This document shows, piece by piece, positions 1-64,000 of a stretch of DNA of 64,000 nucleotides. The notes beneath the pieces are model-generated. The model worked only from the letters and a program-made list of their open reading frames with translations. It did not search any database and was not told the DNA's origin. Made by a program: the position numbers and the translations under genes. The number at the start of each line of letters is the position of its first letter. Within the stretch, counting starts at the first letter, position 1. Source of the stretch: a virus; the IMG/VR virus record IMGVR_UViG_3300009605_000020, positions 1 to 64,000 of that record; one strand, given 5' to 3'.

Positions 1-1
1 G

Positions 2-550
2 CACTGTAAAGTTAAAATTTATCTTTAGAAGTTGTGGAAATAACTTTTCTCCACGAACCATAAAAAACCCCGCATCTACATCCGGCGCGTAATTAACTCC
101 GCTAAGATATCCTACTAATTCTTCTTCTCGGCCGGAACTATAATTTGATATCAAATTAGCCCACTTGAGAGTTACCAGAGGAGAAGCCTTTAAGACATTC
201 CCGAACTTTCGTTCTCCGTTGGCGTATACAGGATATAAAAACTTGATTAAAAGATCAACATTTCCGGTATTATCGATTGCTTCCTGGCGGCTAGCCGAGG
301 GAACATCAAATGATAAAGTAATTTGGCGGCTCGTTCTTTGAAAAGTAGCCAAAGGATCCATGCGGCCATAAACTGGAGTAGGATTCCACTCAGATGTAAA
401 ATTATCTGAAAAGTCTGTTACCCAGCCCTCGAAGGCAACTTGTGCTCCCGTCGCCACGTGCCTAAAAAAGATTTTCCAATTAGGATTCTTTGGATTTGCA
501 GGAAGATTAGGATTGCCGTTGCCGGCAATATTACGAAACGGATTCATCAT
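2..550 (-). CDS. Partial (runs off window) tail-tube initiator / baseplate hub-associated protein (gp48/gp54 or CIS-tube-like)
   Basis: Not in ORF track. Manual translation from ATG at 550 gives MMNPFRNIAG...VAFEGWVTDFSDNFTSEWNPTPVYGRMDPLATFQRTSRQITLSFDV...LYP...SPLVTLKWANLI...FPQLLKINFNFTV. The W-x5-GR-x-DP...R-x-I-x-L-x-F pattern is typical of tube-fold baseplate proteins. Lies directly after the tape measure gene. Confidence 0.7.
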   Translation of the reverse strand, partial: MMNPFRNIAGNGNPNLPANPKNPNWKIFFRHVATGAQVAFEGWVTDFSDNFTSEWNPTPVYGRMDPLATFQRTSRQITLSFDVPSASRQEAIDNTGNVDLLIKFLYPVYANGERKFGNVLKASPLVTLKWANLISNYSSGREEELVGYLSGVNYAPDVDAGFFMVRGEKLFPQLLKINFNFTV

Positions 551-567
551 ACAATAGCCCTCACAAG

Positions 568-575
568 TATATAGT
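568..575 (-). promoter_or_regulatory. ACTAWWTA motif (ACTATATA), candidate late promoter
   Basis: 17 nt upstream of ATG 550; member of a recurring intergenic motif. Confidence 0.55.
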
Positions 576-592
576 TAGCAACTAAGAACTTA

Positions 593-2725
593 TTAACCGC
601 CGCCGGTTAGATATGCAGGTCTGCCAAACTTGTTATTCAGGTCTACATTAGTTTTATAAAGATCGCGACCTTCTGCTTGCAAAACTACAGTGGTGGGGGC
701 TGACCTTTCCACTCCAACTTTCTTCATTTCCTGAGTTAACTCCCCAATTTTGTCAGCCAACAGTCTAGTGCTGCCTTCCTCAGTTCTTGTCGGGAGATTC
801 GCAACCGTCTGCAACATTCCTTCGGGACCTCTATTTAGAGCGGCCGTGGGCGCTACTGCGCGAGATGCTCCAGCACCAACCACATTCCGGCGAGAGGGAG
901 CAACAGCTCCACCACCGCCGCCGGCATGCGGGCTAATTATGCCCTCGGCAGCAAGAGTGGCGCGACCGACCTCTGTGCTGCCTCTCACCACCGAGCGCGC
1001 CCGGCCGGTGGCAGCTTGGGCAGCTCCGATGGTGAATGCGACCCCGGCCAATTTGGCGCCAGTTACAAGTAAGGGAATTGCAATTGGGACCAGTCCCGAA
1101 GCGAGCGCAGCGAGGCCGCCAACGATCATTAATCCTCCCACAACATACATAATAGTCTTAGCTTTGGTCACAAATTCTTCTATCGCGCGGCCGGCACCTC
1201 CGGCGCCGATTATCATATCCTGAAATCCTCTCACCATAGGCAGAATGGTCTCTTCTATAAGAGGACGCAAATCAATCAACAAGGCAGCAAATGTTGCGTT
1301 CACTTGTTCCATAATCGATTGCACCTTAGCGGCCTGAGATTCTAATTTTGCCTGAGCGAGCGCTTGTTTTTCCATTTCAACTGTGGCGGCTCCAAATATT
1401 CTTCCTGATTCTTCCACGCTCATACCCAAGGCATCAGCAATCGCCATCTTTTCATAGCGTCCAAGCTGATCAAACTGTACGCCGGCCATATCTATAGAAC
1501 GCTGCAAAATATCAATACGCTCTTCTTCGGTAGCATTCAACATATCAATTGAATTTAAATAAGGGCCGCCTAGGATAGCGTTTAAACGCCCCACTGCTTG
1601 GCCAGCTGAATCAAATTGATCGAATTGGGCGACTAGGCCTAATAATTTGTCTACTCCTAATCCCGTTTCCTTAGCATGTTTGGCGAGACCATCAAAGACC
1701 TTCATCATATCTTTGCCATGGCGCGCCAAGATGGGAGCAGCTGCAGCGAAGGCGGCCGCTATTTCGGAGGGCGGCATCTTCAAAGCATCTGCTGTTGATT
1801 TAAGATCTCGCAACAAAGTCTCGGCTTCACTTCCCGTCATGCCCATTGCGCGAGTTGCAAAATCTAAGTTCTGGGCTGATACCTGAGCAGAGATACCAAA
1901 TTCTGCCAGGAGTGAGGTGGTTTTGGCTATATTGGTTTGTGTATGACCCGACAGCTGTGTAAACGCGGACATGTCCGTATATAAGGTTGTCCACGCGTCG
2001 CCCGCTTCCTGTATTGTGACACCGGAAAAAGCAGTTGCGCGCTGCATTTGTGTCATCATGATGTTATATTCGTCACCAGCTCCAGTGGTACGCTTAAATT
2101 GGCTTATTACTTCGTCTTGCGCTTTAACTAAATCAATTGCTTTCCAGACATAAGCAGTAAGACCTTCAGATATCTTAGACAACCCGGCCGTTACAAGTGC
2201 GCCGGCGCTGAACATCTTCTTGAACCCGGCAACGACGCCGGCTATGCCTTCTTTACTATAGAGGCGTGTCCTCTGGTCCAGTTGTTTGGTGGCTGTCGAC
2301 AGCCCAAATAATACCTCGGCCCATTCTTTACCGACATCGATGCCCTGCTCCTCGAAAGTAAGACGATCGCGCATGCCGGAAAGGCGCTTGGCCTCCTCTT
2401 CGGTCAGTGTGTCGAGGAGAGCAAGTTCATCTTCCTTAATTTTAATACTCAGCCTCTTGATCTCAATTTCAAGCTTTAGCTGCTTATTTTTTTCTTTTGT
2501 CGCCTTCGCCAGCTCTTTTTGAAGTTCCAGGAAAGCCCTGTCTCTGATAAGATCTTCTTCCAGGTGCCGGGTGTCGCGAGCGCTGCGGCCGCCCGGGGCT
2601 GCAGCGCCACCGGCGCCTCCAGGGCCACCGCCGCCTCCAGCGCCACCGCCGCCTCCAGCGCCACCGCCGCCTCCAGCGCCGCCGCCTCCAGCGGCCGCAA
2701 AATATATTCTTTTATAAGTACTCAT
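593..2725 (-). CDS. Tail tape-measure protein
   Basis: 710 aa, Ala/Leu-rich helical, coiled-coil N-part and a hydrophobic TM-like stretch (IMYVVGGLMIVGGLAALASGLVPIAIPLL). Lies downstream of tube and chaperone genes. Confidence 0.8.
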   Translation of the reverse strand: MSTYKRIYFAAAGGGGAGGGGGAGGGGGAGGGGGPGGAGGAAAPGGRSARDTRHLEEDLIRDRAFLELQKELAKATKEKNKQLKLEIEIKRLSIKIKEDELALLDTLTEEEAKRLSGMRDRLTFEEQGIDVGKEWAEVLFGLSTATKQLDQRTRLYSKEGIAGVVAGFKKMFSAGALVTAGLSKISEGLTAYVWKAIDLVKAQDEVISQFKRTTGAGDEYNIMMTQMQRATAFSGVTIQEAGDAWTTLYTDMSAFTQLSGHTQTNIAKTTSLLAEFGISAQVSAQNLDFATRAMGMTGSEAETLLRDLKSTADALKMPPSEIAAAFAAAAPILARHGKDMMKVFDGLAKHAKETGLGVDKLLGLVAQFDQFDSAGQAVGRLNAILGGPYLNSIDMLNATEEERIDILQRSIDMAGVQFDQLGRYEKMAIADALGMSVEESGRIFGAATVEMEKQALAQAKLESQAAKVQSIMEQVNATFAALLIDLRPLIEETILPMVRGFQDMIIGAGGAGRAIEEFVTKAKTIMYVVGGLMIVGGLAALASGLVPIAIPLLVTGAKLAGVAFTIGAAQAATGRARSVVRGSTEVGRATLAAEGIISPHAGGGGGAVAPSRRNVVGAGASRAVAPTAALNRGPEGMLQTVANLPTRTEEGSTRLLADKIGELTQEMKKVGVERSAPTTVVLQAEGRDLYKTNVDLNNKFGRPAYLTGGG
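2624..2692. repeat. 18-bp tandem repeat (gccaccgccgcctccagc x3 plus partial) encoding (GGGGGA)n at the tape-measure N-terminus
   Basis: Exact copies at 2624, 2642 and 2660, with a shortened copy at 2678. Confidence 0.9.
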
Positions 2726-2735
2726 CTATGCTGCC

Positions 2736-3116
2736 CTACTTGAAAGGCCACAATAGATCTGTTTCTTTTTCAAACCGCTCTACTGCTCGATTTAGAGTGT
2801 ACTTGGACTCTAGTGTTTTTTCGTCAGTGAGCCCGAGATCTATATAATTTTGCATGTAATCTTTTTCACTCTTCAACGCTGTTGTAAAAACTTCAACTTG
2901 CTGGGGAGTCCCAACGATTTTAACTCTCGGAGCGCTGAGATCTTGTGTCTCTTGTGCCTCTCGACGGAGATCGAGAAAAGGATCTGGAGGTTCTGGAGGG
3001 AACAAATGTCGTAGCAATAACTTTACGGCGCCGGCAAATTGTGCTATAAAAGACTCATTGAGAGTCTTTTCCTTAGCAGACAAATTGATAACATATGGAA
3101 TCATTTCTTCCGGCAT
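2736..3116 (-). CDS. Hypothetical protein between chaperone and tape measure
   Basis: 126-aa ORF with GGGGTGA SD-like site and an upstream ACTAATTA motif. Confidence 0.75.
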   Translation of the reverse strand: MPEEMIPYVINLSAKEKTLNESFIAQFAGAVKLLLRHLFPPEPPDPFLDLRREAQETQDLSAPRVKIVGTPQQVEVFTTALKSEKDYMQNYIDLGLTDEKTLESKYTLNRAVERFEKETDLLWPFK

Positions 3117-3139
3117 ACTATATCACCCCTAGTGTATAT

Positions 3140-3147
3140 TAATTAGT
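3140..3147 (-). promoter_or_regulatory. ACTAWWTA motif (ACTAATTA)
   Basis: 23 nt upstream of ATG 3116. Confidence 0.6.
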
Positions 3148-3167
3148 ATCCTAGCAGCAAAACCGTA

Positions 3168-3347
3168 CTATCGATCGAGTTTATGATGATGGGAGTCCCC
3201 TTCTTGGGCTTCTTTTTGTTTTTCGAATTCTTTAATTAATCTTTTAACAAACCAGTGTCTCAATTGTATAGGAAGACTATACGCCTCAAAAAAACTCCAG
3301 CCGCCATGGTGCTTAAGAACAAAAAGTTCTTCATAAACAGCTTCCAT
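3168..3347 (-). CDS. Small gp51-like / tail-assembly chaperone C-terminal (T-like) ORF, 59 aa; probably also made as a frameshift extension of 3352-4203
   Basis: Below the ORF-track cutoff: MEAVYEELFVLKHHGGWSFFEAYSLPIQLRHWFVKRLIKEFEKQKEAQ... The W-S-x-x-E-x-x-x-L-P-x-x-x-R pattern is typical of chaperone T segments. The frame stays open upstream through the T7 run. Confidence 0.75.
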   Translation of the reverse strand: MEAVYEELFVLKHHGGWSFFEAYSLPIQLRHWFVKRLIKEFEKQKEAQEGDSHHHKLDR

Positions 3348-3351
3348 GTAG

Positions 3352-4203
3352 CTATCGTTGAGGCCAAAAAAAGTCCGCGGTCAAAGGGACCGCTATCCTC
3401 CCATCATAGGCACAGCCATTGCAATTGAATTCATGAGTTAGGTCTATATCTGGGCAGACCTCTTCATATACTTTTTTAATATATCTCGCATCCTGAATGG
3501 GAAGAATATTTACAAGCTTATTAATATTTTGTGGTTCTGAATTATCCTCCACGGATCTTATAAGTAATTTTAATAAATCTGTGCTTGTCGTATTGGGAAG
3601 TTTTTGTTTCTTTTTACGCTCGCTCGTCATCAAAAAGTTTTTTTCTTCCTTGCCGGTTAACAAGCGTATCTCTACCTCAAGTCTTGCTTGAGGGAGCTGA
3701 AGGAAAAATGTATTATTAGACTCGCGCGTGACGCCTTCGGGAAGCGTAGAATCTTTTACTTCTAGCGTATGTAAATCAAACTCAACTTGCTGTGTCTCAG
3801 AACATGTTGGACAGGTTACGCGCGTTTCATATAGAGAACCATAGCCAGTTATTCTAGAACCTACCACTAAAGCATTCTTGTCACCCACAAGTAAATCATC
3901 TAACTTGATTTTTTTATTCACTACCAGCGCTTCTAAAAGTCTTTCTATCGCTATTCCTTTGCGTAATAAACTTTCAGAAGTTAGAATATCTTCTTCTTTG
4001 GCCGTCATGTGGCGAATTTCAATTGAAGTTTGCCCGTGAAGCGGATGCCCCTCGTTATAGAACTCACCTTTACTGGGAAGATCTATAAACTCTGTGGGAA
4101 CCACAAAAGAAAATATATCTTCTGAACTATTTTGGGGGCTGGGGGGTGTAGCGCTGTCCGGATGTGGAGCGCCAAGGCGCTCCTGATTATTTCGTCTACT
4201 CAC
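3352..4203 (-). CDS. T4 gp26-like baseplate hub assembly / tail assembly chaperone
   Basis: IDLPSKG, IRHMTAKEEDIL, L-x-x-GD...RITGYG, two CxxC pairs (CPTC, CNGC) and a C-terminal FFWP. Immediately follows the tube gene. GTG start with GAGGTG SD. Confidence 0.8.
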   Translation of the reverse strand: MSRRNNQERLGAPHPDSATPPSPQNSSEDIFSFVVPTEFIDLPSKGEFYNEGHPLHGQTSIEIRHMTAKEEDILTSESLLRKGIAIERLLEALVVNKKIKLDDLLVGDKNALVVGSRITGYGSLYETRVTCPTCSETQQVEFDLHTLEVKDSTLPEGVTRESNNTFFLQLPQARLEVEIRLLTGKEEKNFLMTSERKKKQKLPNTTSTDLLKLLIRSVEDNSEPQNINKLVNILPIQDARYIKKVYEEVCPDIDLTHEFNCNGCAYDGRIAVPLTADFFWPQR

Positions 4204-4217
4204 TCATCACCTCTTTT

Positions 4218-4817
4218 CTAAATTACCGGGGACGGCAGCGTCGTAGTGCTAAATGCTGATGCCAAGCCGGCCGCGGCTCCTGTTTCGTAGGTGGCCCAAT
4301 CATACTTAAGAGACATAGTCACAGTGAGGATACCGTCTCCACTATAATCTAGATCGCCAAACTTAGTACTGTCGATCCAAGCATTGTTCAAAGTCCACAC
4401 ACCAACTACTCCGCCTTCTCCGTCTAATTCACGAATAATCACATCTCCCAAAGCCGCCAGAGCATCTGCTTTATTAATGGTTCCCACGGGGTCGCCGGTA
4501 TTGAAGGCGCCCGCTTGTTCATCGGGAGTAAGATAACCAGACTTCATCAGCGCGGCATAAAGAAGCGCGTTTCCGTCAGGATCTACAGAGTTAACAATCG
4601 TAACTGAAATTGCGTCCCAGGAAACCGTTCCAGGATAGTGATATTCATTTCCTAAAAACCTATGAGTAACTGGGCTAATAGTATATCCGGGAGTTCCAGC
4701 TGTCATAGCTAGATATTCTTGATAGGTAGAACCGTCCTCGGTTGTCAGATTAGTAAAATTAATTAAATATCTGTGTTGTCTCTTCGGTTCCGAAGCTGCT
4801 AAATTCCAAAATGCCAT
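4218..4817 (-). CDS. gp19: Tail tube protein (T4 gp19-like)
   Basis: EPKRQHRY, YPGTVSWDAISVT, ELDGEG..VGVWTLNNAW...FGDLDYS...LKYDWA. Directly downstream of the sheath gene. Confidence 0.88.
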   Translation of the reverse strand: MAFWNLAASEPKRQHRYLINFTNLTTEDGSTYQEYLAMTAGTPGYTISPVTHRFLGNEYHYPGTVSWDAISVTIVNSVDPDGNALLYAALMKSGYLTPDEQAGAFNTGDPVGTINKADALAALGDVIIRELDGEGGVVGVWTLNNAWIDSTKFGDLDYSGDGILTVTMSLKYDWATYETGAAAGLASAFSTTTLPSPVI

Positions 4818-4839
4818 TATCTCTTAGTCTCCCTAAAAT

Positions 4840-4847
4840 TAAATAGT
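4840..4847 (-). promoter_or_regulatory. ACTAWWTA motif (ACTATTTA)
   Basis: 22 nt upstream of the tube start. Confidence 0.6.
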
Positions 4848-4875
4848 GGGGGTATATAAAATACCCCCCTTTTTT
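4848..4875. terminator. Stem-loop between sheath and tube genes (GGGGGTAT-ataaa-ATACCCCC)
   Basis: Perfect 8-bp stem. The T6 tract follows on the + strand; only ACTATTTAATTTT follows on the coding strand. Confidence 0.55.
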
Positions 4876-4876
4876 A

Positions 4877-7800
4877 TTAATCTACGAATGAGGCTCCCGT
4901 TCTTGTAATATTAAAGTCAAGAGCAATATATTCTATAGCACGCGTCGGCTTCAAAAAGATCTTCGCGTAGAGTATATTGCGGTCGATCAAATCAGCAGTT
5001 GTCGTACTATCATCTAGCACTAACTTATAATCAGATAGGCCAAAATTGGTCTTAACTTCTTCAAGGAAGGGATTAACTTGCCCCGTGAAACGATCCCAGG
5101 TCTTACGTACGTTCGGCTCGAACAGAATCTGACTCGCAATCTGAGAAATTCGCTTCTTGAGGAAGATCAATAGCCGTCGAACATTAATTCGATCCAACGC
5201 CGAAGGTGTAACTTGTAGCGTCTTCTGACCGAAAATTACTAGACCTTCCGCAGGGAACTTAGCAATCGGATTAACATTAGCCTCGTATAAATCATCCCGC
5301 ATCTTCCGCGTCAGCCGTTCAACCACATTAATGATTGGTACGCCGGCAGCTCCTACAGTAAGACCGCCTCGGTTAAATCCGGCCGGTGCAAACCATACCT
5401 CTGTTTTGCGTTGAGAGCTAGAGAAAACTCCAAGTGCCGCTATGGATGGAGGCGCCCACAGAATTTGTCCTGTGATGCTATCTCGCATCTGTACCCAAGG
5501 ATAGTAAGCACAAGCATAGCTTGTATTTACGCCCCTGTCTCGCAAGTCACTGACTGTCCTGGTGACGCTGCCGCGACGATCCGCAAAGCTGTCAGTATTT
5601 TCAGTCGTTGGAATATAGCCACCCTCAAGGTCGACTACCGCTAACGAGTCGCCGCGATCCTCACATGTATTCATGAGGTGGGTGGTAAGCCCCGGCTGAG
5701 TAATGCCCGGTACGGTGGCCAGATTCATTTCTACGACCTCTGGATCTGCGATTGAATCAACGGCTCGCTTAACACTATAGAAAGCATAGTTCCCAAATTC
5801 ACTTGGATTGTTGTCCAAGTCTGTATTATTAAACGGTTCCGGCTCTAAAATATCCAAGCCATCGAACCCGCTGTGAATCGGTATTGTAAACCGATCAAAC
5901 CCATCATCGAGAACGCTCTGCCATGTGCCTTGAGCAGTCAAGGAGGCGCCCGCGACGCGGGAGCCACTTACCCATACAGCATTGTTAGTCCCGCTGCCGC
6001 TGATATCATCAAGAGTAAAGACCGTCGAGGCTTCACATCCATCTGCCCCGGTATTAAATTGGTTAGCAGCACCAATTCCGCCCAAGGCTCGTAATAAATC
6101 TATATTTGACCTCTCAAATCGTAAACTCGATGGAGAGCGTCCCACCGCAAAGCCAAAGTAGGCATCAGTAAAGTTACCTATACCGCCATCTGAAGCACTT
6201 ATGCGCATCGCTGGGGCTGGGAATCTTATCGAAGCTGATAAACTTCCCGTCTTGCCGTGCACCAAATAGGTGCCATCTGTGGCACCGCCTAGGTCGACAA
6301 CATCAAACGCCGATCCAGTTCGACCAATATACGTACTACGTGGCCCGGAATTATCCGAGAAGAACACGTCAGCATATTTAACTATGCCGCGGGATCCGAA
6401 GGGAAGCATCTGCGCGTCGGGTGGGCCGCCCAGATCGACAGTAGAATCCATCTCAATGCGAATGTATTTGGATTGATTAATATATTGTCCATCTTCTTGA
6501 TAGCGTCGTTCGTTATCATTCCAAGTGCTAACTCGGTCACCGATCTTTCGTCCTACATAATTTAAAGAATTCGGATTTAAGTTACAATCATTAAATTGTT
6601 CCACGACTCGAACCACATTATCTGAATCGTCTAGTTTACGAACTTTCACGGTGAAAGTGCCATAATCTGTAGAGTCGTTTGTTGAAGCCTTGATACTCTC
6701 TATCGAAATCTTAAGGTTTCGACTAGTCCAGGCACCCGGCTCATCCATGGCATGGAATCTAAATAAGTTAGGCATGTTGGCCGGATTATAGGTGCCGGCA
6801 TTTGTACTAATGTCCTGACTAAAGATCCACGGAGTTTGAGCAGAAATCAAGGGATATTCTAAATTGCCCGCATTGTTGCCGGTCGCGGCGCCGTTGCCTA
6901 CCATAGGTAGCAGAGCAGCATAGGTAGTATCTCCTGAAGAAGCGCCAACTACGGTCTTAAGGTGCCTTTCATAAGACTCTCCAAGCCAATAAAATAGCTC
7001 ATCTTGAGTAGTCTGGGCATTTGTTAATTGAGGATTTGTATTAAAGACTTTGCGAATATATTTTGAACTATTTTCGTTAAAATTAAAAGCAGTTACTAAA
7101 TTATTGGTACCATCATAATTCTTAACAATTAATTTATACTCGTAGTCTCCGATTGATTCAATAAGACCGCATGTACCGGTTACCGCATTTGAGGTTCCCG
7201 CAAGAGTTCCAGTGAGAGCCAAGTTGGGTCCATTTGAAGAGCTTACAACATAAAATGTTGCTGCCAGAGCGCCGAAGACTTGGGAGCTGTCGTCTCTTCC
7301 TCCCGTAAATCCGGATACCGAAGCACTTAGATGATTGGCGGTTTCAACCTTGATGAGGGCGTTGTTGCCGGCGGCGCTGCACTCGTGCATCCTAAGCATT
7401 ACCGTGTCTGCGGCGCCCGGTATGTCGGACGCGAAGCCTACTACCTCGACGCCGGGCTGGCCGACTGCATCGTGGAAGCCGGCAGCTGAGTCTGTATTAT
7501 TTGTTCCTGAAGCAAAAGTTATTAGTCCAGGGCCCGGGTGTGGAGGAAGGACCGCGCCGAAACCGGGGCCCGGGCTGAACTCCGACCGATATCCGGTAGA
7601 AGAAGTTATTGCGAAGAAATCAGTACCAATTGGTAATGAACTCGAAGCTGGGCCGGGACCGTCAAAGACGATGCTACCGGTGGCCTGGTTACAGCACGGA
7701 TTGCAGGAGCCCGTATTAAAAACGAACAGCCCGTAAACGCCCGCACCGTTGCTATTGTTAGCACTGTCTACTGTCCAGCCCGCGTCTCCGGTGATAGTTT

Positions 7801-8134
7801 TATCGGAACTCTCGGCTCCCAGTAGACGTACATAAGTTAAAGGAGAACTATTTCGAAGATAAGCTTGCGCTGCGTAAGGACCATAGGTGGGGCCCACTGT
7901 GTTGCCGTCGCGCCAAATATCACTGTTTTCGCCACCGCCACCAGGAACCGGGTTACCGAATACACTTATAAATTCCGAAAACGAATTTAGTGTAACGGGG
8001 CGTAGGCCGGGACCTGAACGGGCGCGCCCTATTACGACCGGCCCTATCCCCGCTGGGGATGCCGGAAGCTGCGAGTTATCAATTTCATTAATAAAAACGC
8101 CAGGTGAAACAAACCTATACTTCTTAACTGACAT
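4877..8134 (-). CDS. gp18: Contractile tail sheath protein (T4 gp18-like), enlarged
   Basis: N-term FVSPGVFINEID. C-term YYPWV, WFAPAGFNRG, NPIAKFP...FGQKTLQ...SALDRINVRRLL, FEPN, KPTRAIEYI. Confidence 0.95.
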   Translation of the reverse strand: MSVKKYRFVSPGVFINEIDNSQLPASPAGIGPVVIGRARSGPGLRPVTLNSFSEFISVFGNPVPGGGGENSDIWRDGNTVGPTYGPYAAQAYLRNSSPLTYVRLLGAESSDKTITGDAGWTVDSANNSNGAGVYGLFVFNTGSCNPCCNQATGSIVFDGPGPASSSLPIGTDFFAITSSTGYRSEFSPGPGFGAVLPPHPGPGLITFASGTNNTDSAAGFHDAVGQPGVEVVGFASDIPGAADTVMLRMHECSAAGNNALIKVETANHLSASVSGFTGGRDDSSQVFGALAATFYVVSSSNGPNLALTGTLAGTSNAVTGTCGLIESIGDYEYKLIVKNYDGTNNLVTAFNFNENSSKYIRKVFNTNPQLTNAQTTQDELFYWLGESYERHLKTVVGASSGDTTYAALLPMVGNGAATGNNAGNLEYPLISAQTPWIFSQDISTNAGTYNPANMPNLFRFHAMDEPGAWTSRNLKISIESIKASTNDSTDYGTFTVKVRKLDDSDNVVRVVEQFNDCNLNPNSLNYVGRKIGDRVSTWNDNERRYQEDGQYINQSKYIRIEMDSTVDLGGPPDAQMLPFGSRGIVKYADVFFSDNSGPRSTYIGRTGSAFDVVDLGGATDGTYLVHGKTGSLSASIRFPAPAMRISASDGGIGNFTDAYFGFAVGRSPSSLRFERSNIDLLRALGGIGAANQFNTGADGCEASTVFTLDDISGSGTNNAVWVSGSRVAGASLTAQGTWQSVLDDGFDRFTIPIHSGFDGLDILEPEPFNNTDLDNNPSEFGNYAFYSVKRAVDSIADPEVVEMNLATVPGITQPGLTTHLMNTCEDRGDSLAVVDLEGGYIPTTENTDSFADRRGSVTRTVSDLRDRGVNTSYACAYYPWVQMRDSITGQILWAPPSIAALGVFSSSQRKTEVWFAPAGFNRGGLTVGAAGVPIINVVERLTRKMRDDLYEANVNPIAKFPAEGLVIFGQKTLQVTPSALDRINVRRLLIFLKKRISQIASQILFEPNVRKTWDRFTGQVNPFLEEVKTNFGLSDYKLVLDDSTTTADLIDRNILYAKIFLKPTRAIEYIALDFNITRTGASFVD

Positions 8135-8188
8135 ACTGGGAGATCTCCTTTTTCAAATCTCTTTAAACAACTTAATGTTATTCTCTAT

Positions 8189-8196
8189 TAAATAGT
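8189..8196 (-). promoter_or_regulatory. ACTAWWTA motif (ACTATTTA)
   Basis: 54 nt upstream of the sheath start. Confidence 0.6.
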
Positions 8197-8216
8197 ACGA
8201 GCGGGACCGAACAGTC

Positions 8217-9158
8217 TTATTCTCTATAAAATCCTCTACTATCAATAGTATCTGGAATATCTCCAAAAATAGCTCGCTCTCGCTGGAATCTAAATTCCAC
8301 AGCGTTTTCTCTTTTAACTAAGCGAGGCCTCTCTTGGTTATCTCCCTCTCCAATCAAATAGCCGAGCACTGTCACGTTAATTGTGGTTTCATAATTACGT
8401 TGTGCCATCTCTAGATTGTTTGTATTACTGTTGTTCATATAATTTCCATCCAGAAAAACTTCAAATTTGTGGTTATCATATTCAATGCGAGGAGGCATAG
8501 TGCTGTTGCCAGCTATGGTAACCCACGGCTGGATAAGATCGTTCATTTGCTGTTGATATTCCGTTCGAAGACTAATTTCATAAGAAACATTAATCCACGT
8601 TGGTAGCGGAATAGTAATGGTTTCATACACTACCTTTTGAGTTGGCATGTTCCGACTGTTGGTACTTTCCATACCTGATCGGACGCCATCTGGGCCATAT
8701 CGACGGGCAGCCAAATTGTTTTGAAACTCAGCCGTTTTTTTCTGATTGATGCGGCGCGCTACAGTAATAACACCCCCTTTCTCATCGTCCACAGCATACA
8801 AATTAGCATAAGGAACTCCACGCTTGTTTGGATCTTTTACTGTCGCTTTTCTTTCAATCGTTATGAGCGGCAAAATCAAAGTTTCTTCGCGATCTCGGAG
8901 TTCTTTTCTATTTTTGATTTGGAAGGATCTTTCGGCGCTCGCCCATATAATATGCACTTTGTTAAACCCTTCATTCGTCGTAGTAAAAAGATTCATTTTG
9001 TCATTTACAAAATTATATAAAGCGTAGTCGATAGTTTCCATAGTCGAAGGCATAAAAATGACCTCTTGTAACTTATCTTGAACGTCTTTAGACCCAACAT
9101 AATCAAATCTATCTGCATATCTATTTTGTAATTGTCTTTGAGTTTCTCTAACTGGCAT
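8217..9158 (-). CDS. Tail terminator / sheath completion protein (gp15-like)
   Basis: LPLITIER, P-x-x-x-N-V-x-Y-E-I-x-L-x-T-x-Y-x-x-QMN pattern. Lies between the neck and sheath genes. Confidence 0.65.
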   Translation of the reverse strand: MPVRETQRQLQNRYADRFDYVGSKDVQDKLQEVIFMPSTMETIDYALYNFVNDKMNLFTTTNEGFNKVHIIWASAERSFQIKNRKELRDREETLILPLITIERKATVKDPNKRGVPYANLYAVDDEKGGVITVARRINQKKTAEFQNNLAARRYGPDGVRSGMESTNSRNMPTQKVVYETITIPLPTWINVSYEISLRTEYQQQMNDLIQPWVTIAGNSTMPPRIEYDNHKFEVFLDGNYMNNSNTNNLEMAQRNYETTINVTVLGYLIGEGDNQERPRLVKRENAVEFRFQRERAIFGDIPDTIDSRGFYRE

Positions 9159-9171
9159 TTTCTACCATCCC

Positions 9172-9708
9172 CTATGATTGGCCCGAAGGCGAAGATTGTC
9201 CATTGGCTCCATCATTAATACCTCTAAATGTTCCTCGGCGGGCGCGTACACATTCGGCACTAACTTGGAACTTGTGGTCCACCTGGCCAAAATAATATCG
9301 CGTGTCATTAAACAATCGTACTATTTCGTAAAGTTCCTCGCCATACTGTACAAAATCGCCCGGGCGAACATATAAATTTTGGTCCGCAGTGAGTCGTTTG
9401 CGATGAAAATTAATTGTTAATTTAGTTTGATAATCATAGCTGTACTTATCATTTTTTTGCTCATTTTCTACGACCACGTAGGCATACACACGAACTGGAG
9501 GTAAAAAGGTCTTATTGACAGATTCTCCGTATAGCGGATGAAAATTAGTGGCCTCCAAATCTATAGGATAATATAATACCGTCTGACCGATAACTCTCTC
9601 GGCTAGTTCATCGTTGACTTGCTTAACAAGATCCCTTTCCTTTAGCCCAAAAAACATGGGAGGAGGAGGAGCATCAGGCTGTGTCCATTTATCGTTAGGG
9701 TTTCCCAT
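9172..9708 (-). CDS. Neck / head-closure protein (gp14-like)
   Basis: IGQTVLYYPID, HPLYGES, RPGDFVQY..ELYEIV. Downstream of the gp13-like gene. Confidence 0.7.
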   Translation of the reverse strand: MGNPNDKWTQPDAPPPPMFFGLKERDLVKQVNDELAERVIGQTVLYYPIDLEATNFHPLYGESVNKTFLPPVRVYAYVVVENEQKNDKYSYDYQTKLTINFHRKRLTADQNLYVRPGDFVQYGEELYEIVRLFNDTRYYFGQVDHKFQVSAECVRARRGTFRGINDGANGQSSPSGQS

Positions 9709-9712
9709 CTAT

Positions 9713-10978
9713 CTACCCTACATATATGCCGGCCGGAATATCGCCCAACAATTTTTCAGCATTATCGCCCAAAGTGGCATCCAGTTCGGACAGCTTAACA
9801 TAAGTAAGCTCATCGAATGTTGTTTTAAGTTCCTCTCTTAGTGCATCTTGTTCTGCTTTAGCCTGAGATAAGAGTTCGCTGTGATTTAAAGTAACGTTAT
9901 CGCCCGGAATCGGAACAGTACTAAATTTACCCCTTACTTGACCCAGCATCTCTTTTGCAAGAGCTAAAGAAAATCGTCTAATCCACTGTTTTCCGATTGA
10001 ATTAATGCTGGTATAGGCAATATTTTGGAAAGGGAGGGTGTTCATATTATTAATACCTTGAACGCCCGTTTTGCTATTTGGTTCAGACTCTTCCCATGGA
10101 CTACTATCCACAGTAAAATTAAACCAAACACTTCCAGGGTATATATTGCTCGGTTGGGGGAATATTCTTATATTGTTATTTTTAATTTCATAGGACCAGT
10201 GAGAAACACGCGTATTAAGAGCATCTTCGTATGCCATGGCCTGCAGTTTATTTTGCCATACAGGAACAATATCGAAAGTTGAATCATCAGCGTACTGACC
10301 ATAGGTTCGCAGGTTGCCTACTACAGAAAATCCGCCATAATATCCATAAAAGCGCCACATCGCATTGGGAGTTTTATAATAAACCCTTCTAATAATAATT
10401 TTTTTATTTCCCACTCTTCCGAAATATGATGCAGACGTGTCAGTTGCGGCTGACGATGAAATAATGTTCTGGAGGTCATAATCTTGTGTCCCGGTCCTAG
10501 TATTAAACGAGGCCGAATATATATTGTCGGTGCCTCCGAGGCCTGTTTCTGTGATTGCTCTGTCGCTAAACCGCCTTATATAACCATAATCAAATTTAGG
10601 ATAACGAAGCTCGATTTGAGAACCAGATAGCGCATCTCCAGTCAGAATTTGACCATCCTGATCAAACGACGCTGTCGTGTGCCCTAAAAAGCTCGAAAGA
10701 GAGTTCTTAGATTGATGCACATTAACGATATACGAGTATTCTAAAACAGCTTCTTCGTAGGATGCATAAATATTTCCCTCTGTCAGTTCAATATCTAATA
10801 CATCTCCGCCCAGTTTTTTATAAGTGTAGGCAACTTGATCTGCTGCGCCGGATAAAAACTGTGTTACAGAGGCATATATCCCAAATGGCAGCGTTGTGGC
10901 TACATTAGCTTCGGAGCCAGTAGCAGGCAAAACATTTTTATTGGTTGTCGATGCGGGTCTTAGGACTGGAAGCGCCAT
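9713..10978 (-). CDS. Neck / head-tail adaptor protein (gp13-like)
   Basis: KLGGDVLDIELT, WIRRFSLALAKEMLGQVRGKF..VPIPG..VTLN...LLSQA. Follows the major capsid gene. Confidence 0.82.
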   Translation of the reverse strand: MALPVLRPASTTNKNVLPATGSEANVATTLPFGIYASVTQFLSGAADQVAYTYKKLGGDVLDIELTEGNIYASYEEAVLEYSYIVNVHQSKNSLSSFLGHTTASFDQDGQILTGDALSGSQIELRYPKFDYGYIRRFSDRAITETGLGGTDNIYSASFNTRTGTQDYDLQNIISSSAATDTSASYFGRVGNKKIIIRRVYYKTPNAMWRFYGYYGGFSVVGNLRTYGQYADDSTFDIVPVWQNKLQAMAYEDALNTRVSHWSYEIKNNNIRIFPQPSNIYPGSVWFNFTVDSSPWEESEPNSKTGVQGINNMNTLPFQNIAYTSINSIGKQWIRRFSLALAKEMLGQVRGKFSTVPIPGDNVTLNHSELLSQAKAEQDALREELKTTFDELTYVKLSELDATLGDNAEKLLGDIPAGIYVG

Positions 10979-10993
10979 ATATAATCCTCAAGG

Positions 10994-11001
10994 TAATTAG
11001 T
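10994..11001 (-). promoter_or_regulatory. ACTAWWTA motif (ACTAATTA)
   Basis: 15 nt upstream of the neck gene start, just after the MCP terminator. Confidence 0.6.
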
Positions 11002-11017
11002 GACTCTATCATAAATA

Positions 11018-11048
11018 GAAAGCCCCAGCTCATAGAGCCGGGGCTTTC
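11018..11048 (-). terminator. Intrinsic terminator after major capsid gene
   Basis: GAAAGCCCCGGCTC-TAT-GAGCTGGGGCTTTC (14-bp stem with one G-U pair) followed by TATTTAT, about 30 nt after the MCP stop. Confidence 0.75.
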
Positions 11049-11077
11049 GGTTATTTATCCAAATAATGGACTAGATA

Positions 11078-12895
11078 TTAGCCTTGCATATCGGCTATTA
11101 CAACTAGACCATACATGTCAGGACGCACCATCTGCTTGGCGTACCGAGTCATGACACCCTTACGGGGCACGAAATCTTCGACACCAAAGATGGTGGGGGT
11201 TGTCTGGAGCGGTACGTACGGAGCGTACACATATCCGGACTCTAGGAAACTGCCTCCCCGTCGTCCAACCAAAACAACGTTTCGGAGGAAGTACGGGTCA
11301 ACATAGATGTCCCACTTCTTGGAAAGATTACCAACCTTAACAGCACCAGCAGTACCACGATCACTATCCACCGCTACATTAGCGCGGAAACCAGCCGTGA
11401 ACTCTAGGATGTTAGCAACTTCAGGTCCGCAGACAATAAAGTTGGCACCACCCCGGAGAGTCTTCCGGTGAATCTGGGCCGACACATCATTAACAGTCTC
11501 AACAAGAGTTTCATACCACTCACTTACATTACCGGTGAAATCAGCGGCAATCTCTAGAGGGGTACCAAGCTCACGATTGAGGAACGTACCAGGAGCACGC
11601 GACCAATATCGCAAACCAGCCGTAGAACCCTTAACGAGATCGTTAAGAATTTCACGGTCAATCTCTAGAGCAATCTGTTCAGATAGAATCTGAGTAAGCT
11701 CGACCTCGGCATCCAAATTGTGATAGGCATTAAGATCCTGTCCCAATTCTGGAGTCCACTTGGCCTTGAGCTTCTTGGTAATCGCGGTGACAGCCACGGA
11801 ATCGATCTGAATATCGATCTCGGGGATGAACTCACTACCTTCCAAGCCCCACTGAGCGTGACCTTCGACTGAGCCGAGGGCACCTCCGTTAACGAAGTTA
11901 TCTACCATAGGATAGGTAAAGGTAACTTGTTCGGCCTGCACACTACTAGTAATATCAACCGCTGTGAAAGCTCCCGGATATGACGCCACTACCATAAGAA
12001 GGTTAGCAGAGCCACGATCATTAATGGGGCCTCCCGCAGACGCAGAACTGAATCGCCAAAGACGACGACACAGAGTACCAGAGTTCCAAACACCGAAGCC
12101 GTTTGCAGTATTAATCTGAATAGCCGTAAGGTCATCCATATTGATATCCTCATCGTTGTTTGCATCCTGAATACCATCCGCGTTACCATCAGCGCCAACG
12201 CTGACAATAGGAACTTCGAAGACTGCAACAGTCGTTGAGCCAGAAACTAGATCCGGATCGTACGCCGTCAAGGTACCCAGAGTCTGAACCCCATCGGCGG
12301 CCGGGAATTGGTCGTCGTCACCAGCCGTTCCTCCAACGAGAACCGTGAAGGTTCCAGCTGCAGGGGGGCCGGCCGTAGTGTTAGATCCGGTCGGAGATGC
12401 ATAACCGTTGTTAAGACCATATGGTCCCTGTTCCGAAAATACGCCCGCAAGATCAACACCTTGGGTAATCTGCGAACCAACCACGTCGCCTCCGAAGAGG
12501 GATGTGTTAGCCGGATAACCGAGACGATCTGTCATCGTGCCAGTGGCACCGATATCAGGCGAAACCGTGAAGTCCAGGAAGAAGATCAGACCAGAAGGCA
12601 AGCTCATGGGCTGAACGCTAACGAGATCGTTAGCAATTAAATTGCCGAATACACGGCGAACGAGGGGGAATGCGACAGCCGCAAAACCCTCCACGTCACC
12701 AACAGCCATGCTGCTGGATTCACGAAGTAGCTCTTTTGCCTGATTTTCAAGCAAAGATGCCATTCCGTTTCGAAGGTGATCACTTTCAAGACCCTCTAGG
12801 AGACCGGTCTTTTCCCACTTGGAGATAAGAGCCGCGCCCTCTTTTGAGAGGTCTCGATTAATGATACCTTCGGTTAACTTTTGAACAATAGACAT
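11078..12895 (-). CDS. gp23: Major capsid protein (T4 gp23-like)
   Basis: LVRRVF..LIANDLVSVQPM..PSGLIF, KLKAKWTPELGQDLNAYHNLDAEVEL, EIDREI, YAPYVPL, F.PRKGVMTRYA. Strong AGGAGG SD. Confidence 0.96.
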   Translation of the reverse strand: MSIVQKLTEGIINRDLSKEGAALISKWEKTGLLEGLESDHLRNGMASLLENQAKELLRESSSMAVGDVEGFAAVAFPLVRRVFGNLIANDLVSVQPMSLPSGLIFFLDFTVSPDIGATGTMTDRLGYPANTSLFGGDVVGSQITQGVDLAGVFSEQGPYGLNNGYASPTGSNTTAGPPAAGTFTVLVGGTAGDDDQFPAADGVQTLGTLTAYDPDLVSGSTTVAVFEVPIVSVGADGNADGIQDANNDEDINMDDLTAIQINTANGFGVWNSGTLCRRLWRFSSASAGGPINDRGSANLLMVVASYPGAFTAVDITSSVQAEQVTFTYPMVDNFVNGGALGSVEGHAQWGLEGSEFIPEIDIQIDSVAVTAITKKLKAKWTPELGQDLNAYHNLDAEVELTQILSEQIALEIDREILNDLVKGSTAGLRYWSRAPGTFLNRELGTPLEIAADFTGNVSEWYETLVETVNDVSAQIHRKTLRGGANFIVCGPEVANILEFTAGFRANVAVDSDRGTAGAVKVGNLSKKWDIYVDPYFLRNVVLVGRRGGSFLESGYVYAPYVPLQTTPTIFGVEDFVPRKGVMTRYAKQMVRPDMYGLVVIADMQG

Positions 12896-12919
12896 TTTTA
12901 TATTAACCTCCTTTAAAAA

Positions 12920-13945
12920 TTATTGTTGTTTCAAACCTGCCAAACGCAGCATTCGTTCCATATTGGGATCGACTGCTGTAGAAGAATCTCCTCTTGAGCG
13001 TCTATTAGAAGACAAGAGCATTGAAGTTGTCGGTTTGCTAACTGCTTCGCGTAGTGATTCTGAACGGCGAACCTTGCGGTCACCCACTGCGCTTTGAAGA
13101 GTATCAAATAACATCTTCGTTTCTTCTATTGATGTGGCATTTCGAACAGCTTCGACAATTCTCTCTTTTTGTCGCTCATTCAAGGAGGCACTATTCAAAG
13201 CCTTGTTCTGATAAAGGAGTTTGGCATTCTCCAAAATCAAAATATTTAGTTGGTTCTTCGCTTCTCCGAGCAAAGAACATAAATCTTTAATTTCATTCTT
13301 ATATTCTTTTTCTTGTGATTCGTAAAGTTCTGCGGTTCTGTATTTTTCTTGCTCGTCGGTTACTTCTTGCGATTGGACGGCAGCCGCTGCTATTTCTGCC
13401 TCCATTTCCGACACGTGTTCAGAGGTTTCACCGCTGGCGACAGGAGCCCAGCCGTGGAGGCGAGGAGCAATATCAACTGTCAACTCTTCTGCGAGGGCGT
13501 CCACCAGCTCATCAGAAATTTCCATTTCTTCTAGGGCGCCTACTTCGGGTGCAGCTCCCATTTCTTCGGGAGCACCAAGATCTGAGGTAGCTGCTTCTCC
13601 GCCGAAGATTTCCTCGGCAGTTTCTTCTGAACTCAATAGCTCGGAGGCCTCGACATCTTCACCGGCTTCCTCTTCCGCATGGAGGCGCGCTCTTAAATCA
13701 TCAAAATCGATTTCAATCATTTCGTCGTCTTCTAGACCTTCAATACTGGCGTCCTCATGAGCTAAAGGCACATCATCCAAAAAAGATGTATCCACAGCAG
13801 GAGCTTCGTCCTGCTCTAATAGAGTATCCAGGGCGCCCTTTACTTCTTGAGAATACTTCTCTAATACAGCATTCTCAGCATTTTTTAAAGCGGCCTCTTT
13901 TAGTGCGGTAGCATCTACAATGGCCTGTTCTAGCAATGAAGACAT
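12920..13945 (-). CDS. Prohead core scaffold protein (gp22-like)
   Basis: Very acidic with a C-terminal coiled coil (NAKLLYQNK). Immediately upstream of the MCP and ends MERMLRLAGLKQQ. Confidence 0.78.
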   Translation of the reverse strand: MSSLLEQAIVDATALKEAALKNAENAVLEKYSQEVKGALDTLLEQDEAPAVDTSFLDDVPLAHEDASIEGLEDDEMIEIDFDDLRARLHAEEEAGEDVEASELLSSEETAEEIFGGEAATSDLGAPEEMGAAPEVGALEEMEISDELVDALAEELTVDIAPRLHGWAPVASGETSEHVSEMEAEIAAAAVQSQEVTDEQEKYRTAELYESQEKEYKNEIKDLCSLLGEAKNQLNILILENAKLLYQNKALNSASLNERQKERIVEAVRNATSIEETKMLFDTLQSAVGDRKVRRSESLREAVSKPTTSMLLSSNRRSRGDSSTAVDPNMERMLRLAGLKQQ

Positions 13946-13977
13946 AAATTAACTCCTACAATACATCTTGTCAATTG

Positions 13978-13985
13978 TAATTAGT
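13978..13985 (-). promoter_or_regulatory. ACTAWWTA motif (ACTAATTA)
   Basis: 32 nt upstream of the scaffold start. Confidence 0.6.
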
Positions 13986-14033
13986 TATTAAGACAAAGAA
14001 AAGACAATTTTGAATTCCTTTTTACTATTTGGG

Positions 14034-15242
14034 CTATTCATCTTCCAATTGTTGTATTCTCGCCTCTAATGATTCAATGATAAGCTGCTGTTCTTTGACC
14101 GCTTCAACAAGATGTGCCATAAAAGCATCCGGAAGTCCATATGTTAATGCGGTACCGTCTGGGATTAGGCTTTCCTCTTCACCGCAGGGCAACTTAGCCT
14201 CTCTTACAAACTCCGGAAATACCTCTTGCATCTCCTGGGCGATAAAGCCGGCCGTAGCAGCGACTCCATTATGACATTCTGGCTTTTTCCACTCGTATGC
14301 TCTACCTTGAAGTTGTTGTATTTTTGCTAGCGATCCCGTAAGGTTCACTATATTTTCCTTAAGGCGCCGATCAGATGTGGAGTTGTCCCAAGATCCTCCG
14401 CCGGGCTTTCCCGCGGTTCCAAAAATTTCAAGAGCGGTGCCATCCAGTTCAAATACCTGTTCGTGAACGCCGGCCAGGATGTCCCAAATTTGGAACGTTC
14501 CGTCGCCACCGACGGCCCCGTCTGCGTTGTAGATTAATCGTGTCATGTTGCCGGTGGTGCTACTGCCCGTCCCGAGTTCGATGCGCCCATACCCAGTATC
14601 TTGGGCGCCTATTTGAGCGACTCCAAAATCGAACCACGTCTGCTGATTTCCAAAGGTAATCCCAGAACCCGAAACCTTCATCATGATGCTGGTCATTTCA
14701 GCCGTAGTAAGCGGGTTGTCGAGGCGGCCGCCGGAGGGCGACGAATCAGTTATCCGGAAGATGTCTCCGTCCCAGAAGTCGGGGACGGATGAAGAAATGT
14801 GAAGCACGGCTTCTGGCAATGAAGTTCCGATGCCAACGAGACCAGAACCGGTAACAGACAAAATATTTCCCCCGTTGCCTTCCAGCAAGAACAAGTCCTC
14901 ATGAGTGCCCGAAACATGAAGTACGGCTTGTGGTGATTGTTCGCGGATTCCGACTGCATTATCAACGCCGCTTCCGTTAGTGCTTTTTACAATAAAATTA
15001 TTCCCATAACCATTTGTTGCAACTCTGAAGTTTGTATTTTCGGAAGCATTGCCAACAACCACTTCATCAGTGCTGTCTTCATCTAACGTTAATAATTTTT
15101 TATTCCCAACATAAAAAGTAATTTCATCTTCAACCGAAAGATCAATATAAGTGTCGGCGTCATTTAATCTTCCTATCCTATCTGATACATAGAGTTCCCC
15201 ACTAAGGTTCAGGGTTCCACTCATAAAATTATATGCCATCAA
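14034..15242 (-). CDS. Fibre/spike protein with C-terminal intramolecular chaperone (peptidase S74-like)
   Basis: VGIGTSLPEAVLHIS-type repeats, TSDRRLKENI...GFIAQEMQEVFPEFV...LVEAVKEQQ and a terminal coiled coil. Confidence 0.82.
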   Translation of the reverse strand: MMAYNFMSGTLNLSGELYVSDRIGRLNDADTYIDLSVEDEITFYVGNKKLLTLDEDSTDEVVVGNASENTNFRVATNGYGNNFIVKSTNGSGVDNAVGIREQSPQAVLHVSGTHEDLFLLEGNGGNILSVTGSGLVGIGTSLPEAVLHISSSVPDFWDGDIFRITDSSPSGGRLDNPLTTAEMTSIMMKVSGSGITFGNQQTWFDFGVAQIGAQDTGYGRIELGTGSSTTGNMTRLIYNADGAVGGDGTFQIWDILAGVHEQVFELDGTALEIFGTAGKPGGGSWDNSTSDRRLKENIVNLTGSLAKIQQLQGRAYEWKKPECHNGVAATAGFIAQEMQEVFPEFVREAKLPCGEEESLIPDGTALTYGLPDAFMAHLVEAVKEQQLIIESLEARIQQLEDE

Positions 15243-15248
15243 TTTCTC

Positions 15249-17051
15249 CTAGAATATATGCCAATTGGAAGCTGGATTGCCAGCCGTCTCTTGAAGGTTC
15301 AATAAGGTAACTGCCTGGCTGGGGGCGCCCAGAACGATCTCGTTGGCACCGTCAAATTGATTAAGTCCCGAAGAGCTGATTAATATATCAAAAGCCATGT
15401 TGTGGTGGCGCTTAATGTTGATAAGTACGCCCGGGGCCCCAGGACCTATGGTGGCCGTCAAAGGAGTAGAACCGCTAAATACCGCGTAAGTCCGCGGTGG
15501 ATTTGACATGTTAATGCTGGCTGTAACTACGATATGAATAGGGGGAGAATCGTCGCTACCACTAAAGCGCTGCTGGGCGCCCACTACCAAATCACCAAAA
15601 ACCCCCGCATCATTCTCAAATTCAGTCCAGTTCGCAGCGAATATAGTAGGCAGGCTGGAGCTAAATATTAGGATACCGTTCTCATTTTCCATCTGGGTCA
15701 GGTCAAAGCCCGGAGAGCCGGGCCCAAATGTACCGGTAGGCAGCCCCACCGTCCTTATAAAGGAACTCGATCCCAGCTGTAGAACACCCTTCAATGAGCC
15801 GGTTATGAAGCCTCCGAACATTGGTATGTCTGTACCAGTGCCGGAAATCTGCATATATCCAGCGCTTCCAGTCCCCGTTGATATCCCGGCTACAACGCTA
15901 AGGGCTCCGGAAACATAAACATCCGAAGAAGCAGTCAGAGCACCGGCGGCGCCGTCGAGCACCATGATCTCTTTCTCGTTAGAATCCTTGAATATCCACG
16001 CATTAGAAGTAACGGTGTTCATGAATCCTGCGGTGTTGCCGACGGCGTCACTGAACCTAATACGATCACCGCCGCATTCGATATTTAAATCACCGTCAGA
16101 ATGCACCCAAAGACTGTTGCCGTCCCAGTCCGCGGTGATATATCGATTCCAGGGACCACTGGGGTTGACCCACTCTATCTGGGTTGAGCCCGACATACGA
16201 ATATTGCCGGTTACATCAACTTGGGAGGCGGAGATAGAGAGAGGAGAGCAAGCTACAATGTTGCTTACTCTAAGGGTGCCGCTAGGGCAAAGATCGAGAG
16301 TACCGGAGATGGATATACCACCGCTCACCTGTATTCCGCAGCTAGCGGTTAAACTGCCTGAGACATATATGACATCTGTACAAGCGGTACCAAGTGTAAC
16401 CTGTCGATAAGCTGGCGGCGGTGAGTTATCAACTAATACTCCCGGCCAAAGATTGCCGACGAGGGCAATTGAATTTGCACCGTCGGGGCCGAAGTGAAGC
16501 CGCGTATTTGTCGCGGCCCGATTCATTATATAACCGCCCCCGGTAGAGGTACCTACTATAGCATGGCCAGCGACCTCCAGCGTTGCCTGAGGGTCGTCGG
16601 TACCAATGCCGAGCCTTCCAGGGCCCATAAAGGACGGGGCCTCCGATGCCGATACATATAAAAGCGTACCGCCGGCGCCGCCGCCATCCTTCGCATCGAT
16701 GCGGAAAATTGCGCCGTCAAATAGAGTTCCGGTAAGAGCTATGGAGCCCGTAAATTGATGAGAATCGTCAGGCGAGTCCCCGAACTTCGAATCGCCGCTA
16801 GAAGACAGATGAGTAATCGAATGATTTATAACATCATAGTTAATAGCCGTAATGGTTCCGGAAACATCTAAGTTGCCACCCAGGAACAGACGAGTATGGG
16901 GCTCGCTAATGGTGCTGCCCGTGTGGAATACGAAATTGCAGCTGCCTGTCTGGCCGCCGTCTTCAATTTTAAATTGTACTGAACCCGTGCAGCCTCCTGC
17001 ACACTTCCAGAGACCACAGATATCACACCCTACAAACGCCCAACCACTCAT
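15249..17051 (-). CDS. Gly/Ser-rich fibre-like structural protein
   Basis: GSVQF, GDSKFGDSPDDSHQFTGS and GRLGIGTDDPQATLEVAG beta-fibre motifs. Lies in the fibre cluster. Confidence 0.6.
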   Translation of the reverse strand: MSGWAFVGCDICGLWKCAGGCTGSVQFKIEDGGQTGSCNFVFHTGSTISEPHTRLFLGGNLDVSGTITAINYDVINHSITHLSSSGDSKFGDSPDDSHQFTGSIALTGTLFDGAIFRIDAKDGGGAGGTLLYVSASEAPSFMGPGRLGIGTDDPQATLEVAGHAIVGTSTGGGYIMNRAATNTRLHFGPDGANSIALVGNLWPGVLVDNSPPPAYRQVTLGTACTDVIYVSGSLTASCGIQVSGGISISGTLDLCPSGTLRVSNIVACSPLSISASQVDVTGNIRMSGSTQIEWVNPSGPWNRYITADWDGNSLWVHSDGDLNIECGGDRIRFSDAVGNTAGFMNTVTSNAWIFKDSNEKEIMVLDGAAGALTASSDVYVSGALSVVAGISTGTGSAGYMQISGTGTDIPMFGGFITGSLKGVLQLGSSSFIRTVGLPTGTFGPGSPGFDLTQMENENGILIFSSSLPTIFAANWTEFENDAGVFGDLVVGAQQRFSGSDDSPPIHIVVTASINMSNPPRTYAVFSGSTPLTATIGPGAPGVLINIKRHHNMAFDILISSSGLNQFDGANEIVLGAPSQAVTLLNLQETAGNPASNWHIF

Positions 17052-17112
17052 AATTTAATATTTCACTCCCGTTGGTAACTTACTTCTCGCGACACAAAAC
17101 CACACTTTAAAT

Positions 17113-17120
17113 TAAATAGT
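17113..17120 (-). promoter_or_regulatory. ACTAWWTA motif (ACTATTTA)
   Basis: 61 nt upstream of ATG 17051. Confidence 0.55.
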
Positions 17121-17171
17121 TGCGAACTATAGTATTGGTAGTGCTGATAGATTAAATCTTCGAATGGGTTC

Positions 17172-18080
17172 TTAATCGTGTCGTGGCCTTCTCAAAACAC
17201 GCAATTTACTAAAAATTGTAGTAAAATTCATTGTTGAGGGAGGGGCTCCAGTATAAACGCGACTACTCAACGCCACGCGTACATTGGCGGGACGTAGATC
17301 ATAAGAGGGCGCTGCTGTCGATGTTCCCCCTGGCATGTTAGATATTTGATAGCTGTAGGTCTCTTGCCGATGTGACGATACATGAAATTCCGTTGTGGTT
17401 AAGGGAGGCGGGAATGTCGTGATTTCTCCCGTGGCCGCAGAACAAATCGACGTGCATGCGGGAAAAAAAACTTGTTCGTAGAATGAAGGAAAACGCTTTC
17501 CGGATGTCTCAACACTAGTAATGGGACATCCGATGCCGCCCGGACATCCAGTCAAGCCACCGTTCCGACAGTATGCAACCGTATGGTCAGCATCCCCATT
17601 GGCATACATTCCCACCCCTATCCAGTTGCTCGTGGTGGTCGGACCGCCGAAGGTGCCGTATCCATCGTCCTTTAAAATTAGAAAGTTCCCCTGATATGCT
17701 CCATCCGCAGGTGTATAACTACCACCGGTGGACCCAGTTAATAATACTTGAAAGCAGAGGGTATCAGACGCATCATAGTCAGGGAGAATGTCGGTAACGG
17801 TGGTTTCTAAAAGCGGACAATTCATATACCCCACATACCAATTGGCGTAGGCGCCCGCATCTGCCCCATTAACAAGTATTTTTAGTCCCACACCGTTAAT
17901 AAATTCGATGCTTGTTCCGTGGGTTGCTAAATTTCGGCATAACCAATCAGTATCCTCCCACGAATAAGCAACCCCATCAGAGAAAGTGTGGGTACCGATA
18001 TGAGATGCGAAATCAAATTCTTTGACAACTTCCCAAGGTTGCGGAATTAAGGCGCCCGAAAGTCCTTTAACTGTAGCCAT
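17172..18080 (-). CDS. Putative virion surface protein, paralog of 18067-19113
   Basis: Shares WEV(V/I)KEFDF...HTF.DGV...W.CRNL...F..G.GL.I...DTLC.Q.LL and a C-terminal KLR.LRR with its neighbour. Confidence 0.65.
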   Translation of the reverse strand: MATVKGLSGALIPQPWEVVKEFDFASHIGTHTFSDGVAYSWEDTDWLCRNLATHGTSIEFINGVGLKILVNGADAGAYANWYVGYMNCPLLETTVTDILPDYDASDTLCFQVLLTGSTGGSYTPADGAYQGNFLILKDDGYGTFGGPTTTSNWIGVGMYANGDADHTVAYCRNGGLTGCPGGIGCPITSVETSGKRFPSFYEQVFFPACTSICSAATGEITTFPPPLTTTEFHVSSHRQETYSYQISNMPGGTSTAAPSYDLRPANVRVALSSRVYTGAPPSTMNFTTIFSKLRVLRRPRHD

Positions 18081-19113
18081 TCTGCGTTCTCCTAAGAATA
18101 CGTAGTTTAGTATAGGTGGTCGTAATACCTGCTGAAATATAGAAAGAAGTTCCGGGACCGACGGGGATTTCGGGGCCGGCCCACAATGTGATACCTGTGG
18201 TCATATTTATATATGAATTCGAAGGCTTAAGCGCCCACGCCGGCGTAGCTCCGGGGTTGTCCGTAATATCATTCTGTATTTGCCATGATATGGTCGCTGA
18301 GGAACGTAACGATTCCATACTAATGGGCCGTGGAAAATTTATAATGTTTTGGCCGGCCGAATTCGTATGGGCTACCGACGTCACAAACCCCGCACCAGGA
18401 ACAGCAACAATTTCCATACATCTGGGCCACTTTGTGTCTGACCCTCCTGCCCTAATACTGTCAGTCTCAAGGCCTGGTGTGGGAAACGGGACGGGAAGGC
18501 CGCCGCCCATACGCACGTGCCAACTGGCACTATGTGGGGTTATCGATGAACTCAAATACGCGCTTATTCCGCCCCAAATACCAGATTGGCCCGAACCATA
18601 GTCTCCATCAGATAATATAAATCGCGCAGATGGATTGTTGCCATCTTGAGTTGTTCCATTATATACATCCCCCGGTGATGGGGCTCCGGTCACGGTGCGG
18701 CCAATATTATTAAAAGAACTTGCGAGAAGTATTTGGTAACAAAGAGTATCCTCATCAGAGAACGAAACACCAGCTGCTGTGGCGATGTCGGACACACTGC
18801 CTTGCACAAGAGTGTCGGTCATGAGGCTAGAAATAAAGTTACTGTCGGCGCCGGTCGAGCCTGTAATAAAAATCTGGAGGCCGGTGCCCTCAATAAACTT
18901 CACATACGAATCGACGCCACCATAGGTGTTAAGATTTCTGCACGTCCAGTCAACCCCTTCAAAGGGTCGAGCAACTCCATCGACAAAAGTATGATCGGGC
19001 GCCTTTGTGAAATCAAACTCTTTAATAACTTCCCAATCGCTAGTAACTTCAACCCCGGAAAGAGTTTTTATGTCATAGATATCTACACCTGATATTTTAA
19101 ATCCCGTTGCCAT
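18067..19113 (-). CDS. Putative virion surface protein, paralog of 17172-18080
   Basis: Same shared motifs. N-terminal KISGV..IKTLSGV repeat of the kind seen in fibre-associated proteins. Confidence 0.65.
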   Translation of the reverse strand: MATGFKISGVDIYDIKTLSGVEVTSDWEVIKEFDFTKAPDHTFVDGVARPFEGVDWTCRNLNTYGGVDSYVKFIEGTGLQIFITGSTGADSNFISSLMTDTLVQGSVSDIATAAGVSFSDEDTLCYQILLASSFNNIGRTVTGAPSPGDVYNGTTQDGNNPSARFILSDGDYGSGQSGIWGGISAYLSSSITPHSASWHVRMGGGLPVPFPTPGLETDSIRAGGSDTKWPRCMEIVAVPGAGFVTSVAHTNSAGQNIINFPRPISMESLRSSATISWQIQNDITDNPGATPAWALKPSNSYINMTTGITLWAGPEIPVGPGTSFYISAGITTTYTKLRILRRTQNGYS

Positions 19114-19128
19114 TAAAGTTCCTCACTA

Positions 19129-19136
19129 TATTTAGT
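19129..19136 (-). promoter_or_regulatory. ACTAWWTA motif (ACTAAATA)
   Basis: 15 nt upstream of ATG 19113. Confidence 0.55.
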
Positions 19137-19164
19137 TCGCTGACTGGTCTCCGTCGTTATATAT

Positions 19165-19246
19165 CTATTCCAACCTCAGCGACCGAAACTTGGTGAACAC
19201 GTAAGGCAACCCCTGGTACTACCCCCTGCACGCTGGATGCTGGCAT
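19165..19246 (-). pseudogene. Collapsed remnant of a third paralog of the 17172/18067 family
   Basis: ATG one base after the upstream stop gives MPASSVQGVVP..., and another frame gives ...YVFTKFRSLRLE*, resembling the paralog C-termini IFSKLRVLRR and TYTKLRILRR. Confidence 0.45.
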
Positions 19247-19247
19247 A

Positions 19248-21020
19248 TCATGCTAGCTCGATATATGTGGCATCCGGGTTGAAGTATATAAGACTGCCTG
19301 ACGTGGCGCCATAGCCCACAACTCTCACATATTCGTTGGAAGTTGTAGGAGCTGCACCGCTAACGGTGCCCAATTCTGTTCCGACATACACAGGGCCCCC
19401 ATTTATATAGGCGCCCGAGTAAGCTGTGAGGGCATTGTAGAATCCTCGAATAAGCATCCCGTCTTGTTGAGCAGAACTTGAGCCCATGGCCATGGCCAAC
19501 AGTTGGTTGTGGCCGCTTCCGGTGACAGAAGCATCCGCTTGGGCCCAGCCTCCATCGCTCTTAAGATAATAAAGTTTCCCAATGTCTGTTGAGCCCGTTC
19601 CGAAGAATACCACCTCACCGCCACCATGGTTCATTCCCCCTAGCCGGAAGGTGGGGTCCAGTATGCCAGTCATATTAACGTTTAGGGCCGTATACATACC
19701 GTCTTCTGACTTCGGGGGGCCTATCATGACCCCAAAGTTGCTAGCGAAGAAGTGGTGCTCGGCTTCCTCATCGCCCGCCGGCATTATAAAAATACCTGAC
19801 GGAGTCTCGTTCTCTGGGTTGGCGCTAGCCTGGATCATGATGGTGCCAGTTGCGTGGCCTTCCCCGAATTCGCTGAAGTCTGGTGCTATCAGCACACCGC
19901 CGTTGTTGGTCATGAACGATCCGCTCGTCGCCAACCTAATGCCTGTAGAGGATATGATAGTCGAGGGTCCCATGTCTCCGTGCACAACGATGAAACTTCC
20001 AGAGTTGGCGTTAATGCCGGCGTTGGCCGAGAGGTCCAGGTTGCACCCTCCAGACAGCTGAATCCCAGTAGAATTTGCTAGGATGGAGGGGCCATTGCCG
20101 GGGCCCATCATCATAAATTTATTGTGGGATCCCGATTGTATAAGGAGAGTACCTGACTGATATATAGTTCCGGGAGGATTGCCCGGGCCGTTGGGATCTC
20201 CAATATGACCCATTTGAATTGCTCCGTTGACAGTTCCAAAAACGTGAGCAGCAATCTGCGGATGGACAATGCCAGATCCCGTGGGGGTAGTTGTGTTGGA
20301 GCCGCTATATGTGAGGGCGCCCGCAGTTATCATTAGATTGGGGCTGCCCCCGGGGCCACCCGGCATAATCAGGTAGCCATGGGGACCAGACGCGGACGCA
20401 ATGGTAATCATATGCGACGCATAAAATGGGACAGGAGCACCGAAGGCGCCTGCATCGAAGCTGGGAGCTATAGTAATCCCCGCACCGCCGCCGTCGTAGT
20501 GGGGGGTAGCTAACTGGGGACCAAATGTTCCTTGGGCCGGATCGTAATTAATGTCGGTGCTGTTGAATGTTAGGCCACCGGCAGCCATGTGAACCTTGGG
20601 TGGTCCGGGGGGACCATTAAAGTCCATGATCCACAGACCGTGCCCCTGCGAAGACGAGGCGATAGAGATGGCGCCCGACATATAGCCCGGGCCTCCGCCG
20701 CCGAAGGTAGGTGCCAATTGGATTGCATTGTTCGGTGTTGCGAATAGCTGCGCCGATGCGGTAACCATGCTCACCCTGGTACCGTTAAAAGTAAAATTCG
20801 AGCTGGCATCGAGTAGCATGCCCGTATTAAATTGAACCTCTGTCGGATTACCAGCAGCGCCTGTTCCGCCGCCGCCGGCACCAGTAATCTGTACGCCGTT
20901 AAGGAACAGACTTCCCGTAATAGAAAGAGTGCCGGTTACTTCATGAGTAGAGTCTAACGGGCCCGTGTTTTGGGTGTCGCCCGACGTAACATTTCTAGAG
21001 GGAGTAAATTTGGTGGCCAT
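19248..21020 (-). CDS. Head fibre / decoration-like protein with internal repeats
   Basis: AAGNPTEVQFN motif and about 4 imperfect ~60-aa repeats. C-terminal GKLYYL..WAQADAS..LLAMA..LIRG..GPVYV..GTVSGAAP..VRVVGY..IYFNP domain of the type seen in capsid decoration and fibre proteins. Confidence 0.6.
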   Translation of the reverse strand: MATKFTPSRNVTSGDTQNTGPLDSTHEVTGTLSITGSLFLNGVQITGAGGGGTGAAGNPTEVQFNTGMLLDASSNFTFNGTRVSMVTASAQLFATPNNAIQLAPTFGGGGPGYMSGAISIASSSQGHGLWIMDFNGPPGPPKVHMAAGGLTFNSTDINYDPAQGTFGPQLATPHYDGGGAGITIAPSFDAGAFGAPVPFYASHMITIASASGPHGYLIMPGGPGGSPNLMITAGALTYSGSNTTTPTGSGIVHPQIAAHVFGTVNGAIQMGHIGDPNGPGNPPGTIYQSGTLLIQSGSHNKFMMMGPGNGPSILANSTGIQLSGGCNLDLSANAGINANSGSFIVVHGDMGPSTIISSTGIRLATSGSFMTNNGGVLIAPDFSEFGEGHATGTIMIQASANPENETPSGIFIMPAGDEEAEHHFFASNFGVMIGPPKSEDGMYTALNVNMTGILDPTFRLGGMNHGGGEVVFFGTGSTDIGKLYYLKSDGGWAQADASVTGSGHNQLLAMAMGSSSAQQDGMLIRGFYNALTAYSGAYINGGPVYVGTELGTVSGAAPTTSNEYVRVVGYGATSGSLIYFNPDATYIELA

Positions 21021-21032
21021 CTGGGCGTCTCC

Positions 21033-21440
21033 TTAGTCGGTTAAGCCCGAACCGGTTAAATGGAACATCTGGTCGGAGGGGATATTAGTTAGCTCTCCTA
21101 TAGCCGTATATGAAGTACTGCCGGAGTTAGTAAGTGGTGCAGAAATAAATATTTCTCGACACTTGACTCCAAATGATACACTATCATTGTTGCTGTTAAG
21201 CGCTACAAAATGTAACCCACCAATAACATTTCCGGAACCAGTAGCATTGAAGTGAACTAAAACATCATCGTTGCTGGCATCGGTATTAATAACTGTTACC
21301 GATCTGACTGTTCTAGGGAATACAATGCGATCTTCAGATCCTGGCGTTAGCGCGGTGGAGCCCGTTATCCATGGAATTCCTGATACCTGATATGAGCCTA
21401 CATTAAATAGTCCCGGCTTCATGTGGTTATACGTGGTCAT
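21033..21440 (-). CDS. Small structural protein (hypothetical)
   Basis: 135 aa, beta-rich, GLFNVGSYQVSGIPWITGS. First gene of the fibre cluster after an ACTAATTA motif. Confidence 0.65.
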   Translation of the reverse strand: MTTYNHMKPGLFNVGSYQVSGIPWITGSTALTPGSEDRIVFPRTVRSVTVINTDASNDDVLVHFNATGSGNVIGGLHFVALNSNNDSVSFGVKCREIFISAPLTNSGSTSYTAIGELTNIPSDQMFHLTGSGLTD

Positions 21441-21467
21441 TCTTTCTTCTCCAAATCCAAACTGTTG

Positions 21468-21475
21468 TAATTAGT
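21468..21475 (-). promoter_or_regulatory. ACTAWWTA motif (ACTAATTA)
   Basis: 27 nt upstream of ATG 21440. Confidence 0.6.
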
Positions 21476-21487
21476 CATCAATAATCA

Positions 21488-21703
21488 CTATTTCCTTTTA
21501 TTAAGCTTTCTTTCTAAGCGTTCTTTTTCACGGCGCGCTCTTTTTTGTTTTAACTTCTTCTTGGCTGATGGTTTTATGTGATAAGAGCAGCGTTGTCGAT
21601 AAGTTTCAAGCACTCTATCTTTTTTTACTTTCTTAATAAATCTTCTAATCAACCTCTCGGGACTCTCGCGAGGTCTTTGTATTACAGATACGTTTACAGC
21701 CAT
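21488..21703 (-). CDS. rpsU: Phage-encoded 30S ribosomal protein bS21
   Basis: 71 aa, highly basic. V..R..ES.ER.IRRF.KKVKK..VL..YR.R..H.KPS.KKK matches the bS21 consensus (E. coli [38 protein letters not shown]). Confidence 0.88.
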   Translation of the reverse strand: MAVNVSVIQRPRESPERLIRRFIKKVKKDRVLETYRQRCSYHIKPSAKKKLKQKRARREKERLERKLNKRK

Positions 21704-21713
21704 CGAGTTTTCC

Positions 21714-22175
21714 TTATTTTGTCGAACTCATATGAGCTTGCCAACTTCTTCCAACGCTCCCAAATAAATTAGAAATGTCTACTCCAGAATCCTCCGGATC
21801 TACATTCGCTAGAGGACCTTGTGGTGCCGGGGCTGCTCCTGGTGCTGGGCCAGCTGATTTTAGAGCAGTGGTACCTTCGAATAGATCTATACCATTATAG
21901 GCATCTTTGCCAATAGAATCTAAAAGCTTTTGTTTATGATCGTTTAGCTTTTGTTTTTGTTCTTGCAACGATTTTTGTCGTATCTCTGTAAACTTTTCTT
22001 CGTTTGGAGCTGCTGTTGGTTTTTCTCTATGTCGAGCTTCAACAAGCTGAAGGCCACCGATTCCGGTAGCCACCTCTGATACAATTCCTGAAAGAACACC
22101 ATCTTCAAACATCACCTCCTTTATGCATTCTTTTATTATCGGCTTTAGCAGCTTTTTTAGGTCTGATTTTTTCAT
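21714..22175 (-). CDS. Hypothetical head-associated protein
   Basis: N-terminal MKKSDLKKLLKPIIKECIKEV amphipathic leader. Lies in the head module. Confidence 0.7.
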   Translation of the reverse strand: MKKSDLKKLLKPIIKECIKEVMFEDGVLSGIVSEVATGIGGLQLVEARHREKPTAAPNEEKFTEIRQKSLQEQKQKLNDHKQKLLDSIGKDAYNGIDLFEGTTALKSAGPAPGAAPAPQGPLANVDPEDSGVDISNLFGSVGRSWQAHMSSTK

Positions 22176-22667
22176 TTATTCCTCAGCTGCTGCTGCGGTT
22201 ACTGCCTTGTCCAAAGCTATATTGAGATACCTCAATGCTCCCTTAATGTTTGGCTCAGCCGTTAAACCAAAGGCTCCCAAATCTTTCTCTAATTCTTTAA
22301 TATCGGCACCCAATATGGTTGCTATTTTTTGAGCTTTTTGTCTTGTAACGGTTCCCTTTTTCATAGTAGCCTGCTCGGCTTCTCCGGCCGTTTCGGTTTC
22401 ACCAGCGGCCGCTTGAAGTTCGCCGGCGGCTTGTGCAGCCGTAGCAGAACCCAGTTTGCCAGCCATGCCGGCAACTCCTCCTGCAGCGCGCTGGGCGCCG
22501 GCCTTCATTTTGGCGGCCAATGCTGCCTTTTTTCGCTGCAGCGAACCACCTAGACCCGTCTTCAGGCTTTTTAGTCCAGCTTTCGCCTGTGTAAAGAGCC
22601 CCTCTTCGACCGCAGCTTCGATTTCTTCGCTGATGATCTGGTGTAATTCTTCTTGAGTTATTTTCAT
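22176..22667 (-). CDS. Putative internal head protein (Ala/Lys-rich)
   Basis: MKITQEELHQIISEEIEAAVEEG leader followed by an Ala/Lys-rich helical body. Confidence 0.65.
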   Translation of the reverse strand: MKITQEELHQIISEEIEAAVEEGLFTQAKAGLKSLKTGLGGSLQRKKAALAAKMKAGAQRAAGGVAGMAGKLGSATAAQAAGELQAAAGETETAGEAEQATMKKGTVTRQKAQKIATILGADIKELEKDLGAFGLTAEPNIKGALRYLNIALDKAVTAAAAEE

Positions 22668-22668
22668 T

Positions 22669-24762
22669 TTAGCAATCTCCTTTAATTCCGGCTAACGTCT
22701 TCCAACGATCGAGCTGGACTGATTCTTGCAGTGGGGCGCCCTTAACAACACTGAACTTGTTTAGTGCATCCACAACCTCTTGTTCTTTGCCCTTCAGCTT
22801 CGGAGCTGATTTTGCGGCGCGCGTAACCAAGCTTTTAATTGCAGAGCCGTCTAGAATCGCTTTTTTAGCTCGGCGCAACTTTTTGATGAGTAATTTGGCC
22901 AGCATTCTCGTTGTATTCCCGCCGACGCCGGCCCCTTCCAGGTTATTTACTAGACTCTTATCAAAAGTATAATAATATTTAGGTATAACTCGTTTTACTT
23001 TTACGACCTCACCTTCTTTATTCTTGTATTTCCTGGCGCGTTTGTATCTTCGGTTTAATTTACCTAGAGAGAGGGCGCCCCATTTATCTGGGTCCCACCG
23101 ATATCCGCGGGTTCCCAGGCCTAGTTCGGCTTTCTCGGTACCCAGCTCATCAGTAATTTCAGATAAAAGATGGTCAAGGACGCCGTCCAGCGCCTCTTCT
23201 AACTCAACGCGTCCCATTAGAGCATCCGACTGGGCCCTCTCCATAGTATTTATATACTTTTGTTGGGCTGCTTTGCTGGGAAGGCGCGGAGCGTATACCT
23301 TAACATGGTCATTATCGTAGCGAAGAAGAATTGGTTTCACCACCTCTATTGCTTCAACTTCTGTTTTTTTACCTTCAACACACTTATTTTGTTCTTCGTC
23401 AAATGTCTGACCTTCTGGGCAGTCGCATTTTCCTGTTTCTTCATTATAAACTTTACCCTGTGCCTCTTCCTCTTCGGAACACTTAGCGCCTGGCGGTGGT
23501 GGTTCCACCTCTTTGCATTCTAATGGATTCATTTCGTTCAGAAGGGCTTGTAAAAGCTGCGCGCGAGAAGATTTCTCACCCTTCTTGCGGAGCCACAGTA
23601 CGGCTCCCGCAGACAAAGCCAATCCAACGCCGAGCGGCGCTAGAAGAGACGTTGCAACAGCGCCCAATGTACCGGCGGTAGCGGCGGCGGCGGCGCCCCC
23701 AGCGGCGTGGCCGGCAACAACTTTAGATACTTTAATCGCCGCGCCAGGAAGAGTGGGGTGCCACAACAGGCCGCCCTGGGGTGCGGCTCCAAAAACCGAC
23801 GCCATGGTCTGACCCGAAGCGCCGGGGGCGCCCGTGAGGGAATTCCATGTGGACAACCACTTAGAGGGATTGGCGCCAAGCTTGGATAAATCTTGGGGCG
23901 TAATACCATTGGCGCTCATATCTCTCAACATGTCTCCCAAAGGCATATTAGGACTATAATGCCCCGAGGATCCGTGTAGAATTCTACCCAGCATTTGGGT
24001 GGGGCCTTCTCCGGCGTCGACCTGGAGAACCTTATTGAGGGTCGTCGGCGCGGTGCTTGCACCGGGGCCCGTAAGCAATTGAACAAACCATGGCTGCTGG
24101 AGAAGTACGCTACCAAGCGCAGCCGTTGCGCCACCGAGCGCCAACATTGCAGGAGCTAGGCGAGACTGAAGCCCTTTTATGGTAGACGACTTTCCGCGGG
24201 CGCCACCGAATGTTCCTTCTGTATCTTCGGCGCCCTTCTCTAATAAGACACCATCGTATTCTTGATTTTCTTTAAAGTGTTTGTACACATCCGCTAACTT
24301 ATAATCCAATATATGTCGAGCATAGTTGTTCAAATCATCGACAATAACATTGGCCTCGGGGCAACCCATGTCCCCCTTTTCAACTCCCATCTTAAGACCG
24401 GCGTAGACTGCATAAATTTCACTGAGTGCGTCGACAAATACACCGTTGTCTTTCATGTTTGGGAAGCCTTTAAAATTTTTCTTTAGGCCGCCGTCGAGCT
24501 TGCGAAGCAAGTCTTTCGTGCCCTTCTCAAGAAGGTCTTGAATCTTTTTCGCCGCCACTTTTTCGTCTTTGGTCATGCCCGGGCGCCATGCTAGCTTGCC
24601 ACCCTTTTCGAGAGAGCCGAGCTTACTCAAACCATATTTAATAGTATCCCAAATGCCCTCTTGTAAGTAACCCGCGTCATACATCTCTTCATGAATAATG
24701 ATTTCCCTTAAAAGAGCCTTGACTTCTAGTTCGGTCAGCAGAGTTTTCTTAACTTTGGTCAT
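22669..24762 (-). CDS. Putative internal head / ejection protein with hydrophobic segments and Cys-rich repeat
   Basis: Directly downstream of the prohead protease. Many L-x-E sites, two Gly/Ala hydrophobic helices, CDCPEGQTFDEEQNKC and a C-terminal RWKTLAGI. Confidence 0.6.
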   Translation of the reverse strand: MTKVKKTLLTELEVKALLREIIIHEEMYDAGYLQEGIWDTIKYGLSKLGSLEKGGKLAWRPGMTKDEKVAAKKIQDLLEKGTKDLLRKLDGGLKKNFKGFPNMKDNGVFVDALSEIYAVYAGLKMGVEKGDMGCPEANVIVDDLNNYARHILDYKLADVYKHFKENQEYDGVLLEKGAEDTEGTFGGARGKSSTIKGLQSRLAPAMLALGGATAALGSVLLQQPWFVQLLTGPGASTAPTTLNKVLQVDAGEGPTQMLGRILHGSSGHYSPNMPLGDMLRDMSANGITPQDLSKLGANPSKWLSTWNSLTGAPGASGQTMASVFGAAPQGGLLWHPTLPGAAIKVSKVVAGHAAGGAAAAATAGTLGAVATSLLAPLGVGLALSAGAVLWLRKKGEKSSRAQLLQALLNEMNPLECKEVEPPPPGAKCSEEEEAQGKVYNEETGKCDCPEGQTFDEEQNKCVEGKKTEVEAIEVVKPILLRYDNDHVKVYAPRLPSKAAQQKYINTMERAQSDALMGRVELEEALDGVLDHLLSEITDELGTEKAELGLGTRGYRWDPDKWGALSLGKLNRRYKRARKYKNKEGEVVKVKRVIPKYYYTFDKSLVNNLEGAGVGGNTTRMLAKLLIKKLRRAKKAILDGSAIKSLVTRAAKSAPKLKGKEQEVVDALNKFSVVKGAPLQESVQLDRWKTLAGIKGDC

Positions 24763-24766
24763 CCTT

Positions 24767-25369
24767 TTAATCCTCTAAAATTTTATTTAATGCTCGATTA
24801 ATGCGATCTGCTTTGGTAAACACTTCGTTTAATCTATTTTTGTTTTCTCGCATCATAAATGCGCCAGGGGTTGAGGGCTCCGAAACCATATCAAAACAAA
24901 TCAATTGAAAATCGTCTTCAACCATGGTCCTGCCAGAATTTTCAGTCACAGAGCCTAGGCCGCGAGAAGAAATACCAATAGAACATCCTGAATCTATCAG
25001 AGACCGAAGAATCCCACCGGATGGGGTGTCTAGAACCTTCATTTTTCCCATCACCTTATTGTCATCCATCCATATGTCGGTAACCTGATGAGAAACATTT
25101 CTAAGATTGATAACAGAATCCTCTGGATGGTCTAGTTCCCCTAGCGCTCGATTATCTTTTACTAACTTCTTGTAATTTTTAACTTCTCTCTCAAGAATAG
25201 TTAGTGGATAAACCCGTTTGTTGCCGTTCTCTACTTCGCCCATTTGCATCATGCCGGATAACATCATACCGCCCTCTTTGACATAGCGCTTTTCGTCTTC
25301 TGTTAACAGATCTTGGCATGAGCTGCCATCGCAAAGTTCGTAGTATTCTCGGAGAAGTTGTTTAGCCAT
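24767..25369 (-). CDS. gp21: Prohead core protease (T4 gp21-like)
   Basis: NGNKRVYP, ALGELDHP, VSH, LDTPSG, GISSRGLGS, FDMVSEPSTPGAF. Confidence 0.93.
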   Translation of the reverse strand: MAKQLLREYYELCDGSSCQDLLTEDEKRYVKEGGMMLSGMMQMGEVENGNKRVYPLTILEREVKNYKKLVKDNRALGELDHPEDSVINLRNVSHQVTDIWMDDNKVMGKMKVLDTPSGGILRSLIDSGCSIGISSRGLGSVTENSGRTMVEDDFQLICFDMVSEPSTPGAFMMRENKNRLNEVFTKADRINRALNKILED

Positions 25370-25379
25370 AGTTTATTCC

Positions 25380-25754
25380 TTATTTCGAATATTTCCTGCC
25401 GAGGGGAATGTGTCCAAGACCCGGTACCGTGCGGGCCGCGCGGAGCTTATCGGCATCGATCTTCGCCATGCCCTCTGGGTCAGAGATTCTCTTCGCAATC
25501 TCAACCCACTTAGCAGGCTGATAACTCCCACTAAAGGAGCGGAGCCTTTTTTCGCTCCACTTCAAAACCTCAACAGCTTTTAGGATAAGCTCGTCTTGGG
25601 CGGCGGTGTCGCCTTCACCTGCGAGTTCCGCGACGGCCAGGAGGCTTTCGAGATCTTGTCCTTCTTCAAGCGCCGAACCATCATCATTACGATTCGCAGT
25701 CTCGTTCAAGAAGTATCTTGGGTCTATTCTTTTTACATTTTTTCTATATGCCAT
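25380..25754 (-). CDS. Hypothetical protein (possible internal head protein)
   Basis: 124-aa ORF with AAGGA SD and an N-terminal RIDPRYFLNE ending in an L-N-E site. Confidence 0.65.
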   Translation of the reverse strand: MAYRKNVKRIDPRYFLNETANRNDDGSALEEGQDLESLLAVAELAGEGDTAAQDELILKAVEVLKWSEKRLRSFSGSYQPAKWVEIAKRISDPEGMAKIDADKLRAARTVPGLGHIPLGRKYSK

Positions 25755-25783
25755 AATTTATTCCTTTTAAAGCTTTAAAGTAG

Positions 25784-25834
25784 TCAACTGCCTTTGCAGC
25801 AGCGACGAACTGGTTGTAACATCCATTTAGTCAT
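25784..25834 (-). CDS. Candidate 16-aa micro-protein MTKWMLQPVRRCCKGS
   Basis: AGGAG SD 6 nt upstream of ATG (25834). Overlaps the stop of 25827-26135 and fills the gap up to the next regulatory motif. Confidence 0.5.
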   Translation of the reverse strand: MTKWMLQPVRRCCKGS

Positions 25835-26135
25835 GTCGGTCTCCTTTTCCTATCTGTATTCCATCGTCACAGATAATCATATTTAAGGCATATGATGTGC
25901 CCGAACTTAGGCAGCCCAATAAAAACGCAGTTACCGGACTACTACTAAACGTAATTAGTTCCGTCATAGGGTTAATTCCCCAAAGAAATACGCCCACCCA
26001 AAAACCTATACACATAGGGCAAGAAAAGAAATAATGAGAAGGGCGAATACGATCTAATACTTTTGAAAAACAAAGAAGTTGCGTGAGACCGTACGCAATT
26101 AAAACGAAATATAATAGCTGCATCAGAAAAAACAT
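25827..26135 (-). CDS. Small membrane protein with CxxC (DUF1360-like)
   Basis: Three hydrophobic segments and an FFSCPMCIGFWVG motif. Confidence 0.65.
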   Translation of the reverse strand: MFFLMQLLYFVLIAYGLTQLLCFSKVLDRIRPSHYFFSCPMCIGFWVGVFLWGINPMTELITFSSSPVTAFLLGCLSSGTSYALNMIICDDGIQIGKGDRHD

Positions 26136-26137
26136 GA

Positions 26138-26644
26138 CTACATCTTGTAGCGAAGTGGAATATAATAATACCCCGGGACCATAGCGCCCTTCTCTGCCCC
26201 TTGCGGGACCTCCCCAAGCTCTGTAGTATCTCGATCGGCCGGGGTGATATAATATTTTTCCAGGTCTCTTTCGTAGTTCTGAGCGGTTAATCGGGCATCA
26301 GCCTCGTCAACAACAAACTCGGATATCACATACACCGCGGACTGCAGGGAATTGGCATTTTCACTAATCGGGATTTCCCCTTCTAATGAATTAAATATAT
26401 TCCCCCCCTGAATGCTATCTCTTATCAAAACTCCTTTATCGGCCATAAACTCAAAAAATCTTGTTTGAGTTCCGTAAGCATCTTCAATACCGTCGCTCTT
26501 CGGAAAAGTTATTACCTTATTGTCTTTAGGTAACAAAACTATATCGATAAGATCGTGGTCCATTATTAAAAGATTTCCTTCTAATGTTTTCCGGGCATTG
26601 AGTTCTACTGTAGCCTGCGGACCTCCCACGGTAATCTTAATCAT
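26138..26644 (-). CDS. Hypothetical protein
   Basis: 168-aa acidic ORF, translationally coupled in the head module. Confidence 0.7.
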   Translation of the reverse strand: MIKITVGGPQATVELNARKTLEGNLLIMDHDLIDIVLLPKDNKVITFPKSDGIEDAYGTQTRFFEFMADKGVLIRDSIQGGNIFNSLEGEIPISENANSLQSAVYVISEFVVDEADARLTAQNYERDLEKYYITPADRDTTELGEVPQGAEKGAMVPGYYYIPLRYKM

Positions 26645-27461
26645 TTGATTGAATTTCCCGTGTCAACTCTTGTATTCGTAATACTTGAGATATTATATCT
26701 TCTGAAGGAACGGACTCTTTAAAGCCCTCTAAAATATTAAGCACTTCTTTTGTTTTTTCGACCATCGCCTCGTCTGTGAAAATTTCTTCAAGCTTGAGAG
26801 AATCGGTCACTATCTTTTTAAGGCGCCCGATTTCTTCGTTTAAATATAGTTTTAACTCAAGACCGTTGTCGGCAAAAGAGGCAATATATTTACTTAGTAA
26901 ATCCTTTTGCTCTTTTAGCAACGTGGTGTACTGTTCATTATATTTTTTAACAAAGGACCGATATACAATATTATCGATTGATTGCATGTGGGTTTCTTTT
27001 GTATCATCAACCGCGCGCATTGTGTTGATTACTGTATCTTCGTACAAAACGCGCTGTTTGACTGATACGGAATTATTAAAAATAGCCGATATCGTGGCCA
27101 ACGATTTAAAGTTGGGAACAAATGTATTCCACGATTCATTAGAAAGAGATTTATTGATCTTATTGATAACTTTAGTTTGGCTATCAAAAATATCCTTACT
27201 GTCTATTAGAGCCCGGGCCTTCTTGGTTTCATTTAAAAGCTTCTCAGCTAAATGAGGTTCCACATTGGTGGTTTCTGCTAGAGTCTTATAAAGTATTAAT
27301 TCTTGACCAAGCGGGGTTCCTTTTTTAAAGTGTTCTTTAATAATAGCAGAGACCACATTTTTTCGTTTGTAATCTTTATCTACTATCGTTTTAGTTAACT
27401 CTTTAATCAGCACTTCATACAAAAAGGCCGTATTTCTTTTTTTATTGTGCTTTGCTTTCAC
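26637..27461 (-). CDS. Hypothetical head-morphogenesis protein downstream of portal
   Basis: 274 aa helical, starting KHNKKRNTAFLYEVL. Overlaps the portal gene end. Confidence 0.7.
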   Translation of the reverse strand: MKAKHNKKRNTAFLYEVLIKELTKTIVDKDYKRKNVVSAIIKEHFKKGTPLGQELILYKTLAETTNVEPHLAEKLLNETKKARALIDSKDIFDSQTKVINKINKSLSNESWNTFVPNFKSLATISAIFNNSVSVKQRVLYEDTVINTMRAVDDTKETHMQSIDNIVYRSFVKKYNEQYTTLLKEQKDLLSKYIASFADNGLELKLYLNEEIGRLKKIVTDSLKLEEIFTDEAMVEKTKEVLNILEGFKESVPSEDIISQVLRIQELTREIQSND

Positions 27462-29445
27462 TTGTCTTGGTCTCCACTTCTTTAGTTTCCGCTTCTTTAG
27501 TCTCCAGCTCCGTAATTAGTTTTCTGATCGCTCTAGAGTTCTCAAATAAACTAGTTTCTTCACTATTATCATCATTATAATTAGGCTCTAGCTCCTCATA
27601 AAGTGCATTGACATTTAATAGTTGATGTCCGGGGAAAATATCTCGGCGTGAAGCTCCGTGACTTGGACGTAATTTTCTAGTAGTGGGGCCTCGTTTGTTG
27701 GTTTTTCGAGTATCATCTTTCTTTTTATAATACTTTTTTCCTTTTGCTTGTGGTTGTAAACTTATTCGAGTGGGCTTGTCTTCTCTGCGAGCCGGTGCAG
27801 CCAGAAGAGTGCTTTCTTCACCACCGGCAGCTTCACCACCTAGTTCACCACCCAGCTCGCCCCCGGCAGCTTCGCCACCTGGTACGTCTCCGAGTTCACC
27901 ACCTAGTTCACCACCCAGCTCGCCTCCAAGTTCGTCACCCATTGGAGGCGCTCCTCCGAGGCCTCCGCCGGCGACTTCTTGAGCGGCCAATTCCGTAACC
28001 GCATCGAGAGCTGCTTGATATTTTCTATCATAAAATGCCTCTCTTTGGTTACGCAAAAACTCTTCGTCAGTTAGATGTAAAATATTTTTCGCTATCCAAT
28101 GTTTACTAAACATACCTTCTACAACATTATTAGCAAGATCGAATTTTGTTCGAATATGCTCAATTTCTTGTAATTCTGCTAAACGAGATGGATTGTTCAA
28201 ACTCATTTTAAATGAAATTAAGTCTTGACCCCGGAAGCCGAGAGTAAATAGATGAACGACACCAATTTTTTCAAACTCTGATATGAGAGCGCGCTGCAGC
28301 CTTTGGATGGTTCGCGCAAAACGAATATCTTTTTGGGCCAAAGTAGTTTTATCTTCAGAGCCTCCTTCAGTCATCATCAAATAGGAGTGCGGGATCTTAA
28401 TGGCTGAAAATAGTTTGTCGCGAATATATTTAACATCATCAATATCATTTAATGAATCGGCGCCCTTAAGTGTAGTTATATCAGATCCAACACCTCCGCG
28501 AATAGGAATAAAATAATCTTCTTCAACCGAAAGAGGATTATATCTTAAATCAACGCGACCAGTAGTTGGATCAACTATAGAGTTTCTCTTTAAAGAAGTT
28601 TTAACTTTCTCCATATATTGCTCAACATCTTGAGGAGGTATATTGCCCACATCAATTTTAAACATACGCCGCTCGGGGGCCCGCACGACGCGATAAGCCA
28701 ACATAGCGTCTTCTATTAAAACGAGTTGACGCCAAATACGTCTCGCCGGGTCCAGAACAGAAGTTCCATAGGGGGCATGCTTGTCATTACCCAAAACTCT
28801 AAAGTGCGCAACTTGCCAATTTTCAAAAGTCATGTTGGCGGAATTCCACTGGAATTGCACATAATTAGGATTAGTCGGGTCCTGGCCCTCTAGCCTCTCC
28901 ACTTCGCCAGACGGAAGGCCGATAACACCCTTAACTCCCAGTACTTCATCAATATCTAGATACAGAAAAAAATCGCCAAACTTGCACATTGTTCTGGCCC
29001 AGCCAAAGGCGTTGAATTCAATATTAAGCATTTCATAGAACAAAGATTCAAGAATCTCTTTGATCTCTTCGTTGCGACAATCTATCTTGAGAAGTCTATT
29101 GTACTCATTAGAAGTCGTCATTTCATCAGCGTAAATATCCATAGCTGATGCAATCTCGGGCATATATTCCATTTGATCAAAATCAATATAACGTTCGTTA
29201 CGATTTTGATTCCGCATTGCAGCGGACGTCATCATATTATAATTGCGCGATAAATTATCCGAAGAACGCTTAAATTGATGACCACTTAAACTTTTAAAAC
29301 GAGTCTGGTATTTATCTAGCGCCGAACGACGTTCTTCTCTTGTAAACTGAGCCCGATAATTTATTAGCGGGCCAGAAAAAATTCTCGTCAGTCTTTTAAA
29401 AAGTGGAGATGAGGGGTTACGTGGATTGTTCTTGTTGTCTGCCAT
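27442..29445 (-). CDS. gp20: Portal protein (T4 gp20-like)
   Basis: PEIASAMDIYADE, PYGTSVL..ARRIWRQL.LIEDAML.YRVVRAPERRMFKIDVGNIP, EEDYFIP.RG, LFSAIKIP, DIRFARTIQRLQ. Confidence 0.95.
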   Translation of the reverse strand: MADNKNNPRNPSSPLFKRLTRIFSGPLINYRAQFTREERRSALDKYQTRFKSLSGHQFKRSSDNLSRNYNMMTSAAMRNQNRNERYIDFDQMEYMPEIASAMDIYADEMTTSNEYNRLLKIDCRNEEIKEILESLFYEMLNIEFNAFGWARTMCKFGDFFLYLDIDEVLGVKGVIGLPSGEVERLEGQDPTNPNYVQFQWNSANMTFENWQVAHFRVLGNDKHAPYGTSVLDPARRIWRQLVLIEDAMLAYRVVRAPERRMFKIDVGNIPPQDVEQYMEKVKTSLKRNSIVDPTTGRVDLRYNPLSVEEDYFIPIRGGVGSDITTLKGADSLNDIDDVKYIRDKLFSAIKIPHSYLMMTEGGSEDKTTLAQKDIRFARTIQRLQRALISEFEKIGVVHLFTLGFRGQDLISFKMSLNNPSRLAELQEIEHIRTKFDLANNVVEGMFSKHWIAKNILHLTDEEFLRNQREAFYDRKYQAALDAVTELAAQEVAGGGLGGAPPMGDELGGELGGELGGELGDVPGGEAAGGELGGELGGEAAGGEESTLLAAPARREDKPTRISLQPQAKGKKYYKKKDDTRKTNKRGPTTRKLRPSHGASRRDIFPGHQLLNVNALYEELEPNYNDDNSEETSLFENSRAIRKLITELETKEAETKEVETKTSESKAQ
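27820..27945. repeat. GGEL/GGEAA low-complexity repeat in portal C-terminus, including a 30-bp direct duplication
   Basis: ttcaccacctagttcaccacccagctcgcc at 27832 and 27895. Confidence 0.8.
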
Positions 29446-29449
29446 TTAT

Positions 29450-31036
29450 TTATCCCTTAATAATTCCTAGGTATTGTTTATTAAATTCTTTGGCCGCCTG
29501 CATGCGATCGTCTTCTGTGTGCACTTTATGGCCGATCATTCCAGGGATGGTTGTGGAAAAAGATCTATTAGATGTGGAAATAGCCGACAACGCATGTTTA
29601 CTATATTCTACAGCGCGATCATTTTCTACCAGTACTGTATCTCTCACCCAGCATCCAATTGCAAAAGACATTACCAAATCATCATTGTATGATCTCATAG
29701 CTTGAGCTTTACCATTTTGCCAAATAAAAGTTTTCATTTCGCTCATCAAGCGATTGGAATTTATTTTAATAAGTTTGTTTCTCATGAACTCTTCCATCTT
29801 TGCTATTACTAAAGGTCTTGTCTTGGCTGACGTTGTAAAGCCCGGGACGACATTAGATTGCCACTGCGCTGTGACAGCATCAACATAGTTGTGAGAAGTC
29901 TTAGTAGAATAATATATATTATTATAACCCTTATCAATAAGTTTATTAAGTACTGTAAATCCTATATTATTGTTCTCCGCCACAATCATACAATTACCAT
30001 ATTCTCTTCCCGCATCAAACAACATATCGGCATAATCGTCTGGGTTTGGTTTTCCGATATATTCAGCAACAATTTCTAACGTATCAGACTTAAAAACATG
30101 AAAAGCTGAATTGTCTTTACCATCGCCGCGAGCAATATCTGCCGATATAAAATATGGACTTCCAGCCTCATACTCTTCCCAGATCCAATAGTTTCGATCA
30201 AAGCCGGTACGATACTTAGGCTCCGTAATTAATCCTATGTAGTGAAGTATATCATCGGGGTGTACTACAGTTTCACCAGACACATTAAAACTGCATTCGA
30301 GTTCTTGCGCAATTTGGCGCTTAGACATGTTTTTAGTCTCTTTTTCGAACCATATCTGATCACGCTCTGGGTGGACATCCCACAACAACTTTGTTAGATT
30401 AAAGTTATTTACGCCACTCTCGGCCTCAACACATGTCTTGTGAAACCAGTTTCCCACACCGTTTGGTGTAGAAAGAGCTATACATCGCCCACCGGTCGAT
30501 AGGGTAGGATAAAGAGCGGCCCACAAATCTCCCAGTTTTTCTACGTGGGCGGCTTCATCAACTATTAATAATGATAAAGCCTCAGAACGACCAACATCCG
30601 AAGAGGTGCTACTCGCTTTAATTTGGGAACCGTTGCTAAGCTCAAAAGATGTTCTGTTATCAATTGATATATTAGATATCCTCATCCACTCGGGAAGGGT
30701 TTTCATTATCTTCTTAACTTTGCGTACTAAATTGGTTGCGGTTTGTAATTTGGTTGCAACGACTAAAATATTCTTGTCACGGTGAAAGAGCATCAACCAT
30801 ACTGTATACGCCGCAGTAACAGTAGATATTCCAAGCTGCCTAGCTTTTAAAACAACGTTAAACCGATAGTCATTAAAATCTTTTAATAGGTCTTCTTGAA
30901 AATCATATGCTTTAAAGGGGATTATCCCTCTTTGAGGGTGAGATATCTTGCAATAATTTGTAATAAAATGAGTCGGATCTTTCCCTGATTTTACTACTTC
31001 TTTTATAATCTCTTGCTTAGTAAGCTTGTATCCCAT
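29450..31036 (-). CDS. gp17: Terminase large subunit (T4 gp17-like)
   Basis: Walker A KARQLGIST, Walker B LLIVDEAAH, LSTPNG, nuclease ADIARGDGKDNSA and DDLVMS. No intein or intron seen. Confidence 0.95.
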   Translation of the reverse strand: MGYKLTKQEIIKEVVKSGKDPTHFITNYCKISHPQRGIIPFKAYDFQEDLLKDFNDYRFNVVLKARQLGISTVTAAYTVWLMLFHRDKNILVVATKLQTATNLVRKVKKIMKTLPEWMRISNISIDNRTSFELSNGSQIKASSTSSDVGRSEALSLLIVDEAAHVEKLGDLWAALYPTLSTGGRCIALSTPNGVGNWFHKTCVEAESGVNNFNLTKLLWDVHPERDQIWFEKETKNMSKRQIAQELECSFNVSGETVVHPDDILHYIGLITEPKYRTGFDRNYWIWEEYEAGSPYFISADIARGDGKDNSAFHVFKSDTLEIVAEYIGKPNPDDYADMLFDAGREYGNCMIVAENNNIGFTVLNKLIDKGYNNIYYSTKTSHNYVDAVTAQWQSNVVPGFTTSAKTRPLVIAKMEEFMRNKLIKINSNRLMSEMKTFIWQNGKAQAMRSYNDDLVMSFAIGCWVRDTVLVENDRAVEYSKHALSAISTSNRSFSTTIPGMIGHKVHTEDDRMQAAKEFNKQYLGIIKG

Positions 31037-31051
31037 AACACTTTATTATTT

Positions 31052-31594
31052 TTACCCTTTGCGCGTGTCATTGGAGGGACGTTTATTCTTAGGTCCAAGA
31101 GCAAGCCAATCTCGGACGGCTTTATCTAGCCCTTCTTTCTTGTCTGGGTTGACTTCCTTGACATCTCCTATGCCACCAATTTTATAGTCGCATGTGGCAT
31201 TTACATCGGTTCGATAGTTAGAAAGTTTTTGCACTAGAACGGAAGGTTCTCCGACTCTAGTCAAAGTAAGACCATCTCCGGTGACTTTTTTATATTCTTT
31301 TTTGAGGAACGATGCAACCTTATTTATCATTTGAGAAATTTCATTCTCAAATCCTTTTTGCGCAACGTCTTTTAATCTTATTTCTGATTGATATAAGATA
31401 GTTAAAAGCGGGCCGTTAAACTTTACTCTAAACCCATCATTAACGCGTTTATCTCTAATAAAGTCACCCTCTTCTCGTCGGAGTCCCACCTTGTGGGGTT
31501 TCTCATCAGCAATTAAGGTCTCATCGTGCGCGCCGTCATAAGCATTAGCAGCTGCCTGTGAAATACCTCGAATAATTTCTAGTGTTGTAGCCAT
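31052..31594 (-). CDS. Hypothetical protein
   Basis: 180-aa ORF immediately upstream of terL. Confidence 0.7.
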   Translation of the reverse strand: MATTLEIIRGISQAAANAYDGAHDETLIADEKPHKVGLRREEGDFIRDKRVNDGFRVKFNGPLLTILYQSEIRLKDVAQKGFENEISQMINKVASFLKKEYKKVTGDGLTLTRVGEPSVLVQKLSNYRTDVNATCDYKIGGIGDVKEVNPDKKEGLDKAVRDWLALGPKNKRPSNDTRKG

Positions 31595-31599
31595 TTATA

Positions 31600-31989
31600 T
31601 CATCCCTCTTTATATGGTCGCCATCCAGATAACCATCTTTCTTCTCTATCCTCTATCCACTGAATGTAACACATATAGCATGTTGAAAACTTATTCATGT
31701 ACATCCCATCGCGCCCATCAAACGAATATTTTTCGCAAATCGGACAAACCCTATTTGTATCTTTACTAAGTAGTTTTTGGTTGATTAAAAAACCATCTTG
31801 TTCCACTTTGACTTCCTTTTCAGATAGCTGCGCAAATTTTTGTCGTTCTTGAATAGATTGTTTAATATATTCTCGCTCTTTTTCATCATCCCAATTTTGC
31901 CGAGGATTATCTACTGTCTCACGGCCGTACTTTTGAGCAATTGCTTTTTCTAGTTTGGGAATATAGTTGGGGTCTTTGTCAGTCATCAC
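31600..31989 (-). CDS. Hypothetical protein with C4 zinc finger
   Basis: CPIC-x17-CYMC near the C-terminus, followed by WxxGWRP. Confidence 0.7.
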   Translation of the reverse strand: MMTDKDPNYIPKLEKAIAQKYGRETVDNPRQNWDDEKEREYIKQSIQERQKFAQLSEKEVKVEQDGFLINQKLLSKDTNRVCPICEKYSFDGRDGMYMNKFSTCYMCYIQWIEDREERWLSGWRPYKEG

Positions 31990-32678
31990 ACAATATCAGC
32001 GTTAGATGCTACAGCAATTGCTTGCATTATAAAGGCCGGGTACGAGGCAGTGACGGTATCGGCAGGGCCTCCGCCAGATCCGCCCCACTTTAAATACACC
32101 GGGACAGAACTCGATCGGACTGCGGCACCCAAATAATAAGTGGTTGACGTTCCGGGAGTGAGACCATCAACAATCCACTCCACATGAGTAACTGAATCCG
32201 CCGCGCTGCTTGCGGCCGTTCCAGTGAGGAGTACTCTCTTTTGATATTGATTGTCTAAAAATGTCCCGTTCGAAGAAGTGCATAGCGCAAATAAAATTGT
32301 ATTTATGTTGGCAACGTCAATAGTAACTTGGACTCTAATGCGAACCTTCCCGCTTTGGGGCACCACGAAAGCCACCTTACACGACGCATAGCCATCGTTA
32401 TCGAGGACCGGGTGCCACGCGGATGCCGTCGCCGGAGCAATTGACAACGTCCACGAAGAAGCGGAGGCCGGATCAATATAAGTTTCACCTATTACCAAAC
32501 CGCCGACTTGCTCAAAATCTACCGGAGAGACAACTCCCACGGTTGTTGAACTCTCTGGAATAGTTAAATCCATAACAGTTAGTGTTTTGATAACAGCGAG
32601 CTTAAGAAATCTTAGATTTTGTTCAAGAAAATGAAGAAGTCGATTTTTAGATCCCACTTCTGGGATTGGGCTGCTCAT
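31986..32678 (-). CDS. Hypothetical beta-rich protein, fibre-tip-like
   Basis: FVVPQSGKVRI, GLTPGTSTTYYLG and YPAFIMQAIA resemble fibre C-terminal domains. Confidence 0.5.
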   Translation of the reverse strand: MSSPIPEVGSKNRLLHFLEQNLRFLKLAVIKTLTVMDLTIPESSTTVGVVSPVDFEQVGGLVIGETYIDPASASSWTLSIAPATASAWHPVLDNDGYASCKVAFVVPQSGKVRIRVQVTIDVANINTILFALCTSSNGTFLDNQYQKRVLLTGTAASSAADSVTHVEWIVDGLTPGTSTTYYLGAAVRSSSVPVYLKWGGSGGGPADTVTASYPAFIMQAIAVASNADIV

Positions 32679-33124
32679 TTAATGATTTCCGTTGAGATGG
32701 CAAAAATGCCTAGCGACGTTAATGTTCCAATTCCAAACCCCAAAGCGACAAGAAGAGGGCCGTCGGCTGGTTTTTGTTTTAATACTAAATCTTGCAGTCT
32801 CTCATTCTCGGTAGTTTTAAGAATCATCATAGACTCATACCTGTCCTTCCATGAAAGAATTTCGACATCTTTATATGAAAGCTGTAACTCATAGTTCTGT
32901 TGTTGAATATGAAGTTCATAATCAACGCGCAGCTCACATTCCGTATCCTCAAACTTTTTATCAACCGCAATCTTTGCTGCGGCCTCTGGTGTTAGTAGCA
33001 CTCCATCAAACGGTGCTGGATCTCCAGTCTTAAGACTTGTAATCTCATAGGATTCATCAGCAATTGCGACCATTGGGCATGCTAAAAATGCAGCCAAATA
33101 TAAGATCAATAGCTTTTTAACCAT
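32675..33124 (-). CDS. Spanin-like envelope protein (signal peptide or weak lipobox, coiled coil, C-terminal TM)
   Basis: MVKKLLILYLAAFLAC..., GDPAPFDGVLL, coiled coil, then LLVALGFGIGTLTSLGIFAI. Overlaps the upstream TM/coiled-coil gene. Confidence 0.5.
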   Translation of the reverse strand: MVKKLLILYLAAFLACPMVAIADESYEITSLKTGDPAPFDGVLLTPEAAAKIAVDKKFEDTECELRVDYELHIQQQNYELQLSYKDVEILSWKDRYESMMILKTTENERLQDLVLKQKPADGPLLVALGFGIGTLTSLGIFAISTEIIK

Positions 33125-33533
33125 GTTCTAATCCAAACAATCTAGCCAACTCGCGCGCTAAAACATCTGGGTCATTATACCCCTCTTCGACTAATTTTTT
33201 AATTTCTTTCTTTTTGTCAGCCTCCAGCTCTTGATTTTTTTCAGCATATTCTTTCTCTAATATCTCAATATTTTTATTATATTCAGCCAAGACGCGCTTT
33301 TTTTCTTCAGCTTCGCGGTTATGAATTTCGTTTAATTTATCAATCTCTTTTTTATATGACTCGCGTGAGTTTTCCAAGAGGTCGATAAGAGTGGCCACAT
33401 ACGTGCCATTTTTTGTAAAAGCCCATACCAAGATAGCAAGCACTAGCGCAACTAACAGCAATGGTATATACCAGTAGTGCTTTAGCCATGACAATATTTT
33501 TTTAACTCTACTTTTTAACAGCAAAAGATTCAC
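33117..33533 (-). CDS. i-spanin-like protein (single N-terminal TM plus coiled coil)
   Basis: WYIPLLLVALVLAILVWAF followed by a long charged coiled coil. Follows the holin-like gene. Confidence 0.55.
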   Translation of the reverse strand: MNLLLLKSRVKKILSWLKHYWYIPLLLVALVLAILVWAFTKNGTYVATLIDLLENSRESYKKEIDKLNEIHNREAEEKKRVLAEYNKNIEILEKEYAEKNQELEADKKKEIKKLVEEGYNDPDVLARELARLFGLEHG

Positions 33534-33718
33534 TAATTAACTCCCTTGAGGCGCGCCACTGTATCAACTATAGTTTGGCCGCCGATATATACCGTGGTTA
33601 TAATAACCCAATCGCCAGAAGTTAAATCCGCAAACAATAATAATGCCGTGGCGGTTGCCCAGGCCAAAAGCTTACGAGAAACTAACTTGTTTAATCCTCT
33701 ATCTAAAAGATGTCTCAT
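33533..33718 (-). CDS. Holin-like small membrane protein
   Basis: SRKLLAWATATALLLF and WVIITTVYIGGQTIVD form two TM segments. Start revised to ATG 33718 because it has an AGGAG SD and the regulatory motif lies at 33739-33746. Confidence 0.55.
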   Translation of the reverse strand: MRHLLDRGLNKLVSRKLLAWATATALLLFADLTSGDWVIITTVYIGGQTIVDTVARLKGVN

Positions 33719-33738
33719 GATATCTCTCCTTTTCAATA

Positions 33739-33746
33739 TAATTAGT
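33739..33746 (-). promoter_or_regulatory. ACTAWWTA motif (ACTAATTA)
   Basis: 20 nt upstream of the holin-like ATG 33718. Confidence 0.6.
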
Positions 33747-33773
33747 TCGGAGAGATGAACCAGGCGAGATTAT

Positions 33774-36700
33774 TTACTGTACGACCTTAGCATAGTTTCC
33801 TGGCTTCTCGATTATAATTTGAGTATCCACACAATCTTTCAGATTATCTAGATGTGAGATCAGAACCACAGTCTTGAAGTAAGACTTGATTAACTCAAGA
33901 ATCCGAACAAACCCCTCCATATTATCTGCGTCCAAAGCTGTGCCCGGCTCGTCAAGAATAAAAATATCTCCCTTGGGCAAATTAGAAACCGACAGGAGTG
34001 CCAAACGAATAGCCATAGCAGCAATTGTTTTCTCTGCGCCGGAGCCCATTTCAATCGGCCTTGGATCATGCTTGGGGTGCTTAATAAAAATATTAAGTCT
34101 GGCGCCGTCATCTTCAAAAAACGCTTCGAATGAAACTATATTAGCTAAAACCTTAGCAATTTCATTATTAATAGCGGGCAGCTGCTTTTTAATTATATCA
34201 TAAGCAATCCCATTTGAGTGCATGCAACGCAAGTAAAGATCATAGGCGGCATATTCTTGCCGGATATCCCTCATTTCTTTTTGTTGCTCTGTCAAATTTT
34301 TGAGTTTCTGGTCTAGTGACCCCTTCCTACTATAATAATTTAATGTTAGCTTCTTGTAAGCATCGCGATGATTTTTATGTGCAGCTAACTTATCAAGAAT
34401 TCTTTGACGCTTATCTGTGAGATGCTCAAAGTTTTCAATCGTTTCTCTGTTTTCCTCATATTCTTCAATTTTGTTTTGCAAGGAAAATAGTTCATTTTCA
34501 TATAAAAGAATCTCAGCATTAGATCTCTCATAAAGTACTTGTTCATCTTTGAGAGATAATTCCTCCGTGGTTCGAACAGCGACAACATCATTATACTTAC
34601 GTCGATTCTCTGAAACCATAAGAGGGTCTAGGACCTTTAGCCCCGACCTTAAGCTTTTGATTACATCAACCTGAGCAAGAGCATTTTCTTGAACTTTCTT
34701 GATTCCTTTTTTTGCCTGATGTGCGTCATGTATAAATTTGCACATCGGAAAGCTATCTCCGCAGGGCACCTCATCTAGTAATTTTAATTTGGTATTTTGA
34801 GAATTAAAATCCTTTTGAAGAAGCTTCGCCTTATTAACAGTAGCATCCAAAAGCTTTTGTTTGGCTTCTATTTGTTCTTGTCTATAGTCTAAATCGTCAA
34901 TATCAAACTCACCAAGAAACCGCTGCAGTCTTTTCAAATGCCTTTTTGTTTTCTGGATGCCGACCTTTCTTTCTAGGTTTGCTTTTTTAGTTTGCTCTAG
35001 TTTTTGTGTTAACGTAATTTTCTTTTGTTGTGCCTCAAGAATATCTATAATGCCTGTGGGAATCGATTCTATTACTTCATTGGCTTCTACAAGATCTTCT
35101 TCTAAAGTAGATATCTCTTCTAAAGCGGACTCACACTTCTTCTCATGTAAGCCGAGTTCAAGTTGAGTTTTTTCTATCTCTTCCTTTACGTTGGCGATAT
35201 TCTCATCAAAATTTTTATCACCAATGCGGCGTAGTACGCCCTTAAGATCCGCACTGTCTTCCTTAGAGAGTCTAAACTTTTTCTCAAAAACTTCTAAATC
35301 TAAAAACTTGGCAAGTATCTCTTTCCGGCGAGTGGAACCTTCCTTAATAAAAGAAAGAGAATCTAGCTGGGAAGCCATAGATGTTAAAAGAAAATCTTCT
35401 ATGGTTCCAAAATGCTTCCTAATGGCAGCGTCAGTCTTTATACGAGATGTGTCGTTAAGTCCTATGGTTTCATCCATGACGGGATCATAATAATCAAAAT
35501 CTAGATCTGTCTTTGCTTCCAGCGATTCTTCGCCCTTTAATTTCTTGGTATACTTTTCTGAGCGGCGAGAAATCGTATATACTTTGTTTCCTATTTGAAG
35601 CGTAAGTTTCCCGCTGCAGCTGTTCCTATTCTGGTTGATTACATTTAGATTCTTTCGTTCATTTTTTGAAGTGGTATTAAACAAGGTATATAATAGGCCA
35701 TCAATAATGCTAGATTTACCAGAATAGTTTTTACCGAATACGCCGACGATCCCACTTAGCTTTTCAAAATCTATTTTGTTGTTCTTGCCATAATTAAAAA
35801 GATTATCCCACTCAAAACTGTTAAGTTTCCAATTAACATTTCGTGCTACATCCTCTGAGGCCTCTGCCATAGAGTTATATTTTTGGTTCAGAGCAAACAC
35901 TCTTTCCATTAAATCATCAGAAACCTCATAGTCTTTTAGGTATTCTTTCATAAGTTTTTCTTGAACAGAAATGTCTCGTAGGTTCTCTCTAAAGAAGCCA
36001 TTGCCATTTATATCTATTGTGCCCCTTTGGCCGGCTGCTCTATTTAAAAAAGTAATGCTTTCGGGCGCAAATCGGTGTTTGGCAACTTCTACGGCGCGCT
36101 TCATAACGTTCAAAGGGAGGTTATTGTTGCTTACAAGCCTCAGGCGGGCTCCTGGTGCGATTTGGGTACCTTTGGGCATCCTACCCCTCGGAGTCAGCAC
36201 AATCGTCACAAATGGCCGCGGGTTAAGCAATTTTATATGTTTTACCTTAAAAATGTCCTTATTTTCGATTTCCCATATCAAAAACCCCTTATCGTTTGTC
36301 TCTCCGTGATTTTGCTGTACAATGGATCCGCAATAACGAACTCGGCCTTCGTGATCGAGAATTTGATTAGTTTTGTGAATGTCTCCGAGCATCGCATAGT
36401 CGTGACCTTCGAATATTGAAACGTCGTGATCGCCATGATCCATGACCCAGCCAATGTCAGTCTTCACCCCCATAATGGATCCGTGATAAACAGCAATATT
36501 AATTTTGCTAGGATCTGTGGGAGCTACCCAATTCTCTTCATCAAAGACAGACAACACATTCATAACGAGACCGGGCGCCATTTCCACCTCTCCGGAGTTT
36601 TTTAACAAATGAAGATTCGGATGTTGCAATGCATTTACTATTGGGGTAATAGCATCTTGTCGTGACGAATTACGAAGATTCCCATCGTGATTACCAAGAA

Positions 36701-36929
36701 TTACATATGTAGGTGCAATGCCCGCGAGAGTAGATAAAAACTCAGAACACAGCTCAACAAATTCTGGTGATATCTGCGTTTTGGTGTGAGCAATATCTCC
36801 GCCGATATATATAAAGTCAACTTTTTCTTCTCGAAGACTTTCATACATAGAGTCAAATATCTTTCGATATTCGTAGTGATATTTAAGATTCTTGATGTGA
36901 ACATCAGCACAGTGTGCAATTTTATACAT
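33774..36929 (-). CDS. Fused Mre11/SbcD nuclease - Rad50/SbcC ATPase (gp47-gp46 fusion)
   Basis: Phosphoesterase motifs ADVH, GGDIAH, GNHD, YHG, GDIH. Then Walker A GKNYSGKSS, Q-loop, long coiled coil with PCGDSFPMC, signature GSGAE, Walker B/D-loop FILDEPGTALD and H-loop ISH. Confidence 0.92.
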   Translation of the reverse strand: MYKIAHCADVHIKNLKYHYEYRKIFDSMYESLREEKVDFIYIGGDIAHTKTQISPEFVELCSEFLSTLAGIAPTYVILGNHDGNLRNSSRQDAITPIVNALQHPNLHLLKNSGEVEMAPGLVMNVLSVFDEENWVAPTDPSKINIAVYHGSIMGVKTDIGWVMDHGDHDVSIFEGHDYAMLGDIHKTNQILDHEGRVRYCGSIVQQNHGETNDKGFLIWEIENKDIFKVKHIKLLNPRPFVTIVLTPRGRMPKGTQIAPGARLRLVSNNNLPLNVMKRAVEVAKHRFAPESITFLNRAAGQRGTIDINGNGFFRENLRDISVQEKLMKEYLKDYEVSDDLMERVFALNQKYNSMAEASEDVARNVNWKLNSFEWDNLFNYGKNNKIDFEKLSGIVGVFGKNYSGKSSIIDGLLYTLFNTTSKNERKNLNVINQNRNSCSGKLTLQIGNKVYTISRRSEKYTKKLKGEESLEAKTDLDFDYYDPVMDETIGLNDTSRIKTDAAIRKHFGTIEDFLLTSMASQLDSLSFIKEGSTRRKEILAKFLDLEVFEKKFRLSKEDSADLKGVLRRIGDKNFDENIANVKEEIEKTQLELGLHEKKCESALEEISTLEEDLVEANEVIESIPTGIIDILEAQQKKITLTQKLEQTKKANLERKVGIQKTKRHLKRLQRFLGEFDIDDLDYRQEQIEAKQKLLDATVNKAKLLQKDFNSQNTKLKLLDEVPCGDSFPMCKFIHDAHQAKKGIKKVQENALAQVDVIKSLRSGLKVLDPLMVSENRRKYNDVVAVRTTEELSLKDEQVLYERSNAEILLYENELFSLQNKIEEYEENRETIENFEHLTDKRQRILDKLAAHKNHRDAYKKLTLNYYSRKGSLDQKLKNLTEQQKEMRDIRQEYAAYDLYLRCMHSNGIAYDIIKKQLPAINNEIAKVLANIVSFEAFFEDDGARLNIFIKHPKHDPRPIEMGSGAEKTIAAMAIRLALLSVSNLPKGDIFILDEPGTALDADNMEGFVRILELIKSYFKTVVLISHLDNLKDCVDTQIIIEKPGNYAKVVQ

Positions 36930-36939
36930 AGAGTTTTCT

Positions 36940-37875
36940 TTAAGCTAAAATCGAATGTTGAAGCAAATTATCAAAATTCATTCGAACAGCTTTCTTTTTT
37001 CTTTCTTCGAATTCTGGGCGTGGCATTTCTCCAACATCTTTATAAGGATATATGTTCACCTTATACAATTCGATATCATATGTCAAGAGATTTTTAATAA
37101 TTTGTAATGACTTCTTTTCAGCATCCGGATCTAACGCTATATAAACAGAAGCATCGTTTTTTACTATTTTTTGGAAAAGACGAGAATCCATTCGCAGAGT
37201 AGAACCCAGCAAAGGAATAGAGTTGCTGCCTGCCACAATTGCATCGAATACTCCCTCCACTAAAGTTATATCTGACGTCCAATCAATAAAAAGATCATTA
37301 AACACCACATCTCTATCGACAGGTGGATTTTTATATTTTGGATAGCCTTCATTATATGTGCGCGATATAAAATAGTTAACATTTCCGTCTTCATTAAATG
37401 AGGGAACAATAATACGATTTTCATATTCTCCCGAAGAACAATATCCGATCTTCCACCAAATTATATCTTTCTTGGTTATGTCCCTCTCTTTTAAATACTT
37501 CCTCGCCATAAAACCCGTAGGCGGCAACTTCTTATTTGCTAAAGAAATATATTCTTCCGGCAACGAGGTGGTTTGTTCTTCCTCTACTTTTTCTCCGAAC
37601 AATTCTTCAAAGGCTGAGTAATCTATATCTTCTTCAAATTGTAGCCAAGCTTGGCGGTGTTTATAGCTACCAAACCTTCTTACAAGGTGATAGATATTTG
37701 GACCGCGCGAGTCGCAAACCCAACACTTAAAAACATTCTTTTTTATATTGATTGAGAGCTTAGGTTTATGATGATCGCAATACGGACAATGAAAAATTCT
37801 CTCCTCATTAGATCTACGACCTTGGCCGAGAATTTCGTTTAAGATTCTAAGTTTCTCTGCTTCCATAAACCACAA
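36940..37875 (-). CDS. DnaG-type DNA primase-like protein (Zn finger plus TOPRIM)
   Basis: CPYC..H..K...CWVC zinc finger, YLKERDI, RIIVP, KYKNP, LVEGVFDAI, ALDPDA, KDVGEM. The true start may be the second Met (37866). Confidence 0.85.
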   Translation of the reverse strand: MWFMEAEKLRILNEILGQGRRSNEERIFHCPYCDHHKPKLSINIKKNVFKCWVCDSRGPNIYHLVRRFGSYKHRQAWLQFEEDIDYSAFEELFGEKVEEEQTTSLPEEYISLANKKLPPTGFMARKYLKERDITKKDIIWWKIGYCSSGEYENRIIVPSFNEDGNVNYFISRTYNEGYPKYKNPPVDRDVVFNDLFIDWTSDITLVEGVFDAIVAGSNSIPLLGSTLRMDSRLFQKIVKNDASVYIALDPDAEKKSLQIIKNLLTYDIELYKVNIYPYKDVGEMPRPEFEERKKKAVRMNFDNLLQHSILA

Positions 37876-38372
37876 CCAGCCATGGCAACCACCAGGCTAT
37901 CGGCTCTATCGCTATAGCCCGCCTTTGGATTTCCATACTTAGTATATTCTACATCAAACTCGGGTACTTTGTCAAGCACAAACTTCAAAACTTCTTCTTT
38001 TGCTTTGGCGCCCCGGGGTATTCTTATCCCATTTAGTTTGCGAGCTTCGTTAGCGCCCACATATTCAGGCTCGATACCAAATATGTTATAAACAATCAAT
38101 GAAGCCATTCCATTAAAGCGTTGAAGTGTGGCCATTGTTTTTGCGCTTGAGCGGCCGCTTTTGAAAAATGTAAATGGTTGCTCAATCCAAATCTCTTGAA
38201 CCACTAGTGGCGGATGTTTTCTGGCAATAAGAAACTTCTTAAGAGTTTCTGCTTTTTCAAATAAACCTTTTTTCTTTCTTAAATCACAGTGATCACATAA
38301 AATAATATCACCATTTTTATTTATGCATGTGACGCCCACAATGCTGGTACTAATGTCAAGCCCCAAAAACAT
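37839..38372 (-). CDS. RuvC-like Holliday junction resolvase
   Basis: LGLDISTSIVG (catalytic D), IWIEQP (E), C-terminal DRADS (DxxD). Confidence 0.82.
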   Translation of the reverse strand: MFLGLDISTSIVGVTCINKNGDIILCDHCDLRKKKGLFEKAETLKKFLIARKHPPLVVQEIWIEQPFTFFKSGRSSAKTMATLQRFNGMASLIVYNIFGIEPEYVGANEARKLNGIRIPRGAKAKEEVLKFVLDKVPEFDVEYTKYGNPKAGYSDRADSLVVAMAGCGLWKQRNLES

Positions 38373-39607
38373 TAAATATCCAATTTAAACTTAAAGGTAA
38401 ACTCTCGATTGGGGGTTTTTTTCACTGGGTTCGCCACTTTCGCTATAGCTATCAAATTTTTATTTTCGTCATATATGCCAACTTTCGATATATATGTCGT
38501 CTTTTCGAAACTTGCTGTAGGATCATTATACGATGAACTTACAATATTTTTAATGCTTCTGTCGGGATTTTCCAGAAAGATTTGGTTATCGCTAGGATTG
38601 CTACTGGATACCGGAAATGATAAAAATGTAGGATTGTTGGAGTGATTTAGTTCGCTCTTGGGCGCTGTGGCCAACATAGTGATTGTCTGTATTTTGGTGG
38701 TACCAGACATCTTCATGGTAAACATTGAATTGGGTGCTATAACCGAACCTGAAATAGACTGCGCGAAATAGACCCAACGAGGAAAATCCCCAAACCCTGT
38801 TACGTATTCATCCGTTACGGAGGATAAAGCCCAGCTCCCCGTTAAAACTAGAAATCCTTCATTGTATAAAACGACGCCGGCGACACCACCAACGTTGGGT
38901 CCATAAGTTTCTATCAACTCTCCATTTTTCTTGGTATCTTGCAGCCTTCCGGCAAGCGTCCCCGTAATATAAAATCCTAAATCCACTGTTCCTTTCTTTA
39001 TTTCTGAACCGTAAAAGATTGAAGGCACAGAAACAAGACCGGTCGCGACCGTATCTAAGTCGCGCGCTGAGTTTGAATAGGCATATTCTGAAGTAAGATA
39101 AGTATAATAGTTAAGGGTGTTCTTCAAAGTAAAGAGGTGGGTGGTGCTTCCCGCAACAAAAGGATTGGCCGCTGTAGCCATAGCCTGTGTGGAAGGAGTT
39201 TGACGGGGTGCTCCTGCGGCATAATATTCTTTCGAAACGGAGGCCGACATGGGATAATAGAATTCTATAATGGCGCCGTAAGCCATATCATCAAACGTTT
39301 TTGTTGATACCGATTTAAAAGCGGTCCTTGTACCATCTTTGACAACCCAGGGATAGATGAGCCCCGTATTTTCTACCAGCCCTATGCGAGGAGGAGAGCC
39401 CACCGGTGGACTAAGTCTGTCGATATTATATTCGTATAAGCTAATATTGCCGGGGGGAACGTCCCTAATTGGATTTGTGTTAGCGCCGGATATTACAGCT
39501 TCATTGTTGTAGTAAGCACTTCCACTAAATATTACAAATTCTACTTGAGGATAAGTTCTGATCGTATTGACGAAGATATCATTTTCTTCAAACTTATAAA
39601 ACGGCAT
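38372..39607 (-). CDS. Baseplate/tail structural protein
   Basis: C-terminal NHSNNPTF...YISKVGIYDENKNLIAIAKVANPVKK...FKLDI. Paralog of 39616-40647. Confidence 0.65.
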   Translation of the reverse strand: MPFYKFEENDIFVNTIRTYPQVEFVIFSGSAYYNNEAVISGANTNPIRDVPPGNISLYEYNIDRLSPPVGSPPRIGLVENTGLIYPWVVKDGTRTAFKSVSTKTFDDMAYGAIIEFYYPMSASVSKEYYAAGAPRQTPSTQAMATAANPFVAGSTTHLFTLKNTLNYYTYLTSEYAYSNSARDLDTVATGLVSVPSIFYGSEIKKGTVDLGFYITGTLAGRLQDTKKNGELIETYGPNVGGVAGVVLYNEGFLVLTGSWALSSVTDEYVTGFGDFPRWVYFAQSISGSVIAPNSMFTMKMSGTTKIQTITMLATAPKSELNHSNNPTFLSFPVSSSNPSDNQIFLENPDRSIKNIVSSSYNDPTASFEKTTYISKVGIYDENKNLIAIAKVANPVKKTPNREFTFKFKLDI

Positions 39608-39615
39608 CGCATTCC

Positions 39616-40647
39616 TTAATAATCCAATCTCACCCTTAGCGTGAATTCATTACTAGAATCCTTTTTCAAAGGTTCGGAGAGCTTCGCCACAGCTAGTAGC
39701 TCATTAGAAGGAGAATACAGGCCGACCGTCGTTGCATATGCAACAGGGTCATTGTCTGCTATTTCTTTGACAACGATCTTACTGGCACTTATGTATGTGG
39801 GATTCGAACTATAATTAAACTCATTATGGTTCGCCCTACAGAAATAAATTGTTGAATTTAATTCGGTAGTGTTGTTAAATTGAATGTTATTCAGCCGATT
39901 TCGCATTCCATCGCATGCGCCAGAAATAGACCCCGAAACCAAATAATCATTGATAGTGCTTTGAGAATAAGCCGGTGTTCCAAAATAGCCGGCCGTGTTC
40001 CCACCAAAAACAGATGCCGTTATAACTGCAATACCGGCCTGGTAATATAACAAACCTACCGGGGTACCACTTCCATCGGAAGCCGTGTGTAGCAGTGTAT
40101 ATTCCCCAGCTGGAGAATTAACCAAATAAGCATTCTTGTTTGCATCGTAAATAGTTAAGGGATTCGCGGGCGCGCTAACCACGCCACCCGTCAATAACGT
40201 CATTCCAAAAGATCCCTTTTTGATTTCATCTTTCGTTAGAAGTCTAGCAAAACTAAAGAATAGAGCTTCGCTTATTTTAGCACCGCCGGTAAGATCTCCA
40301 TCTTGGTCGAACTCCCTAATCGATCCGGTTATATCGTAACCAACCAAAATTTGGGCTAGCTCATTATACATATTAATTTTTTTAGCTTCTTGTACGATTC
40401 CCGCAGATCCTGAAAGAGACGAGTTGGCACTAAAACCGGCCGTCAAATCAAAGATATGATTAGCCGAAGAGCTTAAATAGGGATAGTCATAAACTGACTG
40501 AAACATTCCATGAACATAATTTTTGATATTTAAATTGGGTTCGTAGGTGCCCGACACAATGGTGCCAGTAATTGGAATCGCCTCATGAAGCATCGAACGC
40601 GTTGAAGCGACATCGCTATTGGTTAATGTTTTAAATGTACTTGCCAT
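39616..40647 (-). CDS. Baseplate/tail structural protein
   Basis: IKKGSF, VGLLYYQAGIAVI and FNYSSNPTY...TTVGLY...LLAVAKLSEPLKK...LRVRLDY. Paralog of 38372-39607. Confidence 0.65.
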   Translation of the reverse strand: MASTFKTLTNSDVASTRSMLHEAIPITGTIVSGTYEPNLNIKNYVHGMFQSVYDYPYLSSSANHIFDLTAGFSANSSLSGSAGIVQEAKKINMYNELAQILVGYDITGSIREFDQDGDLTGGAKISEALFFSFARLLTKDEIKKGSFGMTLLTGGVVSAPANPLTIYDANKNAYLVNSPAGEYTLLHTASDGSGTPVGLLYYQAGIAVITASVFGGNTAGYFGTPAYSQSTINDYLVSGSISGACDGMRNRLNNIQFNNTTELNSTIYFCRANHNEFNYSSNPTYISASKIVVKEIADNDPVAYATTVGLYSPSNELLAVAKLSEPLKKDSSNEFTLRVRLDY

Positions 40648-40656
40648 TTTTATACC

Positions 40657-41631
40657 CTATCCTGTATACCTGACATACCGTATCGGTATATCTATTTTGT
40701 ATCCCGTTGACACCCCTGTGATGCGTACGGGAGAATCTATAAACTTATACTTACCCGCCGCGATGTCCGATCCATCAGAGTTAATAAGATCTGTGGTGCC
40801 TACATGACCCAGCTGATCAAACAAGAAATCACTGGATCTCAATTCTACACTAGATCCAACACGGAAGGCTAGTCGCGTTCCTCGCGGTCCTAAAATAGAT
40901 GAATCAGCTGTAGAGCCTCCGGTGATATATATTACAAAAGCGCCGGCGCCACTTGCTGTTGAGGTGGCTACGTAATAACTAGCTATTTGGTCATCATCTA
41001 TAAAAGAGTAGGCAGCGGGAGCAATTCCAGTTGTGCTGGGCGCTGGCGGCGTGCCTCCGGGGGGGGAATACAACGATCCAAGTCTATTATCCAATTCGAT
41101 AATATAAGCTGTTTCTACCAGATCTGCATTGAGAGCCACATTGGGGCTTATTTCGACGGTATCTAGACCTTGGTCAGCAGCTATATTATTGGGGGTACCT
41201 CCTACCGTTGAGGCATTTAAAATGCCGGGGGAAAGAAAGCCGGAACCCATGCTGGTTAATTGGTCAACTGTAGTCTGGTTAACTGCAGCATAGAAAACGC
41301 CGTCAGAGTGTATTTTTGTATTTCCCTGGTCCCATAATTTAATTACCGGTAAATATAATAGATCGTTTCTATTAATGGACATTAGCTTAGATTTTAAATT
41401 GGATGTATTATTTGTAAAGGCTTCTAGAATTGGGGTCTGCAATATCTGCAAATCGTAGTATGCCGAGCCGTTCGGATTATCGATATCGTATAATCCATAA
41501 TTAATTTCATCGTCTCCTAAAGCAAACTTTGCTATTCGGAAGCTTCCGTCGCCACGCGCGAGCCTCATCCTGCCGGTATCTGTGAGTACCGCATCTAATA
41601 TAATGTCACCTGAATTGTCTAAGAATGCCAT
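40657..41631 (-). CDS. Baseplate/tail-collar-like structural protein
   Basis: N-terminal IILDAVLTDTGRMRLARG...IAKFALGDDEINY, reminiscent of fibre/baseplate attachment N-termini. Confidence 0.6.
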   Translation of the reverse strand: MAFLDNSGDIILDAVLTDTGRMRLARGDGSFRIAKFALGDDEINYGLYDIDNPNGSAYYDLQILQTPILEAFTNNTSNLKSKLMSINRNDLLYLPVIKLWDQGNTKIHSDGVFYAAVNQTTVDQLTSMGSGFLSPGILNASTVGGTPNNIAADQGLDTVEISPNVALNADLVETAYIIELDNRLGSLYSPPGGTPPAPSTTGIAPAAYSFIDDDQIASYYVATSTASGAGAFVIYITGGSTADSSILGPRGTRLAFRVGSSVELRSSDFLFDQLGHVGTTDLINSDGSDIAAGKYKFIDSPVRITGVSTGYKIDIPIRYVRYTG

Positions 41632-41648
41632 AAAATAACCTCTCTCTA

Positions 41649-41656
41649 TAAATAGT
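41649..41656 (-). promoter_or_regulatory. ACTAWWTA motif (ACTATTTA)
   Basis: 17 nt upstream of ATG 41631; reads TATAAATA on the + strand (41647-41654). Confidence 0.6.
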
Positions 41657-41676
41657 TAATAAATCAATAACTTGCC

Positions 41677-43131
41677 TTATGGATTGAATACTCCCGTATT
41701 TTTAAATACTAAATTAAGATCTAGCTTTTTACCCGTCTTTTTACTTGTAAGGCGAATCTTAAAGTTTTTATTCCATATGGAGTCTACCGCACTTCCTAAA
41801 ATATCCGAAGGAGGGGGAGAATTGGGATCATACTGAATCGCTGTTGAGTTTCGATCATAAGAAGTTTGAGCAAAAGACGGAGCGATATACAAATATTTTC
41901 GACCCTTTTTGGTAAAATGTTCTTTTTTGGGAGATGGAAAAACATAAGGCACTAATGTTAAATAGACCTGACCAGAATTATCTACCATCTCAACTTGAAA
42001 AACACTAGTGGGGTTTGAAACATGAAGATGATTATCTAACGACCGGAAACAATAATAATATTTTTTATTTGGTACGATGGTATCTAGGTAACTCGTACTA
42101 CTAGCAAATCTGTTACCGCTAATATGTTCCACAACATCGGCTATTTTTTTACCCGCAAAGTCGCCATATGAAGAGGGAGGAACTGTGGTCCTAAATATTT
42201 CGTATCTATAAGCCAAATCGTCGCTGCGGAATTCCAATTTCGTTTTTAGCGCTACCTTCGTTAACTCAGACTCAGACATATCCGATGACTTATTAGTTAA
42301 AATCTGTGCCAAATACTGTTTTTTAATGCCCTCTATATCTTGATCTTCAATTGGTTGTGGAAGCTGCTCTAATCTGCCCGAATTGGCATTTAATAAAATC
42401 AATATTTTATTATTGATATTTTTATAAGGAATTAGATTAACATCCGGAGGAAGAGGGGGCTTATCTAAAACGATAGTTTGAGTAGTAAAAAATGGCAATT
42501 CAACAACTTCTGGAAGCGCTCCAACTTCTATATCTAGTGAACCCTCCGCCTGAGTAAACTCTGACGGCTGGGCTCCATGTGGTCCGCTTTTAAACCTTAA
42601 GCTAAACTTGCCAGCGTCTGTCGTGTTCTCGATCGTATACTTAACAGTTATTTCTCTAGCTCTTCGTTCTACTGTGTTGCTGCGGTTCGAGTACACTGAG
42701 AATGCATCAACCATTGATTGCCGAAGTGACTCCGGGTGTGTTAGGAGAGCTGTAATTTCATATTGTCTATTGCCAATATGCCTCTCAGCGTGCCAGTCAA
42801 ATCTACATTGTATCCGATCAACAAAGTCCTGCACCGAAAGAACTTCATTCTCCACGAAATCAAGGGGGATACTGATTCGATTAACGGCCGCCGCGAGTGT
42901 TCCTTCGGCGGCCGTGCCAATCTGACCAATGTTTGTCGACAGGCCGACGGCGGTACCGTCGCTGGACGGATTCTCGGAAACGACCGCCTCAAGAGAACTA
43001 TATTCGTTTATATCAAGCCACCAATTAAGACTTACCCCGGATGGCGCCATATCGTGACACTCTCCTGTAGATGCGAGATGACGATCGATGGAGGCGGCCA
43101 GATCGATGTCCGAGATGACGTTGGCAGGCAT
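41677..43131 (-). CDS. Hypothetical structural protein with FN3-like C-terminal domain
   Basis: PPLPPDV...YEIFR...YLDTIVPNKKYYYCFRS...SNPT pattern. Confidence 0.55.
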   Translation of the reverse strand: MPANVISDIDLAASIDRHLASTGECHDMAPSGVSLNWWLDINEYSSLEAVVSENPSSDGTAVGLSTNIGQIGTAAEGTLAAAVNRISIPLDFVENEVLSVQDFVDRIQCRFDWHAERHIGNRQYEITALLTHPESLRQSMVDAFSVYSNRSNTVERRAREITVKYTIENTTDAGKFSLRFKSGPHGAQPSEFTQAEGSLDIEVGALPEVVELPFFTTQTIVLDKPPLPPDVNLIPYKNINNKILILLNANSGRLEQLPQPIEDQDIEGIKKQYLAQILTNKSSDMSESELTKVALKTKLEFRSDDLAYRYEIFRTTVPPSSYGDFAGKKIADVVEHISGNRFASSTSYLDTIVPNKKYYYCFRSLDNHLHVSNPTSVFQVEMVDNSGQVYLTLVPYVFPSPKKEHFTKKGRKYLYIAPSFAQTSYDRNSTAIQYDPNSPPPSDILGSAVDSIWNKNFKIRLTSKKTGKKLDLNLVFKNTGVFNP

Positions 43132-43146
43132 ATTACTTTTTCTCCA

Positions 43147-45999
43147 TTATAAGGGGCTGCGCCCTATGGTCAATGTCGTTACTAAACTATCTTCGCCCTC
43201 TTCTCCTGCCTCGTCTAATACCGTATGCATGATTGTCTCCGCGAGGCCGGGCGCGGGCGAGGCCGGGCGACCTGGGAGAACTTTCTCTCTAATTCTCCAC
43301 GTGGCAAGCGGGCCGGCGGGACAATCGTATATGGCTCTATAGTGCGCGAGGTCGAAGTCGGTATTTCCAGCGCCGGAGGCTTGCCACATCTCAAAATGCC
43401 TATCTGTGCAAGGAGAAATAGGAGCTGATGGAAGGCCCGGAGTGCCCCCCGGGATCCCGCCTACGAATGGTGATGGTTGAGTTACCGCTCCTCCCTCTGC
43501 ATTATTCATTATACCATGACCCGGAAGTAATTTAATTTTAACTACATCGGTTCTCTGATTATCGATAACATCTTCTACATCGTCAATTGTCATGGCACCA
43601 GCATTTGCAGACGCAAATCCAAGCAATGTAGAATTGTGCACAAAATAGCCACTAACCTTATTTTTGATCGCAGTATCATTTCGTTCCCAAGTATACGTAT
43701 CAAATGCTTTTTCGTCCCATTCATCTGGAGAGGTTAAACTCAAGGAAGTTTCTTTGTACATTCCTAATGCGTTTCCTACCGCTTTACCATTTCCAGTAAG
43801 AGCATTGCCTATATTGATATTATTATAGAAATACTGCGATCCTTGAACTAGTCTAATCTGTTTAACATCGTATTGATACAGAGTGTTATACTTTACCTGA
43901 GAATCTATGTATTTAAGTGTTCCAGCTGGAAACGGATTTTCTGAGCCGGGAACTGCAAGATAAAAAATCTGCACCGGATCTATATCATATCCGCCTGATT
44001 CATTTATCGGAATTGACGTGCCAGAAGGAACAACTCGTTTTTCTATTTTATACAGTAGCGTTTCTGAATACGCATCCCTAAGTTTAAGAAGCTCTTCAAA
44101 GTCTCTCATGAAACTTTGGATATTTTCATCATACGTGGCCTTCCAATTCTGCAGTCTTACCAACGCGAGGATTGGATAAAACGGAGAATCGCCTGAAGGC
44201 ATCGGAAGACCAGCAACAACTTGGGCAGGCTCGATAACTACACCATTCTGGATGCGAGCAGGGAATCGTTGTGTAAGGTTTTTAGGATCTATTAAATTTA
44301 GGCCTGCCGCGGTAGTCGGATTAGCAAGGAAACTAGTGGTGGTGGTACCCGGTACGGCGGCGCCCACAATAAAAGCATTGTCCGGATTTTGATAGTGATT
44401 TATCATTCCAATCTGTGAGTTTTGAAGTGCGGTGCGTAACTGGTCCAGAAGGCTTTCTAAATTCATAAACCATTTAATGGTGCCGTTTGGCAAAGTAAGA
44501 CGTTTCGTTTCCAAAGAATTGGTTAATGACTGGTCTATAATTTCGCCGGGAAGGGCCGAGGGAGATTGCGTAGCTACCTGTTGTCTTTCAAAAGTCTGGA
44601 TAGTATGCCGTTCGGAGGGAGCAAGACCGGTATCTCGACTAATAATAATATTCATCACTAAGTCATATAGACCAGAATCTTTTAACATTTTAACAAACGT
44701 TGTATTTTGATCAGTTCGCGGAAGGGCCGGCATCCACATGGCAGTTTGTCGACCCTCCTCATCTACCGGACCCATTGTAATCTGTCCCGGCTCGGAGGGT
44801 CCAGGCATTGTACGAGTTATATCGTTGTCAGAACGATGATCAATTCGAATTTCAACAAACATGGGGACATCACGAATTGTAGCATCATAGTCATCTAGTA
44901 TAGATAAATTACTAGAATTAACCTCTACATGGGAATATAATTGGATCGATTTATCCATCATGAAATCATAGCTGACGATGCCTTGAGGATTCTTAAGCCT
45001 TTGAGCCTCTTCGGTCCAAAGTTGATAATAAGATTTTTTGGTTGCTTGAGATACTATATTATCCCAAGGTATAAAATCATTTAAAGTAATCTGGCTTCGA
45101 TAAGCGCCTCGGGGAGCATCAAGGCCGCCGTTGACCAATAAATTATTAAAGGCGTTATGTACTAAATAAAAGTTGGGAAGGGCCGCCTCTGGCATGTCTT
45201 CTATAATACTTTCATATTTGGCATTGTTATTGAGATAAAAATTATACGCTGGAGTAAGAGAAATCAATTCTGAACTAATGTCAGAGGCGCTTTGAGATGG
45301 CAATTTTATTGTTGTGGATCTGTTGTAATACTTTGCTCCAGGGATGAAGGACCCACCCTCTAATAGCCCGGGCGGAGGCGATGCGGACGAGTACGTGACG
45401 CTGCTGGCACCCCGACCTGAGCGGGCCCTTGTTAGAAGAGCGGCAGCCTCCGGAGATCGAGAGTGGTGCTGTGCCTCCATTAGTCTGTCTCCTTTTTTAA
45501 ACCCAGTTACCATATATTTCTCAAAATAAGGTACGCCCGAAAGAGTTCTGTCCAAGAGAGAGCCGACGGCGAGCGGACCATTAAAACCAGCTAAATACTC
45601 ATTCCAGATTAATCGATTATAGCTGACAAGGTACTTGCTCGCTATTCCCTTGTTAAAATAAACCGCGTGGATAGCCCAGCGAGGAACAAGGTTAATAACA
45701 TTTCCTATATCGCCTCCGGATATATTAAAGGTCAGGCCGGCGGCTGCAGCACCGGCCGGCATTCTTAGAGTTCTACTACGAACTCCGCCCTGGACCACGG
45801 GAGATCTTTCTAAGTGCGCACCTAAAAGATAATAATTACCCATAGATCCTATTAATTTATCATCCGTTCCCCAGTCACTTTTTATGAAAGGGTGTTTAAA
45901 CCCTGTTGTTATAATATCGGACCAACTTAAGCCCACCAAGCCGGGCTCCGCTATCATCAAAGTATCGGGAAGAATAGATAAACTAAAGAACTGACTCAT
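43147..45999 (-). CDS. Large hypothetical structural protein
   Basis: 950 aa in the baseplate cluster, with an FN3-like segment YKIEK...YIDSQVKYNTLYQYDV. Confidence 0.6.
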   Translation of the reverse strand: MSQFFSLSILPDTLMIAEPGLVGLSWSDIITTGFKHPFIKSDWGTDDKLIGSMGNYYLLGAHLERSPVVQGGVRSRTLRMPAGAAAAGLTFNISGGDIGNVINLVPRWAIHAVYFNKGIASKYLVSYNRLIWNEYLAGFNGPLAVGSLLDRTLSGVPYFEKYMVTGFKKGDRLMEAQHHSRSPEAAALLTRARSGRGASSVTYSSASPPPGLLEGGSFIPGAKYYNRSTTIKLPSQSASDISSELISLTPAYNFYLNNNAKYESIIEDMPEAALPNFYLVHNAFNNLLVNGGLDAPRGAYRSQITLNDFIPWDNIVSQATKKSYYQLWTEEAQRLKNPQGIVSYDFMMDKSIQLYSHVEVNSSNLSILDDYDATIRDVPMFVEIRIDHRSDNDITRTMPGPSEPGQITMGPVDEEGRQTAMWMPALPRTDQNTTFVKMLKDSGLYDLVMNIIISRDTGLAPSERHTIQTFERQQVATQSPSALPGEIIDQSLTNSLETKRLTLPNGTIKWFMNLESLLDQLRTALQNSQIGMINHYQNPDNAFIVGAAVPGTTTTSFLANPTTAAGLNLIDPKNLTQRFPARIQNGVVIEPAQVVAGLPMPSGDSPFYPILALVRLQNWKATYDENIQSFMRDFEELLKLRDAYSETLLYKIEKRVVPSGTSIPINESGGYDIDPVQIFYLAVPGSENPFPAGTLKYIDSQVKYNTLYQYDVKQIRLVQGSQYFYNNINIGNALTGNGKAVGNALGMYKETSLSLTSPDEWDEKAFDTYTWERNDTAIKNKVSGYFVHNSTLLGFASANAGAMTIDDVEDVIDNQRTDVVKIKLLPGHGIMNNAEGGAVTQPSPFVGGIPGGTPGLPSAPISPCTDRHFEMWQASGAGNTDFDLAHYRAIYDCPAGPLATWRIREKVLPGRPASPAPGLAETIMHTVLDEAGEEGEDSLVTTLTIGRSPL

Positions 46000-46001
46000 G
46001 T

Positions 46002-48914
46002 TTAATACCCACCTCCGTTACTGGTACCGCCGTTGCCCTTTTTTATCATTTCCTTTTTTATCATTCCCGTAGAATATAAATATCGACGCGGTAGCTTGCC
46101 GGCCGTCTTAGCAATCGTTGGCTGTGACATCTTATTTTCTAGACGCTTAGCGCGCGCTTCAATGTTAGATTTTTTCTTAGCATTCGATCTGGAAGTAACT
46201 GTGGTGGAAATAGTAGGAGTTCCTATCATAAAATATTTATTAATAATGGGCAAAGCCTCTTCGTAAACATTTTCTTGTTCTAAAATAGAGGGAGTACGGC
46301 TCATACGGCAGAACAAAAATTTACTTTTACTTGCTGACTTAAATGTTTTCTCGTTTAAGAGGGCCCATATGGGAGAACAAACATAAGTGGCACCGTCTAT
46401 CACCTTATATCCGGCCAGGTATTCACACGCTACAATCGAATTGTAATTAAGATTGATATCGAAAGAATTCTGAGTTTCTATTAGTGTGGGTTCGTTACGC
46501 AATTTCTGCATTGCATACGCAGATCGGCCGAGGCCTGGGCGCGTAAGGCTCGGCAGGGTGAATTTTTGGCTCACCTCATCTAACAACGATAATGCCAAAT
46601 TAGAATTCATAATATTTTCTTCTGGGTTCTTGGTGCCTTTAAAATTAATTTCGTTGCTGGGGTCACTCGGATTGGGGGGCTCTTCCTTGGCTCTAGGGAA
46701 TTTTGATCCGTCACCCAATACTTTCCCGGAATCGACTGTTAGTGTTTTAATAATTTTTTCATTACCAAACCCAGAAATTCCCCCCTTAAGAGGTGCTATG
46801 GTAATACCGTGAAACCCCAGTAGGCTTTGTTTTTGAGAGGCAATTGCTGAGGGGCTAACAGATCTCACACCCATTTCTTTTCTGCATGGATTTGCTTTAC
46901 CATTTAAAATGATTAATGAGTCGTCAAATTTCATCCCGGGATTTACCTTAATATTTTTATTAGGAGTTTTGATTGTAAGGGGTGATAAAAATGCCGTAGA
47001 TGTAACAGTAGAGGAGGGCGTATTGGTAACGGCGCCATATCGAGATGCCTCTGTCTTTATTCTACTATTCCAGTCCTTGAAACTTAAAGTATAGAAATCT
47101 GGTGAATTTTTTGAAGAGAATAAATAAGACAGCCCCTGATTCATTGTGTCGCGGGCATTATGTGTGTCAGAAAAATTATGTCTCATCTCTAACAATCCTT
47201 GATTTTCATCGGTACTGTCTATTGTAGATCTAAAACTCTGAGCCATTCCGGTATTTCCTACAGGAGTTTTGTTAATTATAAAAGAAACTTTACTAATGAG
47301 ATCTCGGGCCATTTTTCTGACTTGATACAAACTTTTAGTGGTCGCCGTTTCAGGGTCAGTCATATTAAGAAGATTTCTTTGCCATTCGGCACTTTTTTGG
47401 CTAATAAAAGGAGCAGAGCCAAATATTAGTCGCACAGCGACCATATATTTATTAACTAAATCGCTCCACGCGGTCGATTCTGCCTTAATTTGTTCTACGT
47501 GCTTTGGGTTAAATCTGTCTCTAACGTAGTCGTAAGCTTTTGGATTGTTAAGAAGATTCAGGAATATGTCATATTGGTGAGTCGCTTCATCCAAAAAAGA
47601 AATTACATTTTTTAATTTTATAGCCGTATTGTCGGCAAATCTTATGTGAACTCCGTACTGATAAAGGCCGTCCGTAATCGTTTTCATGCCCGGATCAGAG
47701 GTTACAAAATGAACTACATGTGAGTTAACTCCGTATTCTAAAATACTAACAGTGCCTTGAGTAAGGGATCCGATAATTACTTCTTCGGCATTTTGTTCTA
47801 TCGGCCTATTAAATATTTGTCCTCCGGTTAATCTATTTCCAAGAGGAGGCTGCAGCACGCGCTTGCGATAAATTACTATATCATTTAATGTAATCGCAGA
47901 TTTTAATTCCTCGGTAGAGTGATATAGCTGTGGAAACTTGGTTAGGTTTCGAACGGCCTCTATAATATTGAATCCTATCATCAAATTAATAGAGCTATCG
48001 CTTTGGCTAAGATAAAGAGGAGAAAAATAACTTAGATTGTGAATAGTTCTAGTAGCTTCTAAGAATTTTTCCGCTTGTATACTAATGGTCTCCGGAGAGA
48101 CACCCGAAAAGTTGGAAGGGTCTAAGGCAGCTAAACTTTTTAGGAATCTCATATCAACAATCTTTTTATTAGCTACCACTTCGGCCATAAGCTTGGGACT
48201 TAGCGCATCTGTTGAATTGGCAGACCCCACAAATCCTTCCTCCGGATGATAAGAAACTGGACCGATCCAGGCTTCACCAACGCTCCCCACAACACTATCT
48301 TCAGCTAATTTAAAAGCAAAGCTGCTTGCTGGAGTTTTTCCATTCGAAATTATATTTTCTATACAAATTTCCCCACAAACCGGTATTGTTTCGGGCGACA
48401 TTCCACTTTTAGAACTGTCGTTAATATCTGCTAGATAGGGCACTGCCAAACAACAAAGATAGCTGGGCGTTTCTTTCAAAAAGGCTGTCACTTTATAAGA
48501 TAATCCTTCTGAGGAAAATCCCGTTTCCGTGTTTAAGACCTCTATGCTGCCCTCGCTCAATGAATCGAGGGGGGATATCGCTGAGTTTTCTAGACCAAAA
48601 AACAACTTAGTAAGCCCTTTTTTATTTTTTTCATTAACGATTTCTCGGACCAGTCTTTTCTTTGAGGATGAGAGGGCAGATACTATCATTTTATTTCTAA
48701 CAAGGCATAACAATATTCTAAGACGTCCTTTAATACCATCATCCAAATACCATGGTGTTTCGACTTGCTCTTTCTCCAACGAGAGATCGATACTAAGCTT
48801 CATCTGGGGATTTTCAAGCGCCTCTGTAGTAGGTTCAAGCAACACCTTGTCTACAAAAATCCGAGGGAGGGGTTGATTTAATGATTTATTATTTATTTTT
48901 AGCATCAACAACAC
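46002..48914 (-). CDS. Large hypothetical structural protein
   Basis: 970 aa in the baseplate cluster. No recognised domain. Confidence 0.6.
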   Translation of the reverse strand: MLLMLKINNKSLNQPLPRIFVDKVLLEPTTEALENPQMKLSIDLSLEKEQVETPWYLDDGIKGRLRILLCLVRNKMIVSALSSSKKRLVREIVNEKNKKGLTKLFFGLENSAISPLDSLSEGSIEVLNTETGFSSEGLSYKVTAFLKETPSYLCCLAVPYLADINDSSKSGMSPETIPVCGEICIENIISNGKTPASSFAFKLAEDSVVGSVGEAWIGPVSYHPEEGFVGSANSTDALSPKLMAEVVANKKIVDMRFLKSLAALDPSNFSGVSPETISIQAEKFLEATRTIHNLSYFSPLYLSQSDSSINLMIGFNIIEAVRNLTKFPQLYHSTEELKSAITLNDIVIYRKRVLQPPLGNRLTGGQIFNRPIEQNAEEVIIGSLTQGTVSILEYGVNSHVVHFVTSDPGMKTITDGLYQYGVHIRFADNTAIKLKNVISFLDEATHQYDIFLNLLNNPKAYDYVRDRFNPKHVEQIKAESTAWSDLVNKYMVAVRLIFGSAPFISQKSAEWQRNLLNMTDPETATTKSLYQVRKMARDLISKVSFIINKTPVGNTGMAQSFRSTIDSTDENQGLLEMRHNFSDTHNARDTMNQGLSYLFSSKNSPDFYTLSFKDWNSRIKTEASRYGAVTNTPSSTVTSTAFLSPLTIKTPNKNIKVNPGMKFDDSLIILNGKANPCRKEMGVRSVSPSAIASQKQSLLGFHGITIAPLKGGISGFGNEKIIKTLTVDSGKVLGDGSKFPRAKEEPPNPSDPSNEINFKGTKNPEENIMNSNLALSLLDEVSQKFTLPSLTRPGLGRSAYAMQKLRNEPTLIETQNSFDINLNYNSIVACEYLAGYKVIDGATYVCSPIWALLNEKTFKSASKSKFLFCRMSRTPSILEQENVYEEALPIINKYFMIGTPTISTTVTSRSNAKKKSNIEARAKRLENKMSQPTIAKTAGKLPRRYLYSTGMIKKEMIKKGNGGTSNGGGY

Positions 48915-49882
48915 TCCTCATCGTCGGTAGTATACAGATCCTTGTTTAGCCGAAGGCGACCGGCGCCTGGACGAACCGCATCTTTAATATTTAGTTCATT
49001 GATTGCATTTGATGGCAATTCGTCGTCAACTAATATATCCATGTAATATTCCACATTCGGTGTGGTAGTGGCCTGTATTACGGATCGAGGAAGCATATCC
49101 GAACTTGGATCTATAAAAGACATTTGAATATTTTCTGGGACGATGGAACCGGAGGAAGCGGGACCGGTCGAAGCAGAAACAAAAAACACCTCTATATCAA
49201 AATTTTCTTTAAGAAATTCACTATTTTCCTCCAACACGTCCAAAACTAAATATTTCCTATCTACAGCCAAATAGGTAGAGTCTGTTATATAGTTCGTTAT
49301 GGAGTTGGCGCCAATTGGGCCTTTCTGGAAAAAAGATTTATAATCTACTTCAATGTTGAGTTGCGGTATTCTTTGTACCACGCGGCTATTGTCTGTTGGA
49401 ATCGTCCCAGCGAAAGGATCCATAGAAATTCTAGAGCCACTAATTATAGTATTTTCATTAAGGGGAATGATTGTCCAGCTAGGAGCTTTAGAAGAGTCCA
49501 AACTACTATTGCCGAGAGGAGTACTCAGAAGATCCATTTTATCTTTAAATGGTTGTTGATTCTGGAAGGCGAATGCAACCTCTGGATTTTCTCCGGAGAG
49601 CTGTCCTATTTCGTTCGTAACATTACTTATAAAAGTATTTACTCGCGATTCGACGCTGCTTAATGTTGAAATTGTGTGTAACGAAGGAGTCTCATTTTGA
49701 ATCCTTCCCTCGGCTTTATTTTGATACTCCGTAAAGCCTCCATACTCTGAATCATATAGAATATCATCATCATAAAAAGCATAGAACGAGGGCTTAAATA
49801 GCCCCAGAGATAAAAGATATTTACCGTATTGAGTTAATTGAATCTCAATAACGTCTTCTTTTTTATTAAAAAATGCTACCAT
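48905..49882 (-). CDS. Baseplate structural protein, N-terminally related to 40657-41631
   Basis: FFNKKEDVIEIQLTQYGKYLLSLG.F...YAFYDDDILY aligns with FLDNSGDIILDAVLTDTGRMRLARG..F...FALGDDEINY. Confidence 0.6.
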   Translation of the reverse strand: MVAFFNKKEDVIEIQLTQYGKYLLSLGLFKPSFYAFYDDDILYDSEYGGFTEYQNKAEGRIQNETPSLHTISTLSSVESRVNTFISNVTNEIGQLSGENPEVAFAFQNQQPFKDKMDLLSTPLGNSSLDSSKAPSWTIIPLNENTIISGSRISMDPFAGTIPTDNSRVVQRIPQLNIEVDYKSFFQKGPIGANSITNYITDSTYLAVDRKYLVLDVLEENSEFLKENFDIEVFFVSASTGPASSGSIVPENIQMSFIDPSSDMLPRSVIQATTTPNVEYYMDILVDDELPSNAINELNIKDAVRPGAGRLRLNKDLYTTDDEECC

Positions 49883-49888
49883 GGTCTG

Positions 49889-52800
49889 TTAAATTTTCCT
49901 CTTTTTAGTCATCATTTGTAATATCCTTTGTACACTTCTCAAAGCTCCGGACGACGACATCGAGCGAGACGGAGACATCCACAGTGGCAAGGAAGGTGCG
50001 CGCATAGATGGCGGCTCCTTCGAAGGGAGAGACCCGTACGGTTGGCCGAGAATATTCAGCGGAGGAGTTCCTGAGCCCAGAGATGGTGGGAAGAGGAGAT
50101 CCTGGCCTAGGTTTGGATCGAGCATCATTTGAGCAGCTGTTTCAGGACTATATTGGACCGTCGTATCTATCTTAACCAACTCAACTAATGAGAAATAATC
50201 ATAAGGCCAGTTATAAGAATATTTAGACTCAATGTTGGGCGGTATAGTCGCTAAATCCGTAGTTAAGTTCTTCTTGACAAACACGTTATAATCTTTCTCA
50301 GCCCTCTTCTTAACCTTAAATACCAACCACCGAAGAGTTGTTTCTGGATTATACATCTCGTCTATTAAGTTTTTTTCTCTAATAAATAGGGGGTCTGGCT
50401 TTTGGAACTGAGTTCCTATGTTCGGAGGCAGGTTTTGCCAAATATCTGCGAGATCTTGTCGACTTATTGAAACACTGAACTCGAAAGCGTAGAATAGTAT
50501 TTTTTCAGGAGAAATAGTAGTTGGCGAACCTCCAGCACCAATGCTTAATGGGTCAAGCTGGGCAGTCATAGTCGGGCCTCCAGTGGAGTTAACGGGACTT
50601 AGCGGATTAAGACGGGTAGTCATAGTCGGGCCTCCAGTGGAGTTAACGGGACTTAGCGGATTAAGCTCGGTAGTCATAGTCGGACCGGTGGACGCCGGGT
50701 TCGTTACAAAATCAAATTTTGGAGGCAATATATATCGTCTTAGTATGTCCACACAACGAAGATAGGAGGCCTGCCCTGGGCCGTGCATGTCTTCCGTTAA
50801 TTTAAAGAAACTGCGGCGTGTGCCAAATTGGTTAACCGTAAACGGGACTACTATTATTGCTTCTGCAAGAGTTTGTTGTCTCCTTAGATTTCCTACGGGT
50901 TTGGGAGAGCCGGTGTTAAACTTAACAACGCTAGCCAAGGAGTTAATGTTGTCTTCTTCTAAAACCCCATGTGTTGGAGAATTAATGTACGACGGAGTAT
51001 CAACTGAAAGTTCTATTGTTTCTCCGCCCGCGGGAATATCACCATATTGGTGCCACATTCCTTTAGAAATAATCTTCTTAGATAAAGTGTCAGTGGTGGG
51101 GGCCAACGGATGAGGGTAGCCCGGAACAAGACTATTCGGAGGGAGAGTAATCGATGCCGAAGCGGCCGAACCGCTAACCGTATACTTAGAAAAATTCAAA
51201 ACCGGTGTTTCAAATTTACTTTGAATTAACCAACGATCCTGATTAGAGTCTGTATCCGGCGGAACAGATATGAGAGTTTCTGCCAGATTTACATTTTGAT
51301 CAATGTGTTGCTGCCAAACTGAGCCGGCCGAGGGGCCGTGAACTCCCCATGCCTCGATGGAGAGGGGGTCAGCCGTGTTATTAGAGCGCGCATACATAAA
51401 CTCTGATGTTGCTAAAATATCAGAAAGAGCTGGCTTGCCGCTATATTGAGCTTTAAATAGTATTGTAGCTCGACCATGGCCATCATAGTAACTGGGAGTA
51501 AGAGGATCAAAATTGGCCTCCCAGGCACACGCCGAGCCGGGCGAGATGCAATTGAAGGCGCCGGCGTACGCATTTCCTGCAAAAGGTGGCCCAAAAGCAG
51601 ATGCTCTCTCATACATCTCAAATTTAGATCTATCCGGAATTGTAACTAATTGACCCGAGCCTGTGGTATCTCCCCCCGGATTAATAATGGGCCGACGCAA
51701 GTCAACCGTCATAGCATAATAAGAACCCGATGTAACAGAAGCAAATTCATCTTCGCGCGCCGACACAAAATTAGCCATATGACCGAAGGTGTCATCTTGA
51801 AAGAAATTAAGAGTCTCGCATAAGAAATTGTCAATTGCTAATTCATAAAGTGAGGATCCCATTCCATTCCAGCCGACCCGGTATTTGTACTTCGTTGGGT
51901 CCTGATCCTGGCGGAAACTAGCAGAGGGTGGTAAACCATTATCATAGATATAAGCCCCCGAAATTGAATTTACTCCAAAATAGGCTGATGGTTTAATCAT
52001 AGCTTCGAATGGAATACGCTGGAACCCATAGCCTCCTTGAGCATCTAAATAATTAACATACCATCCCCCGGGGGTTGCGGGTGGCCACCAGGAAGCCGGA
52101 GGGGTGAAGTTATTCTGATTCAGTTGAGGATTAAGGCTGCTGCTGTAGCGAACACCAAAATTAATTGTTCCCTCGGGTAAAGTTGTCCATACCGTCGAAG
52201 TTGCAATTTTAGTGCCTGCCAAATCGGAGGGGCCGCCGGAGCCGGCGTTGATGTCCAGAATCGATTCTCCTTTAGGCACGAGCCCAATATCCCATTTTGG
52301 AGTTGATGAGGTATTAAATATAACAAAACTACTAACTGCAATGCCCGACTTAATGGTGTTAAATAATATTCCCGGAGCAAATAATGGTTCTAACAAGGGA
52401 CGCATGGCACCCCTTGTCTCCGGACCCGCGGTAGTGTGCTGCCAGCCGGTGACGGAAGAGGAAAACGATGATTCCACATGTGGAAAATAAGAAGAAGAAA
52501 ATAGCCCCGTCAAAGCCGCGGCTCGTTCTGCAGGATAAAATCCTTTGTATGGTAGAAATTTAATATAAGCAGAACATCCTAGTTGTATTTCCTTCCTCTT
52601 GAGTCTCATTCCTTCATTAATGTTTTTATTGTTTAGGTCGTCATCGATAACTTTAAAATATTTCAAGAAGTCTGTGTGACCATAGACACTATAAAAATTA
52701 TTTTGAGAGCTGTTGGCTATGATATCGGTCTGCGTACCGGGGACCACGCCTCCCTCGCCTTCGGGCACCTCTCCACCAGTTAAATCGAACAACCCGGTTG

Positions 52801-55800
52801 TTTCATCAAGATCTGTCAACCAATCAGAATTGTGATTTATAACTAAGTTTTCAATATGTTCGCTTATCCTGAATTCTGGTACAATCGTGTGATCTTTGCC
52901 CTTTAATCGTATAAATTCAGCATATTCTTCATATGGTTGATAAGGATCTTTTCCGGCCTGGACTGGAGCATCCCAATATGTGTCGCCTCCCCATACCGGA
53001 TCGCAGATCCCCATCCCAGAGCCGGGAGAAGAGCCCGAGCCTACGAAAACCCTCATATTGTAAAGAGGCCCGGGCGCGATGTTGGCGCGCTGCCACAGGC
53101 AGCCTTGGTATGTGCCAAACCTGGTATATCTATTTTGAAGTTCTCCAGCAGAGAAGCCCGTGCCGCCCCAACCTAGTATTGGTAAAGTAGATTGAGATAT
53201 ATCAGCCAGCATACTGCTAAAGGGATAGTGTGCATCTAGTGGCCACATGCTAGCATTGGGAACATTAGTCCCAACCGCATTTAACCGGAAGTCCGCGAAG
53301 AAGCCCGGGTTCTGACTTCTGCGACCTCGCGGGGTTAACCAAATTTGATCAGTACTATACTCTTCTCTTGTTCTAGTTCTCGTACGATATGCATTGACTT
53401 CCCGAGGATAGATTCTCTCGGTATATTCTATTAACGAATCTGCACTATTATTTAATGAAGCATCTAAAGCAAAATTAACAAGTGTTTCGTATGGCTGCCC
53501 GAAGGTAACATTGGGAACAAGGTCTAGCCTGTTGTCTAATCGCTGATGTGAGAAATAGTCTATATTGTTGCCCCACGAAACCTTAGCTACCACACTATTA
53601 TCCGGAGGGATTGGAGTACCCGGAGCAGAGGCCCACATTTGATTATAAGCATCAGGAACGCCGGGAATATTATTCCATTGACCGCCCTCGAATGCAAATT
53701 CTAGAGCATGGTGGCGACTACTGATTGGCTGTTCAATATACTGCTTAAAAGTATTCCCCTTTAGGCCCTTCATCTGCTGAGCTGTTGCGTAATCGCCCAC
53801 ATAAATAGGCAAAGGCTCGTCCCTTTGAGATAGTATATTATGCTCTCGCTGATATCTTACAACAGGGTGTTGTCGTGTTCGGATTTGCTTCCATGTCGGC
53901 CAGCCGTAAGGGCCACCGCGATTAAGGAGGATTGAGTTTAGTATGCCTCCGGGTCCGGTGGTTTCGTCCGGGGAAAGGTAGGATACGCCAAAGCCGTTGC
54001 CAGGAGCAATGCCATAATTGATTGTGGAATTTATATAGTTCGACTTATAGACCAGTCCACTCCGTTCCAGTGACATACTAGGATATCCCAAGGTCTGAGC
54101 AGAAGAGTCAAGGGGATCCGCCACAATTGTATTCAGTCCTACAAAGTCTGTGGGAATTCCGGTCGTCGGTCCGAGCATAGATATCCAGGTAGCACTATCA
54201 ATTCTTTGACCCCAAAAGCGCCACCCGGGGTTATTGGTTTCGACAGAATAAACTTCACTTTCTGGAATTGTCGGCCAACTCTGCGGGAGTCCTCCGCTAA
54301 GCCCCATGTATCCCAACATCATGGTGCCTGTAGTCAAACTAGCTGTAATCCAAGCATACTGACGATCTGACTGAGGAATTGGATGTGTTACCCAGCCATT
54401 GTCGTAAACCGAAGCCGTGAAATAAGAACCAGTTTCCATTCTATATTTGGTGTTTCTGTTAACTTTGTGGTACGAGGGAACCGTAACATATGTATCTGTA
54501 GGAATTGTGCCATAGGCTGCATCATGGCCGAACTGCCCGCAATGTAGAGTTAGCCTCTGATTTCTGCCTCTGTTCTTTCCTATCTGATCAACAACTGTGA
54601 TTGTCTGCGCAGCTAAAGGATCTACCGAAGCTGAACCCGAGAGGCCATAATCTATAACTGATCGATTGCGGAAGGGCAAAGCATTGTAGGGAGAAACCTC
54701 TTCGTGAGCCGGCTCTAAATAACCCCGGGATTGAACTTCATATCCTCCGGGAGCAGAAAACTTGTTAACAAAAATGGTCTGATTTGAGTTGCGTCCATCG
54801 CGATTTGGAAGGGCAAACTTATCTCCAAAGCGCGTGCAGGCCTGGGGATTAATATCCACAATAATTCCTGGTGGTGTACCGACGTGTACGAGGTCCGCGC
54901 TGGCGCCACCCACGATGTTTGCTATACCTGCTATCGAATCCCCGGGGCCGTCTCCCATCCGGAACCAGAATATTAGATTGCTCCTGACTGCTATTAGCTC
55001 TCCTCCTAGCAAATTTAAGGTAGCCTGAGAATATAATTTATTGGCCTGATCGCTGGTTAAGGTGGTATTCCAAAAGGATGCATCAGAAACATATCCGGCC
55101 CAGTTCTCACCAGTATGCCAGCCGATATATATATAGGCCGAGGACATAACATAAGGATCTATGGTTCCGACAGGAGTCACCACTTCTGTAACCGGCACCG
55201 GAGCGCCATCTATATACATTGTGGGGCTATTGCTCGTTGATGACCCGTTATAGGTTATCGCCAGATGTGTCCATTTATTTAGTGGGATTGCGCTTGCAGG
55301 ACTTTCCCACTCTGCGGTAGTTCCTCCGCCATCCCATTTCGCTAAGAAAATAACTTTATTATTTGGGTCAGTCTTAATTCTCCTAGTATCGAAGTTGTCA
55401 CCAGCGTGCACTCCATCGCTATCCTGGAAGAGTATATTAGTTTGCCCTGAAGCTGTTAAGTTTATCCAAGCTTGCCACGTCTCGGCTGTGTTGGCGTTCA
55501 TATAGGCTATTTCGGGCGCACTTCCGGACCAGGACCAATATTTACGGAGGCCGGGGGGCTGATCATCAAGTTCGATAGCTTTAGTATTCACGACCCTATC
55601 GCCAGATAATGCAAGCGGTGGCCGACTATTATCAAGTTTGTGGTGAACAGTTAATGGATACAGCGAAAAATCAAATGATTGTTCTCGGAAAAACAAATCA
55701 TTTATAGATCGAGCGTTGCTTTGAACAACATCGTAGTTCATGCGGTAATTGCCGAGTATTGTAGACCCAGTTGTCATCTGTATATTTTGAACATTGACTG

Positions 55801-58800
55801 GTCGCTTGGTTCCTACGTTTCGTAATAGATTTCCTTTTGGTCGATCGAATAAGTAGGGAGGCGAAACAGCTGGAGCATTCGGGGATGGATACTGGGGATC
55901 AACTATTCCTAGAGCACCAGACGTTTCATTTGTATATGTGGAAGACGTAATTTGACAAGTTAAATCCGTGCCTCCGCCGGCGACTGCAACGTCAGCAGGA
56001 GTAAGATCGAGCATATACTCTGGACAGGATACGGGGATAGTGGCAGGTATACCATCGCATTGGAACGATAGTGAAGTGAGCGGCGGTTCTGACGCGGCAT
56101 CATCAACATTCAAAAGCGTATCTCCCGGACTATCACCAAATCTGTACCACGACATTAAGCCGACACTTAACCCGGCTGAAGCCGTTAAATTAATGGGCCC
56201 TGAAGATGTTACAGCAATTTCTTTCTTTTCAACGGTCAGGAGAGGCGATATCGTGGTACAGGTAGTCGTGGTTTCTCCGCCGACTCCATAAAGCTCAAGG
56301 CATTCTGCGTCCGAAAGCTGTCTGTCCCATATTGCCTGATCGGCAAAAGCACCACTATGAAAAGTCGACTTTACAGACCAGCCGCTGTAGGCGGCAATAT
56401 ACCAGGCTCCAACACTACCGGCGCCGGTGGTGCCCACCAGATTACCAGCTGGAGTTTGCCAAGTAGAAAAGCTTGCGCTCACTCCGTTAATAAAAACATT
56501 AGGAGGTTGCGATCCCGAATTATAAGCAGTAACAATATGATACCAGCCCGGGCCTTCTGTCAAATATTTACTAGAGGTGAGCGGTACATCCAATACCCAC
56601 TCGGCGTCAGTCGGGCCTCCGGCGCTATATTCTGCACCAAAAAATAATCTCATACCGGCCGGCGAGGAGGCGGTACCTATCGTACGTAGACGTTTGAAAC
56701 CGGTACCCGCGCCCTCGTTTCCGAAGCTCCATATGCCGCTGGCGAGGCCCTTATCAAGCAGCTCTGAAGAGGCCGAGACCCACGTCGATACGGTGAACTC
56801 ATCGGATGAGCCATCAAATGCACCCGCAGACATATACCATCCGGTATTAAAAATATGATTTGTGCAAGGCCATTTGCATGCGGTCAATATTTTTTTACTA
56901 TTAGCACCAATATTACTAGAAGTTACCAAGTTATAGGTAGTATTTACCAACTTTCGGTCTGTACACATTCCCAGAAGCAGTTTAAACCCTTCCGGTCGAT
57001 CTTCAACATAATCTAGATTATTCGGGCCCTTCTTAAGTGCATCGAATTTGTTTAACGCGACGTGACGATATTCTCGTCCCCCAACATATTGTTCGGTAAA
57101 CGGGCCCTGGAGAGGACTGCCATTCAGTTCGCCATAAATATCATTATGAAGATCGGTTATCATAACCCCTTTCATAAATCTTTCTCTTACAGTCTGATTA
57201 TATCCTGTCGCGACTGAACTGCTATATAAATTAAATGGCGCCAACAAATGCCCCTTGGCCTCTTGATAATCAAAACTTCCTGACTGATGTTTATTAATTC
57301 TAGCATTTATACCCCAGGCCAAGCGCTTCTTTTGATTTGGAGTGATGATATCGGTGATATCTTTAAGAGTTTCCACATCTTTTTCAAAAGTCAGCATAAC
57401 ATTGGCAGGAATGTTCATGCCTTTTATAAGTGGGCCGGCAGGATAAGTGGCGGGGAATACGAAATCCCATATTTTATTTGGATATTGGCCGCGAGGATTC
57501 CCCCCAGGCAATTGTAACGGTCGAGAAACAGAAAGTTTATATGGCCTAGAATCGGCACAGTTGTCATCCCAAAACTGGGATCGGTCGTCGGCGTACCCTG
57601 GTCGCTGGGGGCCGGCGCTCTCGAAGATCTTCTCCCGGGAAAAATCAACCGCAGCATCGCCCGAAGCAAGAGGGGGCTTCAGCCGGGTAGCGCGGTCCTT
57701 CCACCAATACGCATTGGTACTTTGGAGGTTGTTGAGTGGGTGATGATTAAATTTCCACCCTCCCAGGGGATCTAAAATATTACAAATTCTACCTTCAATA
57801 ATAGGATCTTTGGTATTTAATGTTGGGAATTTACTATGATATTTGTTTCTCTCTAAAATATGACTCTCAATCATGGTGCGTATATTCTGAGCTACATCCG
57901 CTGATGCTGGAACAAGTTGTTGCAACATTGTTGAGAGAGAAGAATCAAACCACTTATAAAATTCATAGAATTTATCAAAGTCTATAGTACTATTTTGGAC
58001 ATTTAAGAAAAAGGCCTGTCGGACCTTTGAAAGATCTTTGTAGTCCATTCGATAGCGATTCACTGGTGCACCTATCAAGGTGTGCATATCGCGTATAGTG
58101 GCAAAATAATTTATCATCTCTTCGGAAATAACTTGATAAAGGCTCTTTTCGAAAGAGAAGTAGAACGTTACAGGGCGTGTTGCGGGAGTAAATTCTTCTT
58201 GTTCCTCGGAAGTTAAAACAGAAATCATATCCACAGACCGTAGATTCTCGGGTAGATTTTGTCTAATATTTACAATATAATCTTTATCGATCGCTGTCGT
58301 AGAATTTGCCCCGAAGAAGTCGCCGCGGCCCGTATGTTGATTATTTAATATGGGGCCTAGCCAGTCATATCGAGAGGCGGCTAATTGAGTTGAACCGGAT
58401 GAAAGATCGGCTACAGAGAATTGACCACTAGAGTTAGAGCCGGTATTCTGGTTAAAATCCCAATTCAGAGCCAAAGTGTCTAATTCAGGTATTTCTCCGA
58501 AAGAAGCTTCCGGTTGGAACGGAAAAGCGTACCAATGAGGATTGGATGTGCCACAATTAAAAGCATCGTTCGCGTGCTCGGTAAGAGTCGTATCATCTAA
58601 ATATGTTAACCAGTGGCGAGCCGCGGCCACCTTAACATCGGAGAACTCAAGCACAGACCCTGTAAAATTCTGTCGGTGCGATCCAGCAAATAATCTTTTT
58701 CGATCCGAAATAAAGCCGGCTGGCGGAGAATTGATAGTACCGCTTAAAGTAAAGGTATCCAATACAACGCCATCTTGAACGTGAGTACCCCGCAATTCAA

Positions 58801-61192
58801 CTATATAATCGCCAGCAACAGAACTGGTTACAAAATTTTCATATGGATATTTTTCCGGTCGTACGCGAACTGCCAAGTTCCATCTAGTATTATTATAAAC
58901 ATCCTCGTAAAGATCGCTTTTTAGAAGCGGCATACTGCCGCCAGCTGTGCTCGTTAGTACAAAACGAACATTCGGAGACCTAAGCTCATCACGAACAGCA
59001 AATACTTGGAAATTACTTTCATCGAGTGCAGTCCAAGTAGTGTCGGCGCCGTTGGGAAGCGCGCTATGCATTCCGAATATTGATGCTGAAATAAAATTCC
59101 TACTTATATAATAGGGATGACTCTCGGGCGCCTTAATGGGCATCACCAAATCTACTTCGGTAGTAAAAGCAAATCCGCCAGTTAAATTAGTTGATCCGGT
59201 TATAAAAGATACCGAATTGGCGTTGCTAGAGTCAAGGAATTGATAGACCGATCCCTGAATGTTTTCTATCGTGTTGAAATCAACAAACTTTTTGGGTTCG
59301 ACAACTGCGCGCGCATTGTTTCGATACTCGTACTCAATATTGTTAGCATATAAATTAAATTTAATCAGCTCGTCATCAATTCCAAAACAACGAATTAAAT
59401 TGCGAAATGCTTTTTCAGTACCTTTAGACTTATAAATATAATTGAGATTATTATAGATATTTTGATATATCGTATTCTTAATATCACTCAACGACTTATC
59501 ATAGATAAGATCTTCACTTCGATCCGCTAATTTTTCTAAAACATCAGCATCTATAAAAAGCTCTGGCGACACAAGGCCGGCTGATTCTAAAAGCCTATTG
59601 GCAAAGGGGAGTGGTTTTTGGCTCCCATGGGGATAAGTGATATCTTTTAACGTATTTAAAGATTGAATTTGTAATTGTAGCGTATCAAAATAACTTCCCA
59701 TTATTTGGGCTAGACTCTTTAGTTCTCCAGAAGCCTCCTCGTCCTCTTCTAAAATCCATCCCGGAATTGAGTTATATATGGAAGCGTTATTTTGAATATC
59801 GTGCCGAGAGCCGCTACCTTCTAATTTTGCCTCCAGAGCTACTACCGCCGGATGGAAAGAATATATTATAGGATCTTTAAACTCTTTTATGGCCGCTCTA
59901 GAAATAACTATCGCAGATCCAGTATTTCTTGAGTTGGAAGTGTAACCAGTCCAGGTACCGTTTGAAATGCGCCCAGAGTAATCAAGCACCATTCTATCTG
60001 TAGAATCAATGCCCGTAATTCCTTCATTAAACTTATAATAAACGCCCAAATCTGTATTTACCAAATTAGTAGTATCTACACCGGGAGCTGGGTCCGAATT
60101 GGTTCCTCCACCTACTTGCGATATCCAGTATCGACCTATATCTTTAGAGCTTCTTTGCTTTTTCCAATATCGGAATTCATCCAATGAGGCGGATAACTTA
60201 CCTGCTCCCATCATTGCCGCCGAGCCAGATGGGCTTGTAATTAGCGCGCCAATATGTGCTTTAAGAGTCCCGGTGATCTGGTTAATACCCACTGATCCGA
60301 GCGTTTGTTCGTTGTTTAAGTCACCATTAACATAAAATTTAGTATTAACGCCGACAGAAGTGGATACACAAGTAATTGCATAATGATGCCAATTGTTATC
60401 AGCTACCGAAGCGGTTGTTAGAGTTGCACTCCCGATGGATACATCTTGAAATCCCGTTGTTCCTGAAAGTATCGTGAGCCTAAAAGGATTTAATCCATCG
60501 GTGGCGCCAGTTAGTTCTATGCTTAGGCGCCCGTAATCAACACTGGAAGATAACTTGTTGTTCCAGAGATCAAAAATAACTTCTTTTTCGGTAGATCCGG
60601 TTATAAATTGATCTTTCTTGAGCCAGAATTCAACTGAAACACCTTTGTCACGGAGATTAAACTCCAAATTGGAAGCTCTATTCTTTGCGGGATCCCAATA
60701 GTTTGACCCAGTAAACTGAACCATAGGATCCGACATACCATGCGGATTTTGATTGGGGCCTCCTATAAAAGAAATATACTCCCGAGTAGACGGAGTTCCA
60801 TAGCCATCAGCAGTTATAGGACCACTAGAAGCACCCCATCCATCAGCAGATAAAATAATAAATCCGTTAGTGCGAGGATATTGATTATCTAATAAATATA
60901 GATCTATATAGGTGGAATTATTTTCCCATTCCAATTTTTCTTTAAGAGAGCCGTCGTAGGGATAGGTGCCATAGACCCTTCCAATAGAGGCTTTGTAATA
61001 CTCTGCGGCCGACCCATAATAAGCAAAATTTTCTGGTCGTGAAAAATCTATTCTCGGAATAAATCTGTCTTCGTGTATTACATCTTGTTCGTGATACCCA
61101 ACAGACTCAACCTCAGAGGCAAGCTGCTCCTCGCTCATGTCAGAAATATTTTTTACACTGCTAGCAAGTTTATAGGTATCCTTCAAGCTCAT
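49889..61192 (-). CDS. Giant (3767 aa) baseplate wedge-like (gp7/P2 gpI-like) protein with multiple LamG/concanavalin-A domains
   Basis: YKSKGTEKAFRNLIRCFGI wedge motif. LamG patterns: SVEFWLK..WHHYAIT..FYVNG..LDEFRYW; FTVSTWV..WYHIV..FINGV..DQAIWDRQLS; WTHLAITYNG..MYIDG..DASFWN. Confidence 0.72.
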   Translation of the reverse strand: MSLKDTYKLASSVKNISDMSEEQLASEVESVGYHEQDVIHEDRFIPRIDFSRPENFAYYGSAAEYYKASIGRVYGTYPYDGSLKEKLEWENNSTYIDLYLLDNQYPRTNGFIILSADGWGASSGPITADGYGTPSTREYISFIGGPNQNPHGMSDPMVQFTGSNYWDPAKNRASNLEFNLRDKGVSVEFWLKKDQFITGSTEKEVIFDLWNNKLSSSVDYGRLSIELTGATDGLNPFRLTILSGTTGFQDVSIGSATLTTASVADNNWHHYAITCVSTSVGVNTKFYVNGDLNNEQTLGSVGINQITGTLKAHIGALITSPSGSAAMMGAGKLSASLDEFRYWKKQRSSKDIGRYWISQVGGGTNSDPAPGVDTTNLVNTDLGVYYKFNEGITGIDSTDRMVLDYSGRISNGTWTGYTSNSRNTGSAIVISRAAIKEFKDPIIYSFHPAVVALEAKLEGSGSRHDIQNNASIYNSIPGWILEEDEEASGELKSLAQIMGSYFDTLQLQIQSLNTLKDITYPHGSQKPLPFANRLLESAGLVSPELFIDADVLEKLADRSEDLIYDKSLSDIKNTIYQNIYNNLNYIYKSKGTEKAFRNLIRCFGIDDELIKFNLYANNIEYEYRNNARAVVEPKKFVDFNTIENIQGSVYQFLDSSNANSVSFITGSTNLTGGFAFTTEVDLVMPIKAPESHPYYISRNFISASIFGMHSALPNGADTTWTALDESNFQVFAVRDELRSPNVRFVLTSTAGGSMPLLKSDLYEDVYNNTRWNLAVRVRPEKYPYENFVTSSVAGDYIVELRGTHVQDGVVLDTFTLSGTINSPPAGFISDRKRLFAGSHRQNFTGSVLEFSDVKVAAARHWLTYLDDTTLTEHANDAFNCGTSNPHWYAFPFQPEASFGEIPELDTLALNWDFNQNTGSNSSGQFSVADLSSGSTQLAASRYDWLGPILNNQHTGRGDFFGANSTTAIDKDYIVNIRQNLPENLRSVDMISVLTSEEQEEFTPATRPVTFYFSFEKSLYQVISEEMINYFATIRDMHTLIGAPVNRYRMDYKDLSKVRQAFFLNVQNSTIDFDKFYEFYKWFDSSLSTMLQQLVPASADVAQNIRTMIESHILERNKYHSKFPTLNTKDPIIEGRICNILDPLGGWKFNHHPLNNLQSTNAYWWKDRATRLKPPLASGDAAVDFSREKIFESAGPQRPGYADDRSQFWDDNCADSRPYKLSVSRPLQLPGGNPRGQYPNKIWDFVFPATYPAGPLIKGMNIPANVMLTFEKDVETLKDITDIITPNQKKRLAWGINARINKHQSGSFDYQEAKGHLLAPFNLYSSSVATGYNQTVRERFMKGVMITDLHNDIYGELNGSPLQGPFTEQYVGGREYRHVALNKFDALKKGPNNLDYVEDRPEGFKLLLGMCTDRKLVNTTYNLVTSSNIGANSKKILTACKWPCTNHIFNTGWYMSAGAFDGSSDEFTVSTWVSASSELLDKGLASGIWSFGNEGAGTGFKRLRTIGTASSPAGMRLFFGAEYSAGGPTDAEWVLDVPLTSSKYLTEGPGWYHIVTAYNSGSQPPNVFINGVSASFSTWQTPAGNLVGTTGAGSVGAWYIAAYSGWSVKSTFHSGAFADQAIWDRQLSDAECLELYGVGGETTTTCTTISPLLTVEKKEIAVTSSGPINLTASAGLSVGLMSWYRFGDSPGDTLLNVDDAASEPPLTSLSFQCDGIPATIPVSCPEYMLDLTPADVAVAGGGTDLTCQITSSTYTNETSGALGIVDPQYPSPNAPAVSPPYLFDRPKGNLLRNVGTKRPVNVQNIQMTTGSTILGNYRMNYDVVQSNARSINDLFFREQSFDFSLYPLTVHHKLDNSRPPLALSGDRVVNTKAIELDDQPPGLRKYWSWSGSAPEIAYMNANTAETWQAWINLTASGQTNILFQDSDGVHAGDNFDTRRIKTDPNNKVIFLAKWDGGGTTAEWESPASAIPLNKWTHLAITYNGSSTSNSPTMYIDGAPVPVTEVVTPVGTIDPYVMSSAYIYIGWHTGENWAGYVSDASFWNTTLTSDQANKLYSQATLNLLGGELIAVRSNLIFWFRMGDGPGDSIAGIANIVGGASADLVHVGTPPGIIVDINPQACTRFGDKFALPNRDGRNSNQTIFVNKFSAPGGYEVQSRGYLEPAHEEVSPYNALPFRNRSVIDYGLSGSASVDPLAAQTITVVDQIGKNRGRNQRLTLHCGQFGHDAAYGTIPTDTYVTVPSYHKVNRNTKYRMETGSYFTASVYDNGWVTHPIPQSDRQYAWITASLTTGTMMLGYMGLSGGLPQSWPTIPESEVYSVETNNPGWRFWGQRIDSATWISMLGPTTGIPTDFVGLNTIVADPLDSSAQTLGYPSMSLERSGLVYKSNYINSTINYGIAPGNGFGVSYLSPDETTGPGGILNSILLNRGGPYGWPTWKQIRTRQHPVVRYQREHNILSQRDEPLPIYVGDYATAQQMKGLKGNTFKQYIEQPISSRHHALEFAFEGGQWNNIPGVPDAYNQMWASAPGTPIPPDNSVVAKVSWGNNIDYFSHQRLDNRLDLVPNVTFGQPYETLVNFALDASLNNSADSLIEYTERIYPREVNAYRTRTRTREEYSTDQIWLTPRGRRSQNPGFFADFRLNAVGTNVPNASMWPLDAHYPFSSMLADISQSTLPILGWGGTGFSAGELQNRYTRFGTYQGCLWQRANIAPGPLYNMRVFVGSGSSPGSGMGICDPVWGGDTYWDAPVQAGKDPYQPYEEYAEFIRLKGKDHTIVPEFRISEHIENLVINHNSDWLTDLDETTGLFDLTGGEVPEGEGGVVPGTQTDIIANSSQNNFYSVYGHTDFLKYFKVIDDDLNNKNINEGMRLKRKEIQLGCSAYIKFLPYKGFYPAERAAALTGLFSSSYFPHVESSFSSSVTGWQHTTAGPETRGAMRPLLEPLFAPGILFNTIKSGIAVSSFVIFNTSSTPKWDIGLVPKGESILDINAGSGGPSDLAGTKIATSTVWTTLPEGTINFGVRYSSSLNPQLNQNNFTPPASWWPPATPGGWYVNYLDAQGGYGFQRIPFEAMIKPSAYFGVNSISGAYIYDNGLPPSASFRQDQDPTKYKYRVGWNGMGSSLYELAIDNFLCETLNFFQDDTFGHMANFVSAREDEFASVTSGSYYAMTVDLRRPIINPGGDTTGSGQLVTIPDRSKFEMYERASAFGPPFAGNAYAGAFNCISPGSACAWEANFDPLTPSYYDGHGRATILFKAQYSGKPALSDILATSEFMYARSNNTADPLSIEAWGVHGPSAGSVWQQHIDQNVNLAETLISVPPDTDSNQDRWLIQSKFETPVLNFSKYTVSGSAASASITLPPNSLVPGYPHPLAPTTDTLSKKIISKGMWHQYGDIPAGGETIELSVDTPSYINSPTHGVLEEDNINSLASVVKFNTGSPKPVGNLRRQQTLAEAIIVVPFTVNQFGTRRSFFKLTEDMHGPGQASYLRCVDILRRYILPPKFDFVTNPASTGPTMTTELNPLSPVNSTGGPTMTTRLNPLSPVNSTGGPTMTAQLDPLSIGAGGSPTTISPEKILFYAFEFSVSISRQDLADIWQNLPPNIGTQFQKPDPLFIREKNLIDEMYNPETTLRWLVFKVKKRAEKDYNVFVKKNLTTDLATIPPNIESKYSYNWPYDYFSLVELVKIDTTVQYSPETAAQMMLDPNLGQDLLFPPSLGSGTPPLNILGQPYGSLPSKEPPSMRAPSLPLWMSPSRSMSSSGALRSVQRILQMMTKKRKI
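50543..50686. repeat. 54-bp tandem repeat (about 2.7 copies) encoding GPTMTxxLNPLSPVNSTG
   Basis: agtcatagtcgg... units start at 50564, 50618 and 50672. The two full copies are near-identical. Confidence 0.9.
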
Positions 61193-61195
61193 TTT

Positions 61196-62668
61196 TTATT
61201 CTTCTACTCTAAATTTAAATATCTCTGGTTGTTCCACCCATGCTCCGATGCTGTCATTGTAATAGGATGCCTTGATACCGTACATGTATTGAGCTTCCAA
61301 CAATGATATGTCTAAATCAAAATAATTTCCGTCTACATCATAGGACATATAAGTGCTCAAATCGCTTCCTGTTCCGTACGGTATTACATTTAGCTCGTCT
61401 GTTAACCTCACCACCTTATAAGACGCGCTAGCTATGCACTCGTTTGGAATTGTGTTCGTCGCCACGACATACATGTTAGGATCCCAATTCCTTTGTCGTA
61501 TAAAGAATCTGAAGCGTGCTGTCTCTTCTCTAGAATAGTTTGCCCTTAAGTTGGTTAGCGCTGTTATATAATTAAAGGTCGGGGCACTATCATAGGTCGG
61601 CACTAATTCGGGATAAACGGAGCCTGTTAAAACTTCTCCAATACCACTGCCAACTTCCCAAACATCATGAAGTGCTGTTAATGGGGTGGCCGCCGCAGTC
61701 ATAGCTAACGAAGCAGAATATATTCCCGTACTTACCCGTCCAGCTGTGGTTATGTAGCCTATGCCATCGATCGGTGAATACAGACGCAACATAGGTCCCG
61801 TCGGGAGGCCGGCCGAACTAGAGTACATTCGAACAATGAGGCCGGCGCCGGCGTTGGGAATATCTACAAGTCTACCTCGAATATAATTGTAATAATACAA
61901 AGTGTTTAAGTTATCGGCTGCTGGCGCCAGAGAGCTACTATAGTAAAAGTCGCATCGATTATCCTGGATACGTGAATCCCAGCGAGCTTCCACTACTGGC
62001 CGTTTAAAGAAAAATTCCGAGGATCTGGCAAAAAACTTCTTTGTATAGTATGACCTTGGGGCGGCCTCCTCTCCGGGAATCAGCCGAATCCCCACACCAT
62101 TATTGCCGCTAGTATATGTTCCAGCTACCCAGTCTTCTACAACGGTTGATATATCAACCGTCAGATCTTCCCAGCCCTCCCGAAAATGAGAGGTATATGA
62201 AGGATTAACTAAATAGTTTCCTCCGGTATTAGCCCATGGCCCTGTAGATCCGCGACGCATCCAATTAGATCCGGTCCCCCCATATGTGAGATCTTTATAT
62301 TCTTCCATATCAAGACCTGATCCCTCTTGCCATGATTGAGAAATGGGAGATATGGCTAATGTAAAATCGCGAGCTAGTGTAAATGGATGTTCTGCATTAT
62401 ACATTTTAAGATAAAAACTAACATTACCAACGCCTGGTATGTTTCCTGCCGCGCGATCTGCCACAATGTCCTGTACTGGGAAATTTATTAAAATTCTGGA
62501 CAGCTCTGAGCTTTGTCCACTGCTAGATGAAACTTGTCCATAAATTGAAAATACTTCTAAGCTGTCGGCGGCCCCCATATTGGATCCTGTGCCGCGCATC
62601 GTTAAATTTGCTTCAAAAGCATTCGTTATTGTATTGTCAGCATTAGCTACATATCTTTTAATTGCCAT
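61196..62668 (-). CDS. Structural protein with DNRLRE-like N-terminal domain
   Basis: ADNTI...N.G....LEV...SRILINF...FYLKMY...SWQEGSG...VDISTVVEDW...NNGVGI...FFARSS...P.VEARW. Confidence 0.55.
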   Translation of the reverse strand: MAIKRYVANADNTITNAFEANLTMRGTGSNMGAADSLEVFSIYGQVSSSSGQSSELSRILINFPVQDIVADRAAGNIPGVGNVSFYLKMYNAEHPFTLARDFTLAISPISQSWQEGSGLDMEEYKDLTYGGTGSNWMRRGSTGPWANTGGNYLVNPSYTSHFREGWEDLTVDISTVVEDWVAGTYTSGNNGVGIRLIPGEEAAPRSYYTKKFFARSSEFFFKRPVVEARWDSRIQDNRCDFYYSSSLAPAADNLNTLYYYNYIRGRLVDIPNAGAGLIVRMYSSSAGLPTGPMLRLYSPIDGIGYITTAGRVSTGIYSASLAMTAAATPLTALHDVWEVGSGIGEVLTGSVYPELVPTYDSAPTFNYITALTNLRANYSREETARFRFFIRQRNWDPNMYVVATNTIPNECIASASYKVVRLTDELNVIPYGTGSDLSTYMSYDVDGNYFDLDISLLEAQYMYGIKASYYNDSIGAWVEQPEIFKFRVEE

Positions 62669-64000
62669 TACTTAATTGACCCCTTAATGTCGACATTTGG
62701 ATATTTAAGTTCAAAAATGATCGTAGGAGACGCGTGTATCATACGCCCATCGGCAGCTAGCGCGTCTTTAAAGCTATAGCTCGTTTCAGAATATAGGCCC
62801 CCGGATTTATTAACCAATTCTACATCCGTAACATCGATAATGCCTGGCACGTCATTTAATACTTTATAAATATCCGAAATGTATATTGGCTCTCCAATAT
62901 CTTTTACTCTCGCAAAATGTGCCGTAAGTGCACTATTGGCATTCTTTAATAACGTGAAGCGGTTTGATTCATAATCAGCCAAAGCCACATAATTTACCCC
63001 AAAATTAACAATGAAAGCATCCAAAAGATCAATTGTATCATTAATCATTTTATACTGAGATAGCCAAGTTTTTAAGTTTGTTTTTATAAGTGAATTTGTT
63101 GTCACCAATTTGCCGGTAGCCGTGTCTTCTGATATGACATATAGATTTAAGTTTCTCTTGAATTCTGTGAAGTCTCTGATAACTGTACATCGTTTAACGG
63201 CGCCATATTGAGCGGGCATGCCATATGTCACAGCTTGATAATCTTGAGCCGTGACAGCTCTATTTTGGGCTGCATAATGCGACATCACACGTTGTTTGAT
63301 TTCTTCTGACGATGGGAGAGAAATATCTCCCAGAATCGGGCTTTCATTGGTGACCTCTAAGCTGTTTATAACTTCTACTCTTGTGGCGCTATTCAGAGCT
63401 GCCTGGTTGACAAACTTAATTCTAGGTGATAGAACTTGGCCAACAGTATTTGTCGCCGCATTAACATCCCGAGTTGTGTTTACTCGATATGATATAGTTA
63501 ATAAGGTGCTAGAGGGTCCTATACCAAACTTGTCAGTATCGATTAATCTAGTTGGGTCGAAGTCAACATCTGTTATGTAGTTGCGACCATGTAAGTCTAA
63601 TATCACCTGGGATGGATCAGCTACCGACTCAGCAAGCTTTTCAGAGTCTGACCCATATCCGAACTGCAAAAATGTTTGATTTCCTTCCCGCTCTAGTGTA
63701 AATCTACGAGCCACCGGGACCGCTTTTAAAATAGATGGGACCGACCCTCGTGAAGCATTAGTGTTTCTAATAGCCTTATAGATAATGTTTTGAGATAAAT
63801 TATCTACTTCTACATATTCATGACCTTCAGAGTCCATAACAGAAAGAATCTCAGCTACATTGTTTGTCGAAAGAGGAACCCGACGGAATCTTTCGAATCC
63901 GCCAATTTTTTTTGTTTCTCTCGCCACTCTGCCAGAGACAGCTCGGCCCTGAGCACGAATGACATAAGAAGTTGGCGTATCATTAACAACTGTTCCCACC
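62668..64000 (-). CDS. Baseplate wedge protein (T4 gp6 / baseplate J-like), 5' truncated by window
   Basis: LQFGYG, ISYRV, AAQNRAVTAQDY, IGEPIYISDIYKVLNDVPGIIDV, IFELKYPNVDIKG. Confidence 0.82.
   Translation of the reverse strand, partial: VGTVVNDTPTSYVIRAQGRAVSGRVARETKKIGGFERFRRVPLSTNNVAEILSVMDSEGHEYVEVDNLSQNIIYKAIRNTNASRGSVPSILKAVPVARRFTLEREGNQTFLQFGYGSDSEKLAESVADPSQVILDLHGRNYITDVDFDPTRLIDTDKFGIGPSSTLLTISYRVNTTRDVNAATNTVGQVLSPRIKFVNQAALNSATRVEVINSLEVTNESPILGDISLPSSEEIKQRVMSHYAAQNRAVTAQDYQAVTYGMPAQYGAVKRCTVIRDFTEFKRNLNLYVISEDTATGKLVTTNSLIKTNLKTWLSQYKMINDTIDLLDAFIVNFGVNYVALADYESNRFTLLKNANSALTAHFARVKDIGEPIYISDIYKVLNDVPGIIDVTDVELVNKSGGLYSETSYSFKDALAADGRMIHASPTIIFELKYPNVDIKGSIK

Follow-up and report, generated by a model that had tools for sequence, protein, structure and literature searches.

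An order-specific Ser/Thr tripeptide on exterior virion proteins of a far-T4 phage lineage, a candidate O-glycosylation sequon

Our data reveal a short protein word, [ST][GAS][ST], which in the form hydrophobic-[ST]-[GAS]-S is over-represented 2- to 4-fold in the outward-facing parts of particle proteins in the window, the whole 64,000-nucleotide stretch of DNA from a marine far-T4 myovirus analyzed here. The excess is specific for residue order and for hydroxyl side chains, is restricted to exterior proteins and extends through most of one phage lineage, whose fuller genomes carry a glycosyltransferase (GT) island. From the sequences, the word may be a sugar-attachment site, and we consider it plausible, with somewhat less than even confidence, that hydrophobic-[ST]-[GAS]-S is a glycosylation sequon on exterior virion proteins. 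A lineage-specific factor would recognize it as a short acceptor motif, and the most likely factor would be a phage-encoded cytoplasmic O-glycosyltransferase system.

Over-representation of the word in exterior virion proteins

The word was tallied over 45 window proteins and compared with shuffled expectations. Pooled, 223 occurrences stand against 118.6 expected from composition shuffles (z 10.6), and the excess persisted under whole-protein and 20-aa block shuffles and, with a z of 9.2, under 10-aa block shuffles. Hence, the enrichment first noticed by eye holds after correction for composition. The permuted words [GAS][ST][ST] (z 2.2) and [ST][ST][GAS] (z 1.3) were flat under the same 10-aa block shuffle, and therefore, the excess is order-specific. 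With a hydrophobic residue in front, the word occurs 112 times (38.5 expected), and TGS ranks first among 8,000 tripeptides by over-representation (41 versus 11.9). The sites are isolated and irregularly spaced, with few overlaps.

All window features given here with a coordinate range lie on the minus strand. The strongest case is a 600-aa fibre-like protein (15249..17051; 29 sites versus 7.3, z 8.3) that has no match in Pfam or PHROG; the word also abounds in the consensus built from its 18 weak homologues. A 590-aa Gly-rich protein (19248..21020) with a weak PHROG match to "virion structural protein" has 17 sites versus 7.0 (z 4.1), and a tail fibre (14034..15242) with tail-fibre PHROGs and a C-terminal Peptidase_S74 intramolecular chaperone (PF13884, residues 290 to 347) has 8 versus 2.3 (z 3.9). 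The giant virion protein of 3767 aa (49889..61192), which contains three ConA-like Laminin_G_3 domains (PF13385), has 57 versus 25.6 (z 6.4), and most of its 250-aa windows contribute to the excess. Several enriched proteins have no family matches: two paralogues of 411 and 343 aa (38372..40647; BLAST E 1e-12) with 9 and 10 sites versus 3.5 each, a 490-aa protein adjoining a baseplate wedge gene (61196..62668; 10 versus 3.5, z 3.7) and a 230-aa protein 3' of the terminase gene (31986..32678; 8 versus 2.6, z 3.5). The original prediction had counted about 25 and 15 to 18 words in the 600-aa and 590-aa proteins and "dozens" in the giant protein, and had noted recurrences in the proteins at 38372, 39616 and 61196, all in agreement with the computed numbers; every tetrapeptide it quoted for the sheath, neck and major capsid protein (MCP) was found in the sequence. 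Its further example, a 135-aa Ser/Thr-rich protein (21033..21440), does contain the word, but the excess is not significant on its own (4 versus 1.9, z 1.7). The claim that the word saturates exterior proteins was too broad: many are enriched, but eight exterior candidates (17172, 18067, 40657, 41677, 43147, 46002, 48905 and 62668) are not, and a 2375-aa candidate is only weakly so. The word-enriched proteins are also higher in Ser, Thr and Gly.

Within three proteins of recognizable fold, the sites fall into the parts added to the conserved core. In the tail sheath (4877..8134; phrog_23, Phage_sheath_1C), which has 1085 aa with large insertion domains and 18 sites versus 8.2 (z 3.8), 17 sites are within the insertions at residues 136 to 858 (7 versus 2.0 and 10 versus 4.6), whereas the N-terminal core has none and the C-terminal core one. 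The T4 gp23-type MCP (11078..12895; PF07068; 7 versus 3.0) has six of its seven sites in the insertion domain at residues 102 to 350 (2.3 expected) and none in the Gp23 core (351 to 605). All seven sites (2.9 expected) of the neck protein, a gp13-like head-tail adaptor (Ad2; 9713..10978), lie in its extra N-terminal domain (residues 1 to 187; 2.4 expected), with none in the Ad2 core (188 to 421); several of them are retained in 51 to 58 of 58 orthologues, with the middle residue alternating between G, A and S. Taken together, the add-on domains have 30 sites versus 11.3 and the conserved cores 2 versus 3.7.

For the exterior group as a whole, [ST][GAS]S was found 159 times versus 60.3 expected (z 12.9), whereas the 32 non-exterior open reading frames (ORFs) pooled have 6 versus 14.0. 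A contrast set identified with PHROG and Pfam (22669..37875; a 697-aa internal candidate, protease, portal, TerL, an Mre11-Rad50 fusion and primase) has 0 to 3 sites per protein, at or below expectation. No [ST][GAS][ST] at all was found in Mre11-Rad50, primase, portal and protease, nor any site in the tail tube protein, and the scaffold has 2 versus 1.4, which bears out the predicted near-absence from enzymes and internal proteins. Genome-wide, in the complete genomes of relative G003 and Flavobacterium phage immuto, the structural stretches alone were enriched (z up to 13.9). Avoidance of the word by cytoplasmic enzymes, hinted at by the 6 versus 14 on the window's contig, was not seen in these two genomes, whose non-structural proteins do not avoid it.

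The higher Ser, Thr and Gly content could favor an artefact of composition, low complexity or hidden repeats. Yet the excess survived all three shuffles while the permuted words were flat, codons at the word sites follow background usage, no 9-mer recurs more than three times, and an all-versus-all BLAST of the enriched proteins revealed almost no paralogy and no internal or cross-protein repeats. Together with the few overlaps, this rules out a DNA-level cause as well as a repeat artefact, which we regard as hardly credible, and it agrees with the earlier observation of varied codons in unrelated folds.

Residue preferences and lineage distribution

What does the word require? With Gly in the middle, the first position shows a clear excess for Ser (54 versus 26) and Thr (57 versus 22) only, with a modest one for Tyr (20 versus 11), and Ser is the main favored residue at the last position (74 versus 26). 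Turn formers were enriched neither before Gly (N-G-[ST], 11 versus 18; D-G-[ST], 19 versus 18) nor after it ([ST]-G-N, 11 versus 18; [ST]-G-D, 18 versus 18), and Gly itself was not enriched next to the middle Gly. At conserved sites, the middle residue varies between G, A and S among orthologues while the flanks remain S/T. Since N, D and G are flat beside Gly and Gly is exchanged with Ala and Ser, the word is not a positive-phi or plain beta-turn motif. This rejects a generic glycine beta-turn or beta-hairpin and with it the pure beta-turn preference that the original prediction had named as its alternative.

A structural idiom of another kind, free of any modification, is in our view somewhat less likely than a sequon. 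The word would sit at strand ends or short corners in decoration domains rich in beta structure, in beta-helical fibres and in giant proteins resembling adhesins; the residues at −1, +1 and +3, hydrophobic or small, would point inward and the two hydroxyls would face the solvent. It would be frequent because such folds proliferated in the lineage. Consistent with this, V, I and L are enriched at −1 and aromatics at −2, positions −3 to +3 show a deficit of charged residues, Asp at −1 included, and the flanks resemble beta-strands. In AF2 models the sites are in strands or strand-adjacent loops, the models being poor for the 600-aa fibre (pLDDT 37) and moderate for the sheath (pLDDT 61), and the repeated structural units of the fibre family, such as ISSSGE and LRTSG, contain the word. 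Furthermore, the motif Ser/Thr residues are under no extra constraint (conservation 0.65 versus 0.64 for other Ser/Thr), and enzymes of G003 and immuto do not shun the word. However, neither the flat turn formers nor the exchange of Gly with Ala and Ser fits such an idiom; Ser is favored over Thr at position 3, unlike at mid-strand positions; and the enriched proteins share neither extended context around the sites nor BLAST homology.

A structural idiom should also hold in all phages. Indeed, other unrelated phages have a mild excess of about 1.3- to 1.6-fold, but T4 (fibres, sheath and Hoc included) and Cellulophaga phage phiSM have none, and LR756508, although a member of the clade, is flat even in its Ser/Thr-rich giant ORFs. 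In 80 marine relatives the word occurs at 2.4-fold; immuto reaches a z of 10, and Mel-JY01, G019, G020 and, moderately, RM378 are positive too. Site density persists while single sites come and go, and families without BLAST relation are also enriched, both in favor of a recognized acceptor. The excess thus marks the far-T4 lineage, with RM378 a moderate case beside the marine clade, immuto and Mel-JY01. It is not common to T4-like or fibrous virion proteins in general, as T4 and phiSM are flat. Nor is it a trait of the host phylum: Cellulophaga phage phiSM lacks it and Flavobacterium phage 11b has it weakly, whereas phages of Microcystis and Rhodothermus that belong to the lineage are positive.

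The glycosyltransferase island of relatives

Family and profile searches found no GT on the window's 78-kb contig, which covers about half a genome; the island of this virus would sit on the unassembled part. A GT4 pair or trio is conserved in the relatives G001, G003, immuto, G005, G009, G019 and G020. Over 78 loci, the order is a PD-(D/E)XK nuclease, GT4-A, GT4-B, in most loci a third GT4, and a hypervariable sugar-tailoring cassette with 27 to 36 families per position; the island also adjoins PhoH. The divergence of GT-A is similar to that of the MCP; among cultured phages, the enzyme occurs in this lineage only, with hosts from three phyla. Its best PDB match is the putative chlorovirus glycosyltransferase B736L (PBCV NY-2A, PDB 3oy2; E 3e-10), and in a protein atlas GT-B matched viral GT4 clusters exclusively.

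The GT4 enzymes would act on virion proteins with the word as their acceptor, and together with the cassette they would build a glycan coat. The fullest version of this model, O-glycans over the whole exterior (capsid insertion, sheath, neck, fibres and giant adhesin-like proteins), attached at hydrophobic-[ST]-[GAS]-S by a virus-specific GT4 pair and diversified by the cassette in a serotype-like manner, is put forward tentatively and with less confidence than the sequon itself. A literature search found no glycoprotein-stain or mass-spectrometry reports of glycans on virion proteins. The acceptor-site proposal of the original prediction is strengthened in that the signal is at the protein level, confined to the exterior and not a plain beta-turn, and that the lineage has conserved GTs; it is weakened by the contig without a GT, a clade-level GT link with one negative genome, enzymes that do not avoid the word and the ordinary conservation of the motif Ser/Thr.

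Does the enrichment follow the GTs? At the level of the clade they co-occur, and LR756508, the sole clade genome without GT-B, is the motif-flat one. However, a clean phyletic match was not obtained: two GT-B-positive genomes were flat near the MCP, and although whole-genome scans restored part of the match, the contrast rests on a single negative genome and is further weakened by RM378, which is moderately positive with only a weak GT-B-like profile match (E 6.5e-7). Unrelated phages with distant GT4 homologues were uninformative as an independent test, with no excess in TJE1 and S-CBS4 and 1.5-fold in TunaTartare.

DNA glycosylation of the T4 or 5hmC-glycan type was rejected as the role of the island. 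By LC-MS, immuto virion DNA contains dA, dC, dT and fdPreQ1 and is without sugar-modified bases (bioRxiv 10.1101/2023.04.13.536721), and therefore, the GTs of immuto do not glycosylate DNA. No thymidylate-synthase-like gene is present in the complete genome G003; a Tet_JBP search was uninformative, as it gave no matches in any control genome. Alternatively, the island could act on host envelope glycans. The GT genes are not placed with the structural late genes; in G001, the late-gene 8-mer ACTAWWTA is absent from the GT region (0 versus 4.4 expected) and abundant in the structural region (9 versus 1.8), which puts the island among non-late genes and counts against the sequon.

A recognizer other than a GT is improbable, although specificity for hydroxyls and restriction to the exterior would suit any hydroxyl-directed chemistry (phosphorylation, acylation or sulfation) or a non-covalent, polysaccharide-binding hydroxyl surface for host or environmental glycans. 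The lectin-like ConA domains of the giant protein and the sulfotransferase and methyltransferases in the island of G001, the closest relative, would be in line with it. On the other hand, an unsystematic search identified no kinase or other protein-modifying enzyme, and a binding surface should select for composition or ordered arrays, while the spacing of the sites is irregular.

Comparison with known glycosylation systems

O-glycosylation of virion proteins by phage GTs would have a precedent in mycobacteriophages, as reportedly found by Freeman and colleagues in 2023 (in Cell Host Microbe; cited in PMC12619734). As there, phage-encoded GTs would modify virion proteins in the cytoplasm and coat the particle. 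Mycobacteriophages carry the glycans on capsid and tail-tube subunits, at the C-terminal tails, and have their GT genes behind the structural operon. In contrast, hundreds of candidate sites are here dispersed over add-on domains and fibres, with none in the tube; the MCP sites are in an internal insertion and not in a C-terminal tail; and the GT island of relatives is among non-late genes.

Chloroviruses and giant viruses resemble the proposed system in that GTs and tailoring enzymes (among them aminotransferase, methyltransferase and epimerase) come from the virus itself, and the chlorovirus protein B736L, of putative function, is the best solved relative of GT-A. However, the glycans of chlorovirus Vp54 are N-linked at atypical sequons, and N-x-[ST] is not enriched in the exterior proteins here (138 versus 148.5, 0.93-fold).

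The heptosyltransferases AAH and TibC O-glycosylate the beta-helices of AIDA-I and TibA at many Ser residues in the cytoplasm. As would be the case here, the substrate is a beta-rich surface protein, and a short strand-loop-strand motif is recognized instead of a long sequon; the enzymes, however, are heptosyltransferases and not GT4, and they act on repetitive 19-aa units of one protein, not on many unrelated proteins. GtfA and GtfB modify serine-rich repeat adhesins in the cytoplasm, GtfB reportedly being non-catalytic. An adjacent pair of GT-B paralogues, found here in relatives, is a feature of both systems, and words of the Ser-small-Ser type, SAS for instance, are acceptors there and candidate acceptors here. 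The adhesin acceptors are long, low-complexity Ser-rich tracts, in contrast to the isolated sites in the window, and both GT4-A and GT4-B keep the EX7E motif; GtfA and GtfB were not among the PDB sequence matches of the two enzymes.

The general O-glycosylation system of Bacteroidota, probably the phylum of the host, is periplasmic and likewise uses a three-residue sequon, D-[ST]-[AILVMT]. That sequon is not enriched in the exterior proteins (64 versus 55.6, 1.15-fold, z 1.4), and Asp is depleted where it would precede the word.

If the word does serve as a sequon, tailed phages would have in it their first virion-wide O-glycosylation code that is defined by sequence, and it would account for the conserved GT pair kept beside a hypervariable sugar cassette; the glycan coats could influence adsorption and grazing, how sticky the particles are and how antibodies recognize them. 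Even as a purely structural feature, the word would be a strong lineage-specific signature of exterior domains and help to annotate many unknown virion proteins. Since Flavobacterium phage immuto is cultured, the sequon idea is directly testable. The lineage is frequent in metagenomes of marine and freshwater origin; two MCP scans of IMG/VR each gave at least about 600 relatives, and a GT scan gave 270.

Strength, specificity and location of the word

The tripeptide [ST][GAS][ST] is confirmed: it is a strong protein signature, found across the lineage and specific to exterior parts. The counts and tetrapeptides of the original prediction were correct on recount, and composition-preserving shuffles within each of 45 pooled proteins gave 223 words against 118.6 expected (z 10.6). 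The excess kept a z of 9.2 when shuffling was confined to 10-aa blocks, and therefore, local composition is not the explanation. Residue order matters: [ST]G[ST] occurred 106 times against 42 expected, whereas G[ST][ST] and [ST][ST]G were flat (52 versus 42-50). With a hydrophobic residue at −1, the count was 112 against 38.5, a ratio of about 3. When all 8000 tripeptides were ranked without preselection, TGS came first (41 versus 11.9), with SAS, SGS, and SSS within the top 15. Codons at the sites are indeed varied, as had been claimed, with usage like that elsewhere in the genes, and 9-mers recur at most 3 times; hence, the signal lies at the protein level and not in a DNA repeat. Furthermore, all-versus-all BLAST showed that hardly any of the enriched proteins are paralogues of one another. 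That the signal is an artefact is scarcely conceivable.

All long ORFs of the window lie on the minus strand. PHROG and Pfam searches recognized a divergent T4-type structural module with baseplate hub, tube, prohead protease, portal, TerL, a sheath of 1085 aa, an Ad2/gp13-like neck protein, a gp23-type major capsid protein (MCP) with an insertion domain, and a tail fibre with an S74 chaperone, as well as a primase, a baseplate wedge protein, and many unknowns. A 3767-aa protein (49889-61192, minus strand) carries three ConA-like lectin (Laminin_G_3) domains, the one at residues 1898-2049 being matched best. In the complete relatives G003 and G019, the proteins richest in the motif are likewise giant ORFs (2600-3900 aa). 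One 1051-aa ORF (33774-36929, minus strand) joins an SbcD/Mre11-like nuclease (residues 1-272) to an SbcC/Rad50-like ATPase (329-1050), so that the functions of gp47 and gp46, separate in T4, are fused in one protein.

[ST][GAS]S occurred 159 times against 60.3 expected (z 12.9) in a pool of 21 proteins from sheath, capsid, neck, fibres, and baseplate region together with the giant proteins; the count was 6 against 14.0 in the remaining 32 ORFs, comprising tube, hub, portal, terminase, protease, scaffold, SbcCD, primase, and small ORFs. The statement that the word saturates exterior proteins was too strong, since the candidates at 17172, 18067, 40657-48905, and 62668 are flat. The cores conserved in MCP, sheath, and neck together have 2 words (3.7 expected), and the lineage-specific insertion and N-terminal add-on domains of these proteins have 30 (11.3 expected). 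Two adjacent paralogues on the minus strand (17172-19113; 302 and 348 aa, 30% identity) resemble the enriched proteins in Ser/Thr/Gly content and have no excess (2 versus 3.0 and 4 versus 4.7); high Ser/Thr/Gly composition alone therefore does not produce the signal. Past the window lie three paralogues of 420-450 aa in tandem (L001 11216-15143, genome 73216-77143), which are alike over an N-terminal domain of some 190 aa (46-51% identity) and diverge beyond it; none of the three is enriched.

Anatomy of the word

Around the small middle residue, hydroxyl residues alone are clearly favoured on both sides. Before G-[ST], Ser (54 versus 26) and Thr (57 versus 22) are in excess and Tyr is modestly raised (20 versus 11); after [ST]-G, the counts are 74 versus 26 for Ser, 37 versus 22 for Thr, and 34 versus 24 for Ala, and Ser is preferred over Thr at the third position. 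The turn formers N, D, and G beside the middle residue are at or under expectation. When orthologues were aligned (58 of the neck protein, 63 of the MCP), several sites proved to be retained with the middle residue swapping among G, A, and S (e.g., TAS 47/TGS 11; SAS 34/SGS 24), a pattern at odds with an obligate positive-phi glycine.

It is possible, if rather doubtful, that the word is a structural idiom of this lineage. Consistent with such an idiom, the flanks are beta-strand-like, with an excess of V/I/L at −1 and of aromatics at −2 and a deficit of charged residues between −3 and +3. Of the 11 sites in those parts of the sheath model that have moderate confidence, 5 fall within strands and 6 in strand-adjacent loops; in the 600-aa fibre family, the word forms part of repeated units. 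Site density is constant across orthologues, and the spacing between sites is irregular. Conservation of motif Ser/Thr (0.65) shows no surplus over other Ser/Thr (0.64), and this lack of extra purifying selection speaks against a sequon, as does the lack of avoidance of the word in the non-structural proteomes of G003 and the cultured Flavobacterium phage immuto.

Distribution among relatives and other phages

MCP relatives in IMG/VR number at least in the hundreds (63-84% identity among the matches listed). At 80 of their loci, [ST]G[ST] occurred 1549 times against 644 (2.4-fold), compared to 1.33 and 0.95 for permuted controls. Families without a BLAST homologue in the contig were also enriched (55 versus 28.8, z 4.9), with one large family dominating. 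The closest cultured phages by MCP are immuto, Microcystis phage Mel-JY01, Rhodothermus phage RM378, and the huge phage LR756508, all of which sit on one branch of the MCP tree, the marine clade being on the other. The structural regions of immuto had 92 words against 37 (z 10), with [ST][GAS]S at 109 versus 40 in one 20-kb stretch, and the rest of its genome was flat; G003 showed the same pattern, with z up to 13.9 in a giant-ORF stretch. Mel-JY01 was moderately positive (sheath, 17 versus 5.9), and RM378 had one moderately enriched region (26 versus 8.9, z 6). LR756508 was essentially flat across 484 kb, Ser/Thr-rich giant ORFs included. Near the MCP, 45 second-branch IMG/VR loci ranged from flat to z 9; the complete second-branch genomes G019 and G020 were flat there and had strong enrichment at other places, in giant and fibre ORFs such as one of 2642 aa (62 versus 15, z 13.5). 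A 3866-aa ORF of G019 (L309, G019:C1:136001-156000) is extremely rich in Ser/Thr/Gly words; in this 20-kb stretch, motif and permuted controls are all about 2.8 times expected, which suggests a low-complexity repeat protein rather than the order-specific signal.

T4 showed no signal ([ST][GAS][ST], 98 versus 90.5; [ST]G[ST], 25 versus 30.5); its long and short fibres were flat, and its sheath reached merely 9 versus 4.0 (z 2.7). Cellulophaga phage phiSM had no excess, and Flavobacterium phage 11b, cyanophage S-SSM7, S-CBS4, TJE1, and Streptomyces phage TunaTartare gave 1.0-1.65-fold. There may be a weak general propensity toward the word, but the 2.4- to 4-fold excess in this lineage is unusual. 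A universal structural propensity fits poorly with the hydroxyl and order specificity, the restriction to one lineage, and the flat LR756508, all of which point to recognition by a lineage-specific factor.

A glycosyltransferase island and the candidate sequon

The recognizing factor would most obviously be sought in a conserved, virus-specific pair of GT4 glycosyltransferases with a hypervariable sugar cassette. No glycosyltransferase was found on the 78.4-kb single contig of the record; near-complete relatives span 160-250 kb, so that the contig represents roughly half of a genome at most. At 78 IMG/VR loci of relatives, a conserved block consists, in this order, of a PD-(D/E)XK nuclease (73/75), GT-A (78/78), GT-B (75/76), and a third GT4 (59/71), for example, at L101 8398-10928 (closest relative, G001), L102 10367-12900 (G003), and L100 9129-19945 (immuto). 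A region with 27-36 different gene families at each position follows. Among its products are a sulfotransferase, methyltransferases (FkbM and others), DegT/WecE aminotransferases, an epimerase, a TPP enzyme, GT2, and a PglB-like acetyltransferase. This has the layout of a glycan-diversity island.

GT-A and GT-B retain the EX7E motif of GT4. GT-A is conserved like the MCP (58-71% identity), occurs among cultured phages in this lineage only, and has the chlorovirus glycosyltransferase B736L as its best solved relative (E 3e-10); the nearest protein clusters to GT-B are viral without exception. With a GT-B profile, Mel-JY01 and each of the four near-complete genomes of the second branch gave a strong orthologue, RM378 gave only a weak N-terminal match (a 435-aa ORF immediately after GT-A), and LR756508 gave nothing except a cross-hit to GT-A. 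In Mel-JY01 (PP395634), two ORFs (198 and 313 aa) make up the split GT-A orthologue, and a 1234-aa protein close to the terminase gene, annotated as an "FkbM methyltransferase", has a GT4-like domain (GT-B profile, E 7e-17; regions 83444-84929 and 4750-8430 for the two observations). As to the co-occurrence of glycosyltransferases and enrichment, lineages with the pair are all motif-positive and the GT-A-only LR756508, the single negative genome, is flat; this is consistent with a link between pair and motif.

DNA is glycosylated in the phages of Pyle et al. In immuto DNA, LC-MS found canonical dA, dC, and dT, with dG wholly replaced by formyl-dPreQ1, and no nucleosides bearing an added sugar were reported (bioRxiv 10.1101/2023.04.13.536721). 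A thymidylate-synthase-like hydroxymethylase is missing from the complete genome G003; a Tet_JBP search gave zero matches, likewise in control genomes, and is hence uninformative. An action of the island on DNA is therefore unlikely, at least in immuto; an action on host envelope glycans is possible.

Judged from sequence, the word is a tentative but credible candidate for an O-glycosylation sequon; another modification or binding role is improbable. A literature search found no report of virion glycosylation in this lineage. The 8-mer ACTAWWTA also bears on the candidate sequon: it occurs 9 times (1.8 expected) in the structural locus of G001 and is absent from its 19-kb glycosyltransferase region (0 versus 4.4), which counts against the sequon. 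In the window, ACTAWWTA is found at 30 sites (12.4 expected; e.g., 568, 3140, 4840, 8189, 10994, 13978, 17113, 19129, 21468, 33739, and 41649), mostly on the gene strand and in intergenic gaps upstream of late genes, and may be a late promoter element.
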